DNA from: Chitinophagales bacterium | Lineage (GTDB): Bacteria; Bacteroidota; Bacteroidia; Chitinophagales; CAIOSU01 | DNA length: 64,000 nt | Direction of reading: 5' to 3' | Assembly (NCBI GenBank): GCA_026003335.1 | Contig: BPHB01000001.1 | Span: 320,591 to 384,590, forward strand | Shown here: positions 1 through 64,000 of the stretch, one piece after another | Numbering within the stretch: position 1 is the first letter of the stretch | Layout: each line of letters begins with the position of its first letter | Notes under the pieces: generated by a model | Seen by the model: only the letters and a program-made list of their open reading frames with translations | Told to the model about the DNA's origin: nothing | The model's database searches: none | Position numbers and translations under genes: made by a program

Positions 1-96
1 GATACGCTATTTCACTATACGGCTGCAGGCAGCATATCAGGGTAACCCCGGCTTCTGCAAACGAATTACTGAGAGAGGTTTCACAGAGCACACACC

Positions 97-1272
97 TCAG
101 ATCAGTTGCAGCACAATGGCGCTGGCCCCCCCTCCGCCATTGCAAATGCCAGCACACCCGATTTTACCGCCTTTTCTTTTTAATGCGGTAATCAGAGTCA
201 TCGTGATACGCGTGCCACTCATGCCTACCGGGTGACCCAAGGACACGGCACCGCCATATACATTTACCTTCTGCGGATTGAGTCCCATCTCCTTTATGTT
301 GGCAAGAGCCACAACCGAAAAAGCCTCATTGATTTCAAAGAAATCCACATCAGCAACTTGAAGTCCTGCTTTATGAAGTGCTTTAGGCATAGCCCGCGAT
401 GGCGTGGTGGTGAACATTTCAGGCTCTTGCGAGGCATCGGCAAAGGACAGGATTTTCGCCAGCGGCTTAATATTCAGTTCTTTCACTTTTTGTCCGCTCA
501 TCAGCACTACCGCTGCTGCCCCATCATTGATTTTGGAAGCATTGGCAGCCGTAATGGTTCCGTCCTTATCAAAAGCCGGACGCAAAGTGGGTATCTTTTC
601 CGGAGAAAAGCGCTTGTATTCTTCATCTTCCGAAACAGTTACCGAACCCTTGCGGGTTTTCACTTCCACGGCAACCAGCTCATCTGCAAAAGCGCCCTCC
701 TTATATGCTTGCTGTGCCCGCATGTAAGACTGGATTGCATAATGATCCTGGTCTTCGCGGGTGAAGGCATATTTCCGGGCGCATACTTCGCCTGCATTGC
801 CCATCATGTATCCTTTATAGGGGTCTTGCAACGCATCGCGCACTACGGCATCCAGCAGCACACCATTACCATACCCATAACCATATCTGGCCCTATCCAG
901 CATGAAAGGAGCCCTGGACATGCTCTCCATGCCTCCGGCTACCACAACATGATTATCTCCGGTCATGATCGTCTGAGCTGCTATCATTATGGCTTTCATA
1001 CCGGAGGCACATACCTTGTTGATGGTTGTGGTGGGGGTTTGCGGAGAAAGGCCAGCCCCAAGAGCTGCCTGCTTGGCCGGAGCCTGACCTAAATTGGCAC
1101 TGATCACATTACCCATGAACACCTCTTCCACTTGGGCGGAATCTATACCTGCCCTTTGTACCGCATGACGGATAGCCACAGATCCCAGTTCCACAGCTGA
1201 AACCGAAGACAGCCCGCCCCCAAAACTTCCGATGGGCGTGCGGGCCATTGAAACAATATAAACCTCCTGCAT
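97..1272 (-). CDS. acetyl-CoA C-acetyltransferase (thiolase II)
   Basis: 391-aa ORF with thiolase signatures: acyl-Cys in 'NKVCASGMKAI', 'NEAFS', C-terminal 'GICNGGGGASA'. Confidence 0.9.
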   Translation of the reverse strand: MQEVYIVSMARTPIGSFGGGLSSVSAVELGSVAIRHAVQRAGIDSAQVEEVFMGNVISANLGQAPAKQAALGAGLSPQTPTTTINKVCASGMKAIMIAAQTIMTGDNHVVVAGGMESMSRAPFMLDRARYGYGYGNGVLLDAVVRDALQDPYKGYMMGNAGEVCARKYAFTREDQDHYAIQSYMRAQQAYKEGAFADELVAVEVKTRKGSVTVSEDEEYKRFSPEKIPTLRPAFDKDGTITAANASKINDGAAAVVLMSGQKVKELNIKPLAKILSFADASQEPEMFTTTPSRAMPKALHKAGLQVADVDFFEINEAFSVVALANIKEMGLNPQKVNVYGGAVSLGHPVGMSGTRITMTLITALKRKGGKIGCAGICNGGGGASAIVLQLI

Positions 1273-1383
1273 CCTAAAACTTTTGATGATTATGAAAATA
1301 AATTTCCCGTAAAGTTAGACAGAACTTTATGACCTGAACTTTTAAACTTTACCCTTTGGGCTAATTTTATCACTCAAACCTCC

Positions 1384-3465
1384 TTGTATAGCTTGAAGAA
1401 GCTTTTTCTTTTTATTGTCAACCGGCATCAGGATATTCTGCGTTACCTGACTATTCTGGCTTCAGCAGTTGTTATTTCTCTTGTTTTTCCCAGAACAGGG
1501 ATATTTAAATATGAATTTGAAATCGGCAAGCCCTGGAAGTATGAAAGTCTTATAGCCCCCTTTGACATCGCCATACAAAAAACACAAATGCAACTGGATG
1601 AAGAAAAGGAATGGCTCCTGGAAGGTTTTTCACCCTACTACCGGCTTGACCCACTGGTAGCTGAAACACAGGAAGCCGCTTTTATTGACAGCTTCAACGC
1701 CAGGCTGCTGCTAGGCGATTGGAAATCAAAAGGCATAGACTCCCTGCAGGATCTGAAGCTTGGTCTCAGTGTCCTGCAAAGCATCTATAGCAAAGGCCTC
1801 ATATATCTGATCGATGAACATAAGTCTTTCCCTCCTGGGAAAGAGATCAATATCCTCACCGACGAAAACGTTGCAGAAAAAAAACTCCTGGCTGATCTAC
1901 TGACGATTAAAGAAGCTTTTGACTTTGCCCGGGACACCATTAAAAGCACCAGACGTGAAAGCCTGGGCTTTCTGCTGCCACTGATTGAAGAATCGCTGGA
2001 TTATAATGTGTTGTATGATGGCGCCACCACTACTAAATATCAGAATGAGCTGGTAAATAACATTTCGCTCACCCGCGGTAAAATTCAGGAAGGTGAGCTG
2101 ATTATCTCAAAGGGTGCCATTGTAACCCCGGACAAATACCAGATGCTGGAATCATTTCGCAATGAATTTGAAAGTAAGGTATTCGGCATAAAAAAAGCCC
2201 AGATTATTTATCTGGGTAATCTCGGACTGACCATCATCGTATTGTCTGTGCTGGCTCTTTTTATCCGCACATTTTCCCGAGATGTATGGGAAAATAACCG
2301 CAAGCACCTGCTGGTTTTTTTACTGATTACCCTCATGCTGGTGACGATTGGATCTATTGTAAAAACCGATCTCCCCATACTGTACGCTATTCCGGTGTGT
2401 ATCCTTCCGCTGGTTTTGCGGAATTTTTTCGGAGCTGAGCTGGCTTTACACGCACACATAGCCATGGTCGTGCTCAGTGCTTTTCTTGTTCCTGACAGTA
2501 TTCAGTTTGCTTTTCTGCAGATTATTGCTGGCATGGTAGCAATTGTTGTTCAGCCCCGGGGGTTTTACTGGTCGCAGGTATTTGCCCTGAATGGGATTAT
2601 TTTATTGGCTTATGTAACTTCCTATCTTGCCCTGTCTCTGGTTCAGGAAGGTTCTCTGGCTCAGATTCACTATGCTGATTTCGGCTGGCTTGGACTAAAT
2701 GCCCTGCTTACCCTTCTGGCTTATCCGCTGATTCCCATCTTTGAAAAATCATTTGGATTTGTTTCCCAAATGACGCTCATAGAATTATCAGATATTCATC
2801 GTCCACTGTTAAAGGAATTGTCTATCAAAGCACCCGGCACCTTTCAGCACTCTCTTCAGGTGGCTAACCTTGCCGAGGCTGCAGCCGCTGAAATCGGGGC
2901 AAATACAGCCCTTGCCAAAACCGGTGCCCTTTATCATGACATCGGTAAAATGAAAAACCCTTTGTTCTTTATAGAAAATCAGAATCATGGTATCAATCCG
3001 CATGATGATCTGACGTTTGAAGAAAGCGCCCGCGTTATCATAGGCCATGTAAAAGAAGGCATCCAGTTGGCACATAAACATCATTTGCCGGATATCTTGA
3101 TTGATTTTATCCGTACCCATCACGGCACAACCGTAGTACAATATTTTTACCAGTCCTATCTGAAAAACTTTCCTGAAAAAGCCAGTGATATTGAAAAGTT
3201 TCGCTATCCAGGCCCGCTGCCCTATTCAAAAGAAACAGCCATCGTAATGATGGCCGATTCCGTAGAGGCTGCCGCGCGCAGCCTGAAGAATCCTACCAGC
3301 GAGGATATTGAATCCCTGGTAGATCACATCATCAGCAGCAAAATCAAAGAAGAACAACTTATCAACAGCAACATCACTTTTAAGGAAATTACGCTAATCA
3401 AAAAAGTGATGAAAAAGATGCTCAACAGCATTTACCATGCGCGCATTGCCTATCCGGAACATTAA
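1384..3465 (+). CDS. 7TM-HD (HDIG) membrane phosphohydrolase, PgpH/YqfF-like
   Basis: 693-aa ORF (TTG start as given in the track). It has an N-terminal extracellular region, about 7 TM helices, then an HD domain ('HSLQVANL', 'LYHDIGKM', 'HHGT'). Confidence 0.85.
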   Translation: MYSLKKLFLFIVNRHQDILRYLTILASAVVISLVFPRTGIFKYEFEIGKPWKYESLIAPFDIAIQKTQMQLDEEKEWLLEGFSPYYRLDPLVAETQEAAFIDSFNARLLLGDWKSKGIDSLQDLKLGLSVLQSIYSKGLIYLIDEHKSFPPGKEINILTDENVAEKKLLADLLTIKEAFDFARDTIKSTRRESLGFLLPLIEESLDYNVLYDGATTTKYQNELVNNISLTRGKIQEGELIISKGAIVTPDKYQMLESFRNEFESKVFGIKKAQIIYLGNLGLTIIVLSVLALFIRTFSRDVWENNRKHLLVFLLITLMLVTIGSIVKTDLPILYAIPVCILPLVLRNFFGAELALHAHIAMVVLSAFLVPDSIQFAFLQIIAGMVAIVVQPRGFYWSQVFALNGIILLAYVTSYLALSLVQEGSLAQIHYADFGWLGLNALLTLLAYPLIPIFEKSFGFVSQMTLIELSDIHRPLLKELSIKAPGTFQHSLQVANLAEAAAAEIGANTALAKTGALYHDIGKMKNPLFFIENQNHGINPHDDLTFEESARVIIGHVKEGIQLAHKHHLPDILIDFIRTHHGTTVVQYFYQSYLKNFPEKASDIEKFRYPGPLPYSKETAIVMMADSVEAAARSLKNPTSEDIESLVDHIISSKIKEEQLINSNITFKEITLIKKVMKKMLNSIYHARIAYPEH

Positions 3466-3486
3466 CCATCGTGACCTGCATAAACA

Positions 3487-3518
3487 GGAAGAGGCCCTCC
3501 TGCCGGAAAGCCTCTTCC
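3487..3518. terminator. hairpin between convergent genes (possible bidirectional terminator)
   Basis: Perfect 9-bp inverted repeat GGAAGAGGC (3487-3495) / GCCTCTTCC (3510-3518) with a 14-nt loop, lying between the stop codons at 3465 (+) and 3542 (-). No clean U-tract. Confidence 0.4.
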
Positions 3519-3541
3519 CTTCTCTGCCAATGAAACGCTGT

Positions 3542-4300
3542 TTATCTGGCAGCCGCAAGGGCTGATTGCAGCCTGTGTATGCTGCTTTCAAAAGTAAATA
3601 CATCGTACACGATGTAATACCGTTCCGGATCCACTACTTTTGGATATGCATATTGTGCTATTTCCAGACGCGATGACTCAAAAGTAAAGAGTGAAGCCAA
3701 CTGTTTCACCTGCTCAGATGTAAAATAATAATGATCAATAGCTTCTCTGGCTATGTTTACCCTTGTGCTTTCAAACGTCTTCATTTCTATGCTGCGCAGA
3801 AGGTTAGAAAAGTCCGCAGCACCCATAGGATAATTGCGCTGCGGAAAAGGATAGCCGCTCCATGCCCCGGGTGCTATTGCTTCGCAACCAGCAGTACAGG
3901 AGAAGTGCTGCGGGCTATGACTGCAAGGTAAAGAACCGGGCAAAGCTGGCGGATATAAAGGGCTGTATGCCTGCACCACCAACTGATTGTGGCAATCAAT
4001 CACAGCACGGGTAATAAAGCCTGAATACAGGCTTATCGGTCCCTGATACACAAGTATCCATTGGCTGCCCCACCTCCCGTAAGGAGCCATTACCGTCCAT
4101 ACCTTTAAATGATGCATACCCGGGGGAAGATGAAAAATACTTTGCACCGGAGCCGGTTTGCCATAGCGCATGCCGTCCACAGCGACTTTTATCGGGGCAC
4201 CATTGTGCAGGCTCAGCTCCAGTGCGCTGGCTGAATGTGATGCAGCTGAAACCGTTAACCCGGCCATCAGCATAAGAGAGAGTAAAGCTTGCGTTTTCAT
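3542..4300 (-). CDS. DUF4476-like secreted protein
   Basis: The ORF frame is open to 4366, but the internal ATG at 4300 gives the signal peptide 'MKTQALLSLMLMAGLTVSAAS'. The C-terminus has three 'F(T)FES(S/T)R' repeats typical of DUF4476. Confidence 0.7.
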   Translation of the reverse strand: MKTQALLSLMLMAGLTVSAASHSASALELSLHNGAPIKVAVDGMRYGKPAPVQSIFHLPPGMHHLKVWTVMAPYGRWGSQWILVYQGPISLYSGFITRAVIDCHNQLVVQAYSPLYPPALPGSLPCSHSPQHFSCTAGCEAIAPGAWSGYPFPQRNYPMGAADFSNLLRSIEMKTFESTRVNIAREAIDHYYFTSEQVKQLASLFTFESSRLEIAQYAYPKVVDPERYYIVYDVFTFESSIHRLQSALAAAR

Positions 4301-4426
4301 AAAGCCTCCTTTTCCCTCTTCAAAAGCCAACATCATGCCAAAATAAAATACTCCCTTACACGGCAACAGTAAGTTGCGGAAAAATATCCTTCCCAGCCAT
4401 CTGCTGAATCATTATTTTTGAATTGT

Positions 4427-6358
4427 ATGATTTCACAGCAAAGCATCCATCGCATTCTGGAAACAGTCCGCATAGAAGAAGTCATAGGGGAATATGTGCG
4501 GCTGAAACGCAGTGGCTCAAACCTTATAGGTCTGTGTCCTTTTCATAATGAAAAAACACCCTCCTTCAGTGTTTCACCGGCTAAAGGCATTTACAAATGT
4601 TTCGGTTGCGGAGCCGCGGGCAACGTGGTGAAGTTTATCATGGACCATGAGCACTACTCTTACCCCGAAGCCCTGCGTTATCTTGCCGGGAAGTACAACA
4701 TTGAAATAGAAGAAATACGCACGGAATCTCCGCAGGATAAAATCCAGGAAAACCGCAAAGAAAGTCTGCTTGTCCTGAACAGCTTTGCTCAAAAGTTTTA
4801 CACAGAAATGTTGTTTGATCCGGAAAAGGGAGCTGCCGGATTGAGCTACTTTCGTGAACGTGGCCTGCGGGACGACACCATCAAAAAATTTCAGCTGGGT
4901 TTTGCACCGCCACAGGAGCAATCCTTTTATCAGGCTGCCCGCTCTGCAGGTTTTCAGGACGAACTGCTGCTTGCATCCGGTCTGGTAAGTATGCGCAACA
5001 ACCGCATGGTAGATTTTTTCCGTGAACGCGTTCTGTTTCCAATTCACAATTTTTCAGGAAGAGTGATCGGGTTTGGCGGCCGCAGCCTGCGGAACAACAA
5101 AAATATTCCCAAATACATCAATACCCCCCAGACGGAGGTGTATGACAAAAGCCATTCTCTTTTCGGGATATTTTTTGCGAAAAATGCCATCCGCAAAGCC
5201 GATGCTTGCATTCTGGTGGAAGGCTATATGGATGTTATTGCGCTGAGTGAGTCGGGAATTGAGAACGTAGTGGCTTCATCCGGCACATCTCTGACTGCTG
5301 AGCAGGCACACCTGATCCGCAGATTGACCAATAACATACTATTGCTATATGATGGCGACCCGGCAGGCATAAAGGCTGCACTGCGCGGCATTGACATTCT
5401 GCTTGAAGAAGACCTAAACGTGAGAATAGTTGCCTTACCCCCTAATGCTGACCCCGACTCCTTCGTGAGAGCCCATGGCGCAGATGCCCTCAAACAATAC
5501 ATGCAGGAGCATGCAGCGGATTTCATGGTGTTTAAAACCAAAATGCTGCTACAGGAGATTGGTAATGACCCGTTCCAAAAAGCAGAGGCAATCAGAGATA
5601 TTGTGCGCTCCATCGCCATTATTCCGGATGCGCTGAAAAGAGCTCTTTTTATAAAAGAATGCGCCACCCTGCTGCACACCAGTGAACAAATCCTGATCAG
5701 TGAAGCAAACAAAATCCGCAGAAATAGATTTTCACGTGAAGCCCAAATACCCCGCCAGGAGGTTGCCCTCCTACATCCTGATATTGCAGACTCTCATCAT
5801 CAACCTATACCGACAACCATCAATTTTGATTTACAGGAAAGAGATGTGATTCGGCTGCTGCTTGAATATGGTCATGAAGTTATCGGAGATGCGGAAGAAG
5901 GGAACCCCTCTGACGAAACGGTTACCGAAATGATTCTGGATGACCTCCAGGGCTTTCGTTTTGAAAACCCGCTGTTTGATAAAATTCTGCAGGAATATGT
6001 CCAAAGCCTGCAAGCCGGCATTATTCCTGACCAGAAGCATTTTATTCATCATCCCGATAAAGACATCAGCAATCTGGCTATTGAACTGCTACACCCGGCC
6101 CATCAGGTTAGTTCTAACTGGGAAAAAATGCACGACATTTCCGTCACCAGCAAACAGTTTGTTTACCGCCAGGACATCCGCAGCTCTATATGCCGCTTTA
6201 AACTCAAACACATCCAGAAAAAAATTGATGATCTTTGCCAGCATATTAAAACACTCACCGACCCGGAAGCGTTAGCCCAGCAGTTGAAAATTCTGTCCCG
6301 TTATCAGGAAATGAAAAAAGAAATTGCCAGTGAACTGGGAACGGTGGTTATAAAATAG
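4427..6358 (+). CDS. dnaG: DNA primase
   Basis: CHC2 zinc finger 'CPFHNEKTPSFSVSPAKGIYKCFGCG'; TOPRIM motifs 'LVEGYMDVIAL' and 'LYDGDPAG'. ATG at 4427 preferred over the TTG at 4418. Confidence 0.95.
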   Translation: MISQQSIHRILETVRIEEVIGEYVRLKRSGSNLIGLCPFHNEKTPSFSVSPAKGIYKCFGCGAAGNVVKFIMDHEHYSYPEALRYLAGKYNIEIEEIRTESPQDKIQENRKESLLVLNSFAQKFYTEMLFDPEKGAAGLSYFRERGLRDDTIKKFQLGFAPPQEQSFYQAARSAGFQDELLLASGLVSMRNNRMVDFFRERVLFPIHNFSGRVIGFGGRSLRNNKNIPKYINTPQTEVYDKSHSLFGIFFAKNAIRKADACILVEGYMDVIALSESGIENVVASSGTSLTAEQAHLIRRLTNNILLLYDGDPAGIKAALRGIDILLEEDLNVRIVALPPNADPDSFVRAHGADALKQYMQEHAADFMVFKTKMLLQEIGNDPFQKAEAIRDIVRSIAIIPDALKRALFIKECATLLHTSEQILISEANKIRRNRFSREAQIPRQEVALLHPDIADSHHQPIPTTINFDLQERDVIRLLLEYGHEVIGDAEEGNPSDETVTEMILDDLQGFRFENPLFDKILQEYVQSLQAGIIPDQKHFIHHPDKDISNLAIELLHPAHQVSSNWEKMHDISVTSKQFVYRQDIRSSICRFKLKHIQKKIDDLCQHIKTLTDPEALAQQLKILSRYQEMKKEIASELGTVVIK

Positions 6359-6475
6359 CCCTTTGTTCATCTGGTGCGCTGCCTGTAACAGGGAGCTGCG
6401 CTGGTAGTGCTCTTTCAGTAAGGCTATTTGCTAAAGTTTCGTATTCTGCAAAACCTCATATTATGAAGAGAAATG

Positions 6476-8025
6476 TCAGTTGCTTCCTGCCGCATCCGGT
6501 GCTGGCGCTGTATCCTGAGCAATGTCCAGCTTGAAAACAAAAGCTCCAGATGTTTGATGAACGATACGCATTCTCGGATCGCGCTCAATGATGTTTCTGA
6601 GCTGTTGAAAGTTGCTGGTTGCAACACCGTATCGCACACGAAATTCATCCTTTAAAACAGTGTAGGTCTGACTGCCCATTCTTCCGTTGGACACGGCATC
6701 CCAGCGTCTCCACACCTCAGGGTTCCAGTAATACATAAAGCACGGATCCAGAAACACCAGATAGCGGTTTTTATGATTAAAGTAAAACAGCTCCGGAGCA
6801 TCGTCCCAGTCGGCAGTAAATACTACCTCATCCTCCTCTGTATGTTTCAGCAGATATTTCGCAGCCTCTTCCAGCACCGGAGGACCGATGCCCCTGAATA
6901 CCTGTACGGTGCTGGCATGAGAATTCATTGCCAGCCCGGCAAGCATAATGCCTGCAGCTGACAGCAGAATAACAATTTCTTTAGGCTCTCTGCACTCCAG
7001 GTATTTTTTGATATAGGGCGTAAAAAAAAATCCGCAGAATAAAAGAGTCACCGGCACAGAATATTCTGTGAAGCGTTTGGAAAAACAGGTTATGAAAATC
7101 AGAAATAATACAATGGGTAATAAAGACAATGTTTTCCTTTCGTGTTTTTCCGGTAAACGGATAGCCAGTACAAACCCAATCACGAGCGGCAGCACCACGG
7201 CTGCATGCGCCGTTATTGCTGCACGCGTATGCATCGGGCTGAATTCACCCCCCATGTGCAGGTCTATCCCCCCGCCAACAGACATCCAGGGGATAAAAAA
7301 ATTCTGCACATAGAACATCAGAAAATTATCCGGAAAATAAGGTGACGCCAGCATGCCGGCACCCATTGCCAGCAACGCAGTTAGCGGAGTTTTCCAATCG
7401 TTTTCATTTTCAAACAACAGATGAAAACCATACACCAGACTGGCGAAGATAAAAGGCAGATGAAAAGCCGTGTAACTGAATGTATAAATAACACACAATA
7501 CCGCCAGAGCTATGCGCCTCCTGTTAAGGATAAAATGAATACTCCAGAGCACAAAGAGAATGGAAAGCACCTGCGGACGCACCACATTCACCCGGTAAAG
7601 AAAATACCCTCCTGAAACCAGCAGCAGCGCAACCCACAACCACGGAGCCATCACATTATTTAACCGCATAATGGCAAAAAGGAAACCAACACTCCTGACG
7701 CTAATAGCACGATGCCGATTTTAGCTCCGGTCATTACATTAGGAAACAAAGTGAAAGGAATCAGATAGACATGAAACAACCATTCCTTGTCAGAAAACCG
7801 GTCACGCCAGAAACTGCAATGCGCCCATTTAAAGGATTGTATCCATCCTGATTCTCGCATCAGGTAAGCCATTTTGCTGTGATAGTAGCCATCGGTTTCC
7901 AGATAGGGCGACTGAAATTGATAGTAGGCGAAAAACACTATCCCCATGCCTGCAACCACAGCATATTGACAGAAGCGATTTTTCATAAGGCGGAAAGTGA
8001 TAAAAATTCTAAAATATAAATCCAC
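6476..8025 (-). pseudogene. polytopic membrane protein (possible GT-C-like glycosyltransferase) split by a frameshift in a T5 run
   Basis: Two overlapping ORFs (7660..8025 and 6476..7669) are both multi-TM. The break lies inside a hydrophobic segment at plus-strand A5 7676-7680. Adding one T on the coding strand gives '...GVLVSFFAIMRLNNVMAPW...' as a single ORF of about 516 aa. Confidence 0.6.
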
Positions 8026-8125
8026 ATCCTTAAATAAAAAAGCGGTCTTTTCGTGTGGATAATTTTTATCGTTAAATAGCTTGGAACAGAAACAGTTTTT
8101 ACGTTCATTTGCTTAAAAATACATC

Positions 8126-9229
8126 ATGAAAAAGATCTTTCTTCTGTTTGCATCAGTAATGAGCGCATTATGGTCTGAGGCAGCCATCTTCACCGTAGAT
8201 AATACTCCGGTCTCCGCGGCCCAGTATTCTTCCATATCAAATGCCGTGACTGCGGCATCCAGCGGAGATACTATACTGGTTTACGGAAGTGGCTCTAGCT
8301 ATGGCGCTGTCACTGTAAATAAAAAGCTGATTTTTGTCGGCAATGCTGGCGTTGACCCGGAAGTATCCAATGAAAGCCCTCCTGAAGTATCTTATTTTTA
8401 CTTTAACTCAGCCAATGCCAGTGGAACCGTCATTACCGGATTTAATATTGGTTACATAGATGTAGCAGCAGGTGTAAGTAATGTGGGCATTTATAACAAC
8501 TATATGAGAAGCAACACAAACGCTATGTACTTTAGGAGCGCAGGGATAAACAATTGGGTTATTGAAGGCAACGCAATGGAAGTTCTTCCTGGTGGAAGAG
8601 TATTTTATGATGCGACTGGTGGAGTAGCCAATATCTTATTTAAAAACAACTATGTGGAAATGAATTCTTACTATTCTGAACTATTTTATAACCTGAACAG
8701 CGCTTATACCTTTCGCAATAACGTATTCATTATCCGAAACAATAATGGGTATTATCCCTTTTATAGTTGCAATACTGTATTGTTTGAAAACAACATATTC
8801 TGGATGGTAACCAATAATCCATCATATCCTTTGCTGCTGGACATCACCAGTCAGCAGTGCGCCAACTGTGTTTTCAACAACAATATCATTTACAATAGCG
8901 GAGGCGCCACAATGACAAATATCAGCGCTATCGGGAACGGTGTTACCGGCAACAACAACATTATGAATCAAAACCCGCAGTTTGTGAATTTTTTAGAATC
9001 CGGAGGTTATACCATTACAGAAGATTATCAGCTTGCTGCAGGATCTCCCGGGAAAAATGCCGGCACCGATGGCACAGATATCGGATTATACGGGGCCTAT
9101 TACAAATGGGAAAACCGGAAATACCCGAAGTCATTTCCGCATCAGGAAATCTTTAACGTCATCAACACTACTGTGCCACAAGGGCAACCCATCAATATTA
9201 ATCTGAAAGCCAAAAAGGCCCCCAATTAA
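8126..9229 (+). CDS. secreted right-handed beta-helix repeat protein
   Basis: Signal peptide 'MKKIFLLFASVMSALWSEA'. The N-terminal motif 'SISNAVTAASSGDTILVYGSG' and repeated 'N-N-x-(I/F)' rungs are typical of parallel beta-helix (pectate-lyase fold) proteins. Confidence 0.6.
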   Translation: MKKIFLLFASVMSALWSEAAIFTVDNTPVSAAQYSSISNAVTAASSGDTILVYGSGSSYGAVTVNKKLIFVGNAGVDPEVSNESPPEVSYFYFNSANASGTVITGFNIGYIDVAAGVSNVGIYNNYMRSNTNAMYFRSAGINNWVIEGNAMEVLPGGRVFYDATGGVANILFKNNYVEMNSYYSELFYNLNSAYTFRNNVFIIRNNNGYYPFYSCNTVLFENNIFWMVTNNPSYPLLLDITSQQCANCVFNNNIIYNSGGATMTNISAIGNGVTGNNNIMNQNPQFVNFLESGGYTITEDYQLAAGSPGKNAGTDGTDIGLYGAYYKWENRKYPKSFPHQEIFNVINTTVPQGQPININLKAKKAPN

Positions 9230-9264
9230 GCATCACCCAGAGTTCAAACTCCAATCCTTGAGCT

Positions 9265-12200
9265 ATGCTTTGGCTGATGGTCACAAGAAAAATTGCCTCG
9301 CCCCTGTTGCAGCCAGAGACGAAAGTGCAACCATTGTGGATAAGCAAGGAGCTAATAACACACATCCTCTTTCTCTTTTTGCTGCTGGGTTTATGCTTAA
9401 TACCATTCTGTCTGAATGCCCAGCCGCTCAACCGCGTGGAATATTTTTGGGATACGGATCCGGGTTTTGGCAATGGCTTCCCGTTAAGTGTAGCCAGTGT
9501 AGACAGCGTAAATGGGATCTTCACCATTCCTACCGTTGGCCTACCACCGGGCATCCATACCCTTTATGTACGCTCGCGTGACAGCAGCGGAGCATGGAGC
9601 GTCTTCAGTAAAAGAATGGTGCATATCATGCTGCCTGACCCTGTGGGCATTACCGCAGCAGAATACTTTATTGACACCGACCCTGGTTATGGCAATGCTA
9701 ATCCCATCTCCATTCCCTCTATCCCTGCCGACAGTGTTCAGGTGGTATCCACTGTACCCACTACCTCACTTGCTCCCGGATTGCACACTTTGTATGTACG
9801 TACTCGGGATGCGCTGGGCAACTGGAGTATATTCAGCAAAAGAATGATTCATATAGATGTGCCTCCTCCTCCCCCTGTAGTGGCTGCTGAATATTTTATT
9901 GATACCGACCCCGGTTTCGGCAATGGCATACCTTTAACCATTACACCGGGTGACTCCATCGTACTCACTCCTGGTTCTATTCCAACCGGTACACTTTCGC
10001 CCGGCCTACATACGGTGTATTTCCGGGCAAAAGGCGCAGACGGCCAATGGAGTGTGTGCAGCAAAAGAATGATCCATATAGATATGCCTCCTCCTCCCCC
10101 TGTAGTGGCTGCTGAATATTTTATTGATGCCGACCCCGGTTTTGGCAACGGTATCCCCATTGCGGTTACTCCGGGAGACTCCATATCAGCTTCTTTTCAG
10201 GTACCTACCGGCAGTCTCAATTCCGGTTTGCACATGATTTACGTCCGCACAAAAGACAGCAACGGCAAGTGGAGCGTGTTCAGCAAAAAACTCCTCTACA
10301 TTGACAACCCCGGGAATGACACCATCGTTGCAGCAGAGTATTTTGTGGATATCGACCCGGGATTCGGCAACGGAACCCCCATTGTGATGACTCCCGGAGA
10401 CTCTATTGATGTGAATTTCTCGGTGCCCACGAGCAGCCTGTTGATTGGTCCTCATCATGTATATGTGCGTGTGAAAGACTCTCAGGGTCGCTGGAGTGTA
10501 TTTTCCCGTGATTCTTTTTATGTGGATAATTTCAACTGCGCCATTTATGGCAAAGGTGCGATACAGATCAGCGGTGATACCTGTGCGGGATCGCGAATCA
10601 CGCTGAAAGATCTGACGGCATCCAACAGCATGGTAAATTCAAACGACTATACCAGGGAGTGGGATATTTTCCACGATTCGGTAATTGACTTTACCCCGGA
10701 TTCTATAGTGAATTACACTTTTAACCAGCCCGGCACTTATACTATCTGGCTGAAGGTTTACCAAACATCTAACCCGGTGTGTCAGGAAATCATCACGCAA
10801 ACGATAACCATCAGGCGTGTGGATACAACCTACCGGAACATAAGCATTTGCAGCGGGGACAGCGTATTTGCCGGAGGAGCCTGGCAAAAATCTTCCGGCA
10901 CCTATTCCGACCTGTTTACCAACGTTTACGGTTGCGATAGTTCGGTAATCACCAATCTCACGGTCATACCCGGGGTTACACCCTCTGTAACTCTTTCAGC
11001 CTCGCAAACATCATTCTGCTCAGGCACCAGCGTATTATTCAGCGCATCCCCTGTTAACGGAGGCCCTCTGCCTTTTTACCGATGGTACGTGAATGGTAAT
11101 CTCGTATTTCAGGGTGCCGGCATAGGTTATCAAACCTACGGCACCTCATCCCTGCTGGATAACGACATTGTAACGGTGGAAATGACTTCCGGTGCAACCT
11201 GTCCTACTATCAATCCGGTAGTGAGCAATGCTATTCAGGTCAGTGTTACACCCAGCGTGGCAGCCTCCGTCACCATTGATGTAGATACCAACAACTTTTG
11301 CTACGGCACTCAGGCCACCTTCAGTGTAGTCAATGTAGTGAATGGAGGCAGCAATCCACAATTCACCTGGTACAGAAATAACACGGTCGTGCAAACCGGA
11401 GGCACTTCCTATGTCAGCGCTAACCTGTCAAACGGAGAATTTATCCGTTGCACCATGACCTCCGATGCCACCTGCGTGAACAATAATCCGGTAAACAGCA
11501 ACACCATCACCATGACGGTGTATCCGGTAGGGACACCTTCGGTAGCAATACAAGCCAGCACCAACAATGTGTGTTATGGTACTTCCATCACCTTTTATGC
11601 GGTTGAGCTGTATGCGGGAAACAATCCCACCTATCAATGGTATCTCAATGACAGTCTGGTACAATCCGGTCCGGATGATACTTATACCAACGACTCACTG
11701 AACGATGGAGACCAGGTCATGTGTGTGCTCACCTCCGACTACCCCTGCCGGCTGGCTGATTACGATACGAGCAACACCGTCACCATGAGCATTATTTACA
11801 ACCTGCCTGTCAGCGCTTCCATTACTGCAAGCTCCAATAACATTTGCAGGGGCAGCAATGTGACCTTTGCTGCCTCCGTAACCAATGGAGGTTCTCCCCT
11901 CTATCAGTGGTATGTCAATAATGTAATAGTGCAAAGCGGGTCCTTCTTCCAGTACAGCTCTTCCACGCTTTCCAATGGAGATAGTGTGTGGGTGGTGGTA
12001 ACTTCCAGCATCAGCTGCGCCACAAACAATCCGGCCGTGAGCAACAAGATTTACATGACCGTGCTGGATTATGACACGGTTTCCGTGAGCATCACGGCAA
12101 GTGCCGACACCATTTGTGAAGCTACCAATGTAATCTTTACAGCTACCGGCATAAACCCGGGAATGAATCCGGTTTACGTATGGCGCAGAAACAGCATAAC

Positions 12201-15200
12201 CGTACAAAGCGGTAGTTCACCGGTTTATAGTTCCTCCACATTCACACAAGGAGAAGTAGTCACCTGCCTGCTGTATGCCGACCATACTTGCGTAACCCCC
12301 TATCCTGCTGCTTCCAATGCTATTACCATGACTGTATTTGACACACTCATGCCCTCCGTAAGCGTAACTGCTTCGCAAACTACTGTGTGCCAGCAAACCA
12401 ATGTGGATTTTTCAGCTGTTATAAACAATGGCGGAAGCAATCCATTGATAGAATGGCTGGTAAACAACAATATCGTGCAAACCGGCGGTCTAACCTTCAG
12501 CTCATCGGCTTTACAAAATTTGGATCAGGTACGGGTGCGACTTACATCTGACTACGTTTGTCCGATGCAAAATCCGGTGACGAGTGCCCCGATAACAATG
12601 ACCGTTCTGGACAGCATCACTCCGGCCGTATTCATCTATCACGGGCCTAATCCGGCTTGCCCGGGCAACCTGATTTCGGTGTTTACCAGTACCATAACCG
12701 GTGGACCTTCCCCACTCTTTGAATTCCGGGTGAATGGCATGATCGTGCAAAGCGGCACACAAAATCAATATACCAGCAACAGTTTCAATAACGGAGATGT
12801 GGTACAGGTCACTATGACCTCCAATGCCAGTTGCCTGCGCACACCAACGGCCGTAAGCAACACGGATACTATCATTATTCAGCAGAGTGCACCCGCGCAG
12901 GTGTCCATACAAATGACACGTATGCCGCAATGCACAGGGGATACGATAGAATTTGAAGCCTATCCAATCAACGGGGGCTCCAATCCGGTGTTTACATGGA
13001 AAGTAAATAACACCATTGTGCAGACGGGTTTTGATAACCAGTTCAGTAGTGCGAGTCTGCAAACTGGTGATGTGGTGAGCTGTCAGATGCTCTCCAGCCT
13101 GTCCTGTGCCACAAATAACCCGGCACAATCTAATTCCATCAGCGTGCAGATTCCTTCCACGGTTACCCCTTCGGTCAATATCACCGTCTCCAGTGATACC
13201 ATCTGCCAGGGAACGCTGGTAATCTTCACCGCATCTTATACCAACGGGGGCAGCAACCCATCTTTTACATGGCGCGTAAACGGCAATGTTGTTCAGAGCG
13301 GAGCAGGAAACCAGTATGCTTCCGCTTCTCTCACGCAGAATGATCAGGTACAGGTAGAAATGACAAGCAGCCTTACTTGTGCCGCTCCTGCCACTGTGCT
13401 CTCCAATATCATCACCATGACAGTGGTATCTTCCGTCACACCCTCGGTAACAATTACTGCCAGTGAGACCAACATCTGTACGGGTACTCCGGTTACTTTT
13501 ACAGCATCACCTGTCAACGGAGGCTTCTCACCCTCTTATCAGTGGCTCATCAATGGCAACCCTGCGGGCACTAACAGCCATCAGCTCACCACAGCCTCAC
13601 TCAATAACGGAGACCAGGTGTATGTGCGGATGACCAGCAGCCTGGGCTGTGCTTCTCCCGCCACCGTATCTTCCAACACCATCATTATGACGGTTTCTCC
13701 TGCCCAACCGGCTTCGGTAAGTATCACGGCAAGTGCCACAAACATTTGTGCCGGACAGCAGGTGATCTTCACGGCATTCCCGTCTAACGGTGGCGCCTCC
13801 CCGTTTTATCAGTGGAAAGTAAACGGCATCAACGCGGGTACTAACAACTTTGAATTTATCACTTCCACCTTAAACAATGGTGATTCGGTAAGCGTGGTGA
13901 TGACGAGCAGTTCTGTGTGTGCTTCTCCGAAAACAGCAATCTCCAATGTGTTGGTAATACAGGTAAATCCTGTGGTATCCCCATCGGTAACTATCAATGC
14001 AAGCAAAACCAGCATTTGCGCGGGTGAAACTGTTTTCTTTACGGCTACCGCAGTAAATGGCGGACCTTCTCCTGCTTACCAATGGAAGATTAATGGAGTA
14101 AATGTAGGTGCCAATGCCCCTGACTTCAGCACTGCGGCACTGAGCAACAATGATCTGGTACAGGTTGTATTAACCAGCAATGCACCCTGCGCACAACCAT
14201 CTGTTGTCACTTCCAACTCCATCCCAATAACCGTATCCCCTTTCTCCACTACCTCACGACAAGTTATTATTTGCAGTGGCGACAGTATTTATGCGGGAGG
14301 AGCATGGCAGACTGCCAGCGGTATTTACCGCGACACTTTTAATACGCCAACAGGCTGCGACAGTATTGTCATCACGAGTCTAACGGTAGTGCAGGAAAAG
14401 ACAACAGCCAGAATGATAGCTATCTGCATTGGCGACAGTTTCTTTGTGGGAGGCAACTGGCAAACGGTTTCAGGCATTTACTATGACACCCTCGTTGCCG
14501 CAGGTGGTTGCGATAGTATTGTGATTACAGAACTTAATGTATCGCAGACTATCACCACAAGCAGTCAGGTAAACATCTGCGCGGGTGACAGCGTGTATGC
14601 TGGCGGAGCATGGCAAACCACTCCGGGTGTGTATGCCGATACCTTCCCGCTTGCAGGCGGTTGTGACAGCATTCATGTTACCGTGTTGTATGTTACTCCG
14701 GCACCGGTGATCACCCGTATCCTGAGCATATGCCAGGGTGACAGCGTGTTTGTGGGCGGTGCATATCAAACCACAGCAGGCACTTACCGGGACACCTTCA
14801 CAGTGCTGGGGTGCGACAGTATAGTGATAACTACATTGCGTGTATTACCCGGTTACACATCCTCACGGCAGATCACTATCTGCGTCCGCGATAGTTTTTA
14901 TGCCGGAGGTAGCTGGCAAAATACTGCCGGTACCTACTATGATACCCTCACAGCCAACAATGGATGTGACAGTATTATAACCACCTACCTCTCAGTAGTA
15001 GCGAATTTCTTCACCTCCATTGCACCAGCCATTTGCATCGGGGATAGTTTTTATGCCGGAGGCGCTTATCAGCAAACCTCAGGCATTTACTATGATACCT
15101 TGACTTCTTCTGCCGGGTGTGACAGTGTCATAGAAACCAACCTGTCGGTGGTCTCCTACTTTTTCGTTTCCGTCACCGAGAACATTTGTGATGGGGAATT

Positions 15201-16953
15201 TTTCTATGCAGGTGGAGCTAATCAAACCACCTCGGGAATTTATTATGATACGCTAATGGCAACAGGCGGCTGCGACAGCATTGTGGAAACGCACTTGTTC
15301 GTGCATCCGCGGCCTGTGGTCAGCTTCAGTGGTTTGGCCCTCAACTATTGTAGTGCGGACGCTCCGGATACCCTCACGGGCAGTCCGCCAGGAGGTGTCT
15401 TCACGGGTCCGGGCATATCCGGAAATATCTTTAATCCTGGCATCGTTCCGATCGGAGTGCCTTATACGATCACTTACACCTTTACCGACTCTCTAGGCTG
15501 CAGTAACGCATTCAGCCGCCAGGTAACCGTAGCCCTGAGTCCTACAGCTACTTTCAGCGGACTGGATGTAGAATACTGCCTGAATGATCCGGCTGTGACC
15601 ATGACCCCAAGTTCTCCTGCAGGGGTGTTTACCGGACCGGGGGTTAGCCGCAATACCTTTGTTCCGTATTTTGCTGGGCCGGGTATTCATCATATTATCT
15701 TCACCGTCCCTGCCCAAAATGGATGCGATGCCACGAGCTCACAGACGGTGACAGTTCATCCGTTGCCGGTAGTAGCAATTCATAATCTGAGTTATGCCTA
15801 TTGCTCTAATGACCCGGTGGTACAGGTGTCCACTACTCCGGCTTCAGGAGGCCTTCTGGAGGGACCTGGCATCACCGGTTATCAGTTTAATCCGGAAGCG
15901 ACCGGCTCTGATGGTTATACAGTGGTTACATTCACCTATACGGATTCCAATCAATGTACAAACCGGGTTTACCATCCTGTGTATATCTTCCCGGTAAAGC
16001 CTGGTGCTTTTGCTGAAATGCAAACAGAATTTTGTGAAGATGAACCTGCCGTGATACTGACGGCCTTTCCGCTTGGCGGAGTATTCAGCGGGCCCGGAAT
16101 AAGCGGCAACATATTCAGGCCTGATTTGGCCGGTGCCGGGCAGCATCAGATTGTTTACACGGTGCACGATAATAATCAGTGCCAGATCACACTCTTCAAG
16201 ACTATAACTGTTTACAAGCTCCCGACCGTTGCGATATTGAATCTGGATGCAACCTATTGTCTGAATGATCCTCTGGTGGTTCTGGAAGCAATGCCTGCAG
16301 GAGGTATATTCAGCGGTCCGGGTATTGACCGCATTGCCTTCAATCCTGCTCTTGCGCCTGCCGATAGTGTGTTGACCATTCAATATCAGTATACGGATAT
16401 ACAGGGGTGCACGAATAGGACTACACAGCAGGTGACCGTTTTCAGTGTCCCTGTAATACAGATCACTGGCCTAAGCAACTACTATACGCTGAGCGATGAA
16501 CCGGTAAGCCTCACAGGTAATCCGTCCGGTGGTGTCTTCACAGGGCCGGGTGTTAACGGAAACATGTTTACTCCACAACAGGCAGGGGTAGGCGAGCATA
16601 CGATTATATATCACTATACTGCACCCAATGGATGTGATGAAAAAGTCAAGTTTGTTATTCATGTGGGACTAACCGGTTTGTCTTTTTTACCTGGTAAGGG
16701 AATAAACATATATCCCAACCCCTTCCACAGTGTGCTGCATATTGAAGTTGCACTTGACAAGCGTGCGGAATGGACAATTACTCTCAGAAACATTACCGGC
16801 AGCCGGCTGTTGCAAAAGGCATTCTCGCTGCCTGAGGGGGAAAGCCGCATTTCCATTCAGCCCAGTCAGCTACCCAGCGGAGTATATTTCCTTGAATTGC
16901 GAGATGAAGAGGGAAGAACGTATCAGCAGAAAGTGGCAAAGATTGACCACTAA
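9265..16953 (+). CDS. giant (2562 aa) modular cell-surface protein with T9SS C-terminal sorting domain
   Basis: Single uninterrupted ORF with N-terminal hydrophobic signal 'ILFLFLLLGLCLIPFCLNAQP', four tandem repeat classes (listed separately), and a C-terminal ~85 aa 'INIYPNPFHSVLHIEV...GVYFLELRDEEGRTYQQKVAKIDH' typical of a T9SS CTD. Confidence 0.85.
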   Translation: MLWLMVTRKIASPLLQPETKVQPLWISKELITHILFLFLLLGLCLIPFCLNAQPLNRVEYFWDTDPGFGNGFPLSVASVDSVNGIFTIPTVGLPPGIHTLYVRSRDSSGAWSVFSKRMVHIMLPDPVGITAAEYFIDTDPGYGNANPISIPSIPADSVQVVSTVPTTSLAPGLHTLYVRTRDALGNWSIFSKRMIHIDVPPPPPVVAAEYFIDTDPGFGNGIPLTITPGDSIVLTPGSIPTGTLSPGLHTVYFRAKGADGQWSVCSKRMIHIDMPPPPPVVAAEYFIDADPGFGNGIPIAVTPGDSISASFQVPTGSLNSGLHMIYVRTKDSNGKWSVFSKKLLYIDNPGNDTIVAAEYFVDIDPGFGNGTPIVMTPGDSIDVNFSVPTSSLLIGPHHVYVRVKDSQGRWSVFSRDSFYVDNFNCAIYGKGAIQISGDTCAGSRITLKDLTASNSMVNSNDYTREWDIFHDSVIDFTPDSIVNYTFNQPGTYTIWLKVYQTSNPVCQEIITQTITIRRVDTTYRNISICSGDSVFAGGAWQKSSGTYSDLFTNVYGCDSSVITNLTVIPGVTPSVTLSASQTSFCSGTSVLFSASPVNGGPLPFYRWYVNGNLVFQGAGIGYQTYGTSSLLDNDIVTVEMTSGATCPTINPVVSNAIQVSVTPSVAASVTIDVDTNNFCYGTQATFSVVNVVNGGSNPQFTWYRNNTVVQTGGTSYVSANLSNGEFIRCTMTSDATCVNNNPVNSNTITMTVYPVGTPSVAIQASTNNVCYGTSITFYAVELYAGNNPTYQWYLNDSLVQSGPDDTYTNDSLNDGDQVMCVLTSDYPCRLADYDTSNTVTMSIIYNLPVSASITASSNNICRGSNVTFAASVTNGGSPLYQWYVNNVIVQSGSFFQYSSSTLSNGDSVWVVVTSSISCATNNPAVSNKIYMTVLDYDTVSVSITASADTICEATNVIFTATGINPGMNPVYVWRRNSITVQSGSSPVYSSSTFTQGEVVTCLLYADHTCVTPYPAASNAITMTVFDTLMPSVSVTASQTTVCQQTNVDFSAVINNGGSNPLIEWLVNNNIVQTGGLTFSSSALQNLDQVRVRLTSDYVCPMQNPVTSAPITMTVLDSITPAVFIYHGPNPACPGNLISVFTSTITGGPSPLFEFRVNGMIVQSGTQNQYTSNSFNNGDVVQVTMTSNASCLRTPTAVSNTDTIIIQQSAPAQVSIQMTRMPQCTGDTIEFEAYPINGGSNPVFTWKVNNTIVQTGFDNQFSSASLQTGDVVSCQMLSSLSCATNNPAQSNSISVQIPSTVTPSVNITVSSDTICQGTLVIFTASYTNGGSNPSFTWRVNGNVVQSGAGNQYASASLTQNDQVQVEMTSSLTCAAPATVLSNIITMTVVSSVTPSVTITASETNICTGTPVTFTASPVNGGFSPSYQWLINGNPAGTNSHQLTTASLNNGDQVYVRMTSSLGCASPATVSSNTIIMTVSPAQPASVSITASATNICAGQQVIFTAFPSNGGASPFYQWKVNGINAGTNNFEFITSTLNNGDSVSVVMTSSSVCASPKTAISNVLVIQVNPVVSPSVTINASKTSICAGETVFFTATAVNGGPSPAYQWKINGVNVGANAPDFSTAALSNNDLVQVVLTSNAPCAQPSVVTSNSIPITVSPFSTTSRQVIICSGDSIYAGGAWQTASGIYRDTFNTPTGCDSIVITSLTVVQEKTTARMIAICIGDSFFVGGNWQTVSGIYYDTLVAAGGCDSIVITELNVSQTITTSSQVNICAGDSVYAGGAWQTTPGVYADTFPLAGGCDSIHVTVLYVTPAPVITRILSICQGDSVFVGGAYQTTAGTYRDTFTVLGCDSIVITTLRVLPGYTSSRQITICVRDSFYAGGSWQNTAGTYYDTLTANNGCDSIITTYLSVVANFFTSIAPAICIGDSFYAGGAYQQTSGIYYDTLTSSAGCDSVIETNLSVVSYFFVSVTENICDGEFFYAGGANQTTSGIYYDTLMATGGCDSIVETHLFVHPRPVVSFSGLALNYCSADAPDTLTGSPPGGVFTGPGISGNIFNPGIVPIGVPYTITYTFTDSLGCSNAFSRQVTVALSPTATFSGLDVEYCLNDPAVTMTPSSPAGVFTGPGVSRNTFVPYFAGPGIHHIIFTVPAQNGCDATSSQTVTVHPLPVVAIHNLSYAYCSNDPVVQVSTTPASGGLLEGPGITGYQFNPEATGSDGYTVVTFTYTDSNQCTNRVYHPVYIFPVKPGAFAEMQTEFCEDEPAVILTAFPLGGVFSGPGISGNIFRPDLAGAGQHQIVYTVHDNNQCQITLFKTITVYKLPTVAILNLDATYCLNDPLVVLEAMPAGGIFSGPGIDRIAFNPALAPADSVLTIQYQYTDIQGCTNRTTQQVTVFSVPVIQITGLSNYYTLSDEPVSLTGNPSGGVFTGPGVNGNMFTPQQAGVGEHTIIYHYTAPNGCDEKVKFVIHVGLTGLSFLPGKGINIYPNPFHSVLHIEVALDKRAEWTITLRNITGSRLLQKAFSLPEGESRISIQPSQLPSGVYFLELRDEEGRTYQQKVAKIDH
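9436..10530 (+). repeat. 5 tandem ~75-aa coding repeats ('AAEYF(I/V)DTDPGFGNG ... GLHT(L/V)YVR.(R/K)D..G.WS.FSKRM.HID')
   Basis: Read directly from the translated ORF. Units 3 and 4 are joined by PPPPP linkers. Confidence 0.9.
10975..14238 (+). repeat. 12 tandem ~90-aa Ig-like coding repeats ('PSVTI.AS.T.IC.G..V.FTA...NGG..P.YQW.VNG..VQ.G......S..L.NGD.V.V.MTS...C....V.SN.I.M.V')
   Basis: Twelve units counted in the translation; 3264 nt / 12 = 272 nt period. Confidence 0.9.
14257..15310 (+). repeat. 7 tandem ~51-aa Cys-containing coding repeats ('IC.GDS.YAGG.WQT.SGIYYDTL....GCDSIV.T.L.V'); one orphan copy at ~10841-10970
   Basis: Counted in the translation. Confidence 0.9.
15324..16665 (+). 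repeat. 6 tandem ~75-aa coding repeats ('F.GL...YC.ND..V.L...P.GG.F.GPGI.GN.F.P..AG.G.H.I.Y.....GC......VTV')
   Basis: Counted in the translation. Confidence 0.85.
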
Positions 16954-17066
16954 AGTAAACTTTCTACGTAGGTCATTTCATTTATCATCCCTCGCACTGA
17001 AACTCAGGTTTACTAAACTATGCTCTATAAAATGCAACGTATAACTGATTATTTTAGTCATTAGGT

Positions 17067-20000
17067 ATGGTATTTATTGTTTTTGTTTTAAGCAAAATAT
17101 GCATTTGTCTTATGAGATACATTTACTTGCAATGGGTATTTTTCATCGTCCTGCCGATATATGTTTTTCCTCAGGTATCCGGAGATACTTCGGTATGCTC
17201 AGGTGATGTGAAGACATACCACGTTCCTTACCTCAGTGGAGCCGGCTATAACTGGAGTATTACAGGCGGTACAGCTTTGAATGCTGTCAACACCGATAGC
17301 CTGGTTATTCAGTGGGGCCCGGCCGGGACAGGCACCATCATCGTAAATCAGTATAACCCATCCACGTTCCATACGCTGAATGTATCTATACACCCCAAAC
17401 CCAAGCCATCCATAAGCCATGCACCCTATCCCACATGCCCGCCCGAACCGAAAGGTCCTCAGGGGGGGCATCCTGACCGCGATGATGCTTGCGAAGTCGT
17501 ATGTAAAAATGCTGTAATTACCTATACTACGCCCTATCATGCAGGAAGCACCTATCAGTGGGTTGTCAGCGGAGCTTCCTCTGTAATCGGAATTAACACC
17601 AATACGGTCACGATAACCTGGGATGCTTCTCCATTGGGGAATATTATTGTTTATGAAACCAACCAATGGGGCTGCACAGACTCCTTTGAGCTGTGTATTG
17701 AAAAAGCTGACTTGCCGGTGGCAAATTTTAGCCACCAAACCAATTTGTGTAAGTTTTCTCCTGTACTGTTTACCAATCTGACGACCGGAGCTACTAGTTA
17801 TCAATGGTATTTTGGTGATGGAGATTCATCGAACCAATTCAGTCCTACTCATGCTTATGCCACAGCGGGTACATACACGGTGACACTCATAGCCACTAAT
17901 GCCTGTTATTGCCGCGACACCTTTCAAAGTGTGATTCATGTAGATTCCCTGCCTGGACCTGAAATTTCCTGCCCGTCTACGGTTTGTGCATTTGACACGG
18001 CTACCTACAGTACTGCGGCAGTGAGCGGGTGTACGTATAACTGGTTTGTTTCGGGAGGTACTATCCTCGCAGGTCAGGGAACCCCTAACGTGACCGTTGC
18101 ATGGGGAGCTGGCCAACAAGGTGTTCTGGGGCTACAGGTGAGCGGCTGCGGTAATATATGCAGTGATACCACGCTGGTGTATATACCGATTGTGCCAGTC
18201 ACAGCTTCCATAAATGGTCCGATCAAAGTATGTCCCGGAGAATGCACAACATACAATTTGCCCCAATTCAGCGGGGCCACCTATAGCTGGAGCCTCAGTG
18301 GTGCATGTGGCGTAATAAGCGACACCACATCCTGTGAAGAAGTGAAAATATGCTGGACAAGTCCACCCTATTTAGCTTGTAACGATACCCTGCAAGTAGC
18401 GTTTTACGATTCATTTTTAAACTGCGGTGGAACCGGTTCATTGATTATTCATGTAAGACCTGAATTATCCATTGTCGGAAGCAGCCAGGTATGCTCAAAC
18501 TACAACGGATACTTTGGCACTTTGGGGAATATCACCTGCAACTGGAGTATTTCTCCTGCAGGTCCCACGTTAAGTTCCGGGCCTGCGCCATCAGTAACGG
18601 TTAACTGGAATGGCCTCACGGGCACGTTCACCCTTATGGCTGTGCCGGTAAATCCCAATCAGGTTTGTACGGATACCAGTTATTACGTTGTAAAAGTGCT
18701 ACCACCTCCGCCTGCTCCGGTGATTACGGGGGATACCATCATTTGTCCTGGCAGCACGGTATCCTACTGTGCAGTGGGTTCCGGACAAATCAACTGGCTC
18801 GTTACGGGAGGAACGCCTGCTACGGTAACAGGTAACTGTATATCCGTCACATGGGGTAATTCAGGCCCTTACCAGCTAAAGGCTTTTCAACAACTGAACA
18901 CAGCACCCTATTGTACTTCAGACACTACTGTTCAGAATGTGTATGCATTTAATGCCAGCCCACCGCTGATTATGGGTTCGTCAGTAGCCTGTGCGAATAC
19001 CACAAGTAACTACACCTGTATGACGACATATCCTCCCGGAACAACATATACCTGGAGCATCACGCCCTCCAATGCCGGAGCCATACTATCCCAAAGTGGC
19101 CCCTCCACTTTAATTGAATGGGGCAACAATGCCCCTCAAACCGTAACCCTTACATTGAGTGTGGAGGTTTGCGATTCTACTTTTCAGAACTCTGTCAGCA
19201 TCAATCTTATGCCGGTACCGGCTGTTTCTGTCAACCAGCTATCCAATCTGTGCGCAGGAGGAAGCGCGCAGTTACAGGCCCTAGGTGGATCATTTACGAC
19301 ATTTAGCTGGAGCGGACCGGGAGGATACACCAGCAGCTCTAATCCAACAGTTATCTTTCAGGATGGTCTCTATCTGGTTACAGTCAGTGATGCCAATGGT
19401 TGCACGGCATCCTCACAAAAAAATGTGTTTTACGTATCCTCGCCCAATGCAAGCATCAGCAGCGCTGACCTGCTGACCTATTGCACCGGAGTACCGATTA
19501 ACACGCAGATGTGTGCTTTGGGTAATTCTAATTATCAATATCTATGGTCTAACGGTGCCACCACACAGTGTGTCACTACCAACGCACCGGGCTCTTTTAC
19601 GGTGACCGTCACCGATGCCTCTAACGGCTGTACGGCTGTTTCTAACACCCTCATAGTAACCCAGGATACCTGCAGTGGTACTGGAACGGGCTCCTGCCAA
19701 CCCAACGGCAGCATCGGTTTCACTCATACCCAGTGTAATCCCATCAGTTTCACCAATACCTCAGTAAACGGCTCTTCGTTTGTATGGAATTTTGGTGATC
19801 AAACTTCCTCTACGGCCGTCAATCCGGTACATACGTACCAACAGGCTGGTTTTTACCTGGTTTCCCTCACCGGAAGTTTTCCCAATCTTTCCGGTACCGG
19901 ATCGTGTCTGCTGGTAGATACAGCCCACATAGAAATACCTTTGGCAGCCAAGTTTGACTTTGTGAACGGATGTCATGGAGACTCTGTTTGCTTTACAGAT

Positions 20001-22742
20001 AAAAGTACTTATACCGCAGGAAACAACATTACATCATGGAACTGGAACTTTGGGGATGCAAACACTTCTTCGCTGCAAAATCCCTGTCATGTGTATGCAG
20101 CACCGGGTACCTACGTTGTATCTCTGACTATTTCTAACGGCGTCTGTTCTGATGTATTCACGGATACTGTTGTAATTCTGCCTCCGCCTTCGGCTGCATT
20201 TACGGTTGCAAACACCTCCTGCGTGAATGTACCACTTCTGTTTAATGACGGTTCGGCTCCTAATGTAAATTACTGGAGCTGGAACTTCGGAGATGGGGGC
20301 ACATCACTCAATCAAAATCCATCACACAGTTATAATCCTGCAGGTTCTTACACTGCCTCGCTGACGGTGCAGGATATTTACGGATGCACAGATACTACCC
20401 AGCAAAATATCAATGTGGTTTACCCGGCCATAAGCGGTAACATTACAGCACTTCCTGATACTGTCGTGTGTGCCGGTACACCTGTAGTGTTGATAGCCCC
20501 TTCGTGCATAGGCTGTACCTATCAATGGAATACCGGTTCTACGAATGATTCTATCACCGTCACCACAACCGGTGTATATACGGTAACCGTCACGGATGCC
20601 AATGGTTGTCCCTATGCTACGTATATCCACATCACCGTGCAAAACGGCCCTCAACCCAGCATAACTAACTATGGAAGCCAACAACTTTGTTTAGGAGAAG
20701 GCACTTCTCTGAGCACTACCTACAACACCAATTATGTGTATTACTGGATAAGCAATGACCCTGTAAACAACGGTAGCCAGAGCCCTGGTATTTACGTGAG
20801 TCCGACAGCACCTGGGGTATACAACTACCAGTTGATTATTACAGATACTACGACAAACTGCAGTGATACATCTATGATTCATGTAATTACGGTGAATCCC
20901 TTGCCCGCGGCCCCTGCAGTATCAGCGTTGGGTTCATCAGTTGTTTGTCAGGGCGACACCGTGATTCTGGTCGCCTCCCATCCGGATTCTACGGTTACCT
21001 TGCAATGGAGTACCGGACAGGTTCATGATACCCTTATTGTTACCCAAAACGGTTGCTACATAGCTCAGGTAACTGATGTGTACGGATGCAAGAGTGATTC
21101 TACATATTGTGTTACTGTAAACCCCCTTCCGGAACTGTGTGCATTTTATACGGGCTGTGCCGACACCTGCAGCCCATTTACCATACAGGGTCCCGGTGGA
21201 GGTATCTCCTATCAATGGCTTTACAACGGAAACCCGCTCCCGGGCGATACATTACAGAATTATACTGCTACCCAAAACGGAAACTATGCTGTGGTGGTAA
21301 CCAACAGCTTTGGCTGCAGCGATACCACCGGACAGCTGCAACTCTCTTTACATAACTGTGCTACAGACAGTTTCTGCGCAGACCTGACCATTGACTCAGT
21401 TTATTGCGATTCTGTCGGTAATTATGTTCTGCTCTATTCGGTGAGCAATAACTCTGCGGTGGATATTACGCAGGTAACCCTGCAGGTACTGCCTCCGCAT
21501 CTGAACACCCTTTATGCTCCCAACCTGGTGCAAACGTTAATTCCTGCAGGAGCTACTTCGCAGCAACTGTCAACAACCATTTATAACGGTACTGCCGAAG
21601 ACAGCCTGTGCTTTACCGTGCATCTGTCGGCCATGGATTCTTCCGGTCAGGAATCTGTCTGCTGCTACTCCGATACAGTGTGTACTGTGCTGCCACCCTG
21701 TCCTCAGGATTCTGCCTGTTGCGCATTTGGCCTGGTGCATGATTCGCTCAGATGCCAACAGGTGCCTACCGGAAATAAATTCCTCATTGATCTGGAAATA
21801 GTAGGATGCGGAGAGCTTACGATACAAACTGGTAATCCCGGCATTATCGGTCTCAACAATCCTTACATACTGGGACCGGGCTCTAATCAGATTACTGTGA
21901 GCTACATTCAGTCTCATGCTTTTGATACCTTGCTGTGTCTGACATTTGTCGTTGGTAACGGAACAACATATTGTGCCGATACCAGTGTTTGCTACACGCT
22001 TAAATGCCCGCCCACCATTCCGGTTTGCAAGCTTCAGTTTAAAGATTCTATCTGCACAGGAGAAAGTACCTCTTTCGCATACAGCGGCAGCACGTCCGGC
22101 AATACTTTCCAATGGCAGTTTACCAATGGAATACCGGCAACAGCAACAGGTCCCGGCCCGCACACGGTGCAGTACGCCACTGCCGGATGTCATCCTGTAA
22201 TTTGCATAATCAGCAATAGCTCCGGCCAGGTAGTGGATTGTGTGGATTCTATCTGCGTATTTGATAAGCCTGCAGCCAGCATATCACAAAACGGCAATAT
22301 GCTGCTGGCACATCCGGGAGGCATGAGTTACCAGTGGTATGGCCCTGGCTTTAACCTGCTGAACGGAGAAATAAATCAATTTTTTACCCCTTCGTTTGCT
22401 GAAGTATTCTGCGTAGTTGTAGCTAATGCAGCAGGGTGCAAGGATACTGCATGCATTGATTACATCCAGACAGGCGTTCGCCTTTTGGACAATCAGCACT
22501 GGGGTATTTATCCCAATCCGAATAACGGCTCATTCGTGCTTTCACTCAGGCTTGCTGCAGGTACAACAGCTGAGGTAGTGATCACCAATGTCCTGGGCAT
22601 AGAGCTTGATAGGCGTGTATTCAGTCTGCATTATGACCAGCAGGATTTCCTGATCACCAATACCCGTCTGATTCCGGGGATATACTTCATACGCCTCAAC
22701 ACCCCCGAAGGCTCAGGCTTCCGCAGAGTGATGGTGCGCTGA
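17067..22742 (+). CDS. giant (1891 aa) PKD-domain cell-surface protein with T9SS C-terminal sorting domain
   Basis: At least 4 PKD-type motifs ('FGDG..S....P.H.Y...G.Y.V.L'), many Ig-like 'C.G......Y.W..G......I.V...G.Y.V.V.D.NGC' modules, and the C-terminal CTD 'WGIYPNPNNGSFVLSL...GIYFIRLNTPEGSGFRRVMVR'. The start could be the internal M at 17112. Confidence 0.85.
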   Translation: MVFIVFVLSKICICLMRYIYLQWVFFIVLPIYVFPQVSGDTSVCSGDVKTYHVPYLSGAGYNWSITGGTALNAVNTDSLVIQWGPAGTGTIIVNQYNPSTFHTLNVSIHPKPKPSISHAPYPTCPPEPKGPQGGHPDRDDACEVVCKNAVITYTTPYHAGSTYQWVVSGASSVIGINTNTVTITWDASPLGNIIVYETNQWGCTDSFELCIEKADLPVANFSHQTNLCKFSPVLFTNLTTGATSYQWYFGDGDSSNQFSPTHAYATAGTYTVTLIATNACYCRDTFQSVIHVDSLPGPEISCPSTVCAFDTATYSTAAVSGCTYNWFVSGGTILAGQGTPNVTVAWGAGQQGVLGLQVSGCGNICSDTTLVYIPIVPVTASINGPIKVCPGECTTYNLPQFSGATYSWSLSGACGVISDTTSCEEVKICWTSPPYLACNDTLQVAFYDSFLNCGGTGSLIIHVRPELSIVGSSQVCSNYNGYFGTLGNITCNWSISPAGPTLSSGPAPSVTVNWNGLTGTFTLMAVPVNPNQVCTDTSYYVVKVLPPPPAPVITGDTIICPGSTVSYCAVGSGQINWLVTGGTPATVTGNCISVTWGNSGPYQLKAFQQLNTAPYCTSDTTVQNVYAFNASPPLIMGSSVACANTTSNYTCMTTYPPGTTYTWSITPSNAGAILSQSGPSTLIEWGNNAPQTVTLTLSVEVCDSTFQNSVSINLMPVPAVSVNQLSNLCAGGSAQLQALGGSFTTFSWSGPGGYTSSSNPTVIFQDGLYLVTVSDANGCTASSQKNVFYVSSPNASISSADLLTYCTGVPINTQMCALGNSNYQYLWSNGATTQCVTTNAPGSFTVTVTDASNGCTAVSNTLIVTQDTCSGTGTGSCQPNGSIGFTHTQCNPISFTNTSVNGSSFVWNFGDQTSSTAVNPVHTYQQAGFYLVSLTGSFPNLSGTGSCLLVDTAHIEIPLAAKFDFVNGCHGDSVCFTDKSTYTAGNNITSWNWNFGDANTSSLQNPCHVYAAPGTYVVSLTISNGVCSDVFTDTVVILPPPSAAFTVANTSCVNVPLLFNDGSAPNVNYWSWNFGDGGTSLNQNPSHSYNPAGSYTASLTVQDIYGCTDTTQQNINVVYPAISGNITALPDTVVCAGTPVVLIAPSCIGCTYQWNTGSTNDSITVTTTGVYTVTVTDANGCPYATYIHITVQNGPQPSITNYGSQQLCLGEGTSLSTTYNTNYVYYWISNDPVNNGSQSPGIYVSPTAPGVYNYQLIITDTTTNCSDTSMIHVITVNPLPAAPAVSALGSSVVCQGDTVILVASHPDSTVTLQWSTGQVHDTLIVTQNGCYIAQVTDVYGCKSDSTYCVTVNPLPELCAFYTGCADTCSPFTIQGPGGGISYQWLYNGNPLPGDTLQNYTATQNGNYAVVVTNSFGCSDTTGQLQLSLHNCATDSFCADLTIDSVYCDSVGNYVLLYSVSNNSAVDITQVTLQVLPPHLNTLYAPNLVQTLIPAGATSQQLSTTIYNGTAEDSLCFTVHLSAMDSSGQESVCCYSDTVCTVLPPCPQDSACCAFGLVHDSLRCQQVPTGNKFLIDLEIVGCGELTIQTGNPGIIGLNNPYILGPGSNQITVSYIQSHAFDTLLCLTFVVGNGTTYCADTSVCYTLKCPPTIPVCKLQFKDSICTGESTSFAYSGSTSGNTFQWQFTNGIPATATGPGPHTVQYATAGCHPVICIISNSSGQVVDCVDSICVFDKPAASISQNGNMLLAHPGGMSYQWYGPGFNLLNGEINQFFTPSFAEVFCVVVANAAGCKDTACIDYIQTGVRLLDNQHWGIYPNPNNGSFVLSLRLAAGTTAEVVITNVLGIELDRRVFSLHYDQQDFLITNTRLIPGIYFIRLNTPEGSGFRRVMVR

Positions 22743-22757
22743 ATATAAATAAACAGC

Positions 22758-24014
22758 TCAAGGCACCCGTGTGTGCCCTGAGCCTTCAATGATGTACTTA
22801 TAGCTGGTTAATTCATTAAGGGCCATAGGTCCGCGGGCGTGTAGTTTTTGTGTGCTGATACCAATTTCGGCACCCATGCCAAATTGCGCTCCATCAGTGA
22901 AAGCAGTAGACGCATTGGCATAAACTGCAGCTGCATCCACGCTTTTTAAAAAGCGGTCAATAACCGCGCGATCTTCGGCAATAATGGCCTCGCTGTGTCG
23001 CGAACTGTACGTGTTTATGTGCTCCAGGGCCTCATCCAGGCTGCTGACGGTTTTTATTGCCATCTTCAGTGACAGAAACTCGGTTCCGTAATTGCGCGCG
23101 TCAGCCGGGTGAAGCAAATGTGCAGGATACGTATCTTTTAAGACACGAAATGCCTTTTCATCGGCAAAAAGTTGAACGCCTTTTTCAGACAGGGGCTTTG
23201 CTATTGCTGGTAAGTCGGGAAGCCTCTTGTCATGCATGATAAGACAGTCCAGGGCATTGCACACGCTCACCCTGCGCGTTTTGGCATTCAGAACAATTGC
23301 AATGCCTTTTTGCAAATCAGCTGACTCATCAAAGTAGGTATGCACAATGCCGGCTCCTGTTTCAATGACGGGCACTTTCGCCTGTTGTCTGACATAGTCA
23401 ATCAGCTGCTGGCTTCCCCGCGGGATTACAAGATCAACCAGACCCACTGCCTGCAAAAGCGCATCGGCAGCCGCTCTGTCGGAAGGCATCAGCCAGACGA
23501 TATCCGGATTTACCTTATTTTGCTCCAGTATCTTTTTAATAAGAGCAACAATAGCCCTGTTGGAGTATTCCGCCTCACGGCTGCCTTTCAAAACACAGGC
23601 ATTTCCGGATTTAAGACATAAGGAAAACACATCAAATGTGACATTCGGGCGAGACTCATAGATCATTCCGATAACCCCAATGGGCACCGTAATTTTTTTG
23701 ATAAACAGGCCGTTGGGGAGCTGTTTTTCTTCCAGTACTTTACCAACCGGATACTCCAGCGATGCCACTGTTTGTATATCCCCGACAATAGATTTTATGC
23801 GATCATCAGTAAGTTTCAGACGGTCATACCGCGGATCCTCAGGATTCATCCGGTCCAAATCTTTTTTATTTTCATGCAACAGCCACTCCACGCTGTCAAG
23901 AGTTGCGTTAGCCAAATCGCGGAGTATCTTGTTAATCCGTTCAACGGGCAATGAAGAAAGAATCCTTGAAGCCGCCTGTACGCGCTTCAAATTATCCTGG
24001 ATAGATGCAGCCAT
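22758..24014 (-). CDS. proA: glutamate-5-semialdehyde dehydrogenase (gamma-glutamyl phosphate reductase)
   Basis: 418-aa aldehyde-dehydrogenase-fold ORF with full-length ProA-like sequence, directly downstream of proB. Confidence 0.9.
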
Positions 24015-24022
24015 GTATCAGA

Positions 24023-25117
24023 TTAAGGATTTAAAAATAAATAATCATAATGTACCAGCTCGGGTTGCCCTTTAAGTCCCATCCGTTCGGCAGCCTTTTC
24101 TGAGCTGTATCGTGCCATTCCCAGACCAAGAAGCTTTCCGCTTTGACTCAAAATACGGATGATATCTCCTTTCTCAAACTGCCCCTCCACCTTCACGATC
24201 CCTACCGGCAACAAGCTTGCCGCACGGGACGTGGCCGTAAGGGCAGCTTCGGCCCCCTCGTTAATCACAACACTACCCTTTGTAAATCCTCCGGAGTGAG
24301 CTACCCAGCGCTTCAGGGCCGAAGTGGTTTTCTGCGGAACAAAGCGGGTGCCTTCAGGCACACCGTGAAGAATTCTGGAAAGAATGTGCTCCTTTCTGCC
24401 GTTGGCAATGTGCACCGCTATACCGATTCGCGATAACTGACGTGCCATGCGTACTTTGGTAATCATACCGCCACGGCCAAACTGGCTTTTGCCTGGAGAA
24501 ACAAAGGAAAGATCCATTGTGCTGTGCACTTCAGGAATGACTTTAGCTCCGATATCCTGCGGATTCCCATAATACAGACCATCCACGCTGGTAAGCAAAA
24601 TGAGCGCATCGGCTTGTATCATGGCTGCAATCAGGCCGCTGAGTTCATCATTGTCGGTAAACATCAGCTCAGTAACGGCTACGACATCATTTTCATTTAC
24701 TACCGGCAAAACCTGATTGCGCAGCAGGTGAGTAACACAGTTTTTCATATTCAGATAGTGCCTGCGGTCACGGAAGTCGGCTCTTGTAACAAGCACCTGG
24801 GCACAGACAATGCCATGCCCGGCCAACAGGTGGGCATACTGACTGATGAGTTTGATTTGGCCCACTGCCGCAAGCTGCTGTCGCAGTGCTACTTCATCGG
24901 TCTTTTTGTTTATCCGTATCACACTGCGCCCGCATGCAACTGCTCCGGATGATACCAGCACCACCTGCAGTCCCTTTTTCTTTACCCAGGCAAGCTGCTC
25001 CGTGAGGTTTTTAATCTGTTCAATGTCGGGATAACCGTCACCGGTGGTTACTACATTAGAGCCAACTTTAACTACTATGGTTTTATAAGGCATCAGGTGC
25101 GTTCTACTCTTTTCCAT
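24023..25117 (-). CDS. proB: glutamate 5-kinase with C-terminal PUA domain
   Basis: 'KTIVVKVGSNVVT' amino-acid-kinase N-terminus and a PUA-like C-terminus. An alternative start at 25093 (MPYKTIVV) would remove the 14-nt overlap with the upstream gene. Confidence 0.9.
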   Translation of the reverse strand: MEKSRTHLMPYKTIVVKVGSNVVTTGDGYPDIEQIKNLTEQLAWVKKKGLQVVLVSSGAVACGRSVIRINKKTDEVALRQQLAAVGQIKLISQYAHLLAGHGIVCAQVLVTRADFRDRRHYLNMKNCVTHLLRNQVLPVVNENDVVAVTELMFTDNDELSGLIAAMIQADALILLTSVDGLYYGNPQDIGAKVIPEVHSTMDLSFVSPGKSQFGRGGMITKVRMARQLSRIGIAVHIANGRKEHILSRILHGVPEGTRFVPQKTTSALKRWVAHSGGFTKGSVVINEGAEAALTATSRAASLLPVGIVKVEGQFEKGDIIRILSQSGKLLGLGMARYSSEKAAERMGLKGQPELVHYDYLFLNP

Positions 25118-26210
25118 CGGCTTTATTGTTCATAACTTTTTGCTGCACACGTATAGATTCCTGATGAATGAGGCGAAGCATATCCCTGACAAAGTTTTCG
25201 CTTAACCCCATAGCAATTCCCTGCCCAAGACGTGTTTTAATAATTTGATCCCACCGGGCAACCTGAAGAATGGTAACATTATTATCCCGTTTATATTCAC
25301 CGATACGCTCCGAAATTTTCATGCGGGCTGCAAAGGAGCGCATGATTTCGTCATCCAGCTTATCAATTTCCTCCCGCAAAAGGGTTAGTTTGTCCTTAAA
25401 TTGCCTGTTGGGAGAGGTCGTTTGCCGCACGATCAATTCATCCAGCAATTGTCCCAGGGCTGAAGGCGTAATCTGCTGACGGGCATCGCTTAAAGCTGCG
25501 TCCGGATGAAAATGACTTTCAATCATCAGTCCGGACATATCCAAATCCATCGCTTTCTGGGCTATGAAGGGAATAAGCTCGCGCTGACCGCAGATATGGC
25601 TTGGATCGCATAGTATTTCCAGGCCGGGGCATCGGATTTTCAATTCAATGGGAATGTCCCACATGGGTGCATTACGAAAAGGACTGTTTTTGTCGTAAGA
25701 GGAAAAACCGCGATGGATGGCGGCCAGCCTGGCGATGCCTGCGCGATTGAGTCTTTCCAGGGCGCCAATCCAGAGTTCCACATCAGGATTAACCGGATTT
25801 TTTATCAGCACCGGTATATCCGTACCTTTGAGCGCATCTGCAATTTCCTGAACCAGAAACGGGTTGACTGTTGTGCGGGCGCCAATCCATAAAATGTCTA
25901 TTCCTGCTTTCAGGCAGGCTTCCACATGTGCGGCACTGGCCACCTCCGTAGCTACGGGCAGGCCGGTAGCCTGACCAGCCGCCTTAAGCCAGGAGAGTGC
26001 CCGGGCTCCTGCACCTTCAAATTGATCAGGTCGGGTGCGAGGTTTCCAGATACCTGCACGTAAAATGTGCACTCGCCCCAGGGCTGCCAGTTGTAAGGCA
26101 GTTTGCAACATTTGCTTTTCGCTTTCCGCACTGCACGGGCCACTGATGATTACCGGCTTGTTGACCTGCAGCCAGTCATTGAAGGGTAAAACCTTTAGTT
26201 GCTGATTCAT
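25104..26210 (-). CDS. bifunctional 3-deoxy-7-phosphoheptulonate (DAHP) synthase / chorismate mutase type II
   Basis: The N-terminal ~270 aa is a KDO8PS-like (type I-beta) DAHP synthase barrel. The C-terminal ~90 aa 'LREEIDKLDDEIMRSFAARMKISERIGEYK' is an AroQ chorismate mutase helix bundle. Confidence 0.85.
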   Translation of the reverse strand: MNQQLKVLPFNDWLQVNKPVIISGPCSAESEKQMLQTALQLAALGRVHILRAGIWKPRTRPDQFEGAGARALSWLKAAGQATGLPVATEVASAAHVEACLKAGIDILWIGARTTVNPFLVQEIADALKGTDIPVLIKNPVNPDVELWIGALERLNRAGIARLAAIHRGFSSYDKNSPFRNAPMWDIPIELKIRCPGLEILCDPSHICGQRELIPFIAQKAMDLDMSGLMIESHFHPDAALSDARQQITPSALGQLLDELIVRQTTSPNRQFKDKLTLLREEIDKLDDEIMRSFAARMKISERIGEYKRDNNVTILQVARWDQIIKTRLGQGIAMGLSENFVRDMLRLIHQESIRVQQKVMNNKADGKE

Positions 26211-27106
26211 GGTCGGGAAGATTTGTGCGCAGATTTGTTTTTGCGTCTGTCTTTTAATTCAATACCATCCAGAATTCTTCGTATATCGTTGGCTCGTTTC
26301 ATTACCCGTACGAGAGCCTTTGTATCTTGTTTCAGCAGGTAGTAATGAAACTTTTGCAGATGGAGAATGTACTCCAGTAAAGCCTGAGCAAGATATTCGC
26401 GATTTTGTTCAAAAATAGGAGCCCACATTTGAGGAGAGCTCTTGGCCAGCCTTACAGTGGACGAGAAGCCGCTACCGGCCATATTGAATATATTTTCTTC
26501 ATCCTTTTCAATATCCAGAACCGTTTGTCCGAGCAGAAATGAGCTGATATGAGAAAGGTGTGACACGTAAGCCGCATGGCGATCATGTTCCTTGGGTTGC
26601 ATAAAGAGGGTTTTCATGCCAAGCAGCCGAAAAAGTTGCAGCGCCCGTGACAGGGCTTTTGAAGAGGATTTTTCTCTTTCACAGATGATATTGGTTTTGC
26701 CGCGGAACAATCCTTTCAGCGCAGCCTGCGGGCCGGAATGCTCGGTGCCGGCAATAGGATGCGCTGCAACAAACTGCTCCCGTCTGGGATGAGTGGCTAC
26801 TGCCTCGCAAATTTTCGCTTTGGTGGAACCAGTATCAATCACAACGGTGTGGGTTTTAACCTGATTCAGTATTTCGGGCAATAAGCGCAAGAGGGCATCT
26901 ACAGGAATGGTTAAAAAAACTACATCGGCTTGTTTGAGTGCCTTACCCAGCGGCAGTATGGTATCTACAAGTTTTAAACGGTGGGCAGCCCTGGCATGCA
27001 CGACATTGGAATCCACTCCTATAATAGATTGAATCCGTCCGGATGCGCGTAAATCTTTGGCTATAGAACCACCAATAAGACCAGTGCCTACTATGACTAC
27101 CTGCAT
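26207..27106 (-). CDS. tyrA: prephenate dehydrogenase
   Basis: Rossmann motif 'VVIVGTGLIGGSIAKDL' and a TyrA-like C-terminal domain. ATGA overlap with the downstream DAHP synthase gene. Confidence 0.85.
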   Translation of the reverse strand: MQVVIVGTGLIGGSIAKDLRASGRIQSIIGVDSNVVHARAAHRLKLVDTILPLGKALKQADVVFLTIPVDALLRLLPEILNQVKTHTVVIDTGSTKAKICEAVATHPRREQFVAAHPIAGTEHSGPQAALKGLFRGKTNIICEREKSSSKALSRALQLFRLLGMKTLFMQPKEHDRHAAYVSHLSHISSFLLGQTVLDIEKDEENIFNMAGSGFSSTVRLAKSSPQMWAPIFEQNREYLAQALLEYILHLQKFHYYLLKQDTKALVRVMKRANDIRRILDGIELKDRRKNKSAHKSSRP

Positions 27107-27109
27107 AGA

Positions 27110-28309
27110 TTATCTTTTCGCTTTAACAAAATGGGTTATTCTTTTTAACGCCTCCTGCATATCTGCCTCCGGGCAACATAAAGAAAGCCGCACATATCTG
27201 TTGCCGCCAGGCCCGAAAATAAAGCCCGGAGCGATAAACACTTTTGCCTCATAAAGAATGGCATCAATCCAGGTTTCTACATTTTCAACAGAATCGGGCA
27301 CTTTGGCCCATACAAACATTCCGGATTGATTGTTGGTAAAAGAGCAACTTAAGGCACGAAGTATTTCAGTTGCCAATTCCTTTCTCCGGCTATAAATGAA
27401 ATTCTGCTGGTCATACCATGCCCTCCCCAGACGCAGAGCGGCAATCGCTGCGCGCTGTATTCCCAGAAACATGCCGGAGTCCATATTGCTTTTTATCCGC
27501 AGAATAGCATCCAGATATTCAGGCTTGCCGGCCACCCATCCCACACGCCAACCGGCCATGTTATGTGATTTGCTTAGAGAATGCAGCTCAAGGGCTACCT
27601 CAGCAGCTCCGTTTGCCGTCAAAATGCTCTGTGGTGTTTTATTTAAAATAAAACTGTAGGGATTATCATGTACGATGAGGAATCGGTTCTCGTGCGCAAG
27701 ATCAACCAGAGACTGAAATTCCTCAGCCGAAGCAGTTACCCCCGTGGGCATGTGGGGGAAGTTTATCCACATAAGCTTGACTTTATGCAAGCTGTTTCTA
27801 AGCTCATGGATGGCAACAGCCGAAGCATGGTTAGTATGCACGGGGTATGCAATTACTTCTGCTCCGGCAATGTGTGCAGCGGCCGAATAAGCCGGGTAGC
27901 CCGGGTCAGGGACCAACACCTTGTCTCCCGGATTCACAAAAGCCTGTGTGATATGGAAAATGCCTTCCTTGGAACCCATGAGGGGAAGAATCATGCTTTC
28001 TGCTTGCAGACTAACGTTGTAATGAAGCTGCATAAACGAAGCTATAGCTTCACGCAAGGCAGGTATTCCGCGATAGCTCTGATATCCATGGCTGTTAGCA
28101 TCCCGGGCTACTGCTCTCAGCTCCGCAATCACTTCAGGCGCAGGAGGTAAATCCGGATTGCCGATACCCAAATTAATGACCCGATATTGGGGAGTATCCA
28201 GCTTTCTCACCTCGGCTAGCTTGCGGGAAAAGTAATATTCTTCTGCCAACCATGTGCGCTGCGCAGGCTGTATGAAAAGCCCGTTAGCTCTCTGTTGTAT
28301 ATGATTCAT
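27110..28309 (-). CDS. class I/II PLP-dependent aminotransferase (probable aromatic/prephenate aminotransferase)
   Basis: PLP-lysine motif 'SLSKSHNMAGWRVGW'. First gene of the tyrA-containing string. Confidence 0.8.
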   Translation of the reverse strand: MNHIQQRANGLFIQPAQRTWLAEEYYFSRKLAEVRKLDTPQYRVINLGIGNPDLPPAPEVIAELRAVARDANSHGYQSYRGIPALREAIASFMQLHYNVSLQAESMILPLMGSKEGIFHITQAFVNPGDKVLVPDPGYPAYSAAAHIAGAEVIAYPVHTNHASAVAIHELRNSLHKVKLMWINFPHMPTGVTASAEEFQSLVDLAHENRFLIVHDNPYSFILNKTPQSILTANGAAEVALELHSLSKSHNMAGWRVGWVAGKPEYLDAILRIKSNMDSGMFLGIQRAAIAALRLGRAWYDQQNFIYSRRKELATEILRALSCSFTNNQSGMFVWAKVPDSVENVETWIDAILYEAKVFIAPGFIFGPGGNRYVRLSLCCPEADMQEALKRITHFVKAKR

Positions 28310-28339
28310 ACAATTTGCATAAAGTTTTACCTCTGTATG

Positions 28340-28360
28340 CCGGCAGGCAATACCTGCCGG
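28340..28360 (-). promoter_or_regulatory. GC-rich 5'-UTR hairpin 30 nt upstream of the aminotransferase start codon
   Basis: Minus-strand CCGGCAGG (28360-28353) / CCTGCCGG (28347-28340), 8 bp perfect, loop UAUUG, no U-tract. Confidence 0.35.
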
Positions 28361-28388
28361 GTAAGTGCTGTGTATGTATTCCCAGTCT

Positions 28389-28421
28389 AAAACAAAAAGT
28401 CCCGGATGATTCCGGGACTTT
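28389..28421 (-). terminator. intrinsic terminator (attenuator terminator) upstream of the aminotransferase-tyrA operon
   Basis: Minus strand: AAAGTCCCGG (28421-28412), loop AATCAT, CCGGGACTTT (28405-28396), then TTGTTTT. This is a 10-bp stem followed by a U-rich tail. Confidence 0.75.
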
Positions 28422-28445
28422 CCATGTATTCAGCTATTCTTATAG

Positions 28446-28538
28446 TCACCAACGCGACACATTCAGCCGTCCCGGAGGGCATAGCCTCCCGTAATACGGA
28501 TAAGAATAAAATCGCGTTGTAGTTTTTCCTGTCAGCAT
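28446..28538 (-). CDS. candidate leader peptide, 30 aa: MLTGKTTTRFYSYPYYGRLCPPGRLNVSRW
   Basis: Hand-translated small ORF, too short for the ORF track. A run of F-Y-S-Y-P-Y-Y (4 Tyr + 1 Phe in 7 codons) lies immediately upstream of hairpins and the terminator and 230 nt upstream of the aminotransferase/tyrA operon. Confidence 0.55.
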   Translation of the reverse strand: MLTGKTTTRFYSYPYYGRLCPPGRLNVSRW

Positions 28539-28588
28539 TGGCGGCAAATTAAGTTAAAAATTATCACACAGGCAATTCATTTTTATTT

Positions 28589-29857
28589 TTATGTACGCTG
28601 GCTGACACGTACTCCAAGTTTTTGCAGGTCATCATAAAAAGCGGGGTATGATTTTTCTACAGCCTGACTTTGGCATATTGTCACCGGCTGAGTTGCCCGC
28701 AAAGCAGCCACAGCAGCTGCCATGGCAATGCGATGATCCTGATGGGAATCCACTACCCCACCCTTACAAGCTGAACTACCATTAATGCGCATTGCATTGC
28801 CCTGTAGCCGGATAGCTATGCCCAGCTTACCCAGCTCCTGCTGCAGCGTCAGTGCACGGTTGCTTTCCTTAAAGGTAAGCCGCTGTGTGCCGTGAATTAC
28901 GGACTCTCCTCCGGCAAAGGCGGCCAAAACAGCCAGCACAGGAAAAAGATCAGGACAATCCGTAGCGTCAAATACAAAAGGACGCGCCTCCTTTTTTGTC
29001 ACAGTGATTTTGTGCGGGGTTATTTCCACATGTGCACCATACAACTCCAATACCTGCAAGATAGCCCGATCGGCTTGCAGACTGTCAGGCTTGAGATTAC
29101 TCAGTTCAACCTGGCCGCTAATGGCAGCAGCAGCCATGAGCATAGCAGCGCCACTCCAGTCACCTTCAATTCTTATTTCACAAGGTCTAAATGTCTGGCC
29201 TGGCAAAATCCTGAATTCATTGTCTTCAAAATCTATATGCACTCCAAACTGACGCAGCACATCCAGAGTTAGCATCAGGTAAGGTCGGCTGACAGGCTCC
29301 CGCACATAAATAGACACAGGCTTTTCGGCCGCAAACGCGAAAGCATAGAGCAATCCGGTTATAAACTGAGAGCTAAGAGAGCCATCTACTGAAATATCTT
29401 TAGGCACCAAAGGACCCTGTAGCCAAAAAGGGAGCTTTCCCTGATGAGACCGAAACCTGACAGCCAATAGCTGAAAAACATGATCAAAAAAATGCATTGG
29501 TCTGGTCAACAATGAGCCTTCCCCTTCTATGACAACCGGTGTTTTACTCAATGCAAGAATGGGAGTAAACATACGCGCACTTAAACCGGATTCGCCCATA
29601 GTAACCCGCAAATGCTCCGGAAAACCCGTTGTTCCGCAAATCTTTAATACTTCTCCGACAGAACTAACCCGTGCGCCAGCCTGCATAATCACCTGCAGCG
29701 CTACCTTTTCATCTTTAGAATTACCCCACCCAAGTATGCGTGTTTCGCCATGTGTCAAAAGAGTAGCCGCCAGCACTCTTTGGGTTACACTCTTGGAGGG
29801 CGGACAATTCACCAGCCCTTTCACCTCTTCCACCGGATAGACAGTTGTTGTCATCAT
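28589..29857 (-). CDS. aroA: 3-phosphoshikimate 1-carboxyvinyltransferase (EPSP synthase)
   Basis: 422-aa ORF with N-terminal 'PPSKSVTQRVLAA' (the LPGSKS-type motif) and full-length EPSPS-like two-domain repeats. Confidence 0.9.
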   Translation of the reverse strand: MMTTTVYPVEEVKGLVNCPPSKSVTQRVLAATLLTHGETRILGWGNSKDEKVALQVIMQAGARVSSVGEVLKICGTTGFPEHLRVTMGESGLSARMFTPILALSKTPVVIEGEGSLLTRPMHFFDHVFQLLAVRFRSHQGKLPFWLQGPLVPKDISVDGSLSSQFITGLLYAFAFAAEKPVSIYVREPVSRPYLMLTLDVLRQFGVHIDFEDNEFRILPGQTFRPCEIRIEGDWSGAAMLMAAAAISGQVELSNLKPDSLQADRAILQVLELYGAHVEITPHKITVTKKEARPFVFDATDCPDLFPVLAVLAAFAGGESVIHGTQRLTFKESNRALTLQQELGKLGIAIRLQGNAMRINGSSACKGGVVDSHQDHRIAMAAAVAALRATQPVTICQSQAVEKSYPAFYDDLQKLGVRVSQRT

Positions 29858-30118
29858 GAAAATCCATCAGAATAATCAAATACCTGCATATCACATGCTG
29901 TATTTCATAATCTTTTGCCTGTAGCTCGGCAGTGCATTTGTTCAAATCTCCGACATTTTTTAAACAACATTCGGGTTAAAACTGACACTTCGGCTCACTA
30001 TGTGTCAGGAATTGCAGAATTGATCCTCTGGCAAATAAATTGAAACGCTTTTTATTACAGGGCATTTTGATTAAATTCAAGATGTAGAAGAACATTTTTT
30101 CCTGTCAATTTCATTACA

Positions 30119-31288
30119 ATGAATTTAAAATGGTCACTATACCTGGGGAAACTATTCGGTATCCGGCTCTATATCCACTGGACATTCTGGATACTGATAC
30201 TGTGGATCTTTCTTATGCACTACCGGGCGGGTGAGAATCTCTATGAGGCCACCGTGGGAGTATTGTTCATTCTTGCTTTATTTGCCTGCGTGGTGCTGCA
30301 TGAACTGGGGCATGCTTTAACCGCAAGACGTTTTCATATTCAAACCCGCAACATAACCCTCTTGCCTATAGGAGGTGTTGCAAATCTGGAGCGTATGCCT
30401 GAAAAGCCGGGACAGGAATTTTTAGTAGCCATAGCCGGCCCGCTGGTTAATGTCATTATAGCGGTTTTATTGCTGAGCTACATGCAGTTCACAGGCACTC
30501 TGGAAACAGCAGCACGCCTTGCCCTGACAAACGCTGAAACATATTCCATGACAAAAGAAAATTTCGTGCTGAATCTGATGGCAGTGAATATCATGCTTGT
30601 GTTATTTAACATGATACCGGCTTTCCCGATGGATGGTGGTCGTGTGCTCCGGGCGCTGCTCTCGTATCGGCTGGGAAGGGCCAAAGCCACAGCTATTGCA
30701 GCCACAATCGGACAGCTTCTTGCTATTGTGTTCGTATTCTTTGGATTTTTCTACAACTTCTGGCTGGTTTTTATAGGGCTGTTTATTTTCCTCGGTGCGG
30801 GTGGGGAAGCATCTTTGGAAGCCGCTAAAACTTCACTCTCCGGCTACACTGTAAAGGATGTGTTAATGGTTCGGTTTTCCTGGCTTTCACCGAATGATAC
30901 TCTGGCAAAGGCAGTCGGCCTGCTCCTGGAAGGTCAGGAGCAATCGTTTCTGGTAGGTGATGGCACCCGGGTGCAGGGAATACTTACCCGAAAAGACATT
31001 ATCCGCGGACTAAATGAATTTGGCAAAGACGCATTTGTATCACAGGTAATGCAGAAAAATTTTATTACGCTTCACCCGGATATGCCACTTCAGGAAGTAT
31101 TCCATAACATGCTGAGCAACGGTCATACGTTTGTTCCGGTATTGGATGATCAGGGGCATTTGGTCGGTGTGCTGGACCGCGAAAATATCAGTGAGTTTCT
31201 ATGGATTCGGTCTGCCACACAGAAAAAAGGTCAGGCAGATTTTCCGCTGCAGAAAGCAGCCCTGTCTTCATCTCGATACTTTTCTTAA
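30119..31288 (+). CDS. site-2 protease family (peptidase M50) with tandem CBS domains
   Basis: Zinc motif 'HELGHALTARRF', second motif 'FNMIPAFPMDGGRVL', multiple TM helices and a C-terminal CBS pair. Confidence 0.85.
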   Translation: MNLKWSLYLGKLFGIRLYIHWTFWILILWIFLMHYRAGENLYEATVGVLFILALFACVVLHELGHALTARRFHIQTRNITLLPIGGVANLERMPEKPGQEFLVAIAGPLVNVIIAVLLLSYMQFTGTLETAARLALTNAETYSMTKENFVLNLMAVNIMLVLFNMIPAFPMDGGRVLRALLSYRLGRAKATAIAATIGQLLAIVFVFFGFFYNFWLVFIGLFIFLGAGGEASLEAAKTSLSGYTVKDVLMVRFSWLSPNDTLAKAVGLLLEGQEQSFLVGDGTRVQGILTRKDIIRGLNEFGKDAFVSQVMQKNFITLHPDMPLQEVFHNMLSNGHTFVPVLDDQGHLVGVLDRENISEFLWIRSATQKKGQADFPLQKAALSSSRYFS

Positions 31289-31304
31289 TAAAAACCCAAG
31301 GCCT

Positions 31305-31607
31305 ATGCGTGCATACGAAACCGTAACAGAAGCAATAAATAATCTGAAAAAGCGAGGCTATACACATGACTTCACGTTGCATGCCAACTGTCTGGAGGGC
31401 AGTGCGCTGCAACTAAAACTTCATCCCGAAAATTTTACAATAGATGAATATTATCGCTTTGAAGGAATGACCAACCCCGATGATAACTGTGTTGTATATG
31501 CACTGAGTTCAAAAGATGGGGACAAAGGCATTCTGGTTGATGCCTACGGCACCTATGCCGAACAGCTTACCCCTGAAATGGCTCAAAAGCTCGCGGTGAA
31601 ATGGTAA
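31305..31607 (+). CDS. small conserved hypothetical protein (100 aa)
   Basis: The ATG at 31305 lies in the 31131 frame just after the M50 stop. The sequence 'MRAYETVTEAINNLKKRGYTHDF...' resembles a small Bacteroidota family of unknown function (recalled from memory, not verified). Confidence 0.55.
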   Translation: MRAYETVTEAINNLKKRGYTHDFTLHANCLEGSALQLKLHPENFTIDEYYRFEGMTNPDDNCVVYALSSKDGDKGILVDAYGTYAEQLTPEMAQKLAVKW

Positions 31608-31712
31608 TAGTACATCTGTTGTTGCAGGCTTTTGCAGCTTTGCCCGCCATGCAACTGATAGAAAAAAAAAAGCAGTCCGGACATGTTTATCGGGACCGCC
31701 TTAATTGGAAAG

Positions 31713-31785
31713 TCTCCCTGGCAGGACTCGAACCTGCGACCCAGTGATTAAGAGTCACTTGCTCTACCAACTGAGCTACAGAGAG
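31713..31785 (-). tRNA. tRNA-Lys (anticodon CUU)
   Basis: Manually folded 73-nt cloverleaf: acceptor CTCTCTG/CAGGGAG (one G-U pair), D arm GCTC-AGTTGGTA-GAGC, anticodon arm AGTGA-CTCTTAA-TCACT, T arm GCAGG-TTCGAGT-CCTGC. No encoded CCA. Confidence 0.9.
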
Positions 31786-31860
31786 AATGCTGCAAATTTA
31801 ATAAGGTTCATTGGTTAATGAAACGCTCATTTTCCAAAGTTGACCGATGGGAGCTCTTCA

Positions 31861-32649
31861 TTAAGCTGCAGATCTTTGCCGTAGCGCCTCATATAGCAAC
31901 ACTGCCGCAGCGGCAGAAACGTTGAGCGAGTCAATGATGCCTTTCATCGGAATAACAATTTTATGATGTACATTATCCAGCCAGGCTGCACTCAGTCCTC
32001 TTGCCTCCGAGCCCAGCACAATAGCACAAGGTTTGGTGTAATCGGCCCGGGTATAGAGACAATCACCACTTGGGGAGGCGGCATAAGTTGTAATATGCTT
32101 TTCGTGCAGCCATTTTTTTATTTCTAAGGTATCCGCTGAGACAATACGATTGGTAAAAACCGTACCTAAGCTGGCGCGAATGGTTTGGGGATTATACCAG
32201 TCGGCATCCCCACAAGCAATTACAGCATCTGCCCCTGTAGCATCTGCCGTACGCAGCAATGCCCCCAGGTTTCCGGGTTTCTCTATTTCCTCTACCACCA
32301 GCAACAATGGTTCAGCGGCAAAAGACAACTGCTTCAGTGGCGTTAGCTTTGCCGCAGCCACAGCTATTATGCCTTCGGTAGATTCGCGCATGGCGAGTTT
32401 TTCATACACCTTTTTACTTACCTCAAAAACAGCTGCACCTTGCACCATATCCAGCAACCTGCTCTTTCCGGCTGAGGTAATTGCCGGGCAATGATATACC
32501 TCCCGCAGGGTGTAGCCCCCCTGTATGGCTAAACTGATTTCCCTGACTCCCTCAATCGTAAACACCTGCAGCTTTTTGCGCTCACGGGCTTTTTCCCGCA
32601 GGCGAACAAGTTGCTGAATCCGCTGATTTTTTTCCGAATGAATGACCAT
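31861..32649 (-). CDS. TrmH/SpoU-family RNA 2'-O-methyltransferase
   Basis: SpoU motifs 'PGNLGALLRTADATGA', 'LGSEARGLS' and 'IPMKGIIDSLNVSAAAAVLLYE'. ATG at 32649 preferred over the TTG at 32679. Confidence 0.8.
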   Translation of the reverse strand: MVIHSEKNQRIQQLVRLREKARERKKLQVFTIEGVREISLAIQGGYTLREVYHCPAITSAGKSRLLDMVQGAAVFEVSKKVYEKLAMRESTEGIIAVAAAKLTPLKQLSFAAEPLLLVVEEIEKPGNLGALLRTADATGADAVIACGDADWYNPQTIRASLGTVFTNRIVSADTLEIKKWLHEKHITTYAASPSGDCLYTRADYTKPCAIVLGSEARGLSAAWLDNVHHKIVIPMKGIIDSLNVSAAAAVLLYEALRQRSAA

Positions 32650-32727
32650 TGCCGTATTCGGTGACAAAATATACTTCAATACTTTATCCCGCTCCCGGTG
32701 AGCGGATGAAATTAATTATAATTGCGC

Positions 32728-33648
32728 ATGACCCTAAATTACCGGTTTATTATTCCCTCTCAATGGCGAGACTACGCCCTAATTGATAGTGGTAATTTTG
32801 AAAAGCTGGAACGTTTCGGAAGATATATCCTGCAACGTCCCGAACCTCAGGCTCTCTGGAATAAACGGCTATCGGAGCAAGAGTGGGAACAAAAGCACCA
32901 TGCCCGATATGTACGCGAAAAAGGCACAGACACCTTATCCACAACAGCCGAAAAAGGCCGGTGGATAAAAAAAGCCGGTATGCCTGACCACTGGCCCCTG
33001 TCCTATCACAGCAGGCAGTTAAAACTGCATTTTAATCTTTCGCTTACTGCTTTTGGACATATAGGAATTTTTCCTGAACAGGCCGAGAACTGGGAGTTTA
33101 TTTATAACTGCATCACTTCCCTGCGATCAGCTAACCGTCCGACACCGAAGGTTTTAAATCTCTTTGCCTATACAGGGGGAGCTACGCTTGCCGCCTGTGC
33201 AGCCGGAGCCGAAGTAGTGCATGTGGATGCTGTAAACCAGGTGGTGAAGTGGGCCAGCGAAAACAAACAGGCCAGCAGTCTTCCGGGCGTTACACGTTGG
33301 ATTGTTGAGGATGTCATGAAGTTTGTTAAAAGAGAAGTGAAACGCGGCAGCCGTTATGACGGTATAGTGCTTGACCCGCCTGCTTATGGGCGCGGCCCCA
33401 AAGGGGAAAAGTGGCTGCTGGATAAGCAACTGAACGAACTGCTCTGTTTATGCAGCCGATTGCTCCATCCGAAACGCAGCTTTATGCTTGTAAATATTTA
33501 TTCGGTAGGGCTCTCTGCACTGGTGCTGGACAATATCCTGGATGAGTATTTAAAAAATTGCAAAAGGGAGCTTGGCGAGCTGGTGCTTATGTCTCAAACC
33601 GGGCAAAAGCTTCCGTTGGGAGTTTTCCTTCGTTTCTTTAATGCATAA
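32728..33648 (+). CDS. class I SAM-dependent (RlmI/YwbD-like) methyltransferase
   Basis: SAM-binding 'VLNLFAYTGGATLAACAAGA.VVHVD' and 'DGIVLDPP'. ATG at 32728. Confidence 0.75.
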   Translation: MTLNYRFIIPSQWRDYALIDSGNFEKLERFGRYILQRPEPQALWNKRLSEQEWEQKHHARYVREKGTDTLSTTAEKGRWIKKAGMPDHWPLSYHSRQLKLHFNLSLTAFGHIGIFPEQAENWEFIYNCITSLRSANRPTPKVLNLFAYTGGATLAACAAGAEVVHVDAVNQVVKWASENKQASSLPGVTRWIVEDVMKFVKREVKRGSRYDGIVLDPPAYGRGPKGEKWLLDKQLNELLCLCSRLLHPKRSFMLVNIYSVGLSALVLDNILDEYLKNCKRELGELVLMSQTGQKLPLGVFLRFFNA

Positions 33649-33771
33649 CTGATATTATGCATCTTCAATTTACTCTTCACAAAATCAAAAAGGGATAATT
33701 CGTTATAAATTGCGAAATTGTACCCGAATCGTAAATTTACAGCGTAAAAGGCTACTGATTTTACCTTAAGG

Positions 33772-35352
33772 ATGAACACTATACGAATAGGGCAACAACC
33801 ACTCTCTCTGGAAGAATTTCAGACTCTTCTTTACGAAAAAGCCCATGTAGAGATTGCGGCATCCCGCCTGGAAGAAATTGCCACGAATTATCATTTTCTT
33901 CAGGCCTTTTCCAAAAACAAAATTATTTACGGCATAAACACTGGTTTTGGGCCAATGGCACAGTATCAGGTATCCGAAGATGAACGCATTGAGTCACAGT
34001 ATAATCTTATCAGAAGTCATTGTGCAGGGTCAGGCCGACCGCTACCCTATCTCTTTTCCCGTGCTATGATGATAGACCGGCTCAACACCCTTACTCTTGC
34101 AAAATCTGGTGTACACCCGGATTTGGTGCTGTTACTTAAGGATCTCATCAACCATCAGGTCGCACCGGTACTATACGAGCATGGTGGCGTAGGTGCAAGC
34201 GGAGATCTGGTGCAACTGGCTCACCTGGGCCTGGCCCTTATCGGGGAGGGCATGGTGCATTATCGCGGTGAAGTAAAAAAAGCAGAAGAGGTGTTTCTTC
34301 AGCTGGGGCTGCAACCACTGAAGATACACATTCGCGAGGGGCTGGCTATTCTCAACGGCACTTCTGCCATGACCGGAGCTGCCGTTATCAATATTTTAGC
34401 TGCCGATAATTTACTCAGGTGGAGTATTTTTCTATCGGCTTTTCTGCAAGAAATATTTGAATCCTACAATGACCATTTTTCTTTGCCTCTCAATAAAGCA
34501 AAACTGCACAGGGGCCAGCAATATGTTGCCCAGGCAATGCATGCTCTCCTTTCATCCAGCCAGCGTGTGAAGCATCGTGCAGAAGACCATTATATTCCCA
34601 CAGGCAGTAACGGCAATGGCTATTTTCATCACAAAATTCAGGAATATTATTCTTTGCGATGTGTTCCCCAAATTCTGGGGCCGGTTTACGACACCATTGC
34701 ACACTGCCGCCAAGTTGTTACCAATGAAATCAATTCCGTAAGTGACAACCCTGTAATTGATCACCACAGCGGCCATGTGTATCATGGAGGCAATTTCCAC
34801 GGAGATTACGTTTCTCTGGAAATGGATAAGCTGAAAACAGTCATCATCAAGCTTTCCTTGCTTTCTGAAAGACAGCTCAACTATTTGCTGAATGACAAGC
34901 TGAACAACAAACTGCCTCCGTTTATTAACCCGGCCAAAGTAGGACTCAATTTCGGACTTCAGGGAGTGCAGTTTACTGCAACATCCACGGTCGCTGAAAA
35001 TCAATCTCTGGCTTCCCCGGTTTATGTGCACAGCATACCCTGCAACAATGACAATCAGGATGTGGTCAGCATGGGATTCAATGCAGCCATGATCTGTAAT
35101 AAAGTGATTGAAAACACTTATGAAGTGATGGCTATTGAACTACTGGCAGTTAAACACGCCATTGACTATTTAAAAATAGGCTCCACTATGGCGCATCCGC
35201 TTAAAGATATTTACCTGAAAATACAGGAACTCATCCCCTTTACCTCCACCGATATACCTCGCTATGAGCATATACAGAGCCTGAAAGACTATCTGAAATC
35301 TACGCAGCCTGCTGTCTATCAGCACCCATATACGTTTGTCGCCTCTTTATAA
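33772..35352 (+). CDS. aromatic amino acid ammonia-lyase (MIO enzyme), probable tyrosine ammonia-lyase of the flexirubin/aryl-polyene pathway
   Basis: MIO-forming triad in 'GGVGASGDLVQLAHL' plus 'YGINTGFGPMAQY' and 'NLIRSHCAGSG'. By recollection it is very similar along its length to the Flavobacterium johnsoniae TAL. First gene of the cluster. Confidence 0.8.
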   Translation: MNTIRIGQQPLSLEEFQTLLYEKAHVEIAASRLEEIATNYHFLQAFSKNKIIYGINTGFGPMAQYQVSEDERIESQYNLIRSHCAGSGRPLPYLFSRAMMIDRLNTLTLAKSGVHPDLVLLLKDLINHQVAPVLYEHGGVGASGDLVQLAHLGLALIGEGMVHYRGEVKKAEEVFLQLGLQPLKIHIREGLAILNGTSAMTGAAVINILAADNLLRWSIFLSAFLQEIFESYNDHFSLPLNKAKLHRGQQYVAQAMHALLSSSQRVKHRAEDHYIPTGSNGNGYFHHKIQEYYSLRCVPQILGPVYDTIAHCRQVVTNEINSVSDNPVIDHHSGHVYHGGNFHGDYVSLEMDKLKTVIIKLSLLSERQLNYLLNDKLNNKLPPFINPAKVGLNFGLQGVQFTATSTVAENQSLASPVYVHSIPCNNDNQDVVSMGFNAAMICNKVIENTYEVMAIELLAVKHAIDYLKIGSTMAHPLKDIYLKIQELIPFTSTDIPRYEHIQSLKDYLKSTQPAVYQHPYTFVASL

Positions 35353-35402
35353 AATATAGTGCTGTATAATAGTGAACTTATACACAACTCATTCGTAAGA
35401 AA

Positions 35403-36137
35403 ATGCCGTTAAAATATGCACTGGTAACAGGGGGCTCAAGAGGCATAGGCAAGGCTGTATGTTTACGACTTGCGCAAGATGGTTATGCTGTTCTGGTGAA
35501 CTACCGCAGTAACACAGAGGCCGCTGAAAACACCCTACGCGCTATTCAGCAAGCCGGAGGTACAGGAGAGTTGTTTCCCTTTGATGTAGCACATGCCGAT
35601 GAGGCAGGTAACGCTCTCAATCAATGGATAGAATCCAATCCCGACAAAAGCATTGAAGTGCTGGTGAACAATGCCGGCATCCGCAAAGACAATTTGCTGT
35701 TGATGATGTCCCCCTCCGAATGGAGACAGGTACTACAAACAAATCTGGACAGCTTTTATTACGTAACACGCCCTGTCTTGCAGAGCATGCTCTCCAGACG
35801 CTATGGGAGAATTATTAATATTGTATCCTTATCCGGCATTAAGGGTCTGGCAGGACAAACCAACTATTCGGCAGCCAAAGCAGGTGTGATAGGAGCCACC
35901 AAAGCCCTGGCTCAGGAAGTGGGCAGGCGCAACATCACAGTCAATGCCGTGGCTCCTGGCTTTATTAAAACCGATATGACCGCTGACCTGGATGAGAAAA
36001 CATTCAGAAATTTGATTCCTATGCAACGCTTCGGCAATCCTGAAGAGGTGGCTGAAGTGGTTGCTTTTCTGGCTTCACCGGGCGCCTCTTACATAACCGG
36101 TGAAGTCATTCATGTAAACGGAGGTCTTTATACATGA
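35403..36137 (+). CDS. 3-oxoacyl-ACP reductase (SDR, FabG-like KR)
   Basis: '[10 protein letters not shown]', 'NNAG', catalytic 'YSAAKAG'. Confidence 0.9.
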
Positions 36138-37357
36138 ACCGCGTTGTCATAACGGGACTGGGCATCTACTCATGCCTGGGCAAAAATCTGGAAGAAGTAA
36201 AACACTCTCTTTATCATGGCAAATCAGGCATAGCATTTTTACCCGAACGCAAAGCTTTTGGCTACCGATCTGCGCTGAGCGGAGTGGTAGAAAGGCCTCA
36301 ACTGAAAGGGTTACTTGACAGGAGGGCTCGGCTCATGCTGGCCGAGGAAGGGGAATATGCCTATATCGCTACGTTGGAAGCCCTTAAAAATGCCCGCCTG
36401 GAGGAAGGTTTTATGCATCAGCATGAAATAGGTATTATCTACGGCAATGATACTTCAGCTCTCGCTGTGATTGAAGCTGTGGATATTATGCGGGAGAAAA
36501 AAAGCACTGTACATGCCGGCTCTGGATCTGTATTCCAGACCCTCAACTCCACCGTAACCATGAACCTGGCTACCATCTTCAAACTTAAGGGCATCAACTT
36601 CACCCTCAGTGCAGCCTGCGCCAGCGGCTCGCATGCCATCGGCATGGCTTACCTGCTGATAAAACATGGCTATCAGAACTGCATCATCTGTGGTGGAGCT
36701 CAGGAAACCAACATTTACTCCATGGGCAACTTTGACGCTTTGGGAGCCTTCTCTATGAGAGAAGATAACCCCACGGCCGCCTCCCGCCCCTTTGATCGTG
36801 ACCGGGACGGACTCGTACCCAGTGGCGGGGCAGCCACCGTGATTCTGGAAAGTGAAAGCTTTGCCAGGAAACGGCGAGCCCCCATACTGGCCGAAGTGAT
36901 CGGATACGGATTTTCCTCCAACGGGAGCCACATCTCCAACCCCAGCGTGGAAGGACCGGTCAGGTCGCTACGCATGGCACTGCATGACGCCCGCATCAGA
37001 CCTGAAGATGTGGACTACATTAATGCACATGCCACCTCTACACCTCAGGGTGATGCCAGCGAAGCAAGGGCGCTGTATGAAGTATTCGGGGACAACATGT
37101 GCCCTGTGAGCTCTACCAAATCCATGACCGGCCATGAATGCTGGATGGCAGGCGCCAGTGAAATTGTGTATTCCATGTTAATGATGCATAACTCCTTTAT
37201 AGCGCCTAATATCAACTTTGAAAACCCGGATGAGGATTCCGCCAGACTGAACATTGCTGCCACTACCCTGGAGCGAAATATACATACTTTTCTATCCAAT
37301 TCTTTTGGGTTTGGAGGAACGAATTCCACCATTGTTGTTCGCGAATGGAATACGTAA
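36134..37357 (+). CDS. beta-ketoacyl-ACP synthase (KS, FabB/F-like)
   Basis: Cys-His-His triad: '[12 protein letters not shown]', '[11 protein letters not shown]', '[10 protein letters not shown]'. ATGA overlap with the KR gene. Confidence 0.9.
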
Positions 37358-37366
37358 ATTTGCCCC

Positions 37367-37624
37367 ATGAACAGAGAGGAAGTCGTTACTAAAATCAATG
37401 CGTTTCTGGCAGAAGAATTTGAAATTGCGCCCTCTGCTATTACTCCAGAAGCTTCGCTTAAAGAAACCCTGCAGCTTGACAGTCTGGATTATGTTGACCT
37501 TGTTGTAATCATTGAAAGCAACTTTGGCTTTAAGGTAAAACCGGAAGATTTCACAGGCATTATCACGTTCAATGATTTCTACAACTACATCATGAGTCGC
37601 ATCTCTCCAACCGTAAGCAACTAA
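37367..37624 (+). CDS. acyl carrier protein
   Basis: 85 aa with the phosphopantetheine site 'LQLDSLDYVDLV'. Confidence 0.85.
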   Translation: MNREEVVTKINAFLAEEFEIAPSAITPEASLKETLQLDSLDYVDLVVIIESNFGFKVKPEDFTGIITFNDFYNYIMSRISPTVSN

Positions 37625-38508
37625 TGTCAACCTGGGAAGGTAAGTCCAGAGGAAACAAACTGGGCTATGCCATCTTTGTGGCCATTCTTCGCCATTTGGG
37701 TGTGAAGCCCGCTTATTTATTGTTGCGTTTCATTGCGTTCTATTATTTTATCACCCTATATCAGTCGTCTGCCAATCTTTACTACCTCTACCGGCACAGG
37801 CTTAAGTTCAGCCGGGTGAAAGCCTTGCTGGGCATTTATAAAAATTATTACAGGCTGGGACAAAATATCATTGACAAGGTAGTGGTGATGTCCGGGCTGC
37901 CACATACGTTTACCTTTGATTTTGATGGGGAAGAACATCTTGCTGAAATGGTCAGAAGGGGCACGGGAGGTATTCTCATCAGCGGACATATAGGCAACTG
38001 GGAAATACCCGGTCACTTTTTAAATAAGTTCAATGTGCCTATCAATATCGTGATGTATGATGCAGAAAGGGAACAAATAAAAGAATATCTGGATGAAATT
38101 ACCGGAGGACGCACCGTAAAAGTTATAGCCATAAAAAATGATCTTTCCCATATTTTCCAGATCAGTCAGGCTCTCAATCAGGGAGAGCTCGTATGCATGC
38201 ATGCAGACCGTTTTATGCCGGGTAATCGTACCCTGCTGCTGGATTTTTTGGGCAAACCTGCTCCTTTCCCCTTGGGACCCTTCCTCATTGCTTCATCCCT
38301 CGGAGCTCCCGTGTCTTACGTCTTTGGCATTAAAGAAACTGACCGCCACTATCATCTCTTCGGCAGCCCGCTGAAATTTTTCCCCAAAACCAAAGATGAA
38401 GCCCAGCTCCGCTCCATCATGCAGGAATACGTGCAGGCGCTCGAACAAAAAGTAAAACAATATCCTTATCATTGGTTTAATTATCATAACTTCTGGGCCA
38501 ACCCCTAA
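37624..38508 (+). CDS. LpxL/HtrB-family lysophospholipid/lipid A-type acyltransferase
   Basis: N-terminal TM and the 'SGHIGNWE' (HX4E/D) motif. The start codon overlaps the ACP stop (TAATG). Confidence 0.75.
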   Translation: MSTWEGKSRGNKLGYAIFVAILRHLGVKPAYLLLRFIAFYYFITLYQSSANLYYLYRHRLKFSRVKALLGIYKNYYRLGQNIIDKVVVMSGLPHTFTFDFDGEEHLAEMVRRGTGGILISGHIGNWEIPGHFLNKFNVPINIVMYDAEREQIKEYLDEITGGRTVKVIAIKNDLSHIFQISQALNQGELVCMHADRFMPGNRTLLLDFLGKPAPFPLGPFLIASSLGAPVSYVFGIKETDRHYHLFGSPLKFFPKTKDEAQLRSIMQEYVQALEQKVKQYPYHWFNYHNFWANP

Positions 38509-38548
38509 ACCCTAACCATTTACCAACAGAAACAATTTTTTTTCTTTC

Positions 38549-40909
38549 ATGCCGCAGCTAAAAAAACGCCTGTTGTTTTTAGGACTTCCGGTAATAACCA
38601 TTCTTTTAATAGTCTATGTTTTCAAACTTACTTTCCTGAAAAGCACCCTGGACATTACCCGGGGCGTTGAGATGGATCGCTTGCCTGAAGGAACCCGACT
38701 GATGGTCATCGCACTTCAGAAACAGATTGCTGCCGAAGATCCCTTGCGGCTACCCTTCTTTCTCATGGACGATAAGCTCCGCATCCGGAAGCTACAGCAA
38801 AAAATAAGTTTTGGCACCAATGCCTCCCTGCATTTGCCAAGGGAAATAGCATACATCCATTTGTTCGCAGGAAATACCAATGACGCCATCCTGCAAATGG
38901 AAAAACTGGTTGCATCGTTTAATTTATCCCTGGATAGCTTGACCTCAAATAATGCAGAACCTCTCCGCTTTCTGGCACTGGCTCATCTGCGATTAGGTGA
39001 ACAACAAAACTGTATAGCCAATCACAACAGCCAATCCTGTATAGTTCCGTTTCATCGTGAAGCGGTGCACCAAAATAAAACCCACGCTGAGCAAGCGATG
39101 GCATTGCTCTACCGCCTGTGTGATGCCGACACCACTGACTACACCAGCCGATGGCTGTTGAATGTTGCTGCTATGGCTTTGGATCAATATCCGGATGCAC
39201 TGCCTTCAGATTTGCTGATTCCGCTGCATGATGATTACACAGATAGACCTGATCTGCCTTTTCAACCTTTTACCAACATTGCCGGCAACTTAGGATTAGA
39301 CTTCAACGGCCTTGCCGGTGGCGTTATCATAGACGACTTCAACAATGACGGCTTCCTTGACCTGATCACCTCTTCCTGCGGGCTTGATCATCCGCTTACC
39401 TATCACGAAAACAGCGGCAAGGGATATTTTTACGACAAATCTTCCCAACCCGGTCTTACAGGCCTAACTGGCGGGCTGAATCTGGTTCAGGCTGATTATG
39501 ATAATGACGGTCTGCTGGATTTTTTGGTCTTACGCGGAGCCTGGTTAGGTTCTTATCCAACCTACCCTAACTCTTTGATAAAAAACAGGGGCAGAGGAAT
39601 GTTTGAAGATGTTACTCACGCATCAGGGTTGCTCTCTTTTCATTCCTCGCAGGTTGCTTGCTGGGCAGACTTCAATCTTGACGGGCACCTGGACCTCTTT
39701 GTCGGCAATGAACAAACGGATTTCTCTGACAAAAATCCAGGTGGCAACATGATTGAACTTTTTCTCAACAACGGCAACGGAACCTTTACAAATGTGGCTG
39801 ACTCGGTGGGTTTGATTCTAAAGGCAATCATAAAAGGAGCTTCATGGATTGACTACAACAACGATGGCTTGCCTGACCTCATCATATCCGCATTAGGAAG
39901 TAAAAACAAACTCTTTAAAAATGTATGCGGCAATCCGGATCAGAAATGCCATTTTGAGGACGTATCCGAATCTGCCGGTATCCATGGCCCGATAATGAGT
40001 TTTCCTGTTATGGTATTTGACTTTAACAATGACGGATGGGACGACATTTTCATAGGAGACTTTGACATGGCTTTTGTTGCCGGATATGATAAAATGCCAT
40101 CCGGCTGGTCATCGGATGCCTCCGGACAATTTGCTCGTGAAATGCCGGGACTGGCGCCTGCTACGACCATGCCGGCTCTTTATCTTAATAATCAAGACAA
40201 TACGTTCACCAACATTGCCGGGGAGGCAGGGCTGCATAAAGTATGTTTCACCATGGGATGCAATTTTGGCGACCTTGACAATGATGGCTTCCTGGATATT
40301 TACCTGGGCACCGGCACTCCCAACTATGAGTCGGTGATGCCCAACCGCATGTTCCGCAATGCTGGGGGTGCACGCTTTGAAGAAGTTACCTTTTCCGGAA
40401 GATTCGGACATATTCAAAAAGGCCATGGAATAAGCTTTGCTGACCTGGATAATGATGGCGACCAGGATATTTATGCAGTCATGGGAGGAATTTTTGAAGG
40501 CGATCGTTTCCCGAATGTGTTGTTTGAAAATCCAGGTAATGCGCACGCATGGATTGCGCTAAAGCTCGTTGGCACGTCTTCCAACCGCAGCGCTATAGGT
40601 GCACGTATCACCGTGACGGCATTGTATGCTGACGGTAGCGAACGGCAGTTTCATCGCACCGTTTCATCCGGAGGCAGCTTCGGAGCCAATCCCCTGCTGG
40701 TGCATGTGGGGTTGGGTGACGCCACCCTGGTACGCTCTCTGGAGGTTCGCTGGCCTGCAAAAAAAGCCAACCCCCAGCATTTCACAAATCTGCCCGTTAA
40801 TCACTACATGGTAATAACCGAAAATGATTCGCTGCCGGCCTTTGAAAGCCTTTCCAGAATTGATTTTTCATCTGTAGATTTGAGCCCTGTGCATCCGCAC
40901 GTTCATTAA
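38549..40909 (+). CDS. CRTAC1-family protein: N-terminal TM anchor, TPR-like region, FG-GAP/VCBS repeats, C-terminal ASPIC/UnbV domain
   Basis: Seven Ca-binding-type repeats ('FNNDGFLDL', 'DYDNDGLLDF', 'DFNLDGHLDLF', 'DYNNDGLPDL', 'DFNNDGWDDIF', 'GDLDNDGFLDIY', 'ADLDNDGDQDIY') and 'NRSAIGARITV...GGSFGANPLLVHVGLG...LEVRWP'. Confidence 0.8.
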   Translation: MPQLKKRLLFLGLPVITILLIVYVFKLTFLKSTLDITRGVEMDRLPEGTRLMVIALQKQIAAEDPLRLPFFLMDDKLRIRKLQQKISFGTNASLHLPREIAYIHLFAGNTNDAILQMEKLVASFNLSLDSLTSNNAEPLRFLALAHLRLGEQQNCIANHNSQSCIVPFHREAVHQNKTHAEQAMALLYRLCDADTTDYTSRWLLNVAAMALDQYPDALPSDLLIPLHDDYTDRPDLPFQPFTNIAGNLGLDFNGLAGGVIIDDFNNDGFLDLITSSCGLDHPLTYHENSGKGYFYDKSSQPGLTGLTGGLNLVQADYDNDGLLDFLVLRGAWLGSYPTYPNSLIKNRGRGMFEDVTHASGLLSFHSSQVACWADFNLDGHLDLFVGNEQTDFSDKNPGGNMIELFLNNGNGTFTNVADSVGLILKAIIKGASWIDYNNDGLPDLIISALGSKNKLFKNVCGNPDQKCHFEDVSESAGIHGPIMSFPVMVFDFNNDGWDDIFIGDFDMAFVAGYDKMPSGWSSDASGQFAREMPGLAPATTMPALYLNNQDNTFTNIAGEAGLHKVCFTMGCNFGDLDNDGFLDIYLGTGTPNYESVMPNRMFRNAGGARFEEVTFSGRFGHIQKGHGISFADLDNDGDQDIYAVMGGIFEGDRFPNVLFENPGNAHAWIALKLVGTSSNRSAIGARITVTALYADGSERQFHRTVSSGGSFGANPLLVHVGLGDATLVRSLEVRWPAKKANPQHFTNLPVNHYMVITENDSLPAFESLSRIDFSSVDLSPVHPHVH

Positions 40910-40929
40910 TATCCTTCAATGCAAACCAG

Positions 40930-41376
40930 ATGCTCGTGCACGATAAGCAAAAAGTGTTAGCGCTGATACCCCAAAAACCTCCCTTTGTAATGGTAGATGC
41001 CCTCCGCGCTGCTTCAGACCAGGAAGCGGAAACGGTTTTTTTTATTGATCCCAGGAATATCCTCTGCGAGCAAAATCTTTTTTCTGAAGCCGGGTTGATA
41101 GAAAATATCGCCCAAAGCGCTGCTCTGCACATGGGCTATCTGTGCCAGCAGAAAAACATTCCGCCTCCGAAAGGATTCATCGGGGATGTAAAAGATCTGA
41201 AAATTTATGCTCTGCCAACAGCCGGCTCGCATATTTCCACACGTATCTATGTGGAAGACCTGATTTTCGGAGTAACTCTCCTGCTAGGGGAAATATTTCA
41301 GAACGGGAAACAACTAGCCTCCTGTCGTATGAAAGTGTTTACCCTCAATGACAACAACACTCCGGCCGGTATATGA
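40930..41376 (+). CDS. hotdog-fold 3-hydroxyacyl-ACP dehydratase-like protein (APE-cluster DH)
   Basis: 148 aa with 'LIPQKPPFVMVDAL' and 'GLIENIAQSAAL', typical of FabZ-like APE dehydratases. Confidence 0.7.
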   Translation: MLVHDKQKVLALIPQKPPFVMVDALRAASDQEAETVFFIDPRNILCEQNLFSEAGLIENIAQSAALHMGYLCQQKNIPPPKGFIGDVKDLKIYALPTAGSHISTRIYVEDLIFGVTLLLGEIFQNGKQLASCRMKVFTLNDNNTPAGI

Positions 41377-42662
41377 ACAAGCTCACAGCCTTTTTTAAGA
41401 CTCTCGGGCCGGGAGTATTATTTGCCAGCACAGCTATTGGCGTTTCACATCTGGTGCAATCTACCCGCGCAGGGGCAGACTATGGCTTTGCCCTCCTATG
41501 GGCAGTTATTCTGGCCAATGTGTTCAAATTTCCGTTTTTTGAATATGGCTCTCGCTATGCCAATGCTACTGGCACCAGCATCATTGAGGGTTACAAAAAA
41601 ATAGGTCGATGGATGCTGGCTCTGTATTTTCTGATTACGGTGTGTTCTATGTTTTTTGTAACGGCTGCGGTGGGTGCAGTAACAGCCGGTTTTCTTGACA
41701 ATCTTTTCGGTATCTCGGCTGCCTTTCCGGGCAAGCCGCTGCTTGCAACCACCCTGTTATTTATAGTCTGTCTCGGTATTTTGGCTATCGGTCGCTTTGC
41801 AGCGCTGGATCTGCTGATTAAGCTTATCGGCACTGCCCTGCTGATCTCTACCCTGGCTGCCTTTATCATTACCCTTATCCGGGGACCTGTTCCTCATGCA
41901 CCCGGCTTCACACCTCCTCCCCTTTGGGATGAAAAAAGTATTCTATTCATCATCGCGCTTATGGGATGGATGCCCACAGCCGTTGATTTGTCCTCATGGA
42001 ACAGCCTGTGGACTCTGGAACGTATTAAACAATCCGGCTACAAACCCACGCTGCGCGAAACCCTTGTGGAATTCAACCTGGGCTATTGGATTTCCGCTGC
42101 CCTCTCTATTTGCTTCGTAACTCTTGGGGCATACATTCTTTACGGCACAGGACAAAAGATGCCGGATAATAGCGCCCTCTTTGCCAACGAGGTGGTTGAG
42201 CTCTACACTGCCACCATGGGCTCATGGAGCTATTTCATCATCGCCACTTCTGCCTTTTCCATCATGTTTAGTACCAGCATTGGTGTTTTTGACGGTTATG
42301 CCCGTGCTCTTGAACGCACCTCTGAGCTTCTGTTTTTCAGTGAAGAAAAAGCTACCCTGATGCTGAAAGACAGAAAGGTGTATTTGTTTTCCCTGTTCAG
42401 CCTTGCTATTGGCGCTTACCTGATAATTTCGGTGTTCAGCAACAAGATGAAAGCCTTGGTTGACCTGGCTACCAGCATATCCTTTCTGATTGCCCCGGTT
42501 ATTGCCGTAGTAAATTTCCGGTTAGTGAAGAAGCACCTGCAGCCGGAATGTGCACCCGGTTGGGCACTGCAGATTCTGAGCTATGCCGGCATTGCCTTTC
42601 TTACCGGCTTCAGTATACTTTACCTCATAGCACGGTTTATTCCGGAATGGCTTCCGTTTTAA
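41373..42662 (+). CDS. NRAMP-family divalent metal cation transporter
   Basis: 429 aa, about 11 TM helices, N-terminal 'LGPGVLFASTAIGVSHLVQSTRAGADYGF'. ATGA overlap with the upstream DH. Confidence 0.7.
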   Translation: MNKLTAFFKTLGPGVLFASTAIGVSHLVQSTRAGADYGFALLWAVILANVFKFPFFEYGSRYANATGTSIIEGYKKIGRWMLALYFLITVCSMFFVTAAVGAVTAGFLDNLFGISAAFPGKPLLATTLLFIVCLGILAIGRFAALDLLIKLIGTALLISTLAAFIITLIRGPVPHAPGFTPPPLWDEKSILFIIALMGWMPTAVDLSSWNSLWTLERIKQSGYKPTLRETLVEFNLGYWISAALSICFVTLGAYILYGTGQKMPDNSALFANEVVELYTATMGSWSYFIIATSAFSIMFSTSIGVFDGYARALERTSELLFFSEEKATLMLKDRKVYLFSLFSLAIGAYLIISVFSNKMKALVDLATSISFLIAPVIAVVNFRLVKKHLQPECAPGWALQILSYAGIAFLTGFSILYLIARFIPEWLPF

Positions 42663-42812
42663 CTCCTGTTGCCACCCATATATACAACACCTTCCTACCC
42701 CTTACATAAGCCGGCCATACGTATAACCACCTCCCGACAAACGACAAATAACTATGTGTTTTTAGAATTTAGCCGTGACTATTCAGGATATTTGCAGCGC
42801 AATTCAAAACTT

Positions 42813-43238
42813 ATGACAAAGCCAACTCTTTCGGTGTTCACTGAAATTACTGTTCGCTTTCACGAAGTAGATTCGCTGGGTATCGTGTGGCACGGGCATT
42901 ATCTCCGTTATTTTGAAGATGGCCGGGAAGCCTTTGGAAAAAAATACCAGGTGGGCTATGCCGACTTTGCCGAACGGGGATATGCGGTGCCGGTAGTGCA
43001 TGTACATTGCAGCTATAAGCATCCTCTTCGGTATGGTGAAAACATAAAAGTAATCACCACACTTGTCAATTCGCTTTCGGCCAAGCTTATTTTTGATTAT
43101 CAGATATTAAACTCCGAAGGACGGCTGGCTGCCACAGGGCAAACTACCCAGGTTTTGGTAGAGAAAGACACCAATCTGTTGTGCCTGGTGTTACCGGAGT
43201 TTCTTGTTCAATGGAAAATGAAACATGGTTTAATGTAA
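42813..43238 (+). CDS. 4HBT/YbgC-family acyl-(ACP/CoA) thioesterase
   Basis: 'VRFHEVDSLGIVWHGHYLRYFEDGREAF' hotdog thioesterase motif. ATG at 42813; the upstream 48 codons of the ORF are low-complexity and lack homology features. Confidence 0.8.
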   Translation: MTKPTLSVFTEITVRFHEVDSLGIVWHGHYLRYFEDGREAFGKKYQVGYADFAERGYAVPVVHVHCSYKHPLRYGENIKVITTLVNSLSAKLIFDYQILNSEGRLAATGQTTQVLVEKDTNLLCLVLPEFLVQWKMKHGLM

Positions 43239-44386
43239 TGCGTCCTGCTTGGGTTGTTTCCGATAGCTTGATTGCCCCGCTTGGTTGCACTTCAGAAGAA
43301 AACTTCAACGCCTTCCTTTCCGGCAAAACGGGTATAAGGAGGGTGCACGATGCAAAGCTTTCTTCTTCTCCGGTATGGGTAGCAGCCATTGACCCGGTCA
43401 TGTTAGAAAGTCAGCTCAGTGAGTCAGGAATCCCCGCTTCATTTACAAAAGCGGAATCTCTTTCTATCCTTTCCATTCAAAAAGCTCTGGTTGCCTTTCC
43501 TGACCTGATGGCTCATAAAAAAACAGCTTTTATCTTCTCAACTACCAAAGGCAATATTGACCACATAGAAAAGAAAGACCCAGAACGGCTCAACCTGTTT
43601 TTTACAGCACTGAAAATTGCCCGTTACTTTCGGCATCCAGGCAACCCTATTGTTGTTTCCAATGCATGCATTTCCGGTACATTGGCTTTGCTGCTGGCCG
43701 CCAGATTCCTGGATGCAGGAAGGTATGATCAGGTAGTGGTTACCGGCACCGATATCCTGTCCTCTTTTGTTATCTCTGGCTTTGCAAGCCTGTATGCATT
43801 GAGCGATGCACCCTGTCGCCCTTTTGACCAGATGCGTAAAGGCATCAACCTTGGGGAAGCAGCAGCCACCATCGTTCTCAGCCGCCATCGCACGGATACA
43901 GAGTCTGCTGCTATATGTGTGAGAGGCGGAGCTGTTTCCAATGATGCAAACCACATTTCCGGACCGTCTCGCACGGGAGCTGAACTGGCTCAAGCCATTG
44001 GAGAGGCCTTAAAGCAGAGTGGGCTCGGAGCGGCCCACATAGGCTTTATCTCCGCTCATGGCACTGGCACGCGCTTCAATGATGACATGGAGTCCAGAGC
44101 CTTTCGTTTAGCCGGGCTACAGGAGGTGCCTGTTCACAGCCTGAAAGGCTGTTTCGGCCACACCCTTGGGGCTGCCGGTGTGGTGGAATGCGTCATGTCA
44201 TTGTGGTCACTGCGAAAAAATGTTATTTTGCAATCCATGGGATTCAGGGAACCCGGCACGGCTGAAAAAATACATGTCTGCCGGAAGAACACACCAAAAG
44301 AGATCACCCATTTCCTGAAAACCGCTTCCGGCTTTGGGGGGTGTAATGCAGCCTTGATTTTTTCAAAATCAGATAGCTATGTCTGA
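43238..44386 (+). CDS. beta-ketoacyl-ACP synthase (KS)
   Basis: Cys-His-His triad: 'SNACISGTLAL', 'SAHGTGTRFND', 'FGHTLGAAG'. The ATG at 43238 overlaps the thioesterase stop (TAATG); alternative starts at 43181/43211. Confidence 0.85.
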   Translation: MRPAWVVSDSLIAPLGCTSEENFNAFLSGKTGIRRVHDAKLSSSPVWVAAIDPVMLESQLSESGIPASFTKAESLSILSIQKALVAFPDLMAHKKTAFIFSTTKGNIDHIEKKDPERLNLFFTALKIARYFRHPGNPIVVSNACISGTLALLLAARFLDAGRYDQVVVTGTDILSSFVISGFASLYALSDAPCRPFDQMRKGINLGEAAATIVLSRHRTDTESAAICVRGGAVSNDANHISGPSRTGAELAQAIGEALKQSGLGAAHIGFISAHGTGTRFNDDMESRAFRLAGLQEVPVHSLKGCFGHTLGAAGVVECVMSLWSLRKNVILQSMGFREPGTAEKIHVCRKNTPKEITHFLKTASGFGGCNAALIFSKSDSYV

Positions 44387-45635
44387 TAACTTTACAGAGT
44401 CTGATGTGCTGATAATTGGTGCCGGACCATCCGGAACAGTAGCTGCTTCCCTAATCAAACAGGCAGGCTTCCAGGTACAGATCGTAGAGAAACAACGCTT
44501 CCCCCGCTTTGTGATAGGTGAAAGCCTTTTACCCAAGTGTATGGAAGGATTGCAGGAAGCCGGTTTTATTCCCGCTCTGGAGAAAAGAGGATTTCAAAAA
44601 AAATACGGAGCCAAGTTTGTCAAGGGAAAGGAAATCTGTGATTTCAATTTTGAAGATCAATACTCCAGCGGTTGGAGCTGGACCTGGCAGGTGCCCAGAG
44701 CCGACTTTGACAAAACCCTTGCAGATGAGGTAGAACGTATGGGGGTTCCTGTTGCCTATGAAACCGAGGTGACACACATACAGTTCAACGGCACCCATAC
44801 CGTCACCACTATCCAGCAGCCGGAGGGAGTGAAAACAATCAAAGCGCGATTCATTATTGATGCCAGTGGTTATGGCCGCGTAATACCTCGCCTGCTACAT
44901 CTGGATCGCCCGTCTTCCTTTCCGGTTAGAAAGGCTTTGTTTACACACGTGGAAGATGTGCACCGCAGCCTTGCCGATGAGCCGAACCGCATCACGGTGG
45001 TTGTCCATGCAGATTCGGTATGGATATGGATTATTCCCTTTTCTAACGGAATCACCTCAGTTGGCATAGTGGCTTTGCCCGAATTTTTTGAAAGCTTCAG
45101 AGGAACGCCTACCGACCAGATGCGGGCTATCCTCACCCGGGAGTCCCTTACTGCAAAACGTTTTGAAAACGCCCCTTTCCTCTTTGAACCCAGAGTTATG
45201 CAGGGATGGTCAACCACTACTGATAAATTTTACGGCAACGGCTATGTGCTGGTAGGTAATGTGACCGAGTTTCTGGATCCCATCTTCTCTTCAGGGGTAA
45301 CCCTTGCGGTAGAATCCGCCAGGCGTGCTGCGCACCTGGTGTGTGATTTTCTGGCGGGAAGAAACGTAGATTGGGAAAACAGCTATATGAAGCCAGTTAT
45401 GGCGGGTATAGATGTTTTCCGTTCCTACGTCATGAGCTGGTATGATGGAACTCTCTTCCCGATTTTCTTTGCTGAACACCCCAACCCGATGGTGAAAAAA
45501 CAAATCTGCTCTGTACTGGCCGGGCATGTGTGGGACGAAACAAATCCCTATGTAAAACATCACGACACGGCATTGCAGCGCCTGGCACGCGCTATCCGCG
45601 CCATGAAAGTCATTAACTCTCCCATTGATTCCTGA
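44379..45635 (+). CDS. flavin-dependent halogenase
   Basis: 'IIGAGPSGTVAA' (GxGxxG), the halogenase signature WxWxIP as 'VWIWIIPF', and 'FLDPIFSSGV' (FxxPxxSxG). Confidence 0.75.
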   Translation: MSDNFTESDVLIIGAGPSGTVAASLIKQAGFQVQIVEKQRFPRFVIGESLLPKCMEGLQEAGFIPALEKRGFQKKYGAKFVKGKEICDFNFEDQYSSGWSWTWQVPRADFDKTLADEVERMGVPVAYETEVTHIQFNGTHTVTTIQQPEGVKTIKARFIIDASGYGRVIPRLLHLDRPSSFPVRKALFTHVEDVHRSLADEPNRITVVVHADSVWIWIIPFSNGITSVGIVALPEFFESFRGTPTDQMRAILTRESLTAKRFENAPFLFEPRVMQGWSTTTDKFYGNGYVLVGNVTEFLDPIFSSGVTLAVESARRAAHLVCDFLAGRNVDWENSYMKPVMAGIDVFRSYVMSWYDGTLFPIFFAEHPNPMVKKQICSVLAGHVWDETNPYVKHHDTALQRLARAIRAMKVINSPIDS

Positions 45636-45646
45636 CCTTGTGCTGT

Positions 45647-46297
45647 ATGAACTATGTTACCGGCTGGTGTGTGATTAAGAATCAAACCGTGGTGAAAAAC
45701 GGAAAAGTAATGGCTTCTCTGCCAGACTATACGGAACACTACCTTATCGGCCTGTATGAAGCTTTGCGCATAAACTATCCCAAGTTTTACAAAATGGACA
45801 ACCTGTGCCGGCTGGGTTTTCTTGCAGCTGAGGTCTTACTTGAGGGAAGCGAGCTGCTTAGCCGGTACACATCCGAACAAACGGGTGTAATACTCAGTAA
45901 CAAGCACGCTTGCTTAGATACCGATTTTCACTACCACCAAACCATGCCGGATGCTCCCAGCCCTTCTGTGTTTGTCTATACACTTCCCAACATCGTGATT
46001 GGTGAAATATCCATACGTCATAAACTGAAAGGTGAAAATGCATTTTTTATCTCCGGGCAGTTTGATGCAGACTTTATGCATAACTACGTGGAGCTGTTGT
46101 TGAATAACAAGATACTGGATTGCTGTCTATGCGGATGGATAGATTTGCTGCAGCATGCACACGAAGCTTTCCTATATTTGGTGGAAAAATCTCCGGGGGG
46201 TACTGCTCTGCCTCACCAAATAGAAAGTATAAAACATTTAAAGCAGTATGGAACAATTGATGCAGGATCTGAAAGCCCAGATTATAGAACAACTTAA
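45647..46297 (+). CDS. KS N-terminal-domain-like protein without an obvious catalytic Cys (APE-cluster accessory)
   Basis: ~216 aa with 'FVYTLPNIVIGEISIRHKLKGEN', resembling the small '3-oxoacyl-ACP synthase'-annotated proteins of APE clusters. The 3' end overlaps the ACP by 50 nt and follows a G6 run, so the stop position is uncertain. Confidence 0.5.
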   Translation: MNYVTGWCVIKNQTVVKNGKVMASLPDYTEHYLIGLYEALRINYPKFYKMDNLCRLGFLAAEVLLEGSELLSRYTSEQTGVILSNKHACLDTDFHYHQTMPDAPSPSVFVYTLPNIVIGEISIRHKLKGENAFFISGQFDADFMHNYVELLLNNKILDCCLCGWIDLLQHAHEAFLYLVEKSPGGTALPHQIESIKHLKQYGTIDAGSESPDYRTT

Positions 46298-46502
46298 CCT
46301 GAAAGATATTACTCCGGATCAGATCGGAGATGACCAGCCGTTATTTGTGGAAGGCCTTGGGCTTGACTCCATTGATGCACTGGAGCTGATCGTTTTGCTG
46401 CAGCAGAAGTACAAAATAAAGCTGGCTAATCCGGAAGACGGTCCAAAGGTATTTTACTCCGTAAGAGCCATGGCGGAATATATCATGGCAAACAAAAAAT
46501 AA
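46248..46502 (+). CDS. acyl carrier protein
   Basis: 84 aa with 'GLGLDSIDALELIV'. Confidence 0.85.
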   Translation: MEQLMQDLKAQIIEQLNLKDITPDQIGDDQPLFVEGLGLDSIDALELIVLLQQKYKIKLANPEDGPKVFYSVRAMAEYIMANKK

Positions 46503-46567
46503 TGCAGCAGTTTCCGCGGGTATAGCCTTGTTTACTGCCGGCTGACAACCAATTATATTTTCATGAC

Positions 46568-47785
46568 ATGTCAGAAAAGGTTTACGTTGTTGGAACAGGA
46601 ATAATTTCGGCCATTGGCAGAAATACTGACGAAACCGTGGAATCCTTGCTCAACAGCCGCAGCGGAATTTCTCCCATTGAGTTACTGCCTACAGTGCACA
46701 GGCATAAATTACCTGCAGGAGAAATCAAATATTCCAATGCTCAGTTAGCTGCCTGGAGTGGATGCCATGCTTCCGTTTCCCGCACCGCCCTGCTGGCCCT
46801 CCTTGCCGCACGGGAGGCAAAACAGTCAGCCGGTATATCTGAGTGGAACAGCCTTCGTACCGGCCTCATTTCAGCCACCACAGTGGGGGGAATGGATCGC
46901 ACTGAAATATTCATGACCGAGTTTATAGAAAACCCCACACGCGGGAGATTGCGTGATGTAATTTATCATGACTGCGGGGCCTCTACAGAAATCATAGCCG
47001 ATACACTTGGAATAAAAGATTTTATTACCACCATCAGCACGGCCTGTTCCTCTTCGGCCAACGCAATCATGTATGGCGCGCGGCTCATCAAACACAATCG
47101 CTTAGATGTAGCAATTGCCGGTGGCGCAGATGCCCTCTCTGCATTTACAACCAACGGTTTCAGCGCACTGATGATTTTAGACCCCGAGCCCTGCAAGCCC
47201 TTTGATGCTAATCGCAAAGGGCTGAATCTCGGAGAGGGAGCGGGTTACCTTACGCTGGTTTCCGAACGTGTGGCAAAGCAGCTTAAGCTCAACGTACTGT
47301 GTGAACTGACCGGATATGGCAATGCCAATGATGCCTATCATCAAACCGCTTCTTCACCTGAAGGTACCGGATCCCTGCTTGCCATGCAGGCCGCCCTTCA
47401 GTGCAGTCAACTTCGGCCCACTGACATTGATTACATCAACCTGCACGGCACCGGTACCTCCAACAACGACCTTTCCGAAGGCAAAGCCATTAAAAAACTC
47501 TTTAGCAACAGTATTCCTCCGATAAGCTCTACCAAATCATTCACCGGACATACCCTTGGGGCCAGCGGGGGCATTGAGGCCGTTATATCTGTTCTTGCCA
47601 TGAAACACCAGGTGGTTTTTCCTAACCTGCGTTTTTCTCAACCCATTGAAGAGCTGTCGCTCATCCCTGTCACCAGCCCTGAAAAAAGAAACATCAGACA
47701 CGTAATGAGTAACGCCTTTGGCTTTGGGGGAAATTGTTGTGCATTGATTTTTTCCAAAACACATCCTGATGAGCGTGTTCATTAA
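46568..47785 (+). CDS. beta-ketoacyl-ACP synthase (KS)
   Basis: 'STACSSSANAIMYG', 'NLHGTGTSNND', 'TGHTLGASGG'. Confidence 0.9.
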   Translation: MSEKVYVVGTGIISAIGRNTDETVESLLNSRSGISPIELLPTVHRHKLPAGEIKYSNAQLAAWSGCHASVSRTALLALLAAREAKQSAGISEWNSLRTGLISATTVGGMDRTEIFMTEFIENPTRGRLRDVIYHDCGASTEIIADTLGIKDFITTISTACSSSANAIMYGARLIKHNRLDVAIAGGADALSAFTTNGFSALMILDPEPCKPFDANRKGLNLGEGAGYLTLVSERVAKQLKLNVLCELTGYGNANDAYHQTASSPEGTGSLLAMQAALQCSQLRPTDIDYINLHGTGTSNNDLSEGKAIKKLFSNSIPPISSTKSFTGHTLGASGGIEAVISVLAMKHQVVFPNLRFSQPIEELSLIPVTSPEKRNIRHVMSNAFGFGGNCCALIFSKTHPDERVH

Positions 47786-48824
47786 CGGTGTAGGTATGGT
47801 TTCCCCGCAGCTCACTACGGGCGGCCAGTTTCTGAATGCAGTGGTGGAAAGAGAGGATATAAAACTGCTTTGCACCGAACCCGACTACAGCACATGGTTT
47901 GATGCCCGCCAGCTCCGTAGAATGAGCAGGCTCACCCGCATCAGCCTCACCGCTGCCGTTGAGTGTATACGGGAAGCTGGCATTGACAGTCCCGATGCAA
48001 TAGTGACCGGCACCGGCCTGGGTTGTATGCAAGATTCTGCAGCTTTTCTCCGTCAAATGATCAGGCAACATGAAGAAGCCCTTTCCCCTACTCCATTTAT
48101 TCAGTCCACGCATAACACCATCAGCGCGGCAATAGCGCTCTATCTGAAGGCACACGCCTACAACCTGACCTGCTCTCACCGCGGCTTTTCCCTGGAAAGC
48201 GCACTCACTGATGCCCTGATGATGCTGAGCGAGGGGAAAAACCACATATTAACAGGAGCCTATGACGAAATTATTGAAGATAGCTTCGTGATTCAACAAC
48301 GCATGAACTTGTATAAAAAGCGAAGCATCCTCAATACCCGGCTGTTTGCCGATGCTACCGAGGGTACAATAGCAGGTGAAGGAGCCGCATTTTTTATGCT
48401 CAGCAACACATCGGGTAGTCATTGCTATGCACGTCTTCTTGCGGTGGAAACATTATACAAACCCGCTGACGTACAGCAAGTGCATGATTACATCCCACAC
48501 CTGCTGAACAGAAACAAGCTATCCCCTGATGATATTGACCTGTTGTTGCTCGGGAAAAACGGAGATGCCCGTCATGAAGATTTTTACCATCAGGCAGCAG
48601 CCGCTCTGCCCTTATCCGGCAAGGCGGCTTTTAAGCATTTATGCGGAGAGTTTCCCTCAGCAAGCGGCTTTGCATTGTGGCTGGGCTGTCAGATAATGAG
48701 AAATCAAACCGTGCCGGAAGTTGTGCAACTTACACCTTTTGAAAAAAAAGAAATTAAACATCTGCTTCTCTATAATCACTATAAAAAAATCAATCACGCC
48801 TTCATCTTATTGGCAGCATGCTGA
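47769..48824 (+). CDS. KS-like partner / chain-length-factor-like protein
   Basis: 351 aa with a thiolase-fold-like N-terminus 'VFINGVGMVSPQ' but without the canonical C-H-H motifs. Overlaps the upstream KS by 17 nt. Confidence 0.6.
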   Translation: MSVFINGVGMVSPQLTTGGQFLNAVVEREDIKLLCTEPDYSTWFDARQLRRMSRLTRISLTAAVECIREAGIDSPDAIVTGTGLGCMQDSAAFLRQMIRQHEEALSPTPFIQSTHNTISAAIALYLKAHAYNLTCSHRGFSLESALTDALMMLSEGKNHILTGAYDEIIEDSFVIQQRMNLYKKRSILNTRLFADATEGTIAGEGAAFFMLSNTSGSHCYARLLAVETLYKPADVQQVHDYIPHLLNRNKLSPDDIDLLLLGKNGDARHEDFYHQAAAALPLSGKAAFKHLCGEFPSASGFALWLGCQIMRNQTVPEVVQLTPFEKKEIKHLLLYNHYKKINHAFILLAAC

Positions 48825-49594
48825 ACTATAAAACCTCCACCGCCACTGTTTTGCTTCTCCTGGTTGCTCTTACAATGATTAATTTCTTCGTCACCCGCGT
48901 GCCGCTTTACATTTTTTTTATCGTCATGGGCCTGTACCTGCTGCTGCTGGTTTTAGGCTCGGCCTTCATCGGTATGCACTTTTATTTGCCTTCCGTATGC
49001 CATGGCAGGCGTGCAGAAAAAAAAATAGCCCTTACTTTTGATGACGGCCCTTCAGAAAGCCATACCCCGATTATTCTAGACATACTACAAAATCAAAAGG
49101 TCCCGGCTGCTTTTTTCTGTATAGGTAAAAATGTGGAGCGTTATCCCGAACTTGCCAGCCGCATCGTGTCTGATGGCCATATTATAGGGCATCATAGCTT
49201 TTCGCACGATTTTTGGTTTGACTTGTTTGCCGCTGTAAAAATGAAAAAGGAGATGGACATAACTGCCCGTCTGATAGAGGATGTCACTGGACGCTATCCT
49301 TTGCTTTTTCGCCCTCCGTATGGTGTTACGAATCCCAATTTGGCGAAGGCGCTGCGCATGAGCCGGTTTATTCCTATCGGATGGAGCCTACGTTCCAATG
49401 ACACGGTAATCAGAACTCCGGAAAAACTCCTGCATCGGCTGCTGGGCAAACTCCGCGCAGGTGACATAATTTTACTGCATGACCATGGACTACAAACTAC
49501 CCATATTTTACCTGAATTTATCAGGGAGGCACAAAATGCGGGTTTTACTTTTGTTAGTCTGGATGAATTAACCGGCCTGAAACCTTATGCATAA
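48818..49594 (+). CDS. membrane-anchored polysaccharide deacetylase (NodB homology domain)
   Basis: Two N-terminal TM helices, with 'LTFDDGP' and 'HHSFSHD' motifs. Confidence 0.8.
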   Translation: MLNYKTSTATVLLLLVALTMINFFVTRVPLYIFFIVMGLYLLLLVLGSAFIGMHFYLPSVCHGRRAEKKIALTFDDGPSESHTPIILDILQNQKVPAAFFCIGKNVERYPELASRIVSDGHIIGHHSFSHDFWFDLFAAVKMKKEMDITARLIEDVTGRYPLLFRPPYGVTNPNLAKALRMSRFIPIGWSLRSNDTVIRTPEKLLHRLLGKLRAGDIILLHDHGLQTTHILPEFIREAQNAGFTFVSLDELTGLKPYA

Positions 49595-50216
49595 ACTTCT
49601 GTTGCTTGTTACTGTTTTTTGTAGCCCTCTGCCGGGAATAACCCAGCACTATAGTCCGATAAAAAATCCGGATACTTTCAAAGCCGCTTTTCAGCAGGCT
49701 TCCGCGGGCATCAGCAGCCTGAGAAGTGAATTCACTCAGGAAAAACAACTTAGCCTGCTTTCGGAGACACTGCGCTCTACAGGAGTTTTTTATTTTAAAA
49801 AAGAAAACAAAGTACGCCTGGAATATCAGCAGCCCTTTCAATATCTGATGATAATCCAAGGCGCACAGATGGTTATCAAAGATGAGCAGCATACCAGCAA
49901 GATTGATGTGCAATCCAGCAGAATGCTGCAGCAGGTGAATCGTATCATGCTTGACTGTGTGCAGGGCACGGTATTTTCCAACCCCGATTTTCGCGTAACC
50001 ATTTTTGAAAGCCCGGAAGATTATAAACTGCAAATGATACCGCAAACAAAAGGTTTGAAAGATTTCTTTGATAGCATTGACATTTACATCAGCCGAGAAG
50101 ATTTTTCTGTAAAACGGATTCAAATGAACGAAACCGGAGGTGATTATACTCTGATATCCTTTAAAAACAAACAACTGAATGAGACGCTTCCGGATGAGCT
50201 GTTTGCAGTTCAGTAG
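49587..50216 (+). CDS. LolA-like outer-membrane lipoprotein carrier protein
   Basis: Signal peptide 'MHKLLLLVTVFCSPL'. The 'FTQEKQLSLLSETLRSTGVFYFKKENKVRLEY' pattern matches LolA-family proteins of APE clusters. Confidence 0.7.
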   Translation: MHKLLLLVTVFCSPLPGITQHYSPIKNPDTFKAAFQQASAGISSLRSEFTQEKQLSLLSETLRSTGVFYFKKENKVRLEYQQPFQYLMIIQGAQMVIKDEQHTSKIDVQSSRMLQQVNRIMLDCVQGTVFSNPDFRVTIFESPEDYKLQMIPQTKGLKDFFDSIDIYISREDFSVKRIQMNETGGDYTLISFKNKQLNETLPDELFAVQ

Positions 50217-50814
50217 TCTGTGTTTTATTTTTTACTCCTGCCAGGTGCAGAAAAGCCTGACACCAGAGCTTACAACCGAGCCATGTATATTCCGCCTCAC
50301 AGATTCCCACGAAACGGTGATTTACAATACAAAAATTGATTTCAGGGATCAGCATTATTCGGGCTTGCTATTGCTGAAAACCATTAACAACGAGAGGCGG
50401 GCAGTATTTACCAATGAAATGGGGTTCAAATATTTTGATTTCAGCTTTCCCTCCAGCGGTGGCTTCAGAGTGGAGTATAGCATTCCTCCGCTCAAACGCA
50501 GGTTTTTGCTGCACATACTGCGTGCCGACATTGCTCTGCTGATGATCAGAGGTTTCTATCACAATACGTTTTGCTCCATACAAAAGGGCGATACTATCAT
50601 CTTATCGGAAAAAGGAACCAGAAAATACACAACCTATTTTGCGGATAGCACTTGCACACGTGTACAGAAAGGGGCATTTTATTCAGGAAAGAGGCTAAAA
50701 GCCAGTGCAATTTTTGGAGGCGATCAGTACATGCCCCCCGATTCTGTAAAGATTCTCCATCATGGCATCGACCTTACTATTCAGTTCCTAAAAATGAAAC
50801 AGCAGCAGAACTAA
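50194..50814 (+). CDS. hypothetical lipoprotein (DUF3261/ApeN-like position)
   Basis: 'MSCLQFSSLCFIFYSCQ' lipobox-like signal. It sits after the LolA-like gene, as in aryl-polyene clusters. Confidence 0.5.
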   Translation: MSCLQFSSLCFIFYSCQVQKSLTPELTTEPCIFRLTDSHETVIYNTKIDFRDQHYSGLLLLKTINNERRAVFTNEMGFKYFDFSFPSSGGFRVEYSIPPLKRRFLLHILRADIALLMIRGFYHNTFCSIQKGDTIILSEKGTRKYTTYFADSTCTRVQKGAFYSGKRLKASAIFGGDQYMPPDSVKILHHGIDLTIQFLKMKQQQN

Positions 50815-50879
50815 TCAAAAACTCTTATAACTTCATGCCGGCATTTATTGGTTTAATAGGATGATTTGCTACATTCAGT

Positions 50880-51266
50880 ATGACAGCTATGTTATTGAAT
50901 GATTTTTACAAAATAGAAACTATAGCCGAAGGTGAGCCAGGCAGGAAATTCATGGCCAGCATTTCTTTCAACACACAGCACTCTATATTTTCGGGACATT
51001 TTCCGGGTATGCCGGTAGTGCCCGGTGTGTGTCTGGTGAAGATAACAGGTGAACTGATAAGCCGGCATACTGGCAGATATTATCGCTTGTTAGAAGCTGA
51101 CAGCATAAAATTTATCCGGTTCGTAACTCCCAAAGAGATTAAAAATCTTCATTTTGAAATCACCTTTGTCCCAGAAGGAAACTTGCTGACGGTGACGGGT
51201 ACCGCATTTCTTGACCAGCTTATTTATTTCAAACTAAAGGGAAAATACAGTGAAGCACCCCGTTGA
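50880..51266 (+). CDS. FabZ/FabA-like 3-hydroxyacyl-ACP dehydratase
   Basis: 'FSGHFPGMPVVPGVCLVKITGEL' hotdog dehydratase motif. Confidence 0.8.
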   Translation: MTAMLLNDFYKIETIAEGEPGRKFMASISFNTQHSIFSGHFPGMPVVPGVCLVKITGELISRHTGRYYRLLEADSIKFIRFVTPKEIKNLHFEITFVPEGNLLTVTGTAFLDQLIYFKLKGKYSEAPR

Positions 51267-52446
51267 CTACAAGGAAACATTCCGGCAACATCGTTGCTGT
51301 GTGCTAATTCCAACTTACAACAATGCCTCTACTTTGGAAAAAGTGCTGCTTTCGGTCTTGGAATATTGCGATGATGTAATCGTGGTCAATGATGGCTCAA
51401 CCGACCGGACAGCCGAAATCCTTGCCGGCATCAGTGGCATTCAGGTGATTTCCTACCCAAAAAACAGAGGTAAAGGGTATGCATTGCGTAAAGGTTTTGT
51501 GTACGCTTCGCAAAAGGGCTACCGTCATGCCATAACCATGGATTCAGACGGACAACACGCTGCATCTGATTTACCTCTTTTTCTGAACAAACTGGAGACC
51601 TCTTCGGCAGAAATGATAATCGGTGCCCGCAATATGACGATAACGGCAAATGTGCCCGGAAAAAGCAGTTTCGGTCACCGCTTTTCCAATTTTTGGTTCA
51701 AGGTAGAAACCGGTATTGATGCCCCGGACACGCAATCGGGGGTACCGGTTGTATCCGCTTTATGCAATGAAAAATATGCGCTTCTTCTCCGTAAGGTATG
51801 AGTTTGAGATAGAGGTATTGGTGCGCCTGGCATGGAGAGGAGTACATTTTGATTTTGTACCTATTACTGTCTATTATCCACCCAAAGAACAACGCATTAC
51901 CCATTTCCGCCCCTTTGCGGATTTTGCGCGCATCAGCCTGCTGAATACTGTGTTGGTGCTGATAGCCTTTTTGTACATTCGCCCGCGTAATCTTTACCGA
52001 AGCCTAACGGAAAAAAAAACTTTCGTTCATTCCTCAGGCTGCTCTTTTTTGACAAAAACGAAACTATTCTCAGCAAGGCATTATCGGTGGGGCTTGGCGT
52101 ATTTGTAGGGATAGCTCCGATATGGGGGTTTCAGATTCTTACGGGATTGTTTCTCGCTTTTATATTCAGGCTCAACCGCGCGATCGTTCTGATCAGCTGT
52201 AATATCAGCCTGCCACCATTCATTCCCATTATCATTTATCTGAGCTATGTTTTTGGAGCCGTATGGATGGGCGACCACGCCTTGCCGGTAACTTTCAGCT
52301 TTGATATTTCACTTGAAACCATAAAATTGAGCCTGAAGCAATATGTGGTAGGGGCATTGATGCTGGCAACTGTTGCCGGCATGGCATCCACACTGATCAG
52401 CTACGCAGTTTTGTTTCTGTGGTCAAAAAAGCAATTAGTCGAATAA
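51250..52446 (+). pseudogene. family 2 glycosyltransferase fused to DUF2062, interrupted by two homopolymer frameshifts
   Basis: The GT2 motifs 'VLIPTYNNA', 'VNDGSTDRT' and 'MDSDGQH' end at 'DTQSG', then the frame breaks at G5 (51738-51742). Removing one G gives 'DTQSGYRLYPL...'. A second break occurs at A9 (52011-52019); adding one A gives '...LTEKKNFRSFLRLLFFDKNETILSKALSVGLGVFVGIAPIWGFQ' (DUF2062). Confidence 0.65.
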
Positions 52447-52456
52447 GAGAAATCGT

Positions 52457-55400
52457 ATGATTGCGGGGCTTTACAGGTTTTTCAGTCAACATCGTTGGCT
52501 GCTTGCAGTTATGATAACTGTCCTCACGGGAGTGCTGCTATTTCTTGCTGCACAGATAAAGATTGAAGAAGACATCACCCGCTTGTTCCCGGATGATCCG
52601 AAGGTAGAGAAACTTAATAAAGTTTTTAACAACTGGCGCTTTTCAGAGCGCATTACACTGATTGTTTCAGAAAAAGATACCTCGCATCCTGCACAGCCAG
52701 ATTCGCTGATAGCTTTTGCTGATACCCTTTACAGCCGACTCAACAAAGAGCTATCGGAATATGTGACCGATGTGCAATATCGCATGGACGAGCAACTTAT
52801 GTCCAAAATGCATGCCCTGATACAATCCCACCTGCCGATCTATCTGGAAGATGAAGACTACCGGAAAATAGATTCGCTCCTTGCTCCTTCGCAATTGAAA
52901 AGCACACTGCAAAACCAGCTAAAAATACTGATGACGCCAGCCGGTGCTACCTTAAGAAAAATGCTGATGACTGACCCCTTGGGCATAACCTATCTTCCAT
53001 TGAAACGCTTTCGGGAATCTCAGCAAAACAGGCAGTTTAAAATCATCAGTGATTGTATCTTCTCAAAAGATGAGCGTAATCTGTTACTGTTTATCTACCC
53101 CTCCACGCGGGCCAATGAAACCCGAAGAAACAGCGAGTTAATCAGTCGCCTGAATAATCTTATAAGCGACATGCAATCTGAGACCTACTCAGTGGAATAT
53201 TTCGGCACACCCGCCATTGCCGTAGCTAATGCGCGTCAGATTAAACGGGATATCTATTTTACTCTTGGCATTACCCTGCTGGTGCTCATTGTATTTATCG
53301 GATTTTTCTTCAGAAGCAAACTGGCACCACTGATTATGCTGCTGCCGGTGCTTTTCGGAGTTGTTTTTTCACTGGCAATGGTTGTCCTCATTCAGGGTAC
53401 TATTTCCGGCATTGCCATCGGTGCCGGAGCAGTGGTATTGGGTATCGCTGTAAACTACTCCCTGCACATTTTCACTCATTACCGCCAAACTCCTCAGATG
53501 GAAGCTGTTATTGCTGAAGTAGCCCACCCCATGCTGTTGGGTATGTTTACCACTGCGGGTGCTTTCTTCTTCCTTCAGGTGCTGGAATCACAAATATTAC
53601 AAGACTTTGGTTTGTTTGCCGGCTTTGCCCTTACAGGAGCATTGTTTTTTTCACTGGTGGTATTGCCGCATTGCATTCCAGGCTCGTCTGCTAAACAAAA
53701 CACAACTAATGCATCCGGGCATACTCTCCTGGATAAGCTTTCCACGCTCAGACCGGAGTACAACTACGCCCTGATAGGGGCTATCCTGCTCATCACGGGT
53801 GTGCTGGCATTTTTTGCCACTCGTGTTTCCTTTGATGGGGACATGACCAAGCTCAACTTTATGGATAAGAAGCTTAAAGAAGCTGAAGCCAGGCTAAACC
53901 GCCTCATGGGTTCGGAAGAAAAGAAAATAGCTTTTGTTTCCACAGGTGCTACACTAAACAAGGCTCTGCAAAACAGCAAAAAATTGCAAGACTCGCTGGA
54001 CTCCATGAAGCAACAACACATCATAAAAAATTATTCTTCCGTATCGGGAATAATCCCATCATGGGAGCTTCAGCAGGAAAGAATCAGAAAGTGGGAAAAT
54101 TTCTGGAGGGTGGAAAAAATACAGCAAACTCAAGCAGCACTGACAGAAGCGGCAAGTGCATTAAAATTCCGCGAAGGAGCCTTTAACGATTTTCTTGCCC
54201 TGCTTGACCGCAAATTTGAGCCCATTACTCCGGATTCCCTGCTCACCCTGCCCGAGATTTTTGGCGACTATGTGATTCGTATGCCCGGCTTTTCTGCAAT
54301 TATTTCCACAGCCGATATTACACCCGGACAACGGGAAAACCTGTTTAACCGCATTTTGCAAACCAACGACAACTTCATTCTGGACAAACAGCTTGTCACC
54401 GCTAAGTTTATAGAAATCATCCGGGATGATTTTAACCTGATTTTAGGATTTACCTCCCTCTTTGTGCTGTTTATGCTATATGCCGCACACGCAAGAATTG
54501 AACTTGCTCTTATCACTTTTATTCCGATGACTTTAAGCTGGATATGGATTTTAGGCCTCATGGGGCTTACTCACCTGAATTTTAATATCGTTAATATCAT
54601 TCTGTGCACGTTCATCTTTGGGTTGGGCGATGATTTCAGCATATTCATCACCGATGGACTCATTCAGGAATACAAAGCAGGTAAAAAAAGCCTTTCCTCC
54701 ATAAAAGTCTCTAACTATCTTGCCGCAATCACCGTCATACTGAGTCTGGGAGCATTATTGTTTGCCGGTCATCCAGCTCTGAAGTCTATAGCATTCACTG
54801 CCATCATCGGCCTTTTTTGTGTATTGTTCATCTCCCAGACTCTCATTCCCTTCTTTTTTCGTATTCTGATTACCAACCGCACTGCGAAAGGGTTGCGCCC
54901 ACTCACTGCCTCAGGCATCTTCATATCGGCATTTGCATTCACTTACTTTGTTATCGGAAGTTTTCTGCTCACCCTGCTGGGGCTCGTTACTCTTTATCTG
55001 CTTCCGCTGAAAAAAGAAAAGTGCAAATACCTGTTTCATGTTCTGCTTTGCAAATTTGTATGGAGCCTGGTGTATCTTATGGTGCACGTAAAGAAAAAAT
55101 ACATCGGGTTGGAGCATACCGATTTCTCAAAGCCGGCAATTTTCATTTGCAATCATCAATCTTTTTTGGATATTCTGGTTACCGTAATGACGCACCCGAA
55201 GCTGATTTTGCTGGTAAACGATTGGGTTTATCATTCTCCGGTTTTCGGCAAAGTAGTGAAAATGGCTGACTATTATTGGATAGGACAAGGTGCGGAAAAC
55301 AGCCTGGAACACATTCGTGAACGAGTAAAAAATGGCTACTCGGTCGTGATTTTCCCGGAAGGTACACGCTCTCCCGATGGTGTTATCCGCAGGTTTCATA

Positions 55401-56317
55401 AGGGGGCTTTTTATTTGTCTGAAAAACTAAATCTGGATATCCAGCCTTTCTTGCTGCATGGTACCGGTGACCGTATGAAAAAAGGCGACTTTCTGCTCAC
55501 CGGTGGACCCATGACTATGAAATTTCTCCCGCGCATTTCACCCCGGGATTTGTCTTATGGAACTTCTTACAGCGAACGTGCCAAAAACATCAATCGCTAT
55601 TTCAGGCAGGAATATGACAAATTGAAAGCTGAAATTGAAAGCCCTCAATATTACAGTTCTCTGCTCATAAGTAATTACCTCTATAAAGGGCCGGTGGTAG
55701 AGTGGTATATACGGGTGAAAATAAAATTGGAAAATTATTATCATCCCTATCATGCACATCTGCCGCGTAATGCCAGCATCGTGGATTTAGGCTGCGGATA
55801 TGGTTATACAGATTACCTGCTTTACTTTGCATCCAATGACCGTAAAATTATCGCGGTGGACTATGATAGGGAGAAAATTACTGTGGCCAGTCACTGTTTT
55901 TCAGCCAATCCGCATGTACGATTTTATTGTGATGATATTCGCAGTTTCCCCCTTCCCCGAGCAGACGCGTTTATACTCAATGACGTATTACATTATCTCA
56001 AACCTGACGAGCAGGAACATCTGATTCTCAAATGCATGCGTCATTTGAATGAAAACGGCAAAATATTTATCAAAGATGCCGATGCAGGCAACAGACAGCG
56101 CCATCTGGTCACACGGCTGACGGAAATCATCTCTACAGGTTCAGGCTTTAACCGTAAAAGCAAGAGTCTATACTTCGTGCCCCTGCAAAAATTTCAAGAC
56201 ATCGCAGAAAATATGGGCTACTCTATTCAGATAATCAGTGAGTCGCCCTATACATCCAATAAAATCATGATAGTCAGCAAATCAACGGCCTCAATCACAA
56301 CCGGTCATGCAATATGA
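52457..56317 (+). CDS. triple-domain protein: MMPL/RND-like exporter + PlsC-type acyltransferase + class I SAM methyltransferase
   Basis: 1286 aa. Two ~6-TM bundles separated by soluble loops span aa 1 to ~800. Next come 'FICNHQSFLDILV' (HX4D, nt ~55151) and 'FPEGTRS' (nt ~55342). The methyltransferase follows with 'VDLGCGYGY' (nt ~55781), 'AVDYD' and 'DAFILNDVLHYL'. Confidence 0.8.
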   Translation: MIAGLYRFFSQHRWLLAVMITVLTGVLLFLAAQIKIEEDITRLFPDDPKVEKLNKVFNNWRFSERITLIVSEKDTSHPAQPDSLIAFADTLYSRLNKELSEYVTDVQYRMDEQLMSKMHALIQSHLPIYLEDEDYRKIDSLLAPSQLKSTLQNQLKILMTPAGATLRKMLMTDPLGITYLPLKRFRESQQNRQFKIISDCIFSKDERNLLLFIYPSTRANETRRNSELISRLNNLISDMQSETYSVEYFGTPAIAVANARQIKRDIYFTLGITLLVLIVFIGFFFRSKLAPLIMLLPVLFGVVFSLAMVVLIQGTISGIAIGAGAVVLGIAVNYSLHIFTHYRQTPQMEAVIAEVAHPMLLGMFTTAGAFFFLQVLESQILQDFGLFAGFALTGALFFSLVVLPHCIPGSSAKQNTTNASGHTLLDKLSTLRPEYNYALIGAILLITGVLAFFATRVSFDGDMTKLNFMDKKLKEAEARLNRLMGSEEKKIAFVSTGATLNKALQNSKKLQDSLDSMKQQHIIKNYSSVSGIIPSWELQQERIRKWENFWRVEKIQQTQAALTEAASALKFREGAFNDFLALLDRKFEPITPDSLLTLPEIFGDYVIRMPGFSAIISTADITPGQRENLFNRILQTNDNFILDKQLVTAKFIEIIRDDFNLILGFTSLFVLFMLYAAHARIELALITFIPMTLSWIWILGLMGLTHLNFNIVNIILCTFIFGLGDDFSIFITDGLIQEYKAGKKSLSSIKVSNYLAAITVILSLGALLFAGHPALKSIAFTAIIGLFCVLFISQTLIPFFFRILITNRTAKGLRPLTASGIFISAFAFTYFVIGSFLLTLLGLVTLYLLPLKKEKCKYLFHVLLCKFVWSLVYLMVHVKKKYIGLEHTDFSKPAIFICNHQSFLDILVTVMTHPKLILLVNDWVYHSPVFGKVVKMADYYWIGQGAENSLEHIRERVKNGYSVVIFPEGTRSPDGVIRRFHKGAFYLSEKLNLDIQPFLLHGTGDRMKKGDFLLTGGPMTMKFLPRISPRDLSYGTSYSERAKNINRYFRQEYDKLKAEIESPQYYSSLLISNYLYKGPVVEWYIRVKIKLENYYHPYHAHLPRNASIVDLGCGYGYTDYLLYFASNDRKIIAVDYDREKITVASHCFSANPHVRFYCDDIRSFPLPRADAFILNDVLHYLKPDEQEHLILKCMRHLNENGKIFIKDADAGNRQRHLVTRLTEIISTGSGFNRKSKSLYFVPLQKFQDIAENMGYSIQIISESPYTSNKIMIVSKSTASITTGHAI

Positions 56318-57812
56318 TGTAATGATTGCAGGTGGCGGCTTAGGCGGATTGGTATGTGCCGGCATACTGGCACAGGAAGGCATGAGTGTGTGTGTGGTTG
56401 AAAAAAATAATCAACTGGGCGGAGCCCTCCAGAGCTTCAGAAGAGATCGCTGCACCTTTGATACCAGCGTGCACTACATTGGTGGTCTTGGGGAGGGTCA
56501 GACCCTCAACCGTTTGTTCCGCTATTTAAATATTCTGCCTGACCTCCGTTTGCGTAAGTATGATGATGATGGTTTTGACCACATTTTGTTCAAAGGAGAT
56601 CCGGTTGAATACAGACTTGCCCAGGGTTATACTAATTTCATTAAAAAACTCACAGAATATTTCCCTCGTGAAAAGGCAGCAATACAAAAGTATTGTGATG
56701 ACATACGCTACATTTGCCGTCAGTTTCCCATGTATAATCTGAATGCAGCCGATGGCTATGGGGACACGGCTGCCATGCATATAAACACGCGCGATTATCT
56801 TTCCTCCCTGACACAAAACAAAAAATTACAAAACGTACTTGCCGGCAATATACTGCTTTATGCAGGCAAGCCTGAAAGCACGCCACTGCACGTGCATGCC
56901 CTGGTAATAAACAGCTATATCGAAAGCAGTTGGAAATGCATTGACGGGAGCGACCATATTATCAAATTGCTCATCCGAAATATAAAGCGTGCCGGAGGCC
57001 ATATTATAAAAGGCAATGCCGTAGTCGGCCTCGTTGCTTCAGGAAACAATTTAACACACGCTATACTGGAAAACGGAGAGCACATTCATGCACGAAATTT
57101 TATCTCCGGCATGCATCCTTTGCAAATGCTGCAAATGGTAGACAGTCCGCTCATTAGACCCGCTTTCCGCAAACGACTTGCTTCGCTGGAAAACACCCCC
57201 TCGGCTTTTCTGGTGTATGTGGCCATGAAAAAAAATACATTCCCTTACCGAAACTACAACCTGTACGTCTACAATACCTCTGACGTATGGCAGACAATGC
57301 GTTATCGCCCGGAAGAGTGGCCTGCAAGCTATGCTATTTTCTATAACGGCATTCCGGAGAATGAAACCTACACAGATGGTCTGGCTTTAATGACTTATAT
57401 GCATTATGACGAAGTAAAATACTGGGAGAATACCGTGCATACCACTCGCATTCCCCAAAGCCGTGGTTCAGAATATGAAAATTTTAAAAACCAGCGGGCT
57501 GAAAAACTGATTGAAGATGCAGCCACCGTCTTACCCGAACTGCGCCACTGTATAAGTGCATACCACACCGCCTCTCCCCTGTCATTTCGTGACTATACAG
57601 GATCTCCACAGGGTAGCATGTACGGCTTTCTGAAAGATTGCACAGATCCAATGAAAACCCTTATTCCGGTTAGAACCAAAATTCCCAACCTTCTTCTAAC
57701 CGGGCAAAATCTAAATTTGCATGGAGTGCTGGGAGTTGCAATCAGTGCCGTGGTGACTTGTGCTGAACTGATTGGGAAGGAATATCTGCTGAACAAGATT
57801 AAAAATGCTTAA
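56307..57812 (+). CDS. phytoene-desaturase-family NAD(P)/FAD-dependent oxidoreductase
   Basis: 'YDVMIAGGGLGGLVCAGILAQEG' dinucleotide-binding motif; 501 aa amine-oxidase fold. Confidence 0.8.
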   Translation: MQYDVMIAGGGLGGLVCAGILAQEGMSVCVVEKNNQLGGALQSFRRDRCTFDTSVHYIGGLGEGQTLNRLFRYLNILPDLRLRKYDDDGFDHILFKGDPVEYRLAQGYTNFIKKLTEYFPREKAAIQKYCDDIRYICRQFPMYNLNAADGYGDTAAMHINTRDYLSSLTQNKKLQNVLAGNILLYAGKPESTPLHVHALVINSYIESSWKCIDGSDHIIKLLIRNIKRAGGHIIKGNAVVGLVASGNNLTHAILENGEHIHARNFISGMHPLQMLQMVDSPLIRPAFRKRLASLENTPSAFLVYVAMKKNTFPYRNYNLYVYNTSDVWQTMRYRPEEWPASYAIFYNGIPENETYTDGLALMTYMHYDEVKYWENTVHTTRIPQSRGSEYENFKNQRAEKLIEDAATVLPELRHCISAYHTASPLSFRDYTGSPQGSMYGFLKDCTDPMKTLIPVRTKIPNLLLTGQNLNLHGVLGVAISAVVTCAELIGKEYLLNKIKNA

Positions 57813-59496
57813 AAAAATAATCAGGTGGTTGGTTATACTGCTTCTTACCCTGCTGATCGGGACGGGAGGGCTTATAGCCTATATTGAACTGGCACTGCAT
57901 CCTCAACCACCTCACCCGGCAGATGTTTCTGCGTTAGACCTGAACCGGCAACAGATAGGCACCGACTTTTACAGAATAGGCAATAACTGGCTGAAAAAAA
58001 GCGACACCGGACTGTGGGAAATGTATCTGGAAGGCGGAGCTTTTGAGCGAGGTGTGATTGCCGGCAAACTATGCAAAGAGCTGCAGCTCAATCAGGAACA
58101 AAGCTTTGTTGAGCAAATCCGGAAAATGATACCTTCCGAAATGTATCTGAAATTTTTACGCTATTTCATTCTTTTTTTTAACCGCAATCTAGACAAGCAT
58201 ATTCCAGAAGAATACAAACTGGAGATTTATGGATTTTCTCTTTCAGCTCCCGCGGAATTTAATTTTATCGGAAACGGCTATGAACGGCTGCTGAACTATC
58301 ATGCCGCTCATGACATCGGGCACGCCCTACAAAACCTGATGCTGGTGGGATGCTCTTCTTTTTCGGTATGGGATAGCCGGTCTGCTGATTCGTCCCTTAT
58401 GATAGGGCGCAACTTTGACTTCTATGCCGGAGATCGCTTTGCCGAAAACAAAATCGTACTCTTCTGCAATCCTGACAGCGGTTATAAATTTTTCAGTGTG
58501 ACGTGGAGCGGATTTTCCGGGGTGGCATCCGGCATGAATGCAGCAGGCCTTACTGTAACCATCAATGCAGCCCGATCTGAAATACCAACGGCCTCGGCTA
58601 CTCCCATCTCCATTCTGGCACGGGAAATTTTACAATATGCCAGCACCATTGATGAGGCCTATGCTATTGCCGGCAAAAGAAAAACTTTTGTCGCAGAATC
58701 TATTCTTATCGGTTCAGCCCGTGACCGGAAAGCAGCTATTATTGAAAAATCACCAGGCCGCATGGCGCTATTTACTTCGGATACTGACTTTATACTCTGC
58801 ACCAACCACTATCAAAGCGCACTCTTCTCAGACGACCCTGATAACGTAAAAAACAAGGAGGAAAGCACTTCTGTGTATCGCTACAAGCGCCTGCTGGAAT
58901 GGATGGACAGTGTTCCCCGTTTCACACCCCAGGTGATTGCCAGCGTTTTGCGTGATAGAAAGGGGTTGGGCAACCGCAACATAGGCATGGGTAATGAAAA
59001 AGCCCTCAATCAGCTGATAGCACACCACTCCGTAATTTTTAAACCGACCCAAAAAATAGCCTGGGTGTCAGCCCCTCCCTATCAACTCGGCACCTACGTA
59101 GCCTACGACCTGGGGAAACTATGGGACATGCTTCCGGGCCGAACCAGCCATGCAGAGATTTACACGCCTGCATTGAATCTGCCAGCGGATACCTTCCTTT
59201 ACTCTGAAGAATACCGGAATTATGAACGCTACCGTCAACAGAAAACAAGGATACAACGAGCATCTCCGGGATCTCTTCCGGATTCAGCGCTTATGGCTTT
59301 CCCGACATTGAACCCGGAATGTTATCTCACTTATATGACGCTGGGTGATTACTACAAAAGAACAGGCGATTGCCTGAAGGCACAAGAAAATTACCAAACC
59401 GCCCTCTCCAAGGAGGTGGCAACCATTCCGGAGCGGTTGTACCTGGAAAAAGCCTTGCACACATGCCAGAACAATAAAGCAAAAATTAAAAATTAA
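57805..59496 (+). CDS. peptidase C45 / acyl-CoA:6-APA acyltransferase-family protein with C-terminal TPR-like tail
   Basis: N-terminal TM, candidate autoprocessing nucleophile in 'LMLVGCSSFSVW', and 'GRNFDF'. Confidence 0.7.
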   Translation: MLKKIIRWLVILLLTLLIGTGGLIAYIELALHPQPPHPADVSALDLNRQQIGTDFYRIGNNWLKKSDTGLWEMYLEGGAFERGVIAGKLCKELQLNQEQSFVEQIRKMIPSEMYLKFLRYFILFFNRNLDKHIPEEYKLEIYGFSLSAPAEFNFIGNGYERLLNYHAAHDIGHALQNLMLVGCSSFSVWDSRSADSSLMIGRNFDFYAGDRFAENKIVLFCNPDSGYKFFSVTWSGFSGVASGMNAAGLTVTINAARSEIPTASATPISILAREILQYASTIDEAYAIAGKRKTFVAESILIGSARDRKAAIIEKSPGRMALFTSDTDFILCTNHYQSALFSDDPDNVKNKEESTSVYRYKRLLEWMDSVPRFTPQVIASVLRDRKGLGNRNIGMGNEKALNQLIAHHSVIFKPTQKIAWVSAPPYQLGTYVAYDLGKLWDMLPGRTSHAEIYTPALNLPADTFLYSEEYRNYERYRQQKTRIQRASPGSLPDSALMAFPTLNPECYLTYMTLGDYYKRTGDCLKAQENYQTALSKEVATIPERLYLEKALHTCQNNKAKIKN

Positions 59497-59513
59497 ACAA
59501 GCCGAGCCCGAGT

Positions 59514-60839
59514 ATGTTTATCCCTCCCATTGAGCTGTGCCCATTGGATGAAATTGCCCGTTATCAGAGTGAACGCCTTTCGGAAACACTGCAATACCTC
59601 TCAGCATGTTCTCCGTTTTATCAAAAATTTTTCAAAGTGCATCGCATCAAACCAGAGGCTATAAAGACCGTTGCCGACCTGCGCCTGATTCCACCCGTTA
59701 CGAAAGATGATTTTGCAGCTTATAACGACACTTTCAGATGTGTGCCATTAAAAAAAATTATTGACCTAACAATCACCTCCGGAACCACCGGACAACCGGT
59801 CACCGTGGGGCTCACCGAAGCCGACCTTCAACGCCTGGCTTATAATGAGTATATCTCCTTTTGCTGTGCCTCAGCTTCAGAAGACGATATTTTTCAGCTC
59901 ATGGTTACTCTGGATCGCCAGTTCATGGCCGGTATGGCCTATCACCTGGGCGTTCGGAAGCTGGGGGCAACCATGATACGCACGGGACCTGGACTACCCT
60001 GGATGCAACTGGAAACCATCCAACGACTCAAGCCCACCGTGCTGATTGCCGTGCCCTCATTTCTGCTCAAACTGATAGAATTTGCACGCAGCAATGGCTT
60101 TGACCTCAGCAACACCAGCGTAAAAAAAGTGATTTGTATCGGGGAAAATATCCGCCAGCCTGATTTTTCGCTTAATCATCTGGCATCCCGGATCACAGAG
60201 CATTGGAATATTCAGCTGTTCTCAACCTATGCCTCCACAGAAATGCAAACCGCCTTCAGCGAATGTGAGGCAGGCAAGGGCGGTCACCATCACCCGGAAT
60301 TGATTATTGTGGAACTGTTGGATGATCAGGATAACCCGGTTAAACCCGGAGAGGTCGGAGAAGTCACCATCACCACCCTGGGTATTGAAGCTACACCCTT
60401 GCTGCGCTATAAAACCGGTGACATCACTGTCTATTATGATGAGCCCTGCTCCTGCGGCCGCCACACCCTGCGGCTCGGACCCATTATCGGCAGAAAAAAT
60501 CACATGCTCAAATACAAAGGCACCACCCTTTATCCGGCTGCCATCATGGATCTGCTCAATGGCATGCCTGAAATATCAGATTATGCCATTGAAGCCTATA
60601 CCAGTGAAACAGGTACAGATGAGATTACGCTCCATCTGCATGCAACAACGGAAAATCCCCAGCTTATCAATCGCATCAGCAACATAATGCAATCCAAGCT
60701 GCGGGTGTTGCCTGAAATACATTTTGTTGCACAAGACCAACTGCTTGCCCTCATGAAACCGGAGCAGAACCGCAAGATTCAGCGGTTTATTGATAACAGA
60801 AAAAAAGTCGTCCAAACAACCGAAAGGATAAATTCTTAA
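59514..60839 (+). CDS. phenylacetate-CoA ligase-like (PaaK/F390 synthetase family) adenylate-forming enzyme
   Basis: 'TSGTTGQPV' AMP-binding motif and 'YKTGD'; 441 aa. Confidence 0.8.
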   Translation: MFIPPIELCPLDEIARYQSERLSETLQYLSACSPFYQKFFKVHRIKPEAIKTVADLRLIPPVTKDDFAAYNDTFRCVPLKKIIDLTITSGTTGQPVTVGLTEADLQRLAYNEYISFCCASASEDDIFQLMVTLDRQFMAGMAYHLGVRKLGATMIRTGPGLPWMQLETIQRLKPTVLIAVPSFLLKLIEFARSNGFDLSNTSVKKVICIGENIRQPDFSLNHLASRITEHWNIQLFSTYASTEMQTAFSECEAGKGGHHHPELIIVELLDDQDNPVKPGEVGEVTITTLGIEATPLLRYKTGDITVYYDEPCSCGRHTLRLGPIIGRKNHMLKYKGTTLYPAAIMDLLNGMPEISDYAIEAYTSETGTDEITLHLHATTENPQLINRISNIMQSKLRVLPEIHFVAQDQLLALMKPEQNRKIQRFIDNRKKVVQTTERINS

Positions 60840-60865
60840 ATTCACTCCGTCATCCTGACCAGTTC

Positions 60866-62347
60866 ATGCGCAGACAACCATTTCTCCTGCTCTCGCTTCT
60901 GTACATACTCATTCCTGTGCTCACTGTCCGGGCGCAGTTGCAGCCTGTTCATTCTTTTGGCAGCAATCCGGGTAATATCAATATCTATAAGCATGTACCT
61001 GCAGCCATGCCGGCTCATGCTCCGCTCGTAGTGGTTTTACATGGATGCACACAAAACGCTACCCTATTTTCCACACAAACGGGTTGGAATACACTTGCCG
61101 ACAAACATAAGTTTTATGTATTATATGCAGAGCAGAAAGCCGCTAACAATGCTACCAATTGCTTCAACTACTGGGAGCCGGGAGACTTTAGCCGGGGCCA
61201 GGGTGAAGTGCTTTCCGTTAAACAGGCTGTAGACTATATGCTGTCTTCCTACAGCATCGATTCGGCACGTGTGTTTGTTACCGGACTTTCGGCCGGAGGA
61301 GCGATGACCGTAAACATGCTCAGCGCCTATCCGGATGTGTTTGCCGCTGGCGCGGAGATGGCTGGAGTGCCTTACCGTGCAGCAGAGAGTTTTTCTGAAG
61401 TTGCCCTTGTGGCTCCCGGCCTTGTCAGCAAATCACCACAGCAGTGGGGCGACCTGGTGCGTAGCCAGTATCCAGGCTTTTCTGGAACTTACCCGCGATT
61501 AGCTATTTTTCATGGCACTGCGGATATCATTATCAACTATAGAAATTCCGATGAGCTGATTAAGCAATTTACCAATCTGCATAACACCGACCAGCAGGCT
61601 GACAGCGTGGTAAATAATTTTAACGGCAACGCCCAGGTACGCTATGAAGAGTTTTGGGATGCGGAAGGCACTCCGGTGGTTGTACGCTACACCTTTCAGA
61701 ACATGGCTCATGGAATAGCCGTTGATCCCGGCTCATGTTATACGCAAGGTGGCGTAAGCGGTACGAACTCCCTGGATGTGGATTTCTACTCTTCTTTCTG
61801 GGCTGCTCACTTTTTTGGCATACTTCAGCCTCCCATCATCATCTCAGGAGACGATACAGTAACCGCCTTTCAACAGAATGTTGTGTATGAAGTACCTTCT
61901 CATCCCGGCTCCTCTTACCTTTGGGAGGTGCCGCCCGGAGTGACTCTTGTGAGCGGACAAGGAAGCGCCTCGGTCATAATTCACTGGGGAAATCAAAGCG
62001 GCAGCATTTCCGTCACTGAGACCACTTCGGACGGCTGCACTTGGGGTCCGGCATTTTTGTCAGTAACCGTATTACCCGACTCTGTGCCACTAAGCAGGCG
62101 GCATATTACAGACCCCCAACCACAGGTTTGGATAACACGCCATGGCGGGCACGCTGTAATCATCATACGCTCACAGACAACATATCGCAGCGAAATAGAG
62201 GTATATACAATTGACGGGAAAAGCGTTGCCCGGACATCCCTTTCCCCGAATCAAACTCAGCGCATTGCTGTGGATGCCTCACCGGCCATCTACTTCATTA
62301 AATGCTCTACCCCTTCTGGAGTAAGTGCAGGTAAAATTGTTTTCTGA
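60866..62347 (+). CDS. secreted PHB-depolymerase-family esterase with Ig-like module and probable T9SS C-terminal domain
   Basis: Signal peptide, 'LVVVLHGCTQNA', and nucleophile elbow 'GLSAGGAM'. C-terminal 'EIEVYTIDGKSVARTSL...AIYFIKCSTPSGVSAGKIVF'. Confidence 0.75.
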   Translation: MRRQPFLLLSLLYILIPVLTVRAQLQPVHSFGSNPGNINIYKHVPAAMPAHAPLVVVLHGCTQNATLFSTQTGWNTLADKHKFYVLYAEQKAANNATNCFNYWEPGDFSRGQGEVLSVKQAVDYMLSSYSIDSARVFVTGLSAGGAMTVNMLSAYPDVFAAGAEMAGVPYRAAESFSEVALVAPGLVSKSPQQWGDLVRSQYPGFSGTYPRLAIFHGTADIIINYRNSDELIKQFTNLHNTDQQADSVVNNFNGNAQVRYEEFWDAEGTPVVVRYTFQNMAHGIAVDPGSCYTQGGVSGTNSLDVDFYSSFWAAHFFGILQPPIIISGDDTVTAFQQNVVYEVPSHPGSSYLWEVPPGVTLVSGQGSASVIIHWGNQSGSISVTETTSDGCTWGPAFLSVTVLPDSVPLSRRHITDPQPQVWITRHGGHAVIIIRSQTTYRSEIEVYTIDGKSVARTSLSPNQTQRIAVDASPAIYFIKCSTPSGVSAGKIVF

Positions 62348-62352
62348 AAAAC

Positions 62353-62766
62353 TTACTCCTCTTTGGGTACCAAAATGAGCAGGTTGGTGTATCCCTCGCC
62401 CTCCTGTTCCAGAACCATTTTATCCGGTTTTAACTCCCTGATTTTGGATTTGGTGACAATGCCGTCACGGGAGGTGGTAATGAGGAGCATGTTTTTTTTA
62501 TCCAGTTGCCAGGTTCCTTCCTGAACTGAACTAACCAGATCAAAACGGTAGGTGCCATCCTGATTAAATTCCAGCCGCGCTTTCTGTTCAAATTCGCGGA
62601 AAACACGTTGATGTTCGGGGGATTCAGAGAAATCTATTCCCGGTTTAAACTGAGCCATCCTCCATGCGTTCACGACATTACGTGAGGGATCATTACAGGA
62701 TGAACCTCCCATAAAAATGAGTATGACAAAAGCCGAACAAATGCGACCGAGCTGCGTAAAAAACAT
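62353..62766 (-). CDS. lipocalin-like lipoprotein
   Basis: Lipoprotein signal 'ILIFMGGSSCNDP' and 'GTWQLDKKNMLLITT...KIRELKPDKMVLE' (lipocalin-like domain pattern). Confidence 0.6.
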   Translation of the reverse strand: MFFTQLGRICSAFVILIFMGGSSCNDPSRNVVNAWRMAQFKPGIDFSESPEHQRVFREFEQKARLEFNQDGTYRFDLVSSVQEGTWQLDKKNMLLITTSRDGIVTKSKIRELKPDKMVLEQEGEGYTNLLILVPKEE

Positions 62767-62812
62767 ATGATAAGTGTTTATTTCGATAAGCTAAAATTAC
62801 TAGATTAATCAG

Positions 62813-63502
62813 ATGGTTACCGGTATTCAAATACACTTCCTGCTGAAAGCCATACTGAGAACTTTACTTTTTATTTTGTTGCTGCATATACTGACCTCAG
62901 CAGGTTTGAAAGCACAGTCTTTACCTGCTGAAGCGGTTTCAGAGGCTGTGGCGCTGATGACTTCTGAAAAATCCGTTCAGGGCAATACATCTTCTATAGC
63001 CGACAACGCTGAACCGGGCGAATGTTACTACGCCAAATCGGTTGTGGAAGAGGGCAAGGTGATGAAAGCAATGAAACGGGAAGAAATCATTACGTTTACA
63101 CCGCCCGGCATGGAATCTCTGTATACCGATGGTCATTATATGGTTTTTGATGGCTACCTGTCAAACTATAACGGAACCATTGTGTTATTCGCCCGCGTTA
63201 CCTTTTTCTCCAATGAGGCTACCCAGACTTACGGTTCGTTGTTTAAAAACCATGAGCTGTTGCTGAAAACCGATGACGGACAAATAGCCACTTTGCGCTG
63301 CGGGCAATCTGAATCCGGAAGCCTTAACGCTACTTATGATAAAACCACTTATTTGACTTATTACGAAATAGATGATTCCGCATATAAGATATTGCTTGAA
63401 CGGCCTGTTGTGGCAGCGCGCATGTTCTGGAGTAAAGGGTATGAAGATTATACAGTAAGTAACCCCGGTTTCTTTCAGAGGCAGTTGTCCTGCGTGCGCT
63501 GA
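62813..63502 (+). CDS. hypothetical secreted protein
   Basis: 229-aa ORF with signal peptide 'LLFILLLHILTSAGLKAQS'. No recognisable motifs. Confidence 0.5.
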   Translation: MVTGIQIHFLLKAILRTLLFILLLHILTSAGLKAQSLPAEAVSEAVALMTSEKSVQGNTSSIADNAEPGECYYAKSVVEEGKVMKAMKREEIITFTPPGMESLYTDGHYMVFDGYLSNYNGTIVLFARVTFFSNEATQTYGSLFKNHELLLKTDDGQIATLRCGQSESGSLNATYDKTTYLTYYEIDDSAYKILLERPVVAARMFWSKGYEDYTVSNPGFFQRQLSCVR

Positions 63503-63510
63503 TGCATTTC

Positions 63511-64000
63511 TCACACTGTTGAAAGCCCATATAGTTTACATAACCAGGACAAGTGTCCGGTGTGCATGGCTTCATGCCTGATGGCGTGGTGTATCATCAT
63601 TCTGTAGCTGTTGTCTTGACCGAATGCCAGTCCGAACGGGTTTTCCCTGTTCAGCATTTCCTGCGATAGCCCACGCACATGCAACATGGATGCGTGATGG
63701 GTTTCTTTCATGGCATTCAGAAGCGTTTTGATATCCGGAAGTGCGCTGCGATTATCGGGCATTGCTGATCCCAATGCAAAACGTTCCAGCCATGGCCATG
63801 TTTTCGCTTCTCCGCCCAGCGCCCTGAGGAGCAAGAAATTTTCGGCCCAAACCAAATGCGCAATAATCCAGTAAGCACAATTGAGTTTTTTCCCTTCCAG
63901 CTCAAACTCATGAAACAGATCAACACCTTTGAGTTTAGAAATATACCACCTTGTTAACTGGCGTACACTCTCAAAGGCATCTGCAAGGTATTGAGGTTCC
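63511..64000 (-). CDS. DinB-family protein (5' end beyond the window)
   Basis: The frame stays open to the window edge ('...CAYWIIAHLVWAENF...'). His-rich DinB pattern 'HHAIRHEAMHTGH'. Confidence 0.65.
   Translation of the reverse strand, partial: EPQYLADAFESVRQLTRWYISKLKGVDLFHEFELEGKKLNCAYWIIAHLVWAENFLLLRALGGEAKTWPWLERFALGSAMPDNRSALPDIKTLLNAMKETHHASMLHVRGLSQEMLNRENPFGLAFGQDNSYRMMIHHAIRHEAMHTGHLSWLCKLYGLSTV

Follow-up and report, generated by a model that had tools for sequence, protein, structure and literature searches.

The closest described system to the one reported in the present study is the leader-peptide attenuator of the pheA-aspC3 operon in Flavobacterium psychrophilum, which lies in the 5' transcribed region THC0290_N_0195 (Guérin et al. 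2021, ISME Commun, PMC9723704, Table S7 and SI D9), has a mapped promoter, displays condition-dependent read-through and matches no Rfam family. Its leader ORF encodes 27 aa, MNTNNTFYSNNSFYFYWNIGRDCYMVI, with tandem Phe/Tyr codons (PMC9723704). A pheL leader has also been noted in Bacteroides (Gurvich 2011), and among the curated cis-regulatory motifs of the Bacteroidetes is the Bacteroid-trp leader (Rfam RF01692; Weinberg et al. 2010). In Corynebacterium glutamicum, the aroR leader upstream of aroF (Neshat et al. 2014) responds to Phe limitation, with no response to Tyr availability in the account given in PMC11802643. Literature searches on premature terminators and on attenuation in Bacteroidetes found nothing useful.

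Here we analysed a 64-kb stretch of DNA from an uncultured Chitinophagales bacterium (the window), in which an attenuator of the trpL/pheL type had been predicted ahead of an operon for an aminotransferase, TyrA and DAHP synthase/chorismate mutase (DAHPS/CM). This prediction is supported, as most of 80 related loci have the same arrangement, with pairings that covary, and we conclude that the element is very probably a ribosome-mediated leader-peptide transcription attenuator, of a family widespread in Bacteroidota ahead of the Phe/Tyr biosynthetic operon. The original prediction left open whether such a leader had been described before: the kind is known from Flavobacterium, the window's instance is not.

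Results

Leader ORF and operon

The aroA gene (EPSP synthase by Pfam) ends with a TAA at 28591-28589 on the minus strand, and the leader ATG at 28538 begins 50 nt later. The extent of this ORF, its spacing from aroA and its regulatory codons were all confirmed on the sequence exactly where they had been predicted (Table 1). The leader has clustered codons for products of the pathway, namely 4 Tyr and 1 Phe in 7, upstream of tyrA and the DAHPS/CM gene. When the 279-nt intergenic region was subjected to dinucleotide shuffling, an ATG ORF of 8-45 codons with at least five aromatic residues in seven appeared in 14 of 3000 shuffles (p ~0.005), and the ORF at the leader is the sole one of such aromatic density in the non-coding parts of the window. 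The proB and proA genes are probably co-transcribed with the aminotransferase, tyrA and DAHPS/CM genes, and pheA is absent from this operon. An exact-protein look-up of the aminotransferase returned no identical entry on record.

The -7 box of the putative promoter, TTAATTTG, departs from TAnnTTTG at one position; as only 6 nt separate its end from the leader ATG, the leader mRNA would have almost no 5' untranslated region. Among the relatives, the start of a TAnnTTTG box lies 24-33 nt upstream of the leader ATG, or 12-15 nt upstream of it in L001, L045 and L061. The result of a sigma-70 promoter scan was set aside, as the sigma-70 model is not applicable to Bacteroidota promoters.

Table 1. 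Features of the probable attenuator and its operon, in window coordinates
Feature	Coordinates	Strand	Details and basis
Putative Bacteroidota-type promoter	28545..28575	-	TTG 28575-28573, 20-nt spacer, -7 box 28552-28545; predicted from sequence
Leader ORF	28446..28538	-	30 sense codons + TGA (28448-28446), product MLTGKTTTRFYSYPYYGRLCPPGRLNVSRW; equivalent Phe/Tyr-rich ORFs in 65/80 related loci
Outer stem 5' arm, CAACGCGAU, immediately before aromatic codons	28511..28519	-	Pairs with 28458-28450 in minimum-energy fold; all pairs form in covariance-model alignment
Regulatory codon run, codons 10-16	28491..28511	-	UUU UAU UCU UAU CCG UAU UAC = Phe-Tyr-Ser-Tyr-Pro-Tyr-Tyr; aligns with family Phe/Tyr run
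Region 1, anti-antiterminator, CGGGAGGC	28484..28491	-	Folds; family-equivalent position supported by pair counts; unaligned insert in covariance model
Region 2	28469..28480	-	GCCCUCCG (28480-28473) pairs with region 1; UCCGGGAC (28476-28469), the antiterminator, pairs with terminator 5' arm
Outer stem 3' arm, GUCGCGUUG, end of leader ORF	28450..28458	-	Minimum-energy fold, family covariation, covariance-model alignment
AUAAGAAUA box, right after leader stop	28435..28443	-	Complementary to Tyr-codon tract UAUUCUUAU (28508-28500); -7.8 kcal/mol; role uncertain
Intrinsic terminator, regions 3 + 4	28389..28422	-	GAAAGUCCCGG (28422-28412), loop AAUCAU, CCGGGACUUUU, then UGUUUU to 28389
Second GC-rich hairpin, CCGGCAGG-UAUUG-CCUGCCGG	28340..28360	-	Between terminator and aminotransferase start; without U tract
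Controlled operon	22758..28309	-	ORF list and Pfam; junctions overlapping or 3-8 nt
Aminotransferase, first operon gene	28309-27110	-	Pfam
tyrA, prephenate dehydrogenase	27106-26207	-	Pfam
DAHP synthase/chorismate mutase	26210-25104	-	Pfam
proB	25117-24023	-	ORF and Pfam
proA	24014-22758	-	ORF and Pfam

RNA elements and folding of the leader

The intergenic RNA folds with a z score of -4.75. Its inner hairpin, CGGGAGGC-UAU-GCCCUCCG, spans 28491-28473 on the minus strand and corresponds to the GGAGG/CCTCC hairpin of the original prediction; it sits at the position of the family's anti-antiterminator, with a sequence that is the window's own. The first base of CGGGAGGC is also the final base of the last Tyr codon, so that region 1 would be covered by a ribosome held up on the final Tyr codons. 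The motif CCGGGAC at 28475-28469, put forward earlier as a possible antiterminator, is indeed the family's conserved antiterminator, and its complementarity to the terminator 5' arm actually extends to 8 bp, UCCGGGAC pairing with GUCCCGGA (28418-28411) at -17.1 kcal/mol (p = 0.01 against shuffles). The predicted downstream terminator is present past the leader ORF and ahead of the first structural gene, as a GC-rich stem of 12-13 bp rather than 10 bp, followed by a U tract (-19 to -20 kcal/mol). A simple terminator scan of the window did not flag this hairpin, because G-U pairs can absorb part of the U tract and too few T residues then remain.

The 9-nt complementarity between TATTCTTAT (28508-28500) and ATAAGAATA (28443-28435), which had also been noticed at the outset, is real (p = 0.01 in the window), but it was found in none of the predicted minimum-energy folds of the window. 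In the relatives, pairing of the aromatic run with the post-stop spacer was significant in 1 of 57 loci and gave no signal beyond U-rich/A-rich composition; we rejected this type of pairing as a conserved sequence-specific element. The post-stop box itself also occurs in L030. The second hairpin was considered as a repeated extragenic element and rejected, the repeat search having found it to be unique in the window.

To examine the switch, we folded the transcript truncated before the terminator 3' arm, with ribosome masks, and these folds replaced full-length masked folds, which were uninformative because the terminator always won. Without a ribosome, the leader hairpin (-31.7 kcal/mol) sequesters region 2, which favours the terminator, and with the ribosome masked at codons 11-16 the fold switches to the 8-bp 2:3 pairing (28476-28469/28418-28411). 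When the ribosome is placed at the stop codon, the antiterminator again appears in the minimum-energy fold, so that the off state rests on a kinetic argument, namely that the local 1:2 hairpin (-8 to -13 kcal/mol) would form first. Once 7 nt of its 3' arm were available, the terminator was the minimum-energy structure at every ribosome position, which makes read-through dependent on kinetics, as it also is in E. coli trpL. Among the relatives, the same truncated folds gave a clean thermodynamic switch in only 13 of 57, and they were set aside as evidence for the family; thermodynamics alone does not discriminate, because most relatives pair the terminator arm even without a ribosome.

Conservation in related loci

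In 65 of the 80 loci a Phe/Tyr-rich mini-ORF and a terminator precede the same aromatic operon, which begins with pheA or, where there is no pheA, with the aminotransferase gene, and the stems carry compensatory changes, which is what the proposed check for conservation in related Bacteroidota had looked for. An ATG mini-ORF with at least six aromatic codons in eight lies ahead of the first operon gene in 64 of the 80, and in L030 the start is GTG. The leader stands directly ahead of the aminotransferase gene in the window, as it does in L030, L045, L048, L051, L061, L073 and L080. The nearest other relative in the homologue search had 63% protein identity; conservation was assessed at the level of the family. 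Across the family the aromatic run is conserved as a peptide while its nucleotides vary. The window's run falls below the family density, with aromatic residues at 5 of 7 (5 of 8) codons and interruptions by Ser and Pro, whereas every relative has 6 or more, with a median of 8; as it is less dense than six Phe/Tyr codons in eight, we regard the window's leader as an atypical, weaker and Tyr-biased member.

A strong terminator was present in 57 of the leader-bearing loci, starting 15-52 nt (mostly 19-40 nt) past the leader stop, the distance in the window being 23 nt. A copy of the terminator 3' arm occurs approx. 10-11 nt past the last aromatic codon and 38-53 nt ahead of the terminator arm in 38 of 58 loci, each with p ≤ 0.05; the copy in the window is 8 nt long, with an offset of 14, a distance of 46 and p = 0.01. 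This copy changes together with the terminator, as in GGGACTT/AAGTCCC, CGGGGCTC/GAGCCCCG and GAACCGG/CCGGTTC. Within 543 kb of related loci, the terminator stem AGUCCC..GGGACU occurs at these leaders alone, and in the window it is found at this site alone, so that the window has both the family-specific stem and the 3'-arm copy inside the leader.

Pairing was then counted on a 58-sequence alignment, with slid and shuffled controls; helices beyond the terminator were specified by hand, because RNAalifold on the MAFFT alignment recovered the terminator alone. The antiterminator was 80.5% paired (22-56% when slid), the 1:2 hairpin 74% (30-54% when slid) and the outer stem 66% (37-52% in the control). 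The outer stem contained 74 double changes against 37 expected, a value reached by none of 500 shuffles, and the terminator had compensatory changes in 11 of 11 pairs. These data show that three mutually exclusive pairings (the hairpin of anti-antiterminator and antiterminator, the duplex of antiterminator and terminator 5' arm, and the terminator), together with the outer stem, exceed the controls in the family. The window contains every one of these pairings, arranged as in the relatives.

A covariance model of the family (R1), built without the window, matched the window at 28532-28387 on the minus strand with 47 bits (E = 2e-7) over model positions 1-144 of 144, and this was the sole strong match in the 64 kb; the alignment leaves the window's inner hairpin unaligned. 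An nhmmer search with the family profile gave E = 3.5e-8 over positions 49-143. With the terminator columns removed, the profile HMM did not find the window, and the 5' half shows no demonstrable homology at the level of primary sequence. At E ≤ 10, Rfam returned no meaningful matches on the window, only chance ones to terminator-like sRNAs (STnc230, AsxR and rimP), and the Rfam leaders (Phe, Trp, His, Thr, Leu, Bacteroid-trp and leu/phe leader) left it unmatched; at gathering scores none of 20 related loci had a match. The aromatic-operon leader family is covered by no Rfam family.

Discussion

Proposed mechanism and amino acid specificity

In the mechanism that we propose, transcription would start at the Bacteroidota-type promoter just 5' of the leader ATG, and the leader ORF would be translated. 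With charged tRNA-Tyr (and tRNA-Phe) abundant, the ribosome would cross codons 10-16 without stalling, region 1 (CGGGAGGC) would pair with region 2 (GCCCUCCG) right behind it and, on release of the ribosome, the entire 70-nt leader hairpin would close via its outer stem. With UCCGGGAC sequestered in this way, the terminator (regions 3 and 4) would form and transcription would end near 28389. When tRNA-Tyr is scarce, the ribosome would stall at the Tyr codons, chiefly the last two, and mask region 1, leaving region 2 unpaired and free to bind GUCCCGGA of the terminator 5' arm once this has been transcribed. RNA polymerase, with the antiterminator formed, would then read into the aminotransferase, tyrA and DAHPS/CM genes, and probably into proBA.

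The tyrosine sensing envisaged in the original prediction is plausible on the codon composition of the leader. A bias of 4 Tyr to 1 Phe fits a trend among operons without pheA, and the Tyr fraction of 0.80 is the second highest of 65 leaders; however, the runs of the family are mixed Phe/Tyr, and against the family mean Tyr fraction of 0.43 the bias alone is not significant (binomial ~0.11, calculated by hand). To our knowledge, no Tyr-responsive ribosomal attenuator has been experimentally demonstrated. We offer tentatively, as a possibility that we would not yet favour, that the leaders of the window, L051 and L073 are genuinely tyrosine-responsive, their codons having been re-tuned from a mixed Phe/Tyr run after pheA left the operon, in which case leader codon composition would track the branch enzymes that the operon carries. 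A more speculative extension is that the Pro codon within the run might let the switch also sense proline for the co-transcribed proBA.

Alternative explanations

The atypical run raises the question of a decayed attenuator, in which the stems and terminator have been kept but the shortened, interrupted run no longer stalls ribosomes usefully, leaving a constitutive partial terminator or a terminator for aroA. We consider this unlikely, even though the window has the fewest aromatic codons among the 65 leaders (5, where the others have at least 6 and a median of 8), its leader hairpin, at -31.7 kcal/mol, is of unusual stability, its inner hairpin departs from the family consensus and its terminator wins in all full-length folds. 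The 8-bp antiterminator complementarity is intact and among the longest in the family, the outer stem is a perfect 9 bp with both sides changed relative to the relatives, and the ORF is uninterrupted, shares the frame of the run and stops at the point where that of the long-ORF class of relatives stops. In addition, inspection by eye found no TAnnTTTG-like box between the terminator and the aminotransferase gene, so that a terminator acting constitutively would shut off an essential pathway.

Somewhat more improbable is that the promoter, structured RNA and terminator make up a trans-acting small RNA of approx. 150 nt, instead of or besides a cis-regulatory element. Terminated attenuator transcripts with trans activity are known in other bacteria, and the element folds strongly into a compact unit that carries a putative promoter and a terminator of its own. 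Nevertheless, in 65 of 80 loci it occupies the same fixed place directly ahead of the aromatic operon, its codon run is maintained as peptide rather than as nucleotide sequence, and its alternative pairings suit cis attenuation. Very improbable, finally, is a chance ORF beside an ordinary aroA terminator. In its favour, the hairpin lies 168 nt past the aroA stop with no other terminator in between. Against it stand the aromatic density (p ~0.005), the family-specific terminator stem, the full-length covariance-model match and the occurrence of the element in relatives without a preceding aroA, and the comparative data already contradict it.

Comparison with known systems

Read as a leader-peptide attenuator, an unannotated 150-nt stretch becomes a regulatory unit that would provide a control mechanism for the Tyr/aromatic operon, and probably for proBA, in an uncultured Chitinophagales bacterium. 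From the comparison there also emerges an aromatic leader family that extends across the Bacteroidota and has four covarying pairings; having no Rfam model, it could be curated for annotation. Its leaders range from Phe-rich through mixed to Tyr-rich, matched to operon content, and form a natural series for studying the tuning of specificity in attenuators. These findings leave the textbook account of attenuation as it stands.

With E. coli pheL-pheA and trpL the element shares tandem codons for the pathway product, mutually exclusive 1:2, 2:3 and 3:4 pairings, a terminator ahead of the first gene and an antiterminator weaker than the terminator, although there is no sequence relationship and the codons are Tyr rather than Phe or Trp. 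The regulatory codons lie just upstream of region 1 in the window, whereas in E. coli they lie inside it. Unlike the E. coli leaders, the window has an extra outer stem around the run and a stop codon 21 nt past region 2, so that a terminating ribosome leaves region 2 uncovered; the promoter type and the missing Shine-Dalgarno sequence would also be Bacteroidota-specific. The Bacteroid-trp leader (RF01692), a leader-peptide element upstream of trp genes, differs in amino acid and operon and matches neither the window nor the 20 related loci. The aroR leader of C. glutamicum resembles that of the window, as far as it is described in PMC11802643, in having mixed Phe/Tyr codons (Phe-Tyr-Phe), a DAHP synthase operon and ribosome stalling, but it comes from the Actinobacteria and is unrelated in sequence, and the window's run is Tyr-dominated.

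The F. psychrophilum pheA-aspC3 leader is the closest counterpart, being a short ORF with Phe/Tyr codons in the 5' region of an aromatic operon (a prephenate dehydratase/aminotransferase cluster) of another member of the Bacteroidota, and its N-terminal MNxNNTF motif matches leaders of the related loci, e.g. MNLNNTFYFYYYFF in L011. In F. psychrophilum the operon begins with pheA, and Phe, Tyr and Trp codons are mixed in the run, whereas the operon in the window is without pheA and its run has 4 Tyr to 1 Phe; the window also has its own GGGAGGC/GCCCUCC inner hairpin, and the comparison with F. psychrophilum covered ORF and operon. This kind of attenuator is already known and common in Bacteroidota, and the copy in the window is a Tyr-biased variant before a pheA-less operon.

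Leader ORF and gene neighbourhood

All of the elements listed in the original prediction were present on the minus-strand reading of the window, and the observation was further confirmed by chance tests and by related loci. Of 3000 dinucleotide shuffles of the 279-nt gap, 14 gave an ORF as aromatic-rich as the leader, whose codons 10–16 read UUU UAU UCU UAU CCG UAU UAC, and the leader is the sole ORF of such aromatic density in the window's non-coding parts. The RNA of this gap also folds much more stably than its shuffles (z = −4.75). The Pro codon inside the Tyr run has a structural explanation, in that CCGU pairs with ACGG. No pheA was found anywhere in the 64-kb window. As the junctions from the aromatic genes through proB to proA (22758–28309, minus strand) overlap or measure 3–8 nt, the proline and tyrosine/aromatic biosynthesis genes probably form one transcript under the leader.

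Features of the leader region and adjoining genes in the window
Feature	Position	Strand	Basis or remark
aroA (EPSP synthase), upstream ORF	29857-28589	-	ORF + Pfam
Putative promoter, TTG-N20-TTAATTTG	ends 6 nt 5′ of leader ATG	-	sequence
Leader ORF, 30 codons, MLTGKTTTRFYSYPYYGRLCPPGRLNVSRW	28538-28446	-	in 279-nt aroA-aminotransferase gap
Outer stem, CAACGCGAU with GUCGCGUUG	28519-28511 with 28458-28450	-	
1:2 hairpin, region 1 CGGGAGGC with region 2 GCCCUCCG	28491-28484 with 28480-28473	-	
Antiterminator (2:3) pairing, UCCGGGAC with GUCCCGGA		-	
Terminator hairpin, GAAAGUCCCGG-AAUCAU-CCGGGACUUUU, then UGUUUU	ends 28389	-	about −19 to −20 kcal/mol
Class I/II aminotransferase, downstream ORF	28309-27110	-	ORF + Pfam
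Prephenate dehydrogenase (tyrA)	27106-26207	-	ORF + Pfam
DAHP synthase/chorismate mutase fusion	26210-25104	-	ORF + Pfam
proB	25117-24023	-	ORF + Pfam
proA	24014-22758	-	ORF + Pfam

The putative promoter suggests that the leader may have its own start of transcription and a nearly leaderless leader mRNA. In relatives the motif TAnnTTTG lies 24–33 nt before the leader ATG, or 12–15 nt in L001, L045 and L061. A tiny ORF, MNCLCDNF (28554–28580, minus strand), which follows the aroA stop, precedes the leader and overlaps the putative promoter, is probably meaningless. The terminator is followed, before the aminotransferase start, by a second GC-rich hairpin without a U tract, CCGGCAGG-UAUUG-CCUGCCGG (28340–28360, minus strand), unique in the window; the corresponding stretch is only 4–25 nt long in most relatives.

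Related leaders in the Bacteroidota

Using the aminotransferase as the query, we fetched 80 related Bacteroidota loci, one genome per species. The best aminotransferase among them is only 61% identical to that of the window, and as no closer relative of the source Chitinophagales MAG was found among 5.8 billion proteins, comparison with close relatives is impossible; the distant comparison is decisive. The aromatic codon run and the compensatory stem changes sought in relatives were both found. An ATG-initiated mini-ORF in which six or more of eight codons are Phe/Tyr(/Trp) (for example MNSNRFYFFYFFYQSSAGLERESVC) lies just 5′ of the cluster's first gene in 64 of these loci. Most clusters open with prephenate dehydratase (Pfam PDT for L014), and the aminotransferase, tyrA and DAHPS/CM come after it. 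The leader adjoins the aminotransferase, and pheA is missing, in L030, L045, L048, L051, L061, L073, L080 and the window. The pheA-less operon of L030, from a Cesiribacter MAG, has a GTG-start leader, (V)SHNAIFNYYYYFFFSPSRDLKKLVRY (L030:2813-2960), missed by ATG-only scans; the boxes AUAAGAAUA, CACAACGC, CCCUCCCGGGAC and AAUAAGAAUA are common to L030 and the window.

Two leader classes were seen. In class 1 the ORF stops 8–11 nt past the antiterminator start (...GL*), so that a terminating ribosome would cover the antiterminator, as in the classical model. In class 2, to which the window belongs, the ORF extends 25–35 nt further through the 3′ arm of the outer stem (...GLERESVC*). No aromatic leader ORF was found, with alternative starts allowed, in L042, L044, L046, L047, L049, L050, L053-L055, L060, L064, L065 and L079. 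These loci, about a dozen, include Marivirga and some Flavobacteriales MAGs and may use another form of control.

A strong terminator follows 57 leaders, starting 15–52 nt (mostly 19–40 nt) past the leader stop, and 23 nt past it in the window. The window's leader hairpin escaped a simple terminator scan, because the U tract can partly be drawn into the stem; a separate scan did flag it. The stem AGUCCC..GGGACU occurs at 37 sites in 543 kb of related loci, all at an aromatic leader, and once in the window (28398–28419). It is kept across orders of Bacteroidota, although terminators are not usually so conserved in sequence; the need to match the antiterminator copy within the ORF presumably explains this.

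A covariance model of the off-state structure, built from 57 relatives with the window left out, matched 28532–28387 on the minus strand over its whole length (47 bits, E = 2e-7), with every outer-stem and terminator pair formed. No comparable match was found elsewhere in the window, save the palindromic terminator on the opposite strand. A profile HMM matched the 3′ two-thirds (E = 3.5e-8). As this HMM without its terminator columns found no match in the window, and as the window's inner hairpin is an unaligned insert in the covariance-model match, the case for family membership is built on architecture, context and the terminator specific to the family, not on primary-sequence similarity in the 5′ half.

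Alternative pairings and their covariation

Of 58 loci, 38 carry the terminator 3′ arm a second time (each p ≤ 0.05): the copy lies some 10–11 nt past the last aromatic codon and 38–53 nt before the terminator 5′ arm, with a median match of 7 nt where shuffles give 4.2. Copy and terminator change together, as in GGGACTT/AAGTCCC, CGGGGCTC/GAGCCCCG, GAACCGG/CCGGTTC and CCGGGAT/ATCCCGG. In the window the antiterminator proposed to compete for the terminator 5′ arm stands at offset 14, 46 nt before that arm, and its match (p = 0.01) is borne out by covariation of the pairing in relatives.

Pairs were counted in an alignment of 58 sequences, window included. The antiterminator pairing was formed in 80.5% of cells (22–56% when slid), a score reached by three of 500 shuffles; the anti-antiterminator hairpin (1:2) in 74% (30–54% slid; 0/500 shuffles); and the outer stem, which joins the codons just 5′ of the aromatic run to the ORF end, in 66% (37–52% slid), with 74 double changes against 37 expected (0/500 shuffles). 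The terminator shows compensatory changes in all 11 pairs. A set of three mutually exclusive helices, all backed by covariation, is what marks an attenuator, and all four helices are present in the window.

The 9-nt complementarity TATTCTTAT/ATAAGAATA, also part of the original prediction, is real (p = 0.01), but at −7.8 kcal/mol it is weak; it would have to cross the outer stem and appears in no predicted fold, and in relatives such pairing amounted to nothing beyond U-rich/A-rich composition (1/57 significant).

Folding with a ribosome

In the full-length transcript the terminator was the minimum-energy structure for every ribosome placement, as expected, since the antiterminator of E. coli trpL is likewise weaker than its terminator. 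We also folded shortened transcripts, cut off ahead of the terminator 3′ arm. Without a ribosome, region 2 is held in a 70-nt leader hairpin (−31.7 kcal/mol) and the terminator arm is left free; with the ribosomal A site on any of codons 11–16, an 8-bp 2:3 helix forms, and adding 7 nt of the terminator 3′ arm lets the terminator win again. The leader stop lies 21 nt past region 2, so that a terminating ribosome leaves region 2 uncovered, and the shortened fold with the ribosome at this codon also gives 2:3; the off state thus has to be argued from kinetics. The local 1:2 hairpin (3-nt loop; −8 kcal/mol, or −13.1 with the CCGU/ACGG extension) should form once region 2 exits the ribosome, while region 3 is still about 50 nt of transcription away. 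In relatives the terminator arm of shortened folds is mostly paired even without a ribosome, so thermodynamics alone is no family-wide test. Taken with the family context and the covariance-model match, the exclusive covarying helices support the attenuator interpretation, and we conclude that the leader is very probably a ribosome-mediated transcription attenuator.

Amino acid specificity

Runs in this leader family mix Phe and Tyr codons. The mean Tyr fraction of the leader run is 0.43 with pheA in the operon and 0.58 without it (one-sided Mann–Whitney for a higher fraction in pheA-less operons, p = 0.019, window excluded and kinship ignored). The most Tyr-biased runs, in L051 (0.86), the window (0.80) and L073 (0.71), all belong to pheA-less operons, and the three operons without tyrA (L058, L068 and L071) have Phe-biased runs (Tyr fraction 0.29–0.43), which fits a Phe:Tyr codon ratio tuned to operon content. 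The proposed tyrosine sensing thus draws on a Tyr-rich run and the pheA-less trend, but the window's 4/5 Tyr is not significant alone and no other aromatic run in the family is as short; we regard tyrosine-specific sensing by this leader as plausible, though tentatively and with some doubt. The one mixed Phe/Tyr leader with experimental data that we found in the literature, aroR of C. glutamicum, is reported to respond to Phe and not Tyr (Neshat et al. 2014, as summarised in PMC11802643).

Relation to known leaders

Rfam holds a Bacteroidetes trp leader, and none of its models matched the aromatic-operon leader family (window and 20 related loci). Guérin et al. 2021 (PMC9723704) described a pheA-aspC3 leader in Flavobacterium psychrophilum, mapped its promoter and saw read-through that varied with conditions; they noted that other Flavobacteriaceae conserve it and that Rfam lacks it. 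Gurvich et al. 2011 mentioned the possible use of a pheL gene by Bacteroides. We therefore regard the window element as a new instance, atypical and Tyr-biased, of a known but uncurated kind of attenuator.

Follow-up and report, generated by a model that had tools for sequence, protein, structure and literature searches.

The window (the whole 64-kb stretch of DNA that was analysed) came from KatS3mg031, a Chitinophagales MAG recovered from Katase hot spring sediment. ORF mapping and junction analysis identified an uninterrupted 27-kb run of plus-strand ORFs at positions 33772-60839. This run contained 24 genes, which appeared as 26 ORFs because flxT was split over three frames (Table 1). Thus, the co-directional run described in an earlier note on this DNA stood, and its figure of about 25 genes was replaced by an exact count. 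A neighboring T9SS-tailed gene, together with database proteins that matched at 100% identity and carry the name "Chitinophagales bacterium KatS3mg031," placed the window in Bacteroidota.

Table 1. Genes and sequence features of the cluster (window coordinates)
Feature	Predicted product or description	Coordinates	Strand	Evidence
flxA	Tyrosine ammonia-lyase (MIO enzyme)	33772..35352	+	NCBIfam FlxA_rubin_TAL 765.9 bits (cut-off 700); Pfam Lyase_aromatic 3.6e-154; ASG at residues 142-144
flxB	SDR ketoreductase	35403..36137	+	NCBIfam FlxB_rubin_SDR 398 bits (cut-off 340)
flxC	FabB/FabF-type ketosynthase (KS), Cys-His-His	36134..37357	+	Pfam ketoacyl-synt N and C domains; AACASG, NAHATST, TGHECW
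flxD	Acyl carrier protein	37367..37624	+	Pfam PP-binding; DSL at residue 38
flxE	LpxL-type (lipid A biosynthesis family) acyltransferase	37624..38508	+	Pfam Lip_A_acyltrans 9e-20
CRTAC1/FG-GAP gene	CRTAC1-family FG-GAP/ASPIC protein, N-terminal hydrophobic segment	38549..40909	+	Pfam FG-GAP_3, UnbV_ASPIC; homologues named CRTAC1 family
flxF	Hotdog-fold dehydratase (ApeP/FabZ-like)	40930..41376	+	Profile of 26 homologues matches FabZ structures 8ayd (1.4e-6), 6qsr_B (0.005)
Nramp gene	Nramp-family permease without DPGN and MPH metal-binding motifs	41373..42662	+	Pfam Nramp 32.8 bits; NCBIfam Nramp_1 55.8 bits; motif check
flxH	4HBT/YbgC-type thioesterase	42669..43238	+	Pfam 4HBT_2 2.9e-20
flxI	KS, Cys-His-His	43238..44386	+	Pfam KS domains; NACISG, AHGTGT, GHTLGAAG
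flxK	Flavin-dependent halogenase homologue	44379..45635	+	Pfam Trp_halogenase 1.5e-26; GAGPSG (GxGxxG), WIWIIP (WxWxIP)
flxL	Truncated KS-like protein without active-site Cys	45647..46297	+	Weak match to KS N-terminal domain; alignment; homologous to C. pinensis FlxL "condensing enzyme"
flxM	Second acyl carrier protein (DSI)	46248..46502	+	Pfam PP-binding; NCBIfam PRK09184 77.9 bits (cut-off 70)
flxN	KS, Cys-His-His	46568..47785	+	Pfam KS domains; TACSSS, LHGTGT, GHTLGASG
flxO	KS-like chain-length-factor-type partner, no Cys, no His-His	47769..48824	+	Pfam Ketoacyl-synt_2; alignment
flxP	NodB-type polysaccharide deacetylase	48818..49594	+	Pfam Polysacc_deac_1 5e-32
flxQ	LolA2 periplasmic carrier	49587..50216	+	NCBIfam LolA2_flexi 204.9 bits (cut-off 125)
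flxR	LolB2 (DUF3261-like)	50179..50814	+	NCBIfam LolB2_flexi 88.9 bits (cut-off 60)
flxS	Hotdog dehydratase (FabZ/ApeI-like)	50880..51266	+	Pfam FabA 27 bits (cut-off 23)
flxT	GT2-DUF2062 glycosyltransferase, three frames	51250..52446 (51250-51801, 51716-52108, 52087-52446)	+	Pfam GT2 and DUF2062 on separate ORFs
G5 run	First flxT frameshift	51738..51742	+	G4 would restore ...DTQSG-YRLYP...
A9 run	G AAA AAA AAA C at GT2/DUF2062 junction	52011..52019	+	One A short of in-frame fusion; holds slippery heptamer A_AAA_AAA
flxU	MMPL/RND exporter + PlsC acyltransferase + SAM methyltransferase fusion, 1286 aa	52457..56317	+	Pfam MMPL, Acyltransferase (residues 883-998), Methyltransf_25 (residues 1108-1201)
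flxV	CrtI/amine-oxidase-type FAD oxidoreductase	56307..57812	+	Pfam Amino_oxidase, NAD_binding_8; weak NCBIfam CrtD/CrtI-family matches
flxW	C45/AAT Ntn-hydrolase-type acyltransferase	57805..59496	+	NCBIfam C45_proenzyme 220.9 bits (cut-off 85); Pfam AAT
flxY	4-Coumarate-CoA ligase (PaaK/F390-synthetase type)	59514..60839	+	NCBIfam FlxY_rubin 623.8 bits (cut-off 520)

E-values for the gene families of the cluster (Pfam/NCBIfam) went down to 1e-230, so the gene content could not be attributed to chance. Five proteins (FlxA, FlxB, LolA2, LolB2, and FlxY) passed curated NCBIfam equivalog cut-offs. Together with the flx gene order, these models upheld the flexirubin/aryl-polyene class proposed earlier and narrowed it to flexirubin. 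Most of the proposed gene inventory was also recovered: the MIO ammonia-lyase (ASG) and PaaK-type ligase via Pfam, NCBIfam equivalogs, and motif; three Cys-His-His KSs and two KS-like proteins lacking the Cys via Pfam, a motif check, and alignment; and two acyl carrier proteins (DSL/DSI), one SDR ketoreductase, a 4HBT thioesterase, a NodB deacetylase, and acyltransferases of the LpxL, PlsC, and C45/AAT types via Pfam/NCBIfam. Pfam matches, joined by motifs in the case of the halogenase, bore out the flavin halogenase, the SAM methyltransferase domain, and the phytoene-desaturase-like (CrtI-like) oxidoreductase, and NCBIfam equivalogs and Pfam did so for the LolA-like protein (LolA2), the DUF3261-like protein (LolB2), and the MMPL exporter. 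Both hotdog dehydratases were present. In the case of FlxF, there was no direct Pfam match and the dehydratase identity was visible only at the profile level, where the family resembled FabZ and the ApeI/P structure; its orthologue in a relative (locus L081) carried PF22817 ApeP-like, and the flxS copy in a second assembly (L165) was tagged ApeI-like. The true start of flxH may be the ATG at 42813, as the domain started at residue 57-62 of the annotated ORF.

The 22 flx genes of the window (A B C D E F H I K L M N O P Q R S T U V W Y) followed the order of the Chitinophaga pinensis cluster flxA-flxY (Cpin_1853-1877; Table S4, Schoner et al. 2014, PMC3992019), and the two clusters shared the first gene, flxA, and the last, flxY. 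Thus, the suggested comparison with C. pinensis gave a match. Parts of this order were widespread, as the sub-orders EFH, FHIK, HIKLMNO, MNOPQ, and OPQRS were found in 38 to 43 of 80 Bacteroidota loci. Protein identities to Chitinophaga skermanii (L072) were 28 to 75%. Features that look noncanonical at first sight, namely the 1286-aa FlxU fusion, the C45-type FlxW, and the truncated KS-like FlxL, were shared with C. pinensis and are canonical for flx clusters. The two clusters differed in that flxG, flxJ (methyltransferase), and flxX (holo-ACP synthase) of C. pinensis were all absent from the window, whereas the window had two extra genes and a frameshifted flxT.

One extra gene, of the CRTAC1/FG-GAP type, was located between flxE and flxF, and the other, encoding an Nramp-family permease, was located between flxF and flxH. 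The latter is the position of flxG, which was present in nearly all other loci and encoded a secreted protein of roughly 215 aa; no FlxG homologue was found anywhere in the 64-kb window. Neither extra gene was found in 80 other flx loci. One close relative (L081) had both in the same arrangement (E-FGGAP-F-Nramp) at 62 to 82% protein identity, and its cluster stopped after the Nramp gene. This conservation indicated that the arrangement was maintained and was not recent damage. The next-closest CRTAC1/FG-GAP homologues were in unrelated gene contexts, and we consider this gene a putative lineage-specific insertion; the KatS3mg031 cluster would have acquired two unrelated genes. Both are of nonbiosynthetic types and were absent from the earlier note.

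These comparisons make it very likely (probability of roughly 0.9) that positions 33772-60839 of this Chitinophagales genome are a gene cluster for flexirubin (flx) biosynthesis. The cluster class is ordinary, as flexirubin is a well-known yellow-orange membrane pigment of Bacteroidota. What is distinctive here is the pair of inserted genes and an flxT whose reading frame breaks at a slippery poly-A tract also seen in other species.

The activities of FlxA and FlxY and the structure of flexirubin have been published for C. pinensis (PMC3992019). Based on equivalog-level similarity to these orthologues, FlxA would convert tyrosine to 4-coumarate, and FlxY would convert this to 4-coumaroyl-CoA. 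A type II FAS-like set, predicted from the families present, would add malonyl units to the starter and yield an aryl-polyene. This set would consist of the KSs FlxC, FlxI, and FlxN, the KS-like partners FlxO and FlxL, the acyl carrier proteins FlxD and FlxM, the ketoreductase FlxB, and the dehydratases FlxF and FlxS; FlxH would release the acid. The methyltransferase domain of FlxU may add a ring methyl group, and FlxK could possibly add chlorine. Candidates for acyl transfer are FlxE, the PlsC domain of FlxU, and FlxW, which Schoner et al. propose joins the polyene to the dialkylresorcinol (PMC3992019). FlxT, FlxP, and the MMPL part of FlxU, together with LolA2/LolB2, would place the chromophore onto a lipid partner and move it to the outer membrane.

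The chlorinated and methylated product suggested earlier fared less well. A halogenase homologue, FlxK, was indeed present, and its best NCBIfam match was CmlS at 172 bits, well under the cut-off. However, such a homologue need not mean a chlorinated product: the characterized flexirubin of C. pinensis is C43H54O4 and contains no Cl despite FlxK (PMC3992019). In the case of methylation, the FlxU domain was the sole basis, as C. pinensis encodes a stand-alone methyltransferase, FlxJ, that is missing here. Both modifications are predictions only.

All 11 start/stop overlaps that had been claimed were present in the junction analysis: 36134 (-4, ATGA), 37624 (-1), 41373 (-4), 43238 (-1, using ATG), 44379 (-8), 47769 (-17), 48818 (-7), 49587 (-8), 51250 (-17, GTG), 56307 (-11), and 57805 (-8). 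Two further overlaps, at 46248 and 50179, brought the number of overlapping junctions to 13. The widest intergenic gap in the run was 65 nt, and gaps of 40 to 65 nt occurred only before 35403, 38549, 46568, and 50880. Such packing suggests cotranscription and translational coupling. Promoter and terminator scans of the cluster were at chance level, with no terminator excess; the scan lacked a model for Bacteroidota promoters and so was unable to decide the operon question. Hence, the tight packing behind the proposed translationally coupled operon was verified, and the single transcript is something we infer from that packing. A less probable arrangement, which still deserves some weight, is several co-directional transcription units with, for example, promoters inside the run, upstream of the inserted genes or of flxN or flxS (the last two follow gaps of 65 nt). 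The four wider gaps fit this arrangement, as do other genomes whose clusters show breaks or rearrangements at comparable positions (e.g., the Y-A-B-F-I-L-N-O type in Mucilaginibacter) and the end of the L081 cluster after the Nramp gene. The 13 overlaps, the short gaps throughout, and the lack of a terminator excess in that scan argue against it.

The identity of the ester partner is a separate issue. The genes darA and darB, which are needed for a true flexirubin ester, were found neither in the 64-kb window nor in the 10 kb downstream (-33 to +10 kb of the cluster), so a dialkylresorcinol partner is unproven. In Flavobacterium johnsoniae, as summarized in PMC3992019, darA/darB lie inside a 37-kb cluster (Fjoh_1073-1110) that has a different gene order and homologous TAL, ligase, KS, ACP, KR, DH, TE, halogenase, LolA-like, GT2, exporter, reductase, and C45 genes; this likeness was drawn via C. 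pinensis proteins rather than F. johnsoniae sequence, and the Flx proteins of the two species are 29 to 67% identical (McBride et al. 2009, cited in PMC3992019). The product could instead be an ape-type aryl-polyene lipid with a sugar/phospholipid anchor built via the GT2, deacetylase, and acyltransferases, in which case the organism would be no true flexirubin producer. The ape clusters of E. coli CFT073 and Xenorhabdus doucetiae (PMC8253772; bioRxiv 10.1101/2020.12.19.423268) share with the window type II KS/CLF, two acyl carrier proteins, a ketoreductase, an ApeI/ApeP-type dehydratase pair (related to the FlxS and FlxF families, respectively), a thioesterase, a methyltransferase, LPLAT-type and glycosyl/acyl-transferases, an RND/MMPL exporter, and LolA-like/LolB-like proteins. 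Furthermore, the window retains GT2, NodB, LpxL-type, PlsC-type, MMPL, and LolA/LolB-like functions whose counterparts ApeD, ApeJ, ApeM, ApeL, and ApeN assemble a GalNAc-phosphoglycerol lipid and export it; this lipid is not a dialkylresorcinol ester. The ape systems differ in their starter, 4-hydroxybenzoate activated by ApeH, with no ammonia-lyase in the ape gene lists; the window has the tyrosine route of FlxA and FlxY, as well as a single protein that joins exporter, acyltransferase, and methyltransferase. We consider an ape-type product unlikely, because FlxA and FlxY are flexirubin equivalogs, the GT2 needed for such an anchor is frameshifted, and C. pinensis, with the same gene set and dar genes that are likewise unlinked, makes the dialkylresorcinol ester (PMC3992019).

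Both domains of the proposed GT2-DUF2062 protein were found, and the gene was interrupted by two frameshifts absent from the earlier note. When repaired in silico (minus one G, plus one A), flxT encoded 398 aa collinear with intact homologues (52 to 54% identity over ~390 aa). The G5 shift, which cuts short the GT2 domain (about 255 residues) at residue 164, was particular to KatS3mg031 and occurred in no other flxT homologue compared. As the same G5 was present in the independent assembly L165 (which differed by 14 SNPs, without indels, over 19 kb), flxT may be dead, and the lipid-anchoring function of the cluster may be impaired. Wholesale decay, with no finished product in the lineage, would also take in the loss of flxG, the two unrelated insertions, and the end of the L081 cluster after the Nramp gene, and it is an unlikely reading, given that the other 23 genes are all intact with catalytic residues present (one ORF being 1286 aa), the inserted genes are maintained in L081, E. 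coli apeJ deletion mutants remain partly pigmented (PMC8253772; bioRxiv 10.1101/2020.12.19.423268), and both assemblies may share the same reads, making G5 a possible platform error.

The A9 tract behaved differently from the G5 run, as exactly the same one-A-short state was found in 8 other flxT homologues from divergent species. In all of these, the -1 frame carried an intact DUF2062 under purifying selection, which had no start codon of its own, and the tract was 9 to 11 A long with the A_AAA_AAA heptamer in the zero frame. Bacterial transcriptional slippage reportedly occurs on runs of at least 9 A, and dnaX is said to use A_AAA_AAG for -1 frameshifting. Compared with such recoding sites, flxT, known from sequence alone, is alike in run length, heptamer, and -1 downstream domain, and differs in that a search downstream of the A9 run revealed no stimulatory RNA structure and many homologues have the tract in frame. 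The recurrence suggests transcriptional slippage, -1 frameshifting, or phase variation, and DNA-level phase variation explains the A-tract data equally well. If the tract is recoded, flxT would yield both a short and a long FlxT product.

The genes at positions 33772-60839 form a flexirubin cluster, a new example of a type that is already known and well annotated. The earlier note had read this region as a flexirubin/aryl-polyene-type cluster, and the reading was supported both by gene order, which followed that of Chitinophaga pinensis, and by five proteins that scored above the cut-offs of curated NCBI flexirubin equivalog models. These proteins were FlxA (FlxA_rubin_TAL, 765.9 bits versus a cut-off of 700), the SDR ketoreductase FlxB, LolA2 (LolA2_flexi, 204.9 bits versus 125), LolB2 (LolB2_flexi, 88.9 bits versus 60), and FlxY (FlxY_rubin, 623.8 bits versus 520), a 4-coumarate-CoA ligase of the PaaK/F390-synthetase type. 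The MIO triad ASG was present in FlxA, and a role as a tyrosine ammonia-lyase that yields 4-coumarate was predicted from its sequence. In C. pinensis, in which the cluster spans Cpin_1853-1877 (flxA to flxY), the formation of 4-coumarate by FlxA and of 4-coumaroyl-CoA by FlxY has been shown, and the pigment has been solved (PMC3992019).

Pfam and NCBIfam scans recovered essentially all of the gene functions that had been named from the sequence. The type II FAS/PKS-like set was complete, with KS proteins, KS-like partners, ACPs, an SDR ketoreductase, hotdog dehydratases, and a thioesterase. In alignments, the Cys-His-His triad was found in FlxC, FlxI, and FlxN, and the Cys was missing in the KS-like FlxO and in the 216-aa FlxL. 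Both ACPs carried a DSL/DSI motif, and the halogenase homologue FlxK carried the GxGxxG and WxWxIP motifs. In the case of FlxF (148 aa, at 40930), single-sequence searches of Pfam and the PDB returned no match; a profile built from 26 homologues matched FabZ dehydratases and chain 6qsr_B, and an ApeP-like Pfam match was found in one of the 26 family members when they were scanned one by one. Because the 26-homologue profile matched FabZ dehydratases, we regard the second hotdog dehydratase as real.

The order A-F, H, I, K-W, Y was collinear with that in C. pinensis (Table S4 of PMC3992019), except that flxG, flxJ (methyltransferase), and flxX (PPTase) were missing and two genes were inserted. 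The two clusters also shared the same unusual proteins, namely, FlxU, in which an MMPL exporter is fused to acyltransferase and methyltransferase domains, the C45 Ntn-hydrolase-type FlxW, and the short condensing-enzyme-like FlxL (PMC3992019, Table S4). To place this arrangement among other genomes, we used 80 loci that were returned by a FlxN search of species-representative genomes and were then searched again with all of the proteins of the window. Each sub-block of the order was shared with 38 to 45 of the 80 loci, and for E-F-H, F-H-I-K, H-I-K-L-M-N-O, M-N-O-P-Q, and O-P-Q-R-S the count was 38 to 43. The loci with these blocks included Chitinophagaceae, Chryseolinea-type Cytophagales, and others, and in most loci flxI was likewise followed directly by flxK, without flxJ. 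With top protein identities of only about 60 to 75%, none of the sequenced species representatives is a close relative of the organism. No darA- or darB-like genes (the dialkylresorcinol genes for the ester partner of flexirubin) were found in the window (1-64000) or in the next 10 kb downstream on the 2.08-Mb contig; the dar genes of C. pinensis are likewise far from or unlinked to the flx cluster (PMC3992019).

The FG-GAP and Nramp-family proteins of the window were 100% identical to database entries of the MAG KatS3mg031 (locus tag KatS3mg031_0288). An exact look-up of FlxA had no hit, probably owing to a different annotated start. The MAG is tied by its name prefix only to a study of Katase hot spring sediment (52 °C, pH 7.2, PacBio HiFi reads, metaFlye assembly), whose text does not discuss mg031 (PMC9671151). 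With that origin, the cluster would extend flexirubin clusters to an uncultured member of the Chitinophagales that lives in a hot spring at 52 °C. It otherwise adds little, as flexirubin clusters have already been characterised, are covered by curated NCBI models, and are common in Bacteroidota.

The uninterrupted run of plus-strand ORFs comprised 24 genes when the three pieces of flxT were counted as one. Junction analysis found all 11 of the gene overlaps that the earlier note had listed (at 36134, 37624, 41373, 43238, 44379, 47769, 48818, 49587, 51250, 56307, and 57805) and two more, at 46248 and 50179. The widest gap was 65 nt, and base composition was uniform throughout the region. Transcription of the whole run as a single operon, as had been proposed, can be inferred. 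Scans of positions 33000-64000 for sigma-70 promoters and intrinsic terminators gave counts close to the shuffle expectation with a promoter model that is unfit for Bacteroidota, so they lent no support either way on the operon boundaries. In a scan of the whole window with Rfam, the sole match was a tRNA at 31713-31785 on the minus strand, and neither a riboswitch nor a leader was detected ahead of flxA.

Downstream of flxY, on the same strand, is a gene for a PHB-depolymerase-type esterase (60866-62347) that combines a PKD domain with a T9SS sorting tail. Because it starts 26 nt past flxY, it may be co-transcribed with the flx genes. However, a homologue was located near flx genes in only one of the 80 loci (L042), and we therefore placed the esterase outside the cluster. 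T9SS C-terminal sorting domains were also seen in two huge Ig/PKD-repeat proteins that are encoded side by side at 9265-16953 (2,562 aa) and 17067-22742 (1,891 aa).

The two inserted genes encode an FG-GAP protein and an Nramp-family permease, and neither was present in any of the 80 flx loci. In other loci, flxE and flxF are adjacent (gaps of 0 to 199 nt), and the gap of about 700 nt between flxF and flxH holds flxG, whose secreted product is about 215 aa long and carries an LGIDFS motif. No FlxG homologue was found anywhere in the window. The Nramp-like protein is not a long form of FlxG, to which it has no similarity. The DPGN and MPH metal-binding motifs mark canonical Nramp transporters, and a motif check found neither in the permease. 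The relative GCA_964408105.1 (L081) has the same order, B-C-D-E-FGGAP-F-Nramp, with 62% and 82% identity for the FG-GAP and Nramp-family proteins, respectively, and its plus-strand cluster ends right after the Nramp gene. This common order indicates that the arrangement was inherited and is not an assembly artefact. More remote homologues of the two proteins were in unrelated neighbourhoods, and the two genes were linked to flx genes in the window's own lineage only, which ruled them out as habitual flx partners. Thus, an otherwise rigid flx operon tolerates both the insertion of a gene (CRTAC1-type) and the replacement of one (an atypical Nramp-family permease for flxG). The arrangement could reflect an accessory function that is as yet undescribed or neutral hitch-hiking. 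Two side observations were made. A Cyclobacteriaceae locus (L078:4167-6316) has two tandem FlxG-like genes, of 503 aa and 213 aa, between flxF and flxH, where a single gene is found elsewhere. An unrelated metagenome contig with an Nramp homologue (L082:4171-5714) has four tandem genes for 111-aa SSB proteins beside HNH-like, Gp49, and HTH genes.

Positions of the one-A-short flxT tracts and of the two genes inserted in the flx run (L-numbers are compared genome or metagenome loci, each with its own numbering)
Feature	Locus	Position	Strand	Location or type
One-A-short tract (A9)	window	52011-52019		GT2/DUF2062 junction
One-A-short tract	L044	15544-15553		homologous site
One-A-short tract	L068	12475-12484		homologous site
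One-A-short tract	L070	15384-15393		homologous site
One-A-short tract	L078	15355-15364		homologous site
One-A-short tract	L060	15421-15431		homologous site
One-A-short tract	L166	3406-3415		homologous site
One-A-short tract	L167	3781-3790		homologous site
One-A-short tract	L168	1258-1268		homologous site
CRTAC1-family FG-GAP/ASPIC protein, 786 aa	window	38549-40909	+	between flxE and flxF
Nramp-family permease, 429 aa	window	41373-42662	+	between flxF and flxH, flxG position

The product had been predicted to be a chlorinated and methylated aryl-polyene lipid. By homology, a tyrosine-derived aryl-polyene core is well supported. Chlorination is not well supported, as C. pinensis also has a FlxK homologue and its pigment is C43H54O4. 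Methylation through the methyltransferase domain of FlxU is plausible; in the earlier note, both modifications had been inferred. The cluster draws on tyrosine, and at a distance of about 4 kb on its upstream side we observed an aromatic amino acid operon on the minus strand (25104-29857) with genes for a DAHP synthase/chorismate mutase fusion, a prephenate dehydrogenase, an aminotransferase, and an EPSP synthase.

We also compared the cluster with the ape aryl-polyene clusters. The two have in common an ApeI/ApeP dehydratase pair, a KS/CLF pair, two ACPs, LolA-like and LolB-like proteins, and an RND exporter, and the orthologues in L081 and in a second assembly of the window's organism (L165) carried ApeP-like and ApeI-like Pfam tags. 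In the window, the genes for the GT2, the deacetylase, the acyltransferases, the exporter, and the Lol-like proteins parallel ApeD/J/M/L/N of Escherichia coli and Xenorhabdus, which assemble a GalNAc-phosphoglycerol aryl-polyene lipid and export it; deletion of apeJ leaves pigmentation partly retained (PMC8253772; bioRxiv 10.1101/2020.12.19.423268). In contrast to the window, the ape type starts from 4-hydroxybenzoate activated by the ApeH acyl-ACP synthetase, without an ammonia-lyase, and counterparts of FlxA and FlxY are absent from the ape gene list (PMC8253772; bioRxiv 10.1101/2020.12.19.423268). Because its starter route is not that of the ape clusters, the window's cluster appears ape-like in its working but belongs to the flexirubin branch.

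The main novelty of the region lies in a recurrent junction in flxT that is one A short. In the window, the GT2 and DUF2062 parts of this glycosyltransferase gene were split over three ORFs by single-base shifts in two homopolymers. The first shift was in a G5 run (51738-51742), where G4 would read ...DTQSG-YRLYP..., and the second was in the A9 run, where A10 would read ...TEKK-NFRSF.... When both shifts were repaired, a 398-aa FlxT was obtained that was collinear with intact homologues and 52 to 54% identical to them over about 390 residues.

As listed in the table, the second shift was found well beyond this organism. Besides the window, 5 of 11 flxT genes from the genome loci were out of frame at the GT2/DUF2062 junction, and these belonged to Chryseosolibacter histidini, a second Chryseosolibacter, Chryseolinea lacunae, a Cyclobacteriaceae MAG, and one other MAG. 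Of the 120 nearest GT2 homologues, only three were shifted, and these further cases came from metagenomes. All nine shifted genes, including that of the window, had 11 nt where the in-frame arrangement needs 12, with DUF2062 in the -1 frame, and in all nine the frame changed at an A9-A11 tract that contained A_AAA_AAA in the zero frame. Immediately before the tract or its Lys codons, a TAA was present in the -1 frame in seven of the nine genes, the exceptions being L168 and the window. In-frame tracts were also found, both in close relatives (L074, L076, and L054) and, as A9-A12, in 26 of 80 metagenome loci. The metagenome sample was ranked by full-length score and is biased to in-frame genes, so the latter count shows that in-frame tracts are common and is not a measure of the frequency of shifted genes. 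The Lys codons at the junction were AAA in 90% of cases versus 68% elsewhere in the gene (binomial p 2e-7, uncorrected for relatedness).

The sequence downstream of the tract showed signs of coding constraint. In eight of the shifted genes, exactly 28 codons separated the tract from the first ATG in the -1 frame, with no stops or indels, and in seven of these eight genes ATG, GTG, and TTG were all absent from this stretch. Synonymous changes were plentiful here, with 14 versus 7 non-synonymous ones between L166 and L167, for instance. Over the whole DUF2062 domain, dN/dS was 0.13 to 0.22 where computable, with synonymous sites saturated between most pairs. The DUF2062 frame of the window ran for 82 codons without an ATG. 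This constraint, together with the scarcity of alternative starts from the slip site on, suggests that DUF2062 is translated in the shifted genomes, and the reading frames would leave just two routes to it, one from the GT2 frame and one through the gain of an A in the tract of some cells. About a dozen of the 150 best DUF2062 cluster representatives were short ORFs whose start was the conserved Met or lay beside it, which is the pattern that gene callers give from shifted genes.

A novel reading, to which we give a probability of about 0.4, is that the flxT poly-A tract is a conserved recoding switch, which nine or more divergent lineages of Bacteroidota, including that of the window, keep one A short. 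Full-length GT2-DUF2062 protein would be made only if RNA polymerase added an A or if the ribosome slipped -1 on A_AAA_AAA. In all other cases the product would be a short protein with GT2 alone, so that slippage would control how much of each of two isoforms of the lipid-anchoring glycosyltransferase is present in flexirubin/aryl-polyene clusters. No stimulatory RNA structure was found 3' of the tract in eight shifted genes (z-scores of -0.3 to +1.0). Three mechanisms, which sequence alone does not separate, are consistent with the shifted tracts: transcriptional slippage, -1 ribosomal frameshifting without a stimulator, and DNA-level phase variation. Phase variation of this tract comes closest as an alternative to recoding, and it would also be new for the pathway. 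Random sequencing error and recent pseudogenisation were a poor fit to the shifted tracts. We found no literature on a frameshift in DUF2062 or in a flexirubin glycosyltransferase or on transcriptional slippage in Bacteroidetes glycosyltransferases. If programmed, whether by recoding or by phase variation, the one-A-short junction would be an unreported site of such control in the genes for lipid anchoring and export, about which least is understood in aryl-polyene and flexirubin biology.

The first shift in the window's flxT was of a different kind. This G5 shift in the GT2 catalytic domain was unique to this organism and had no equivalent in any homologue. Both G5 and A9 were present in the second assembly as well (run DRR290133, which may derive from the same reads); it was 99.93% identical to the window over 19,021 bp, with 14 mismatches and no gaps. 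The metaFlye consensus step was therefore not the cause of either shift. Since the G5 shift truncates the catalytic domain, FlxT is probably inactive and flxT probably a pseudogene in this organism, unless G5 is a platform error.
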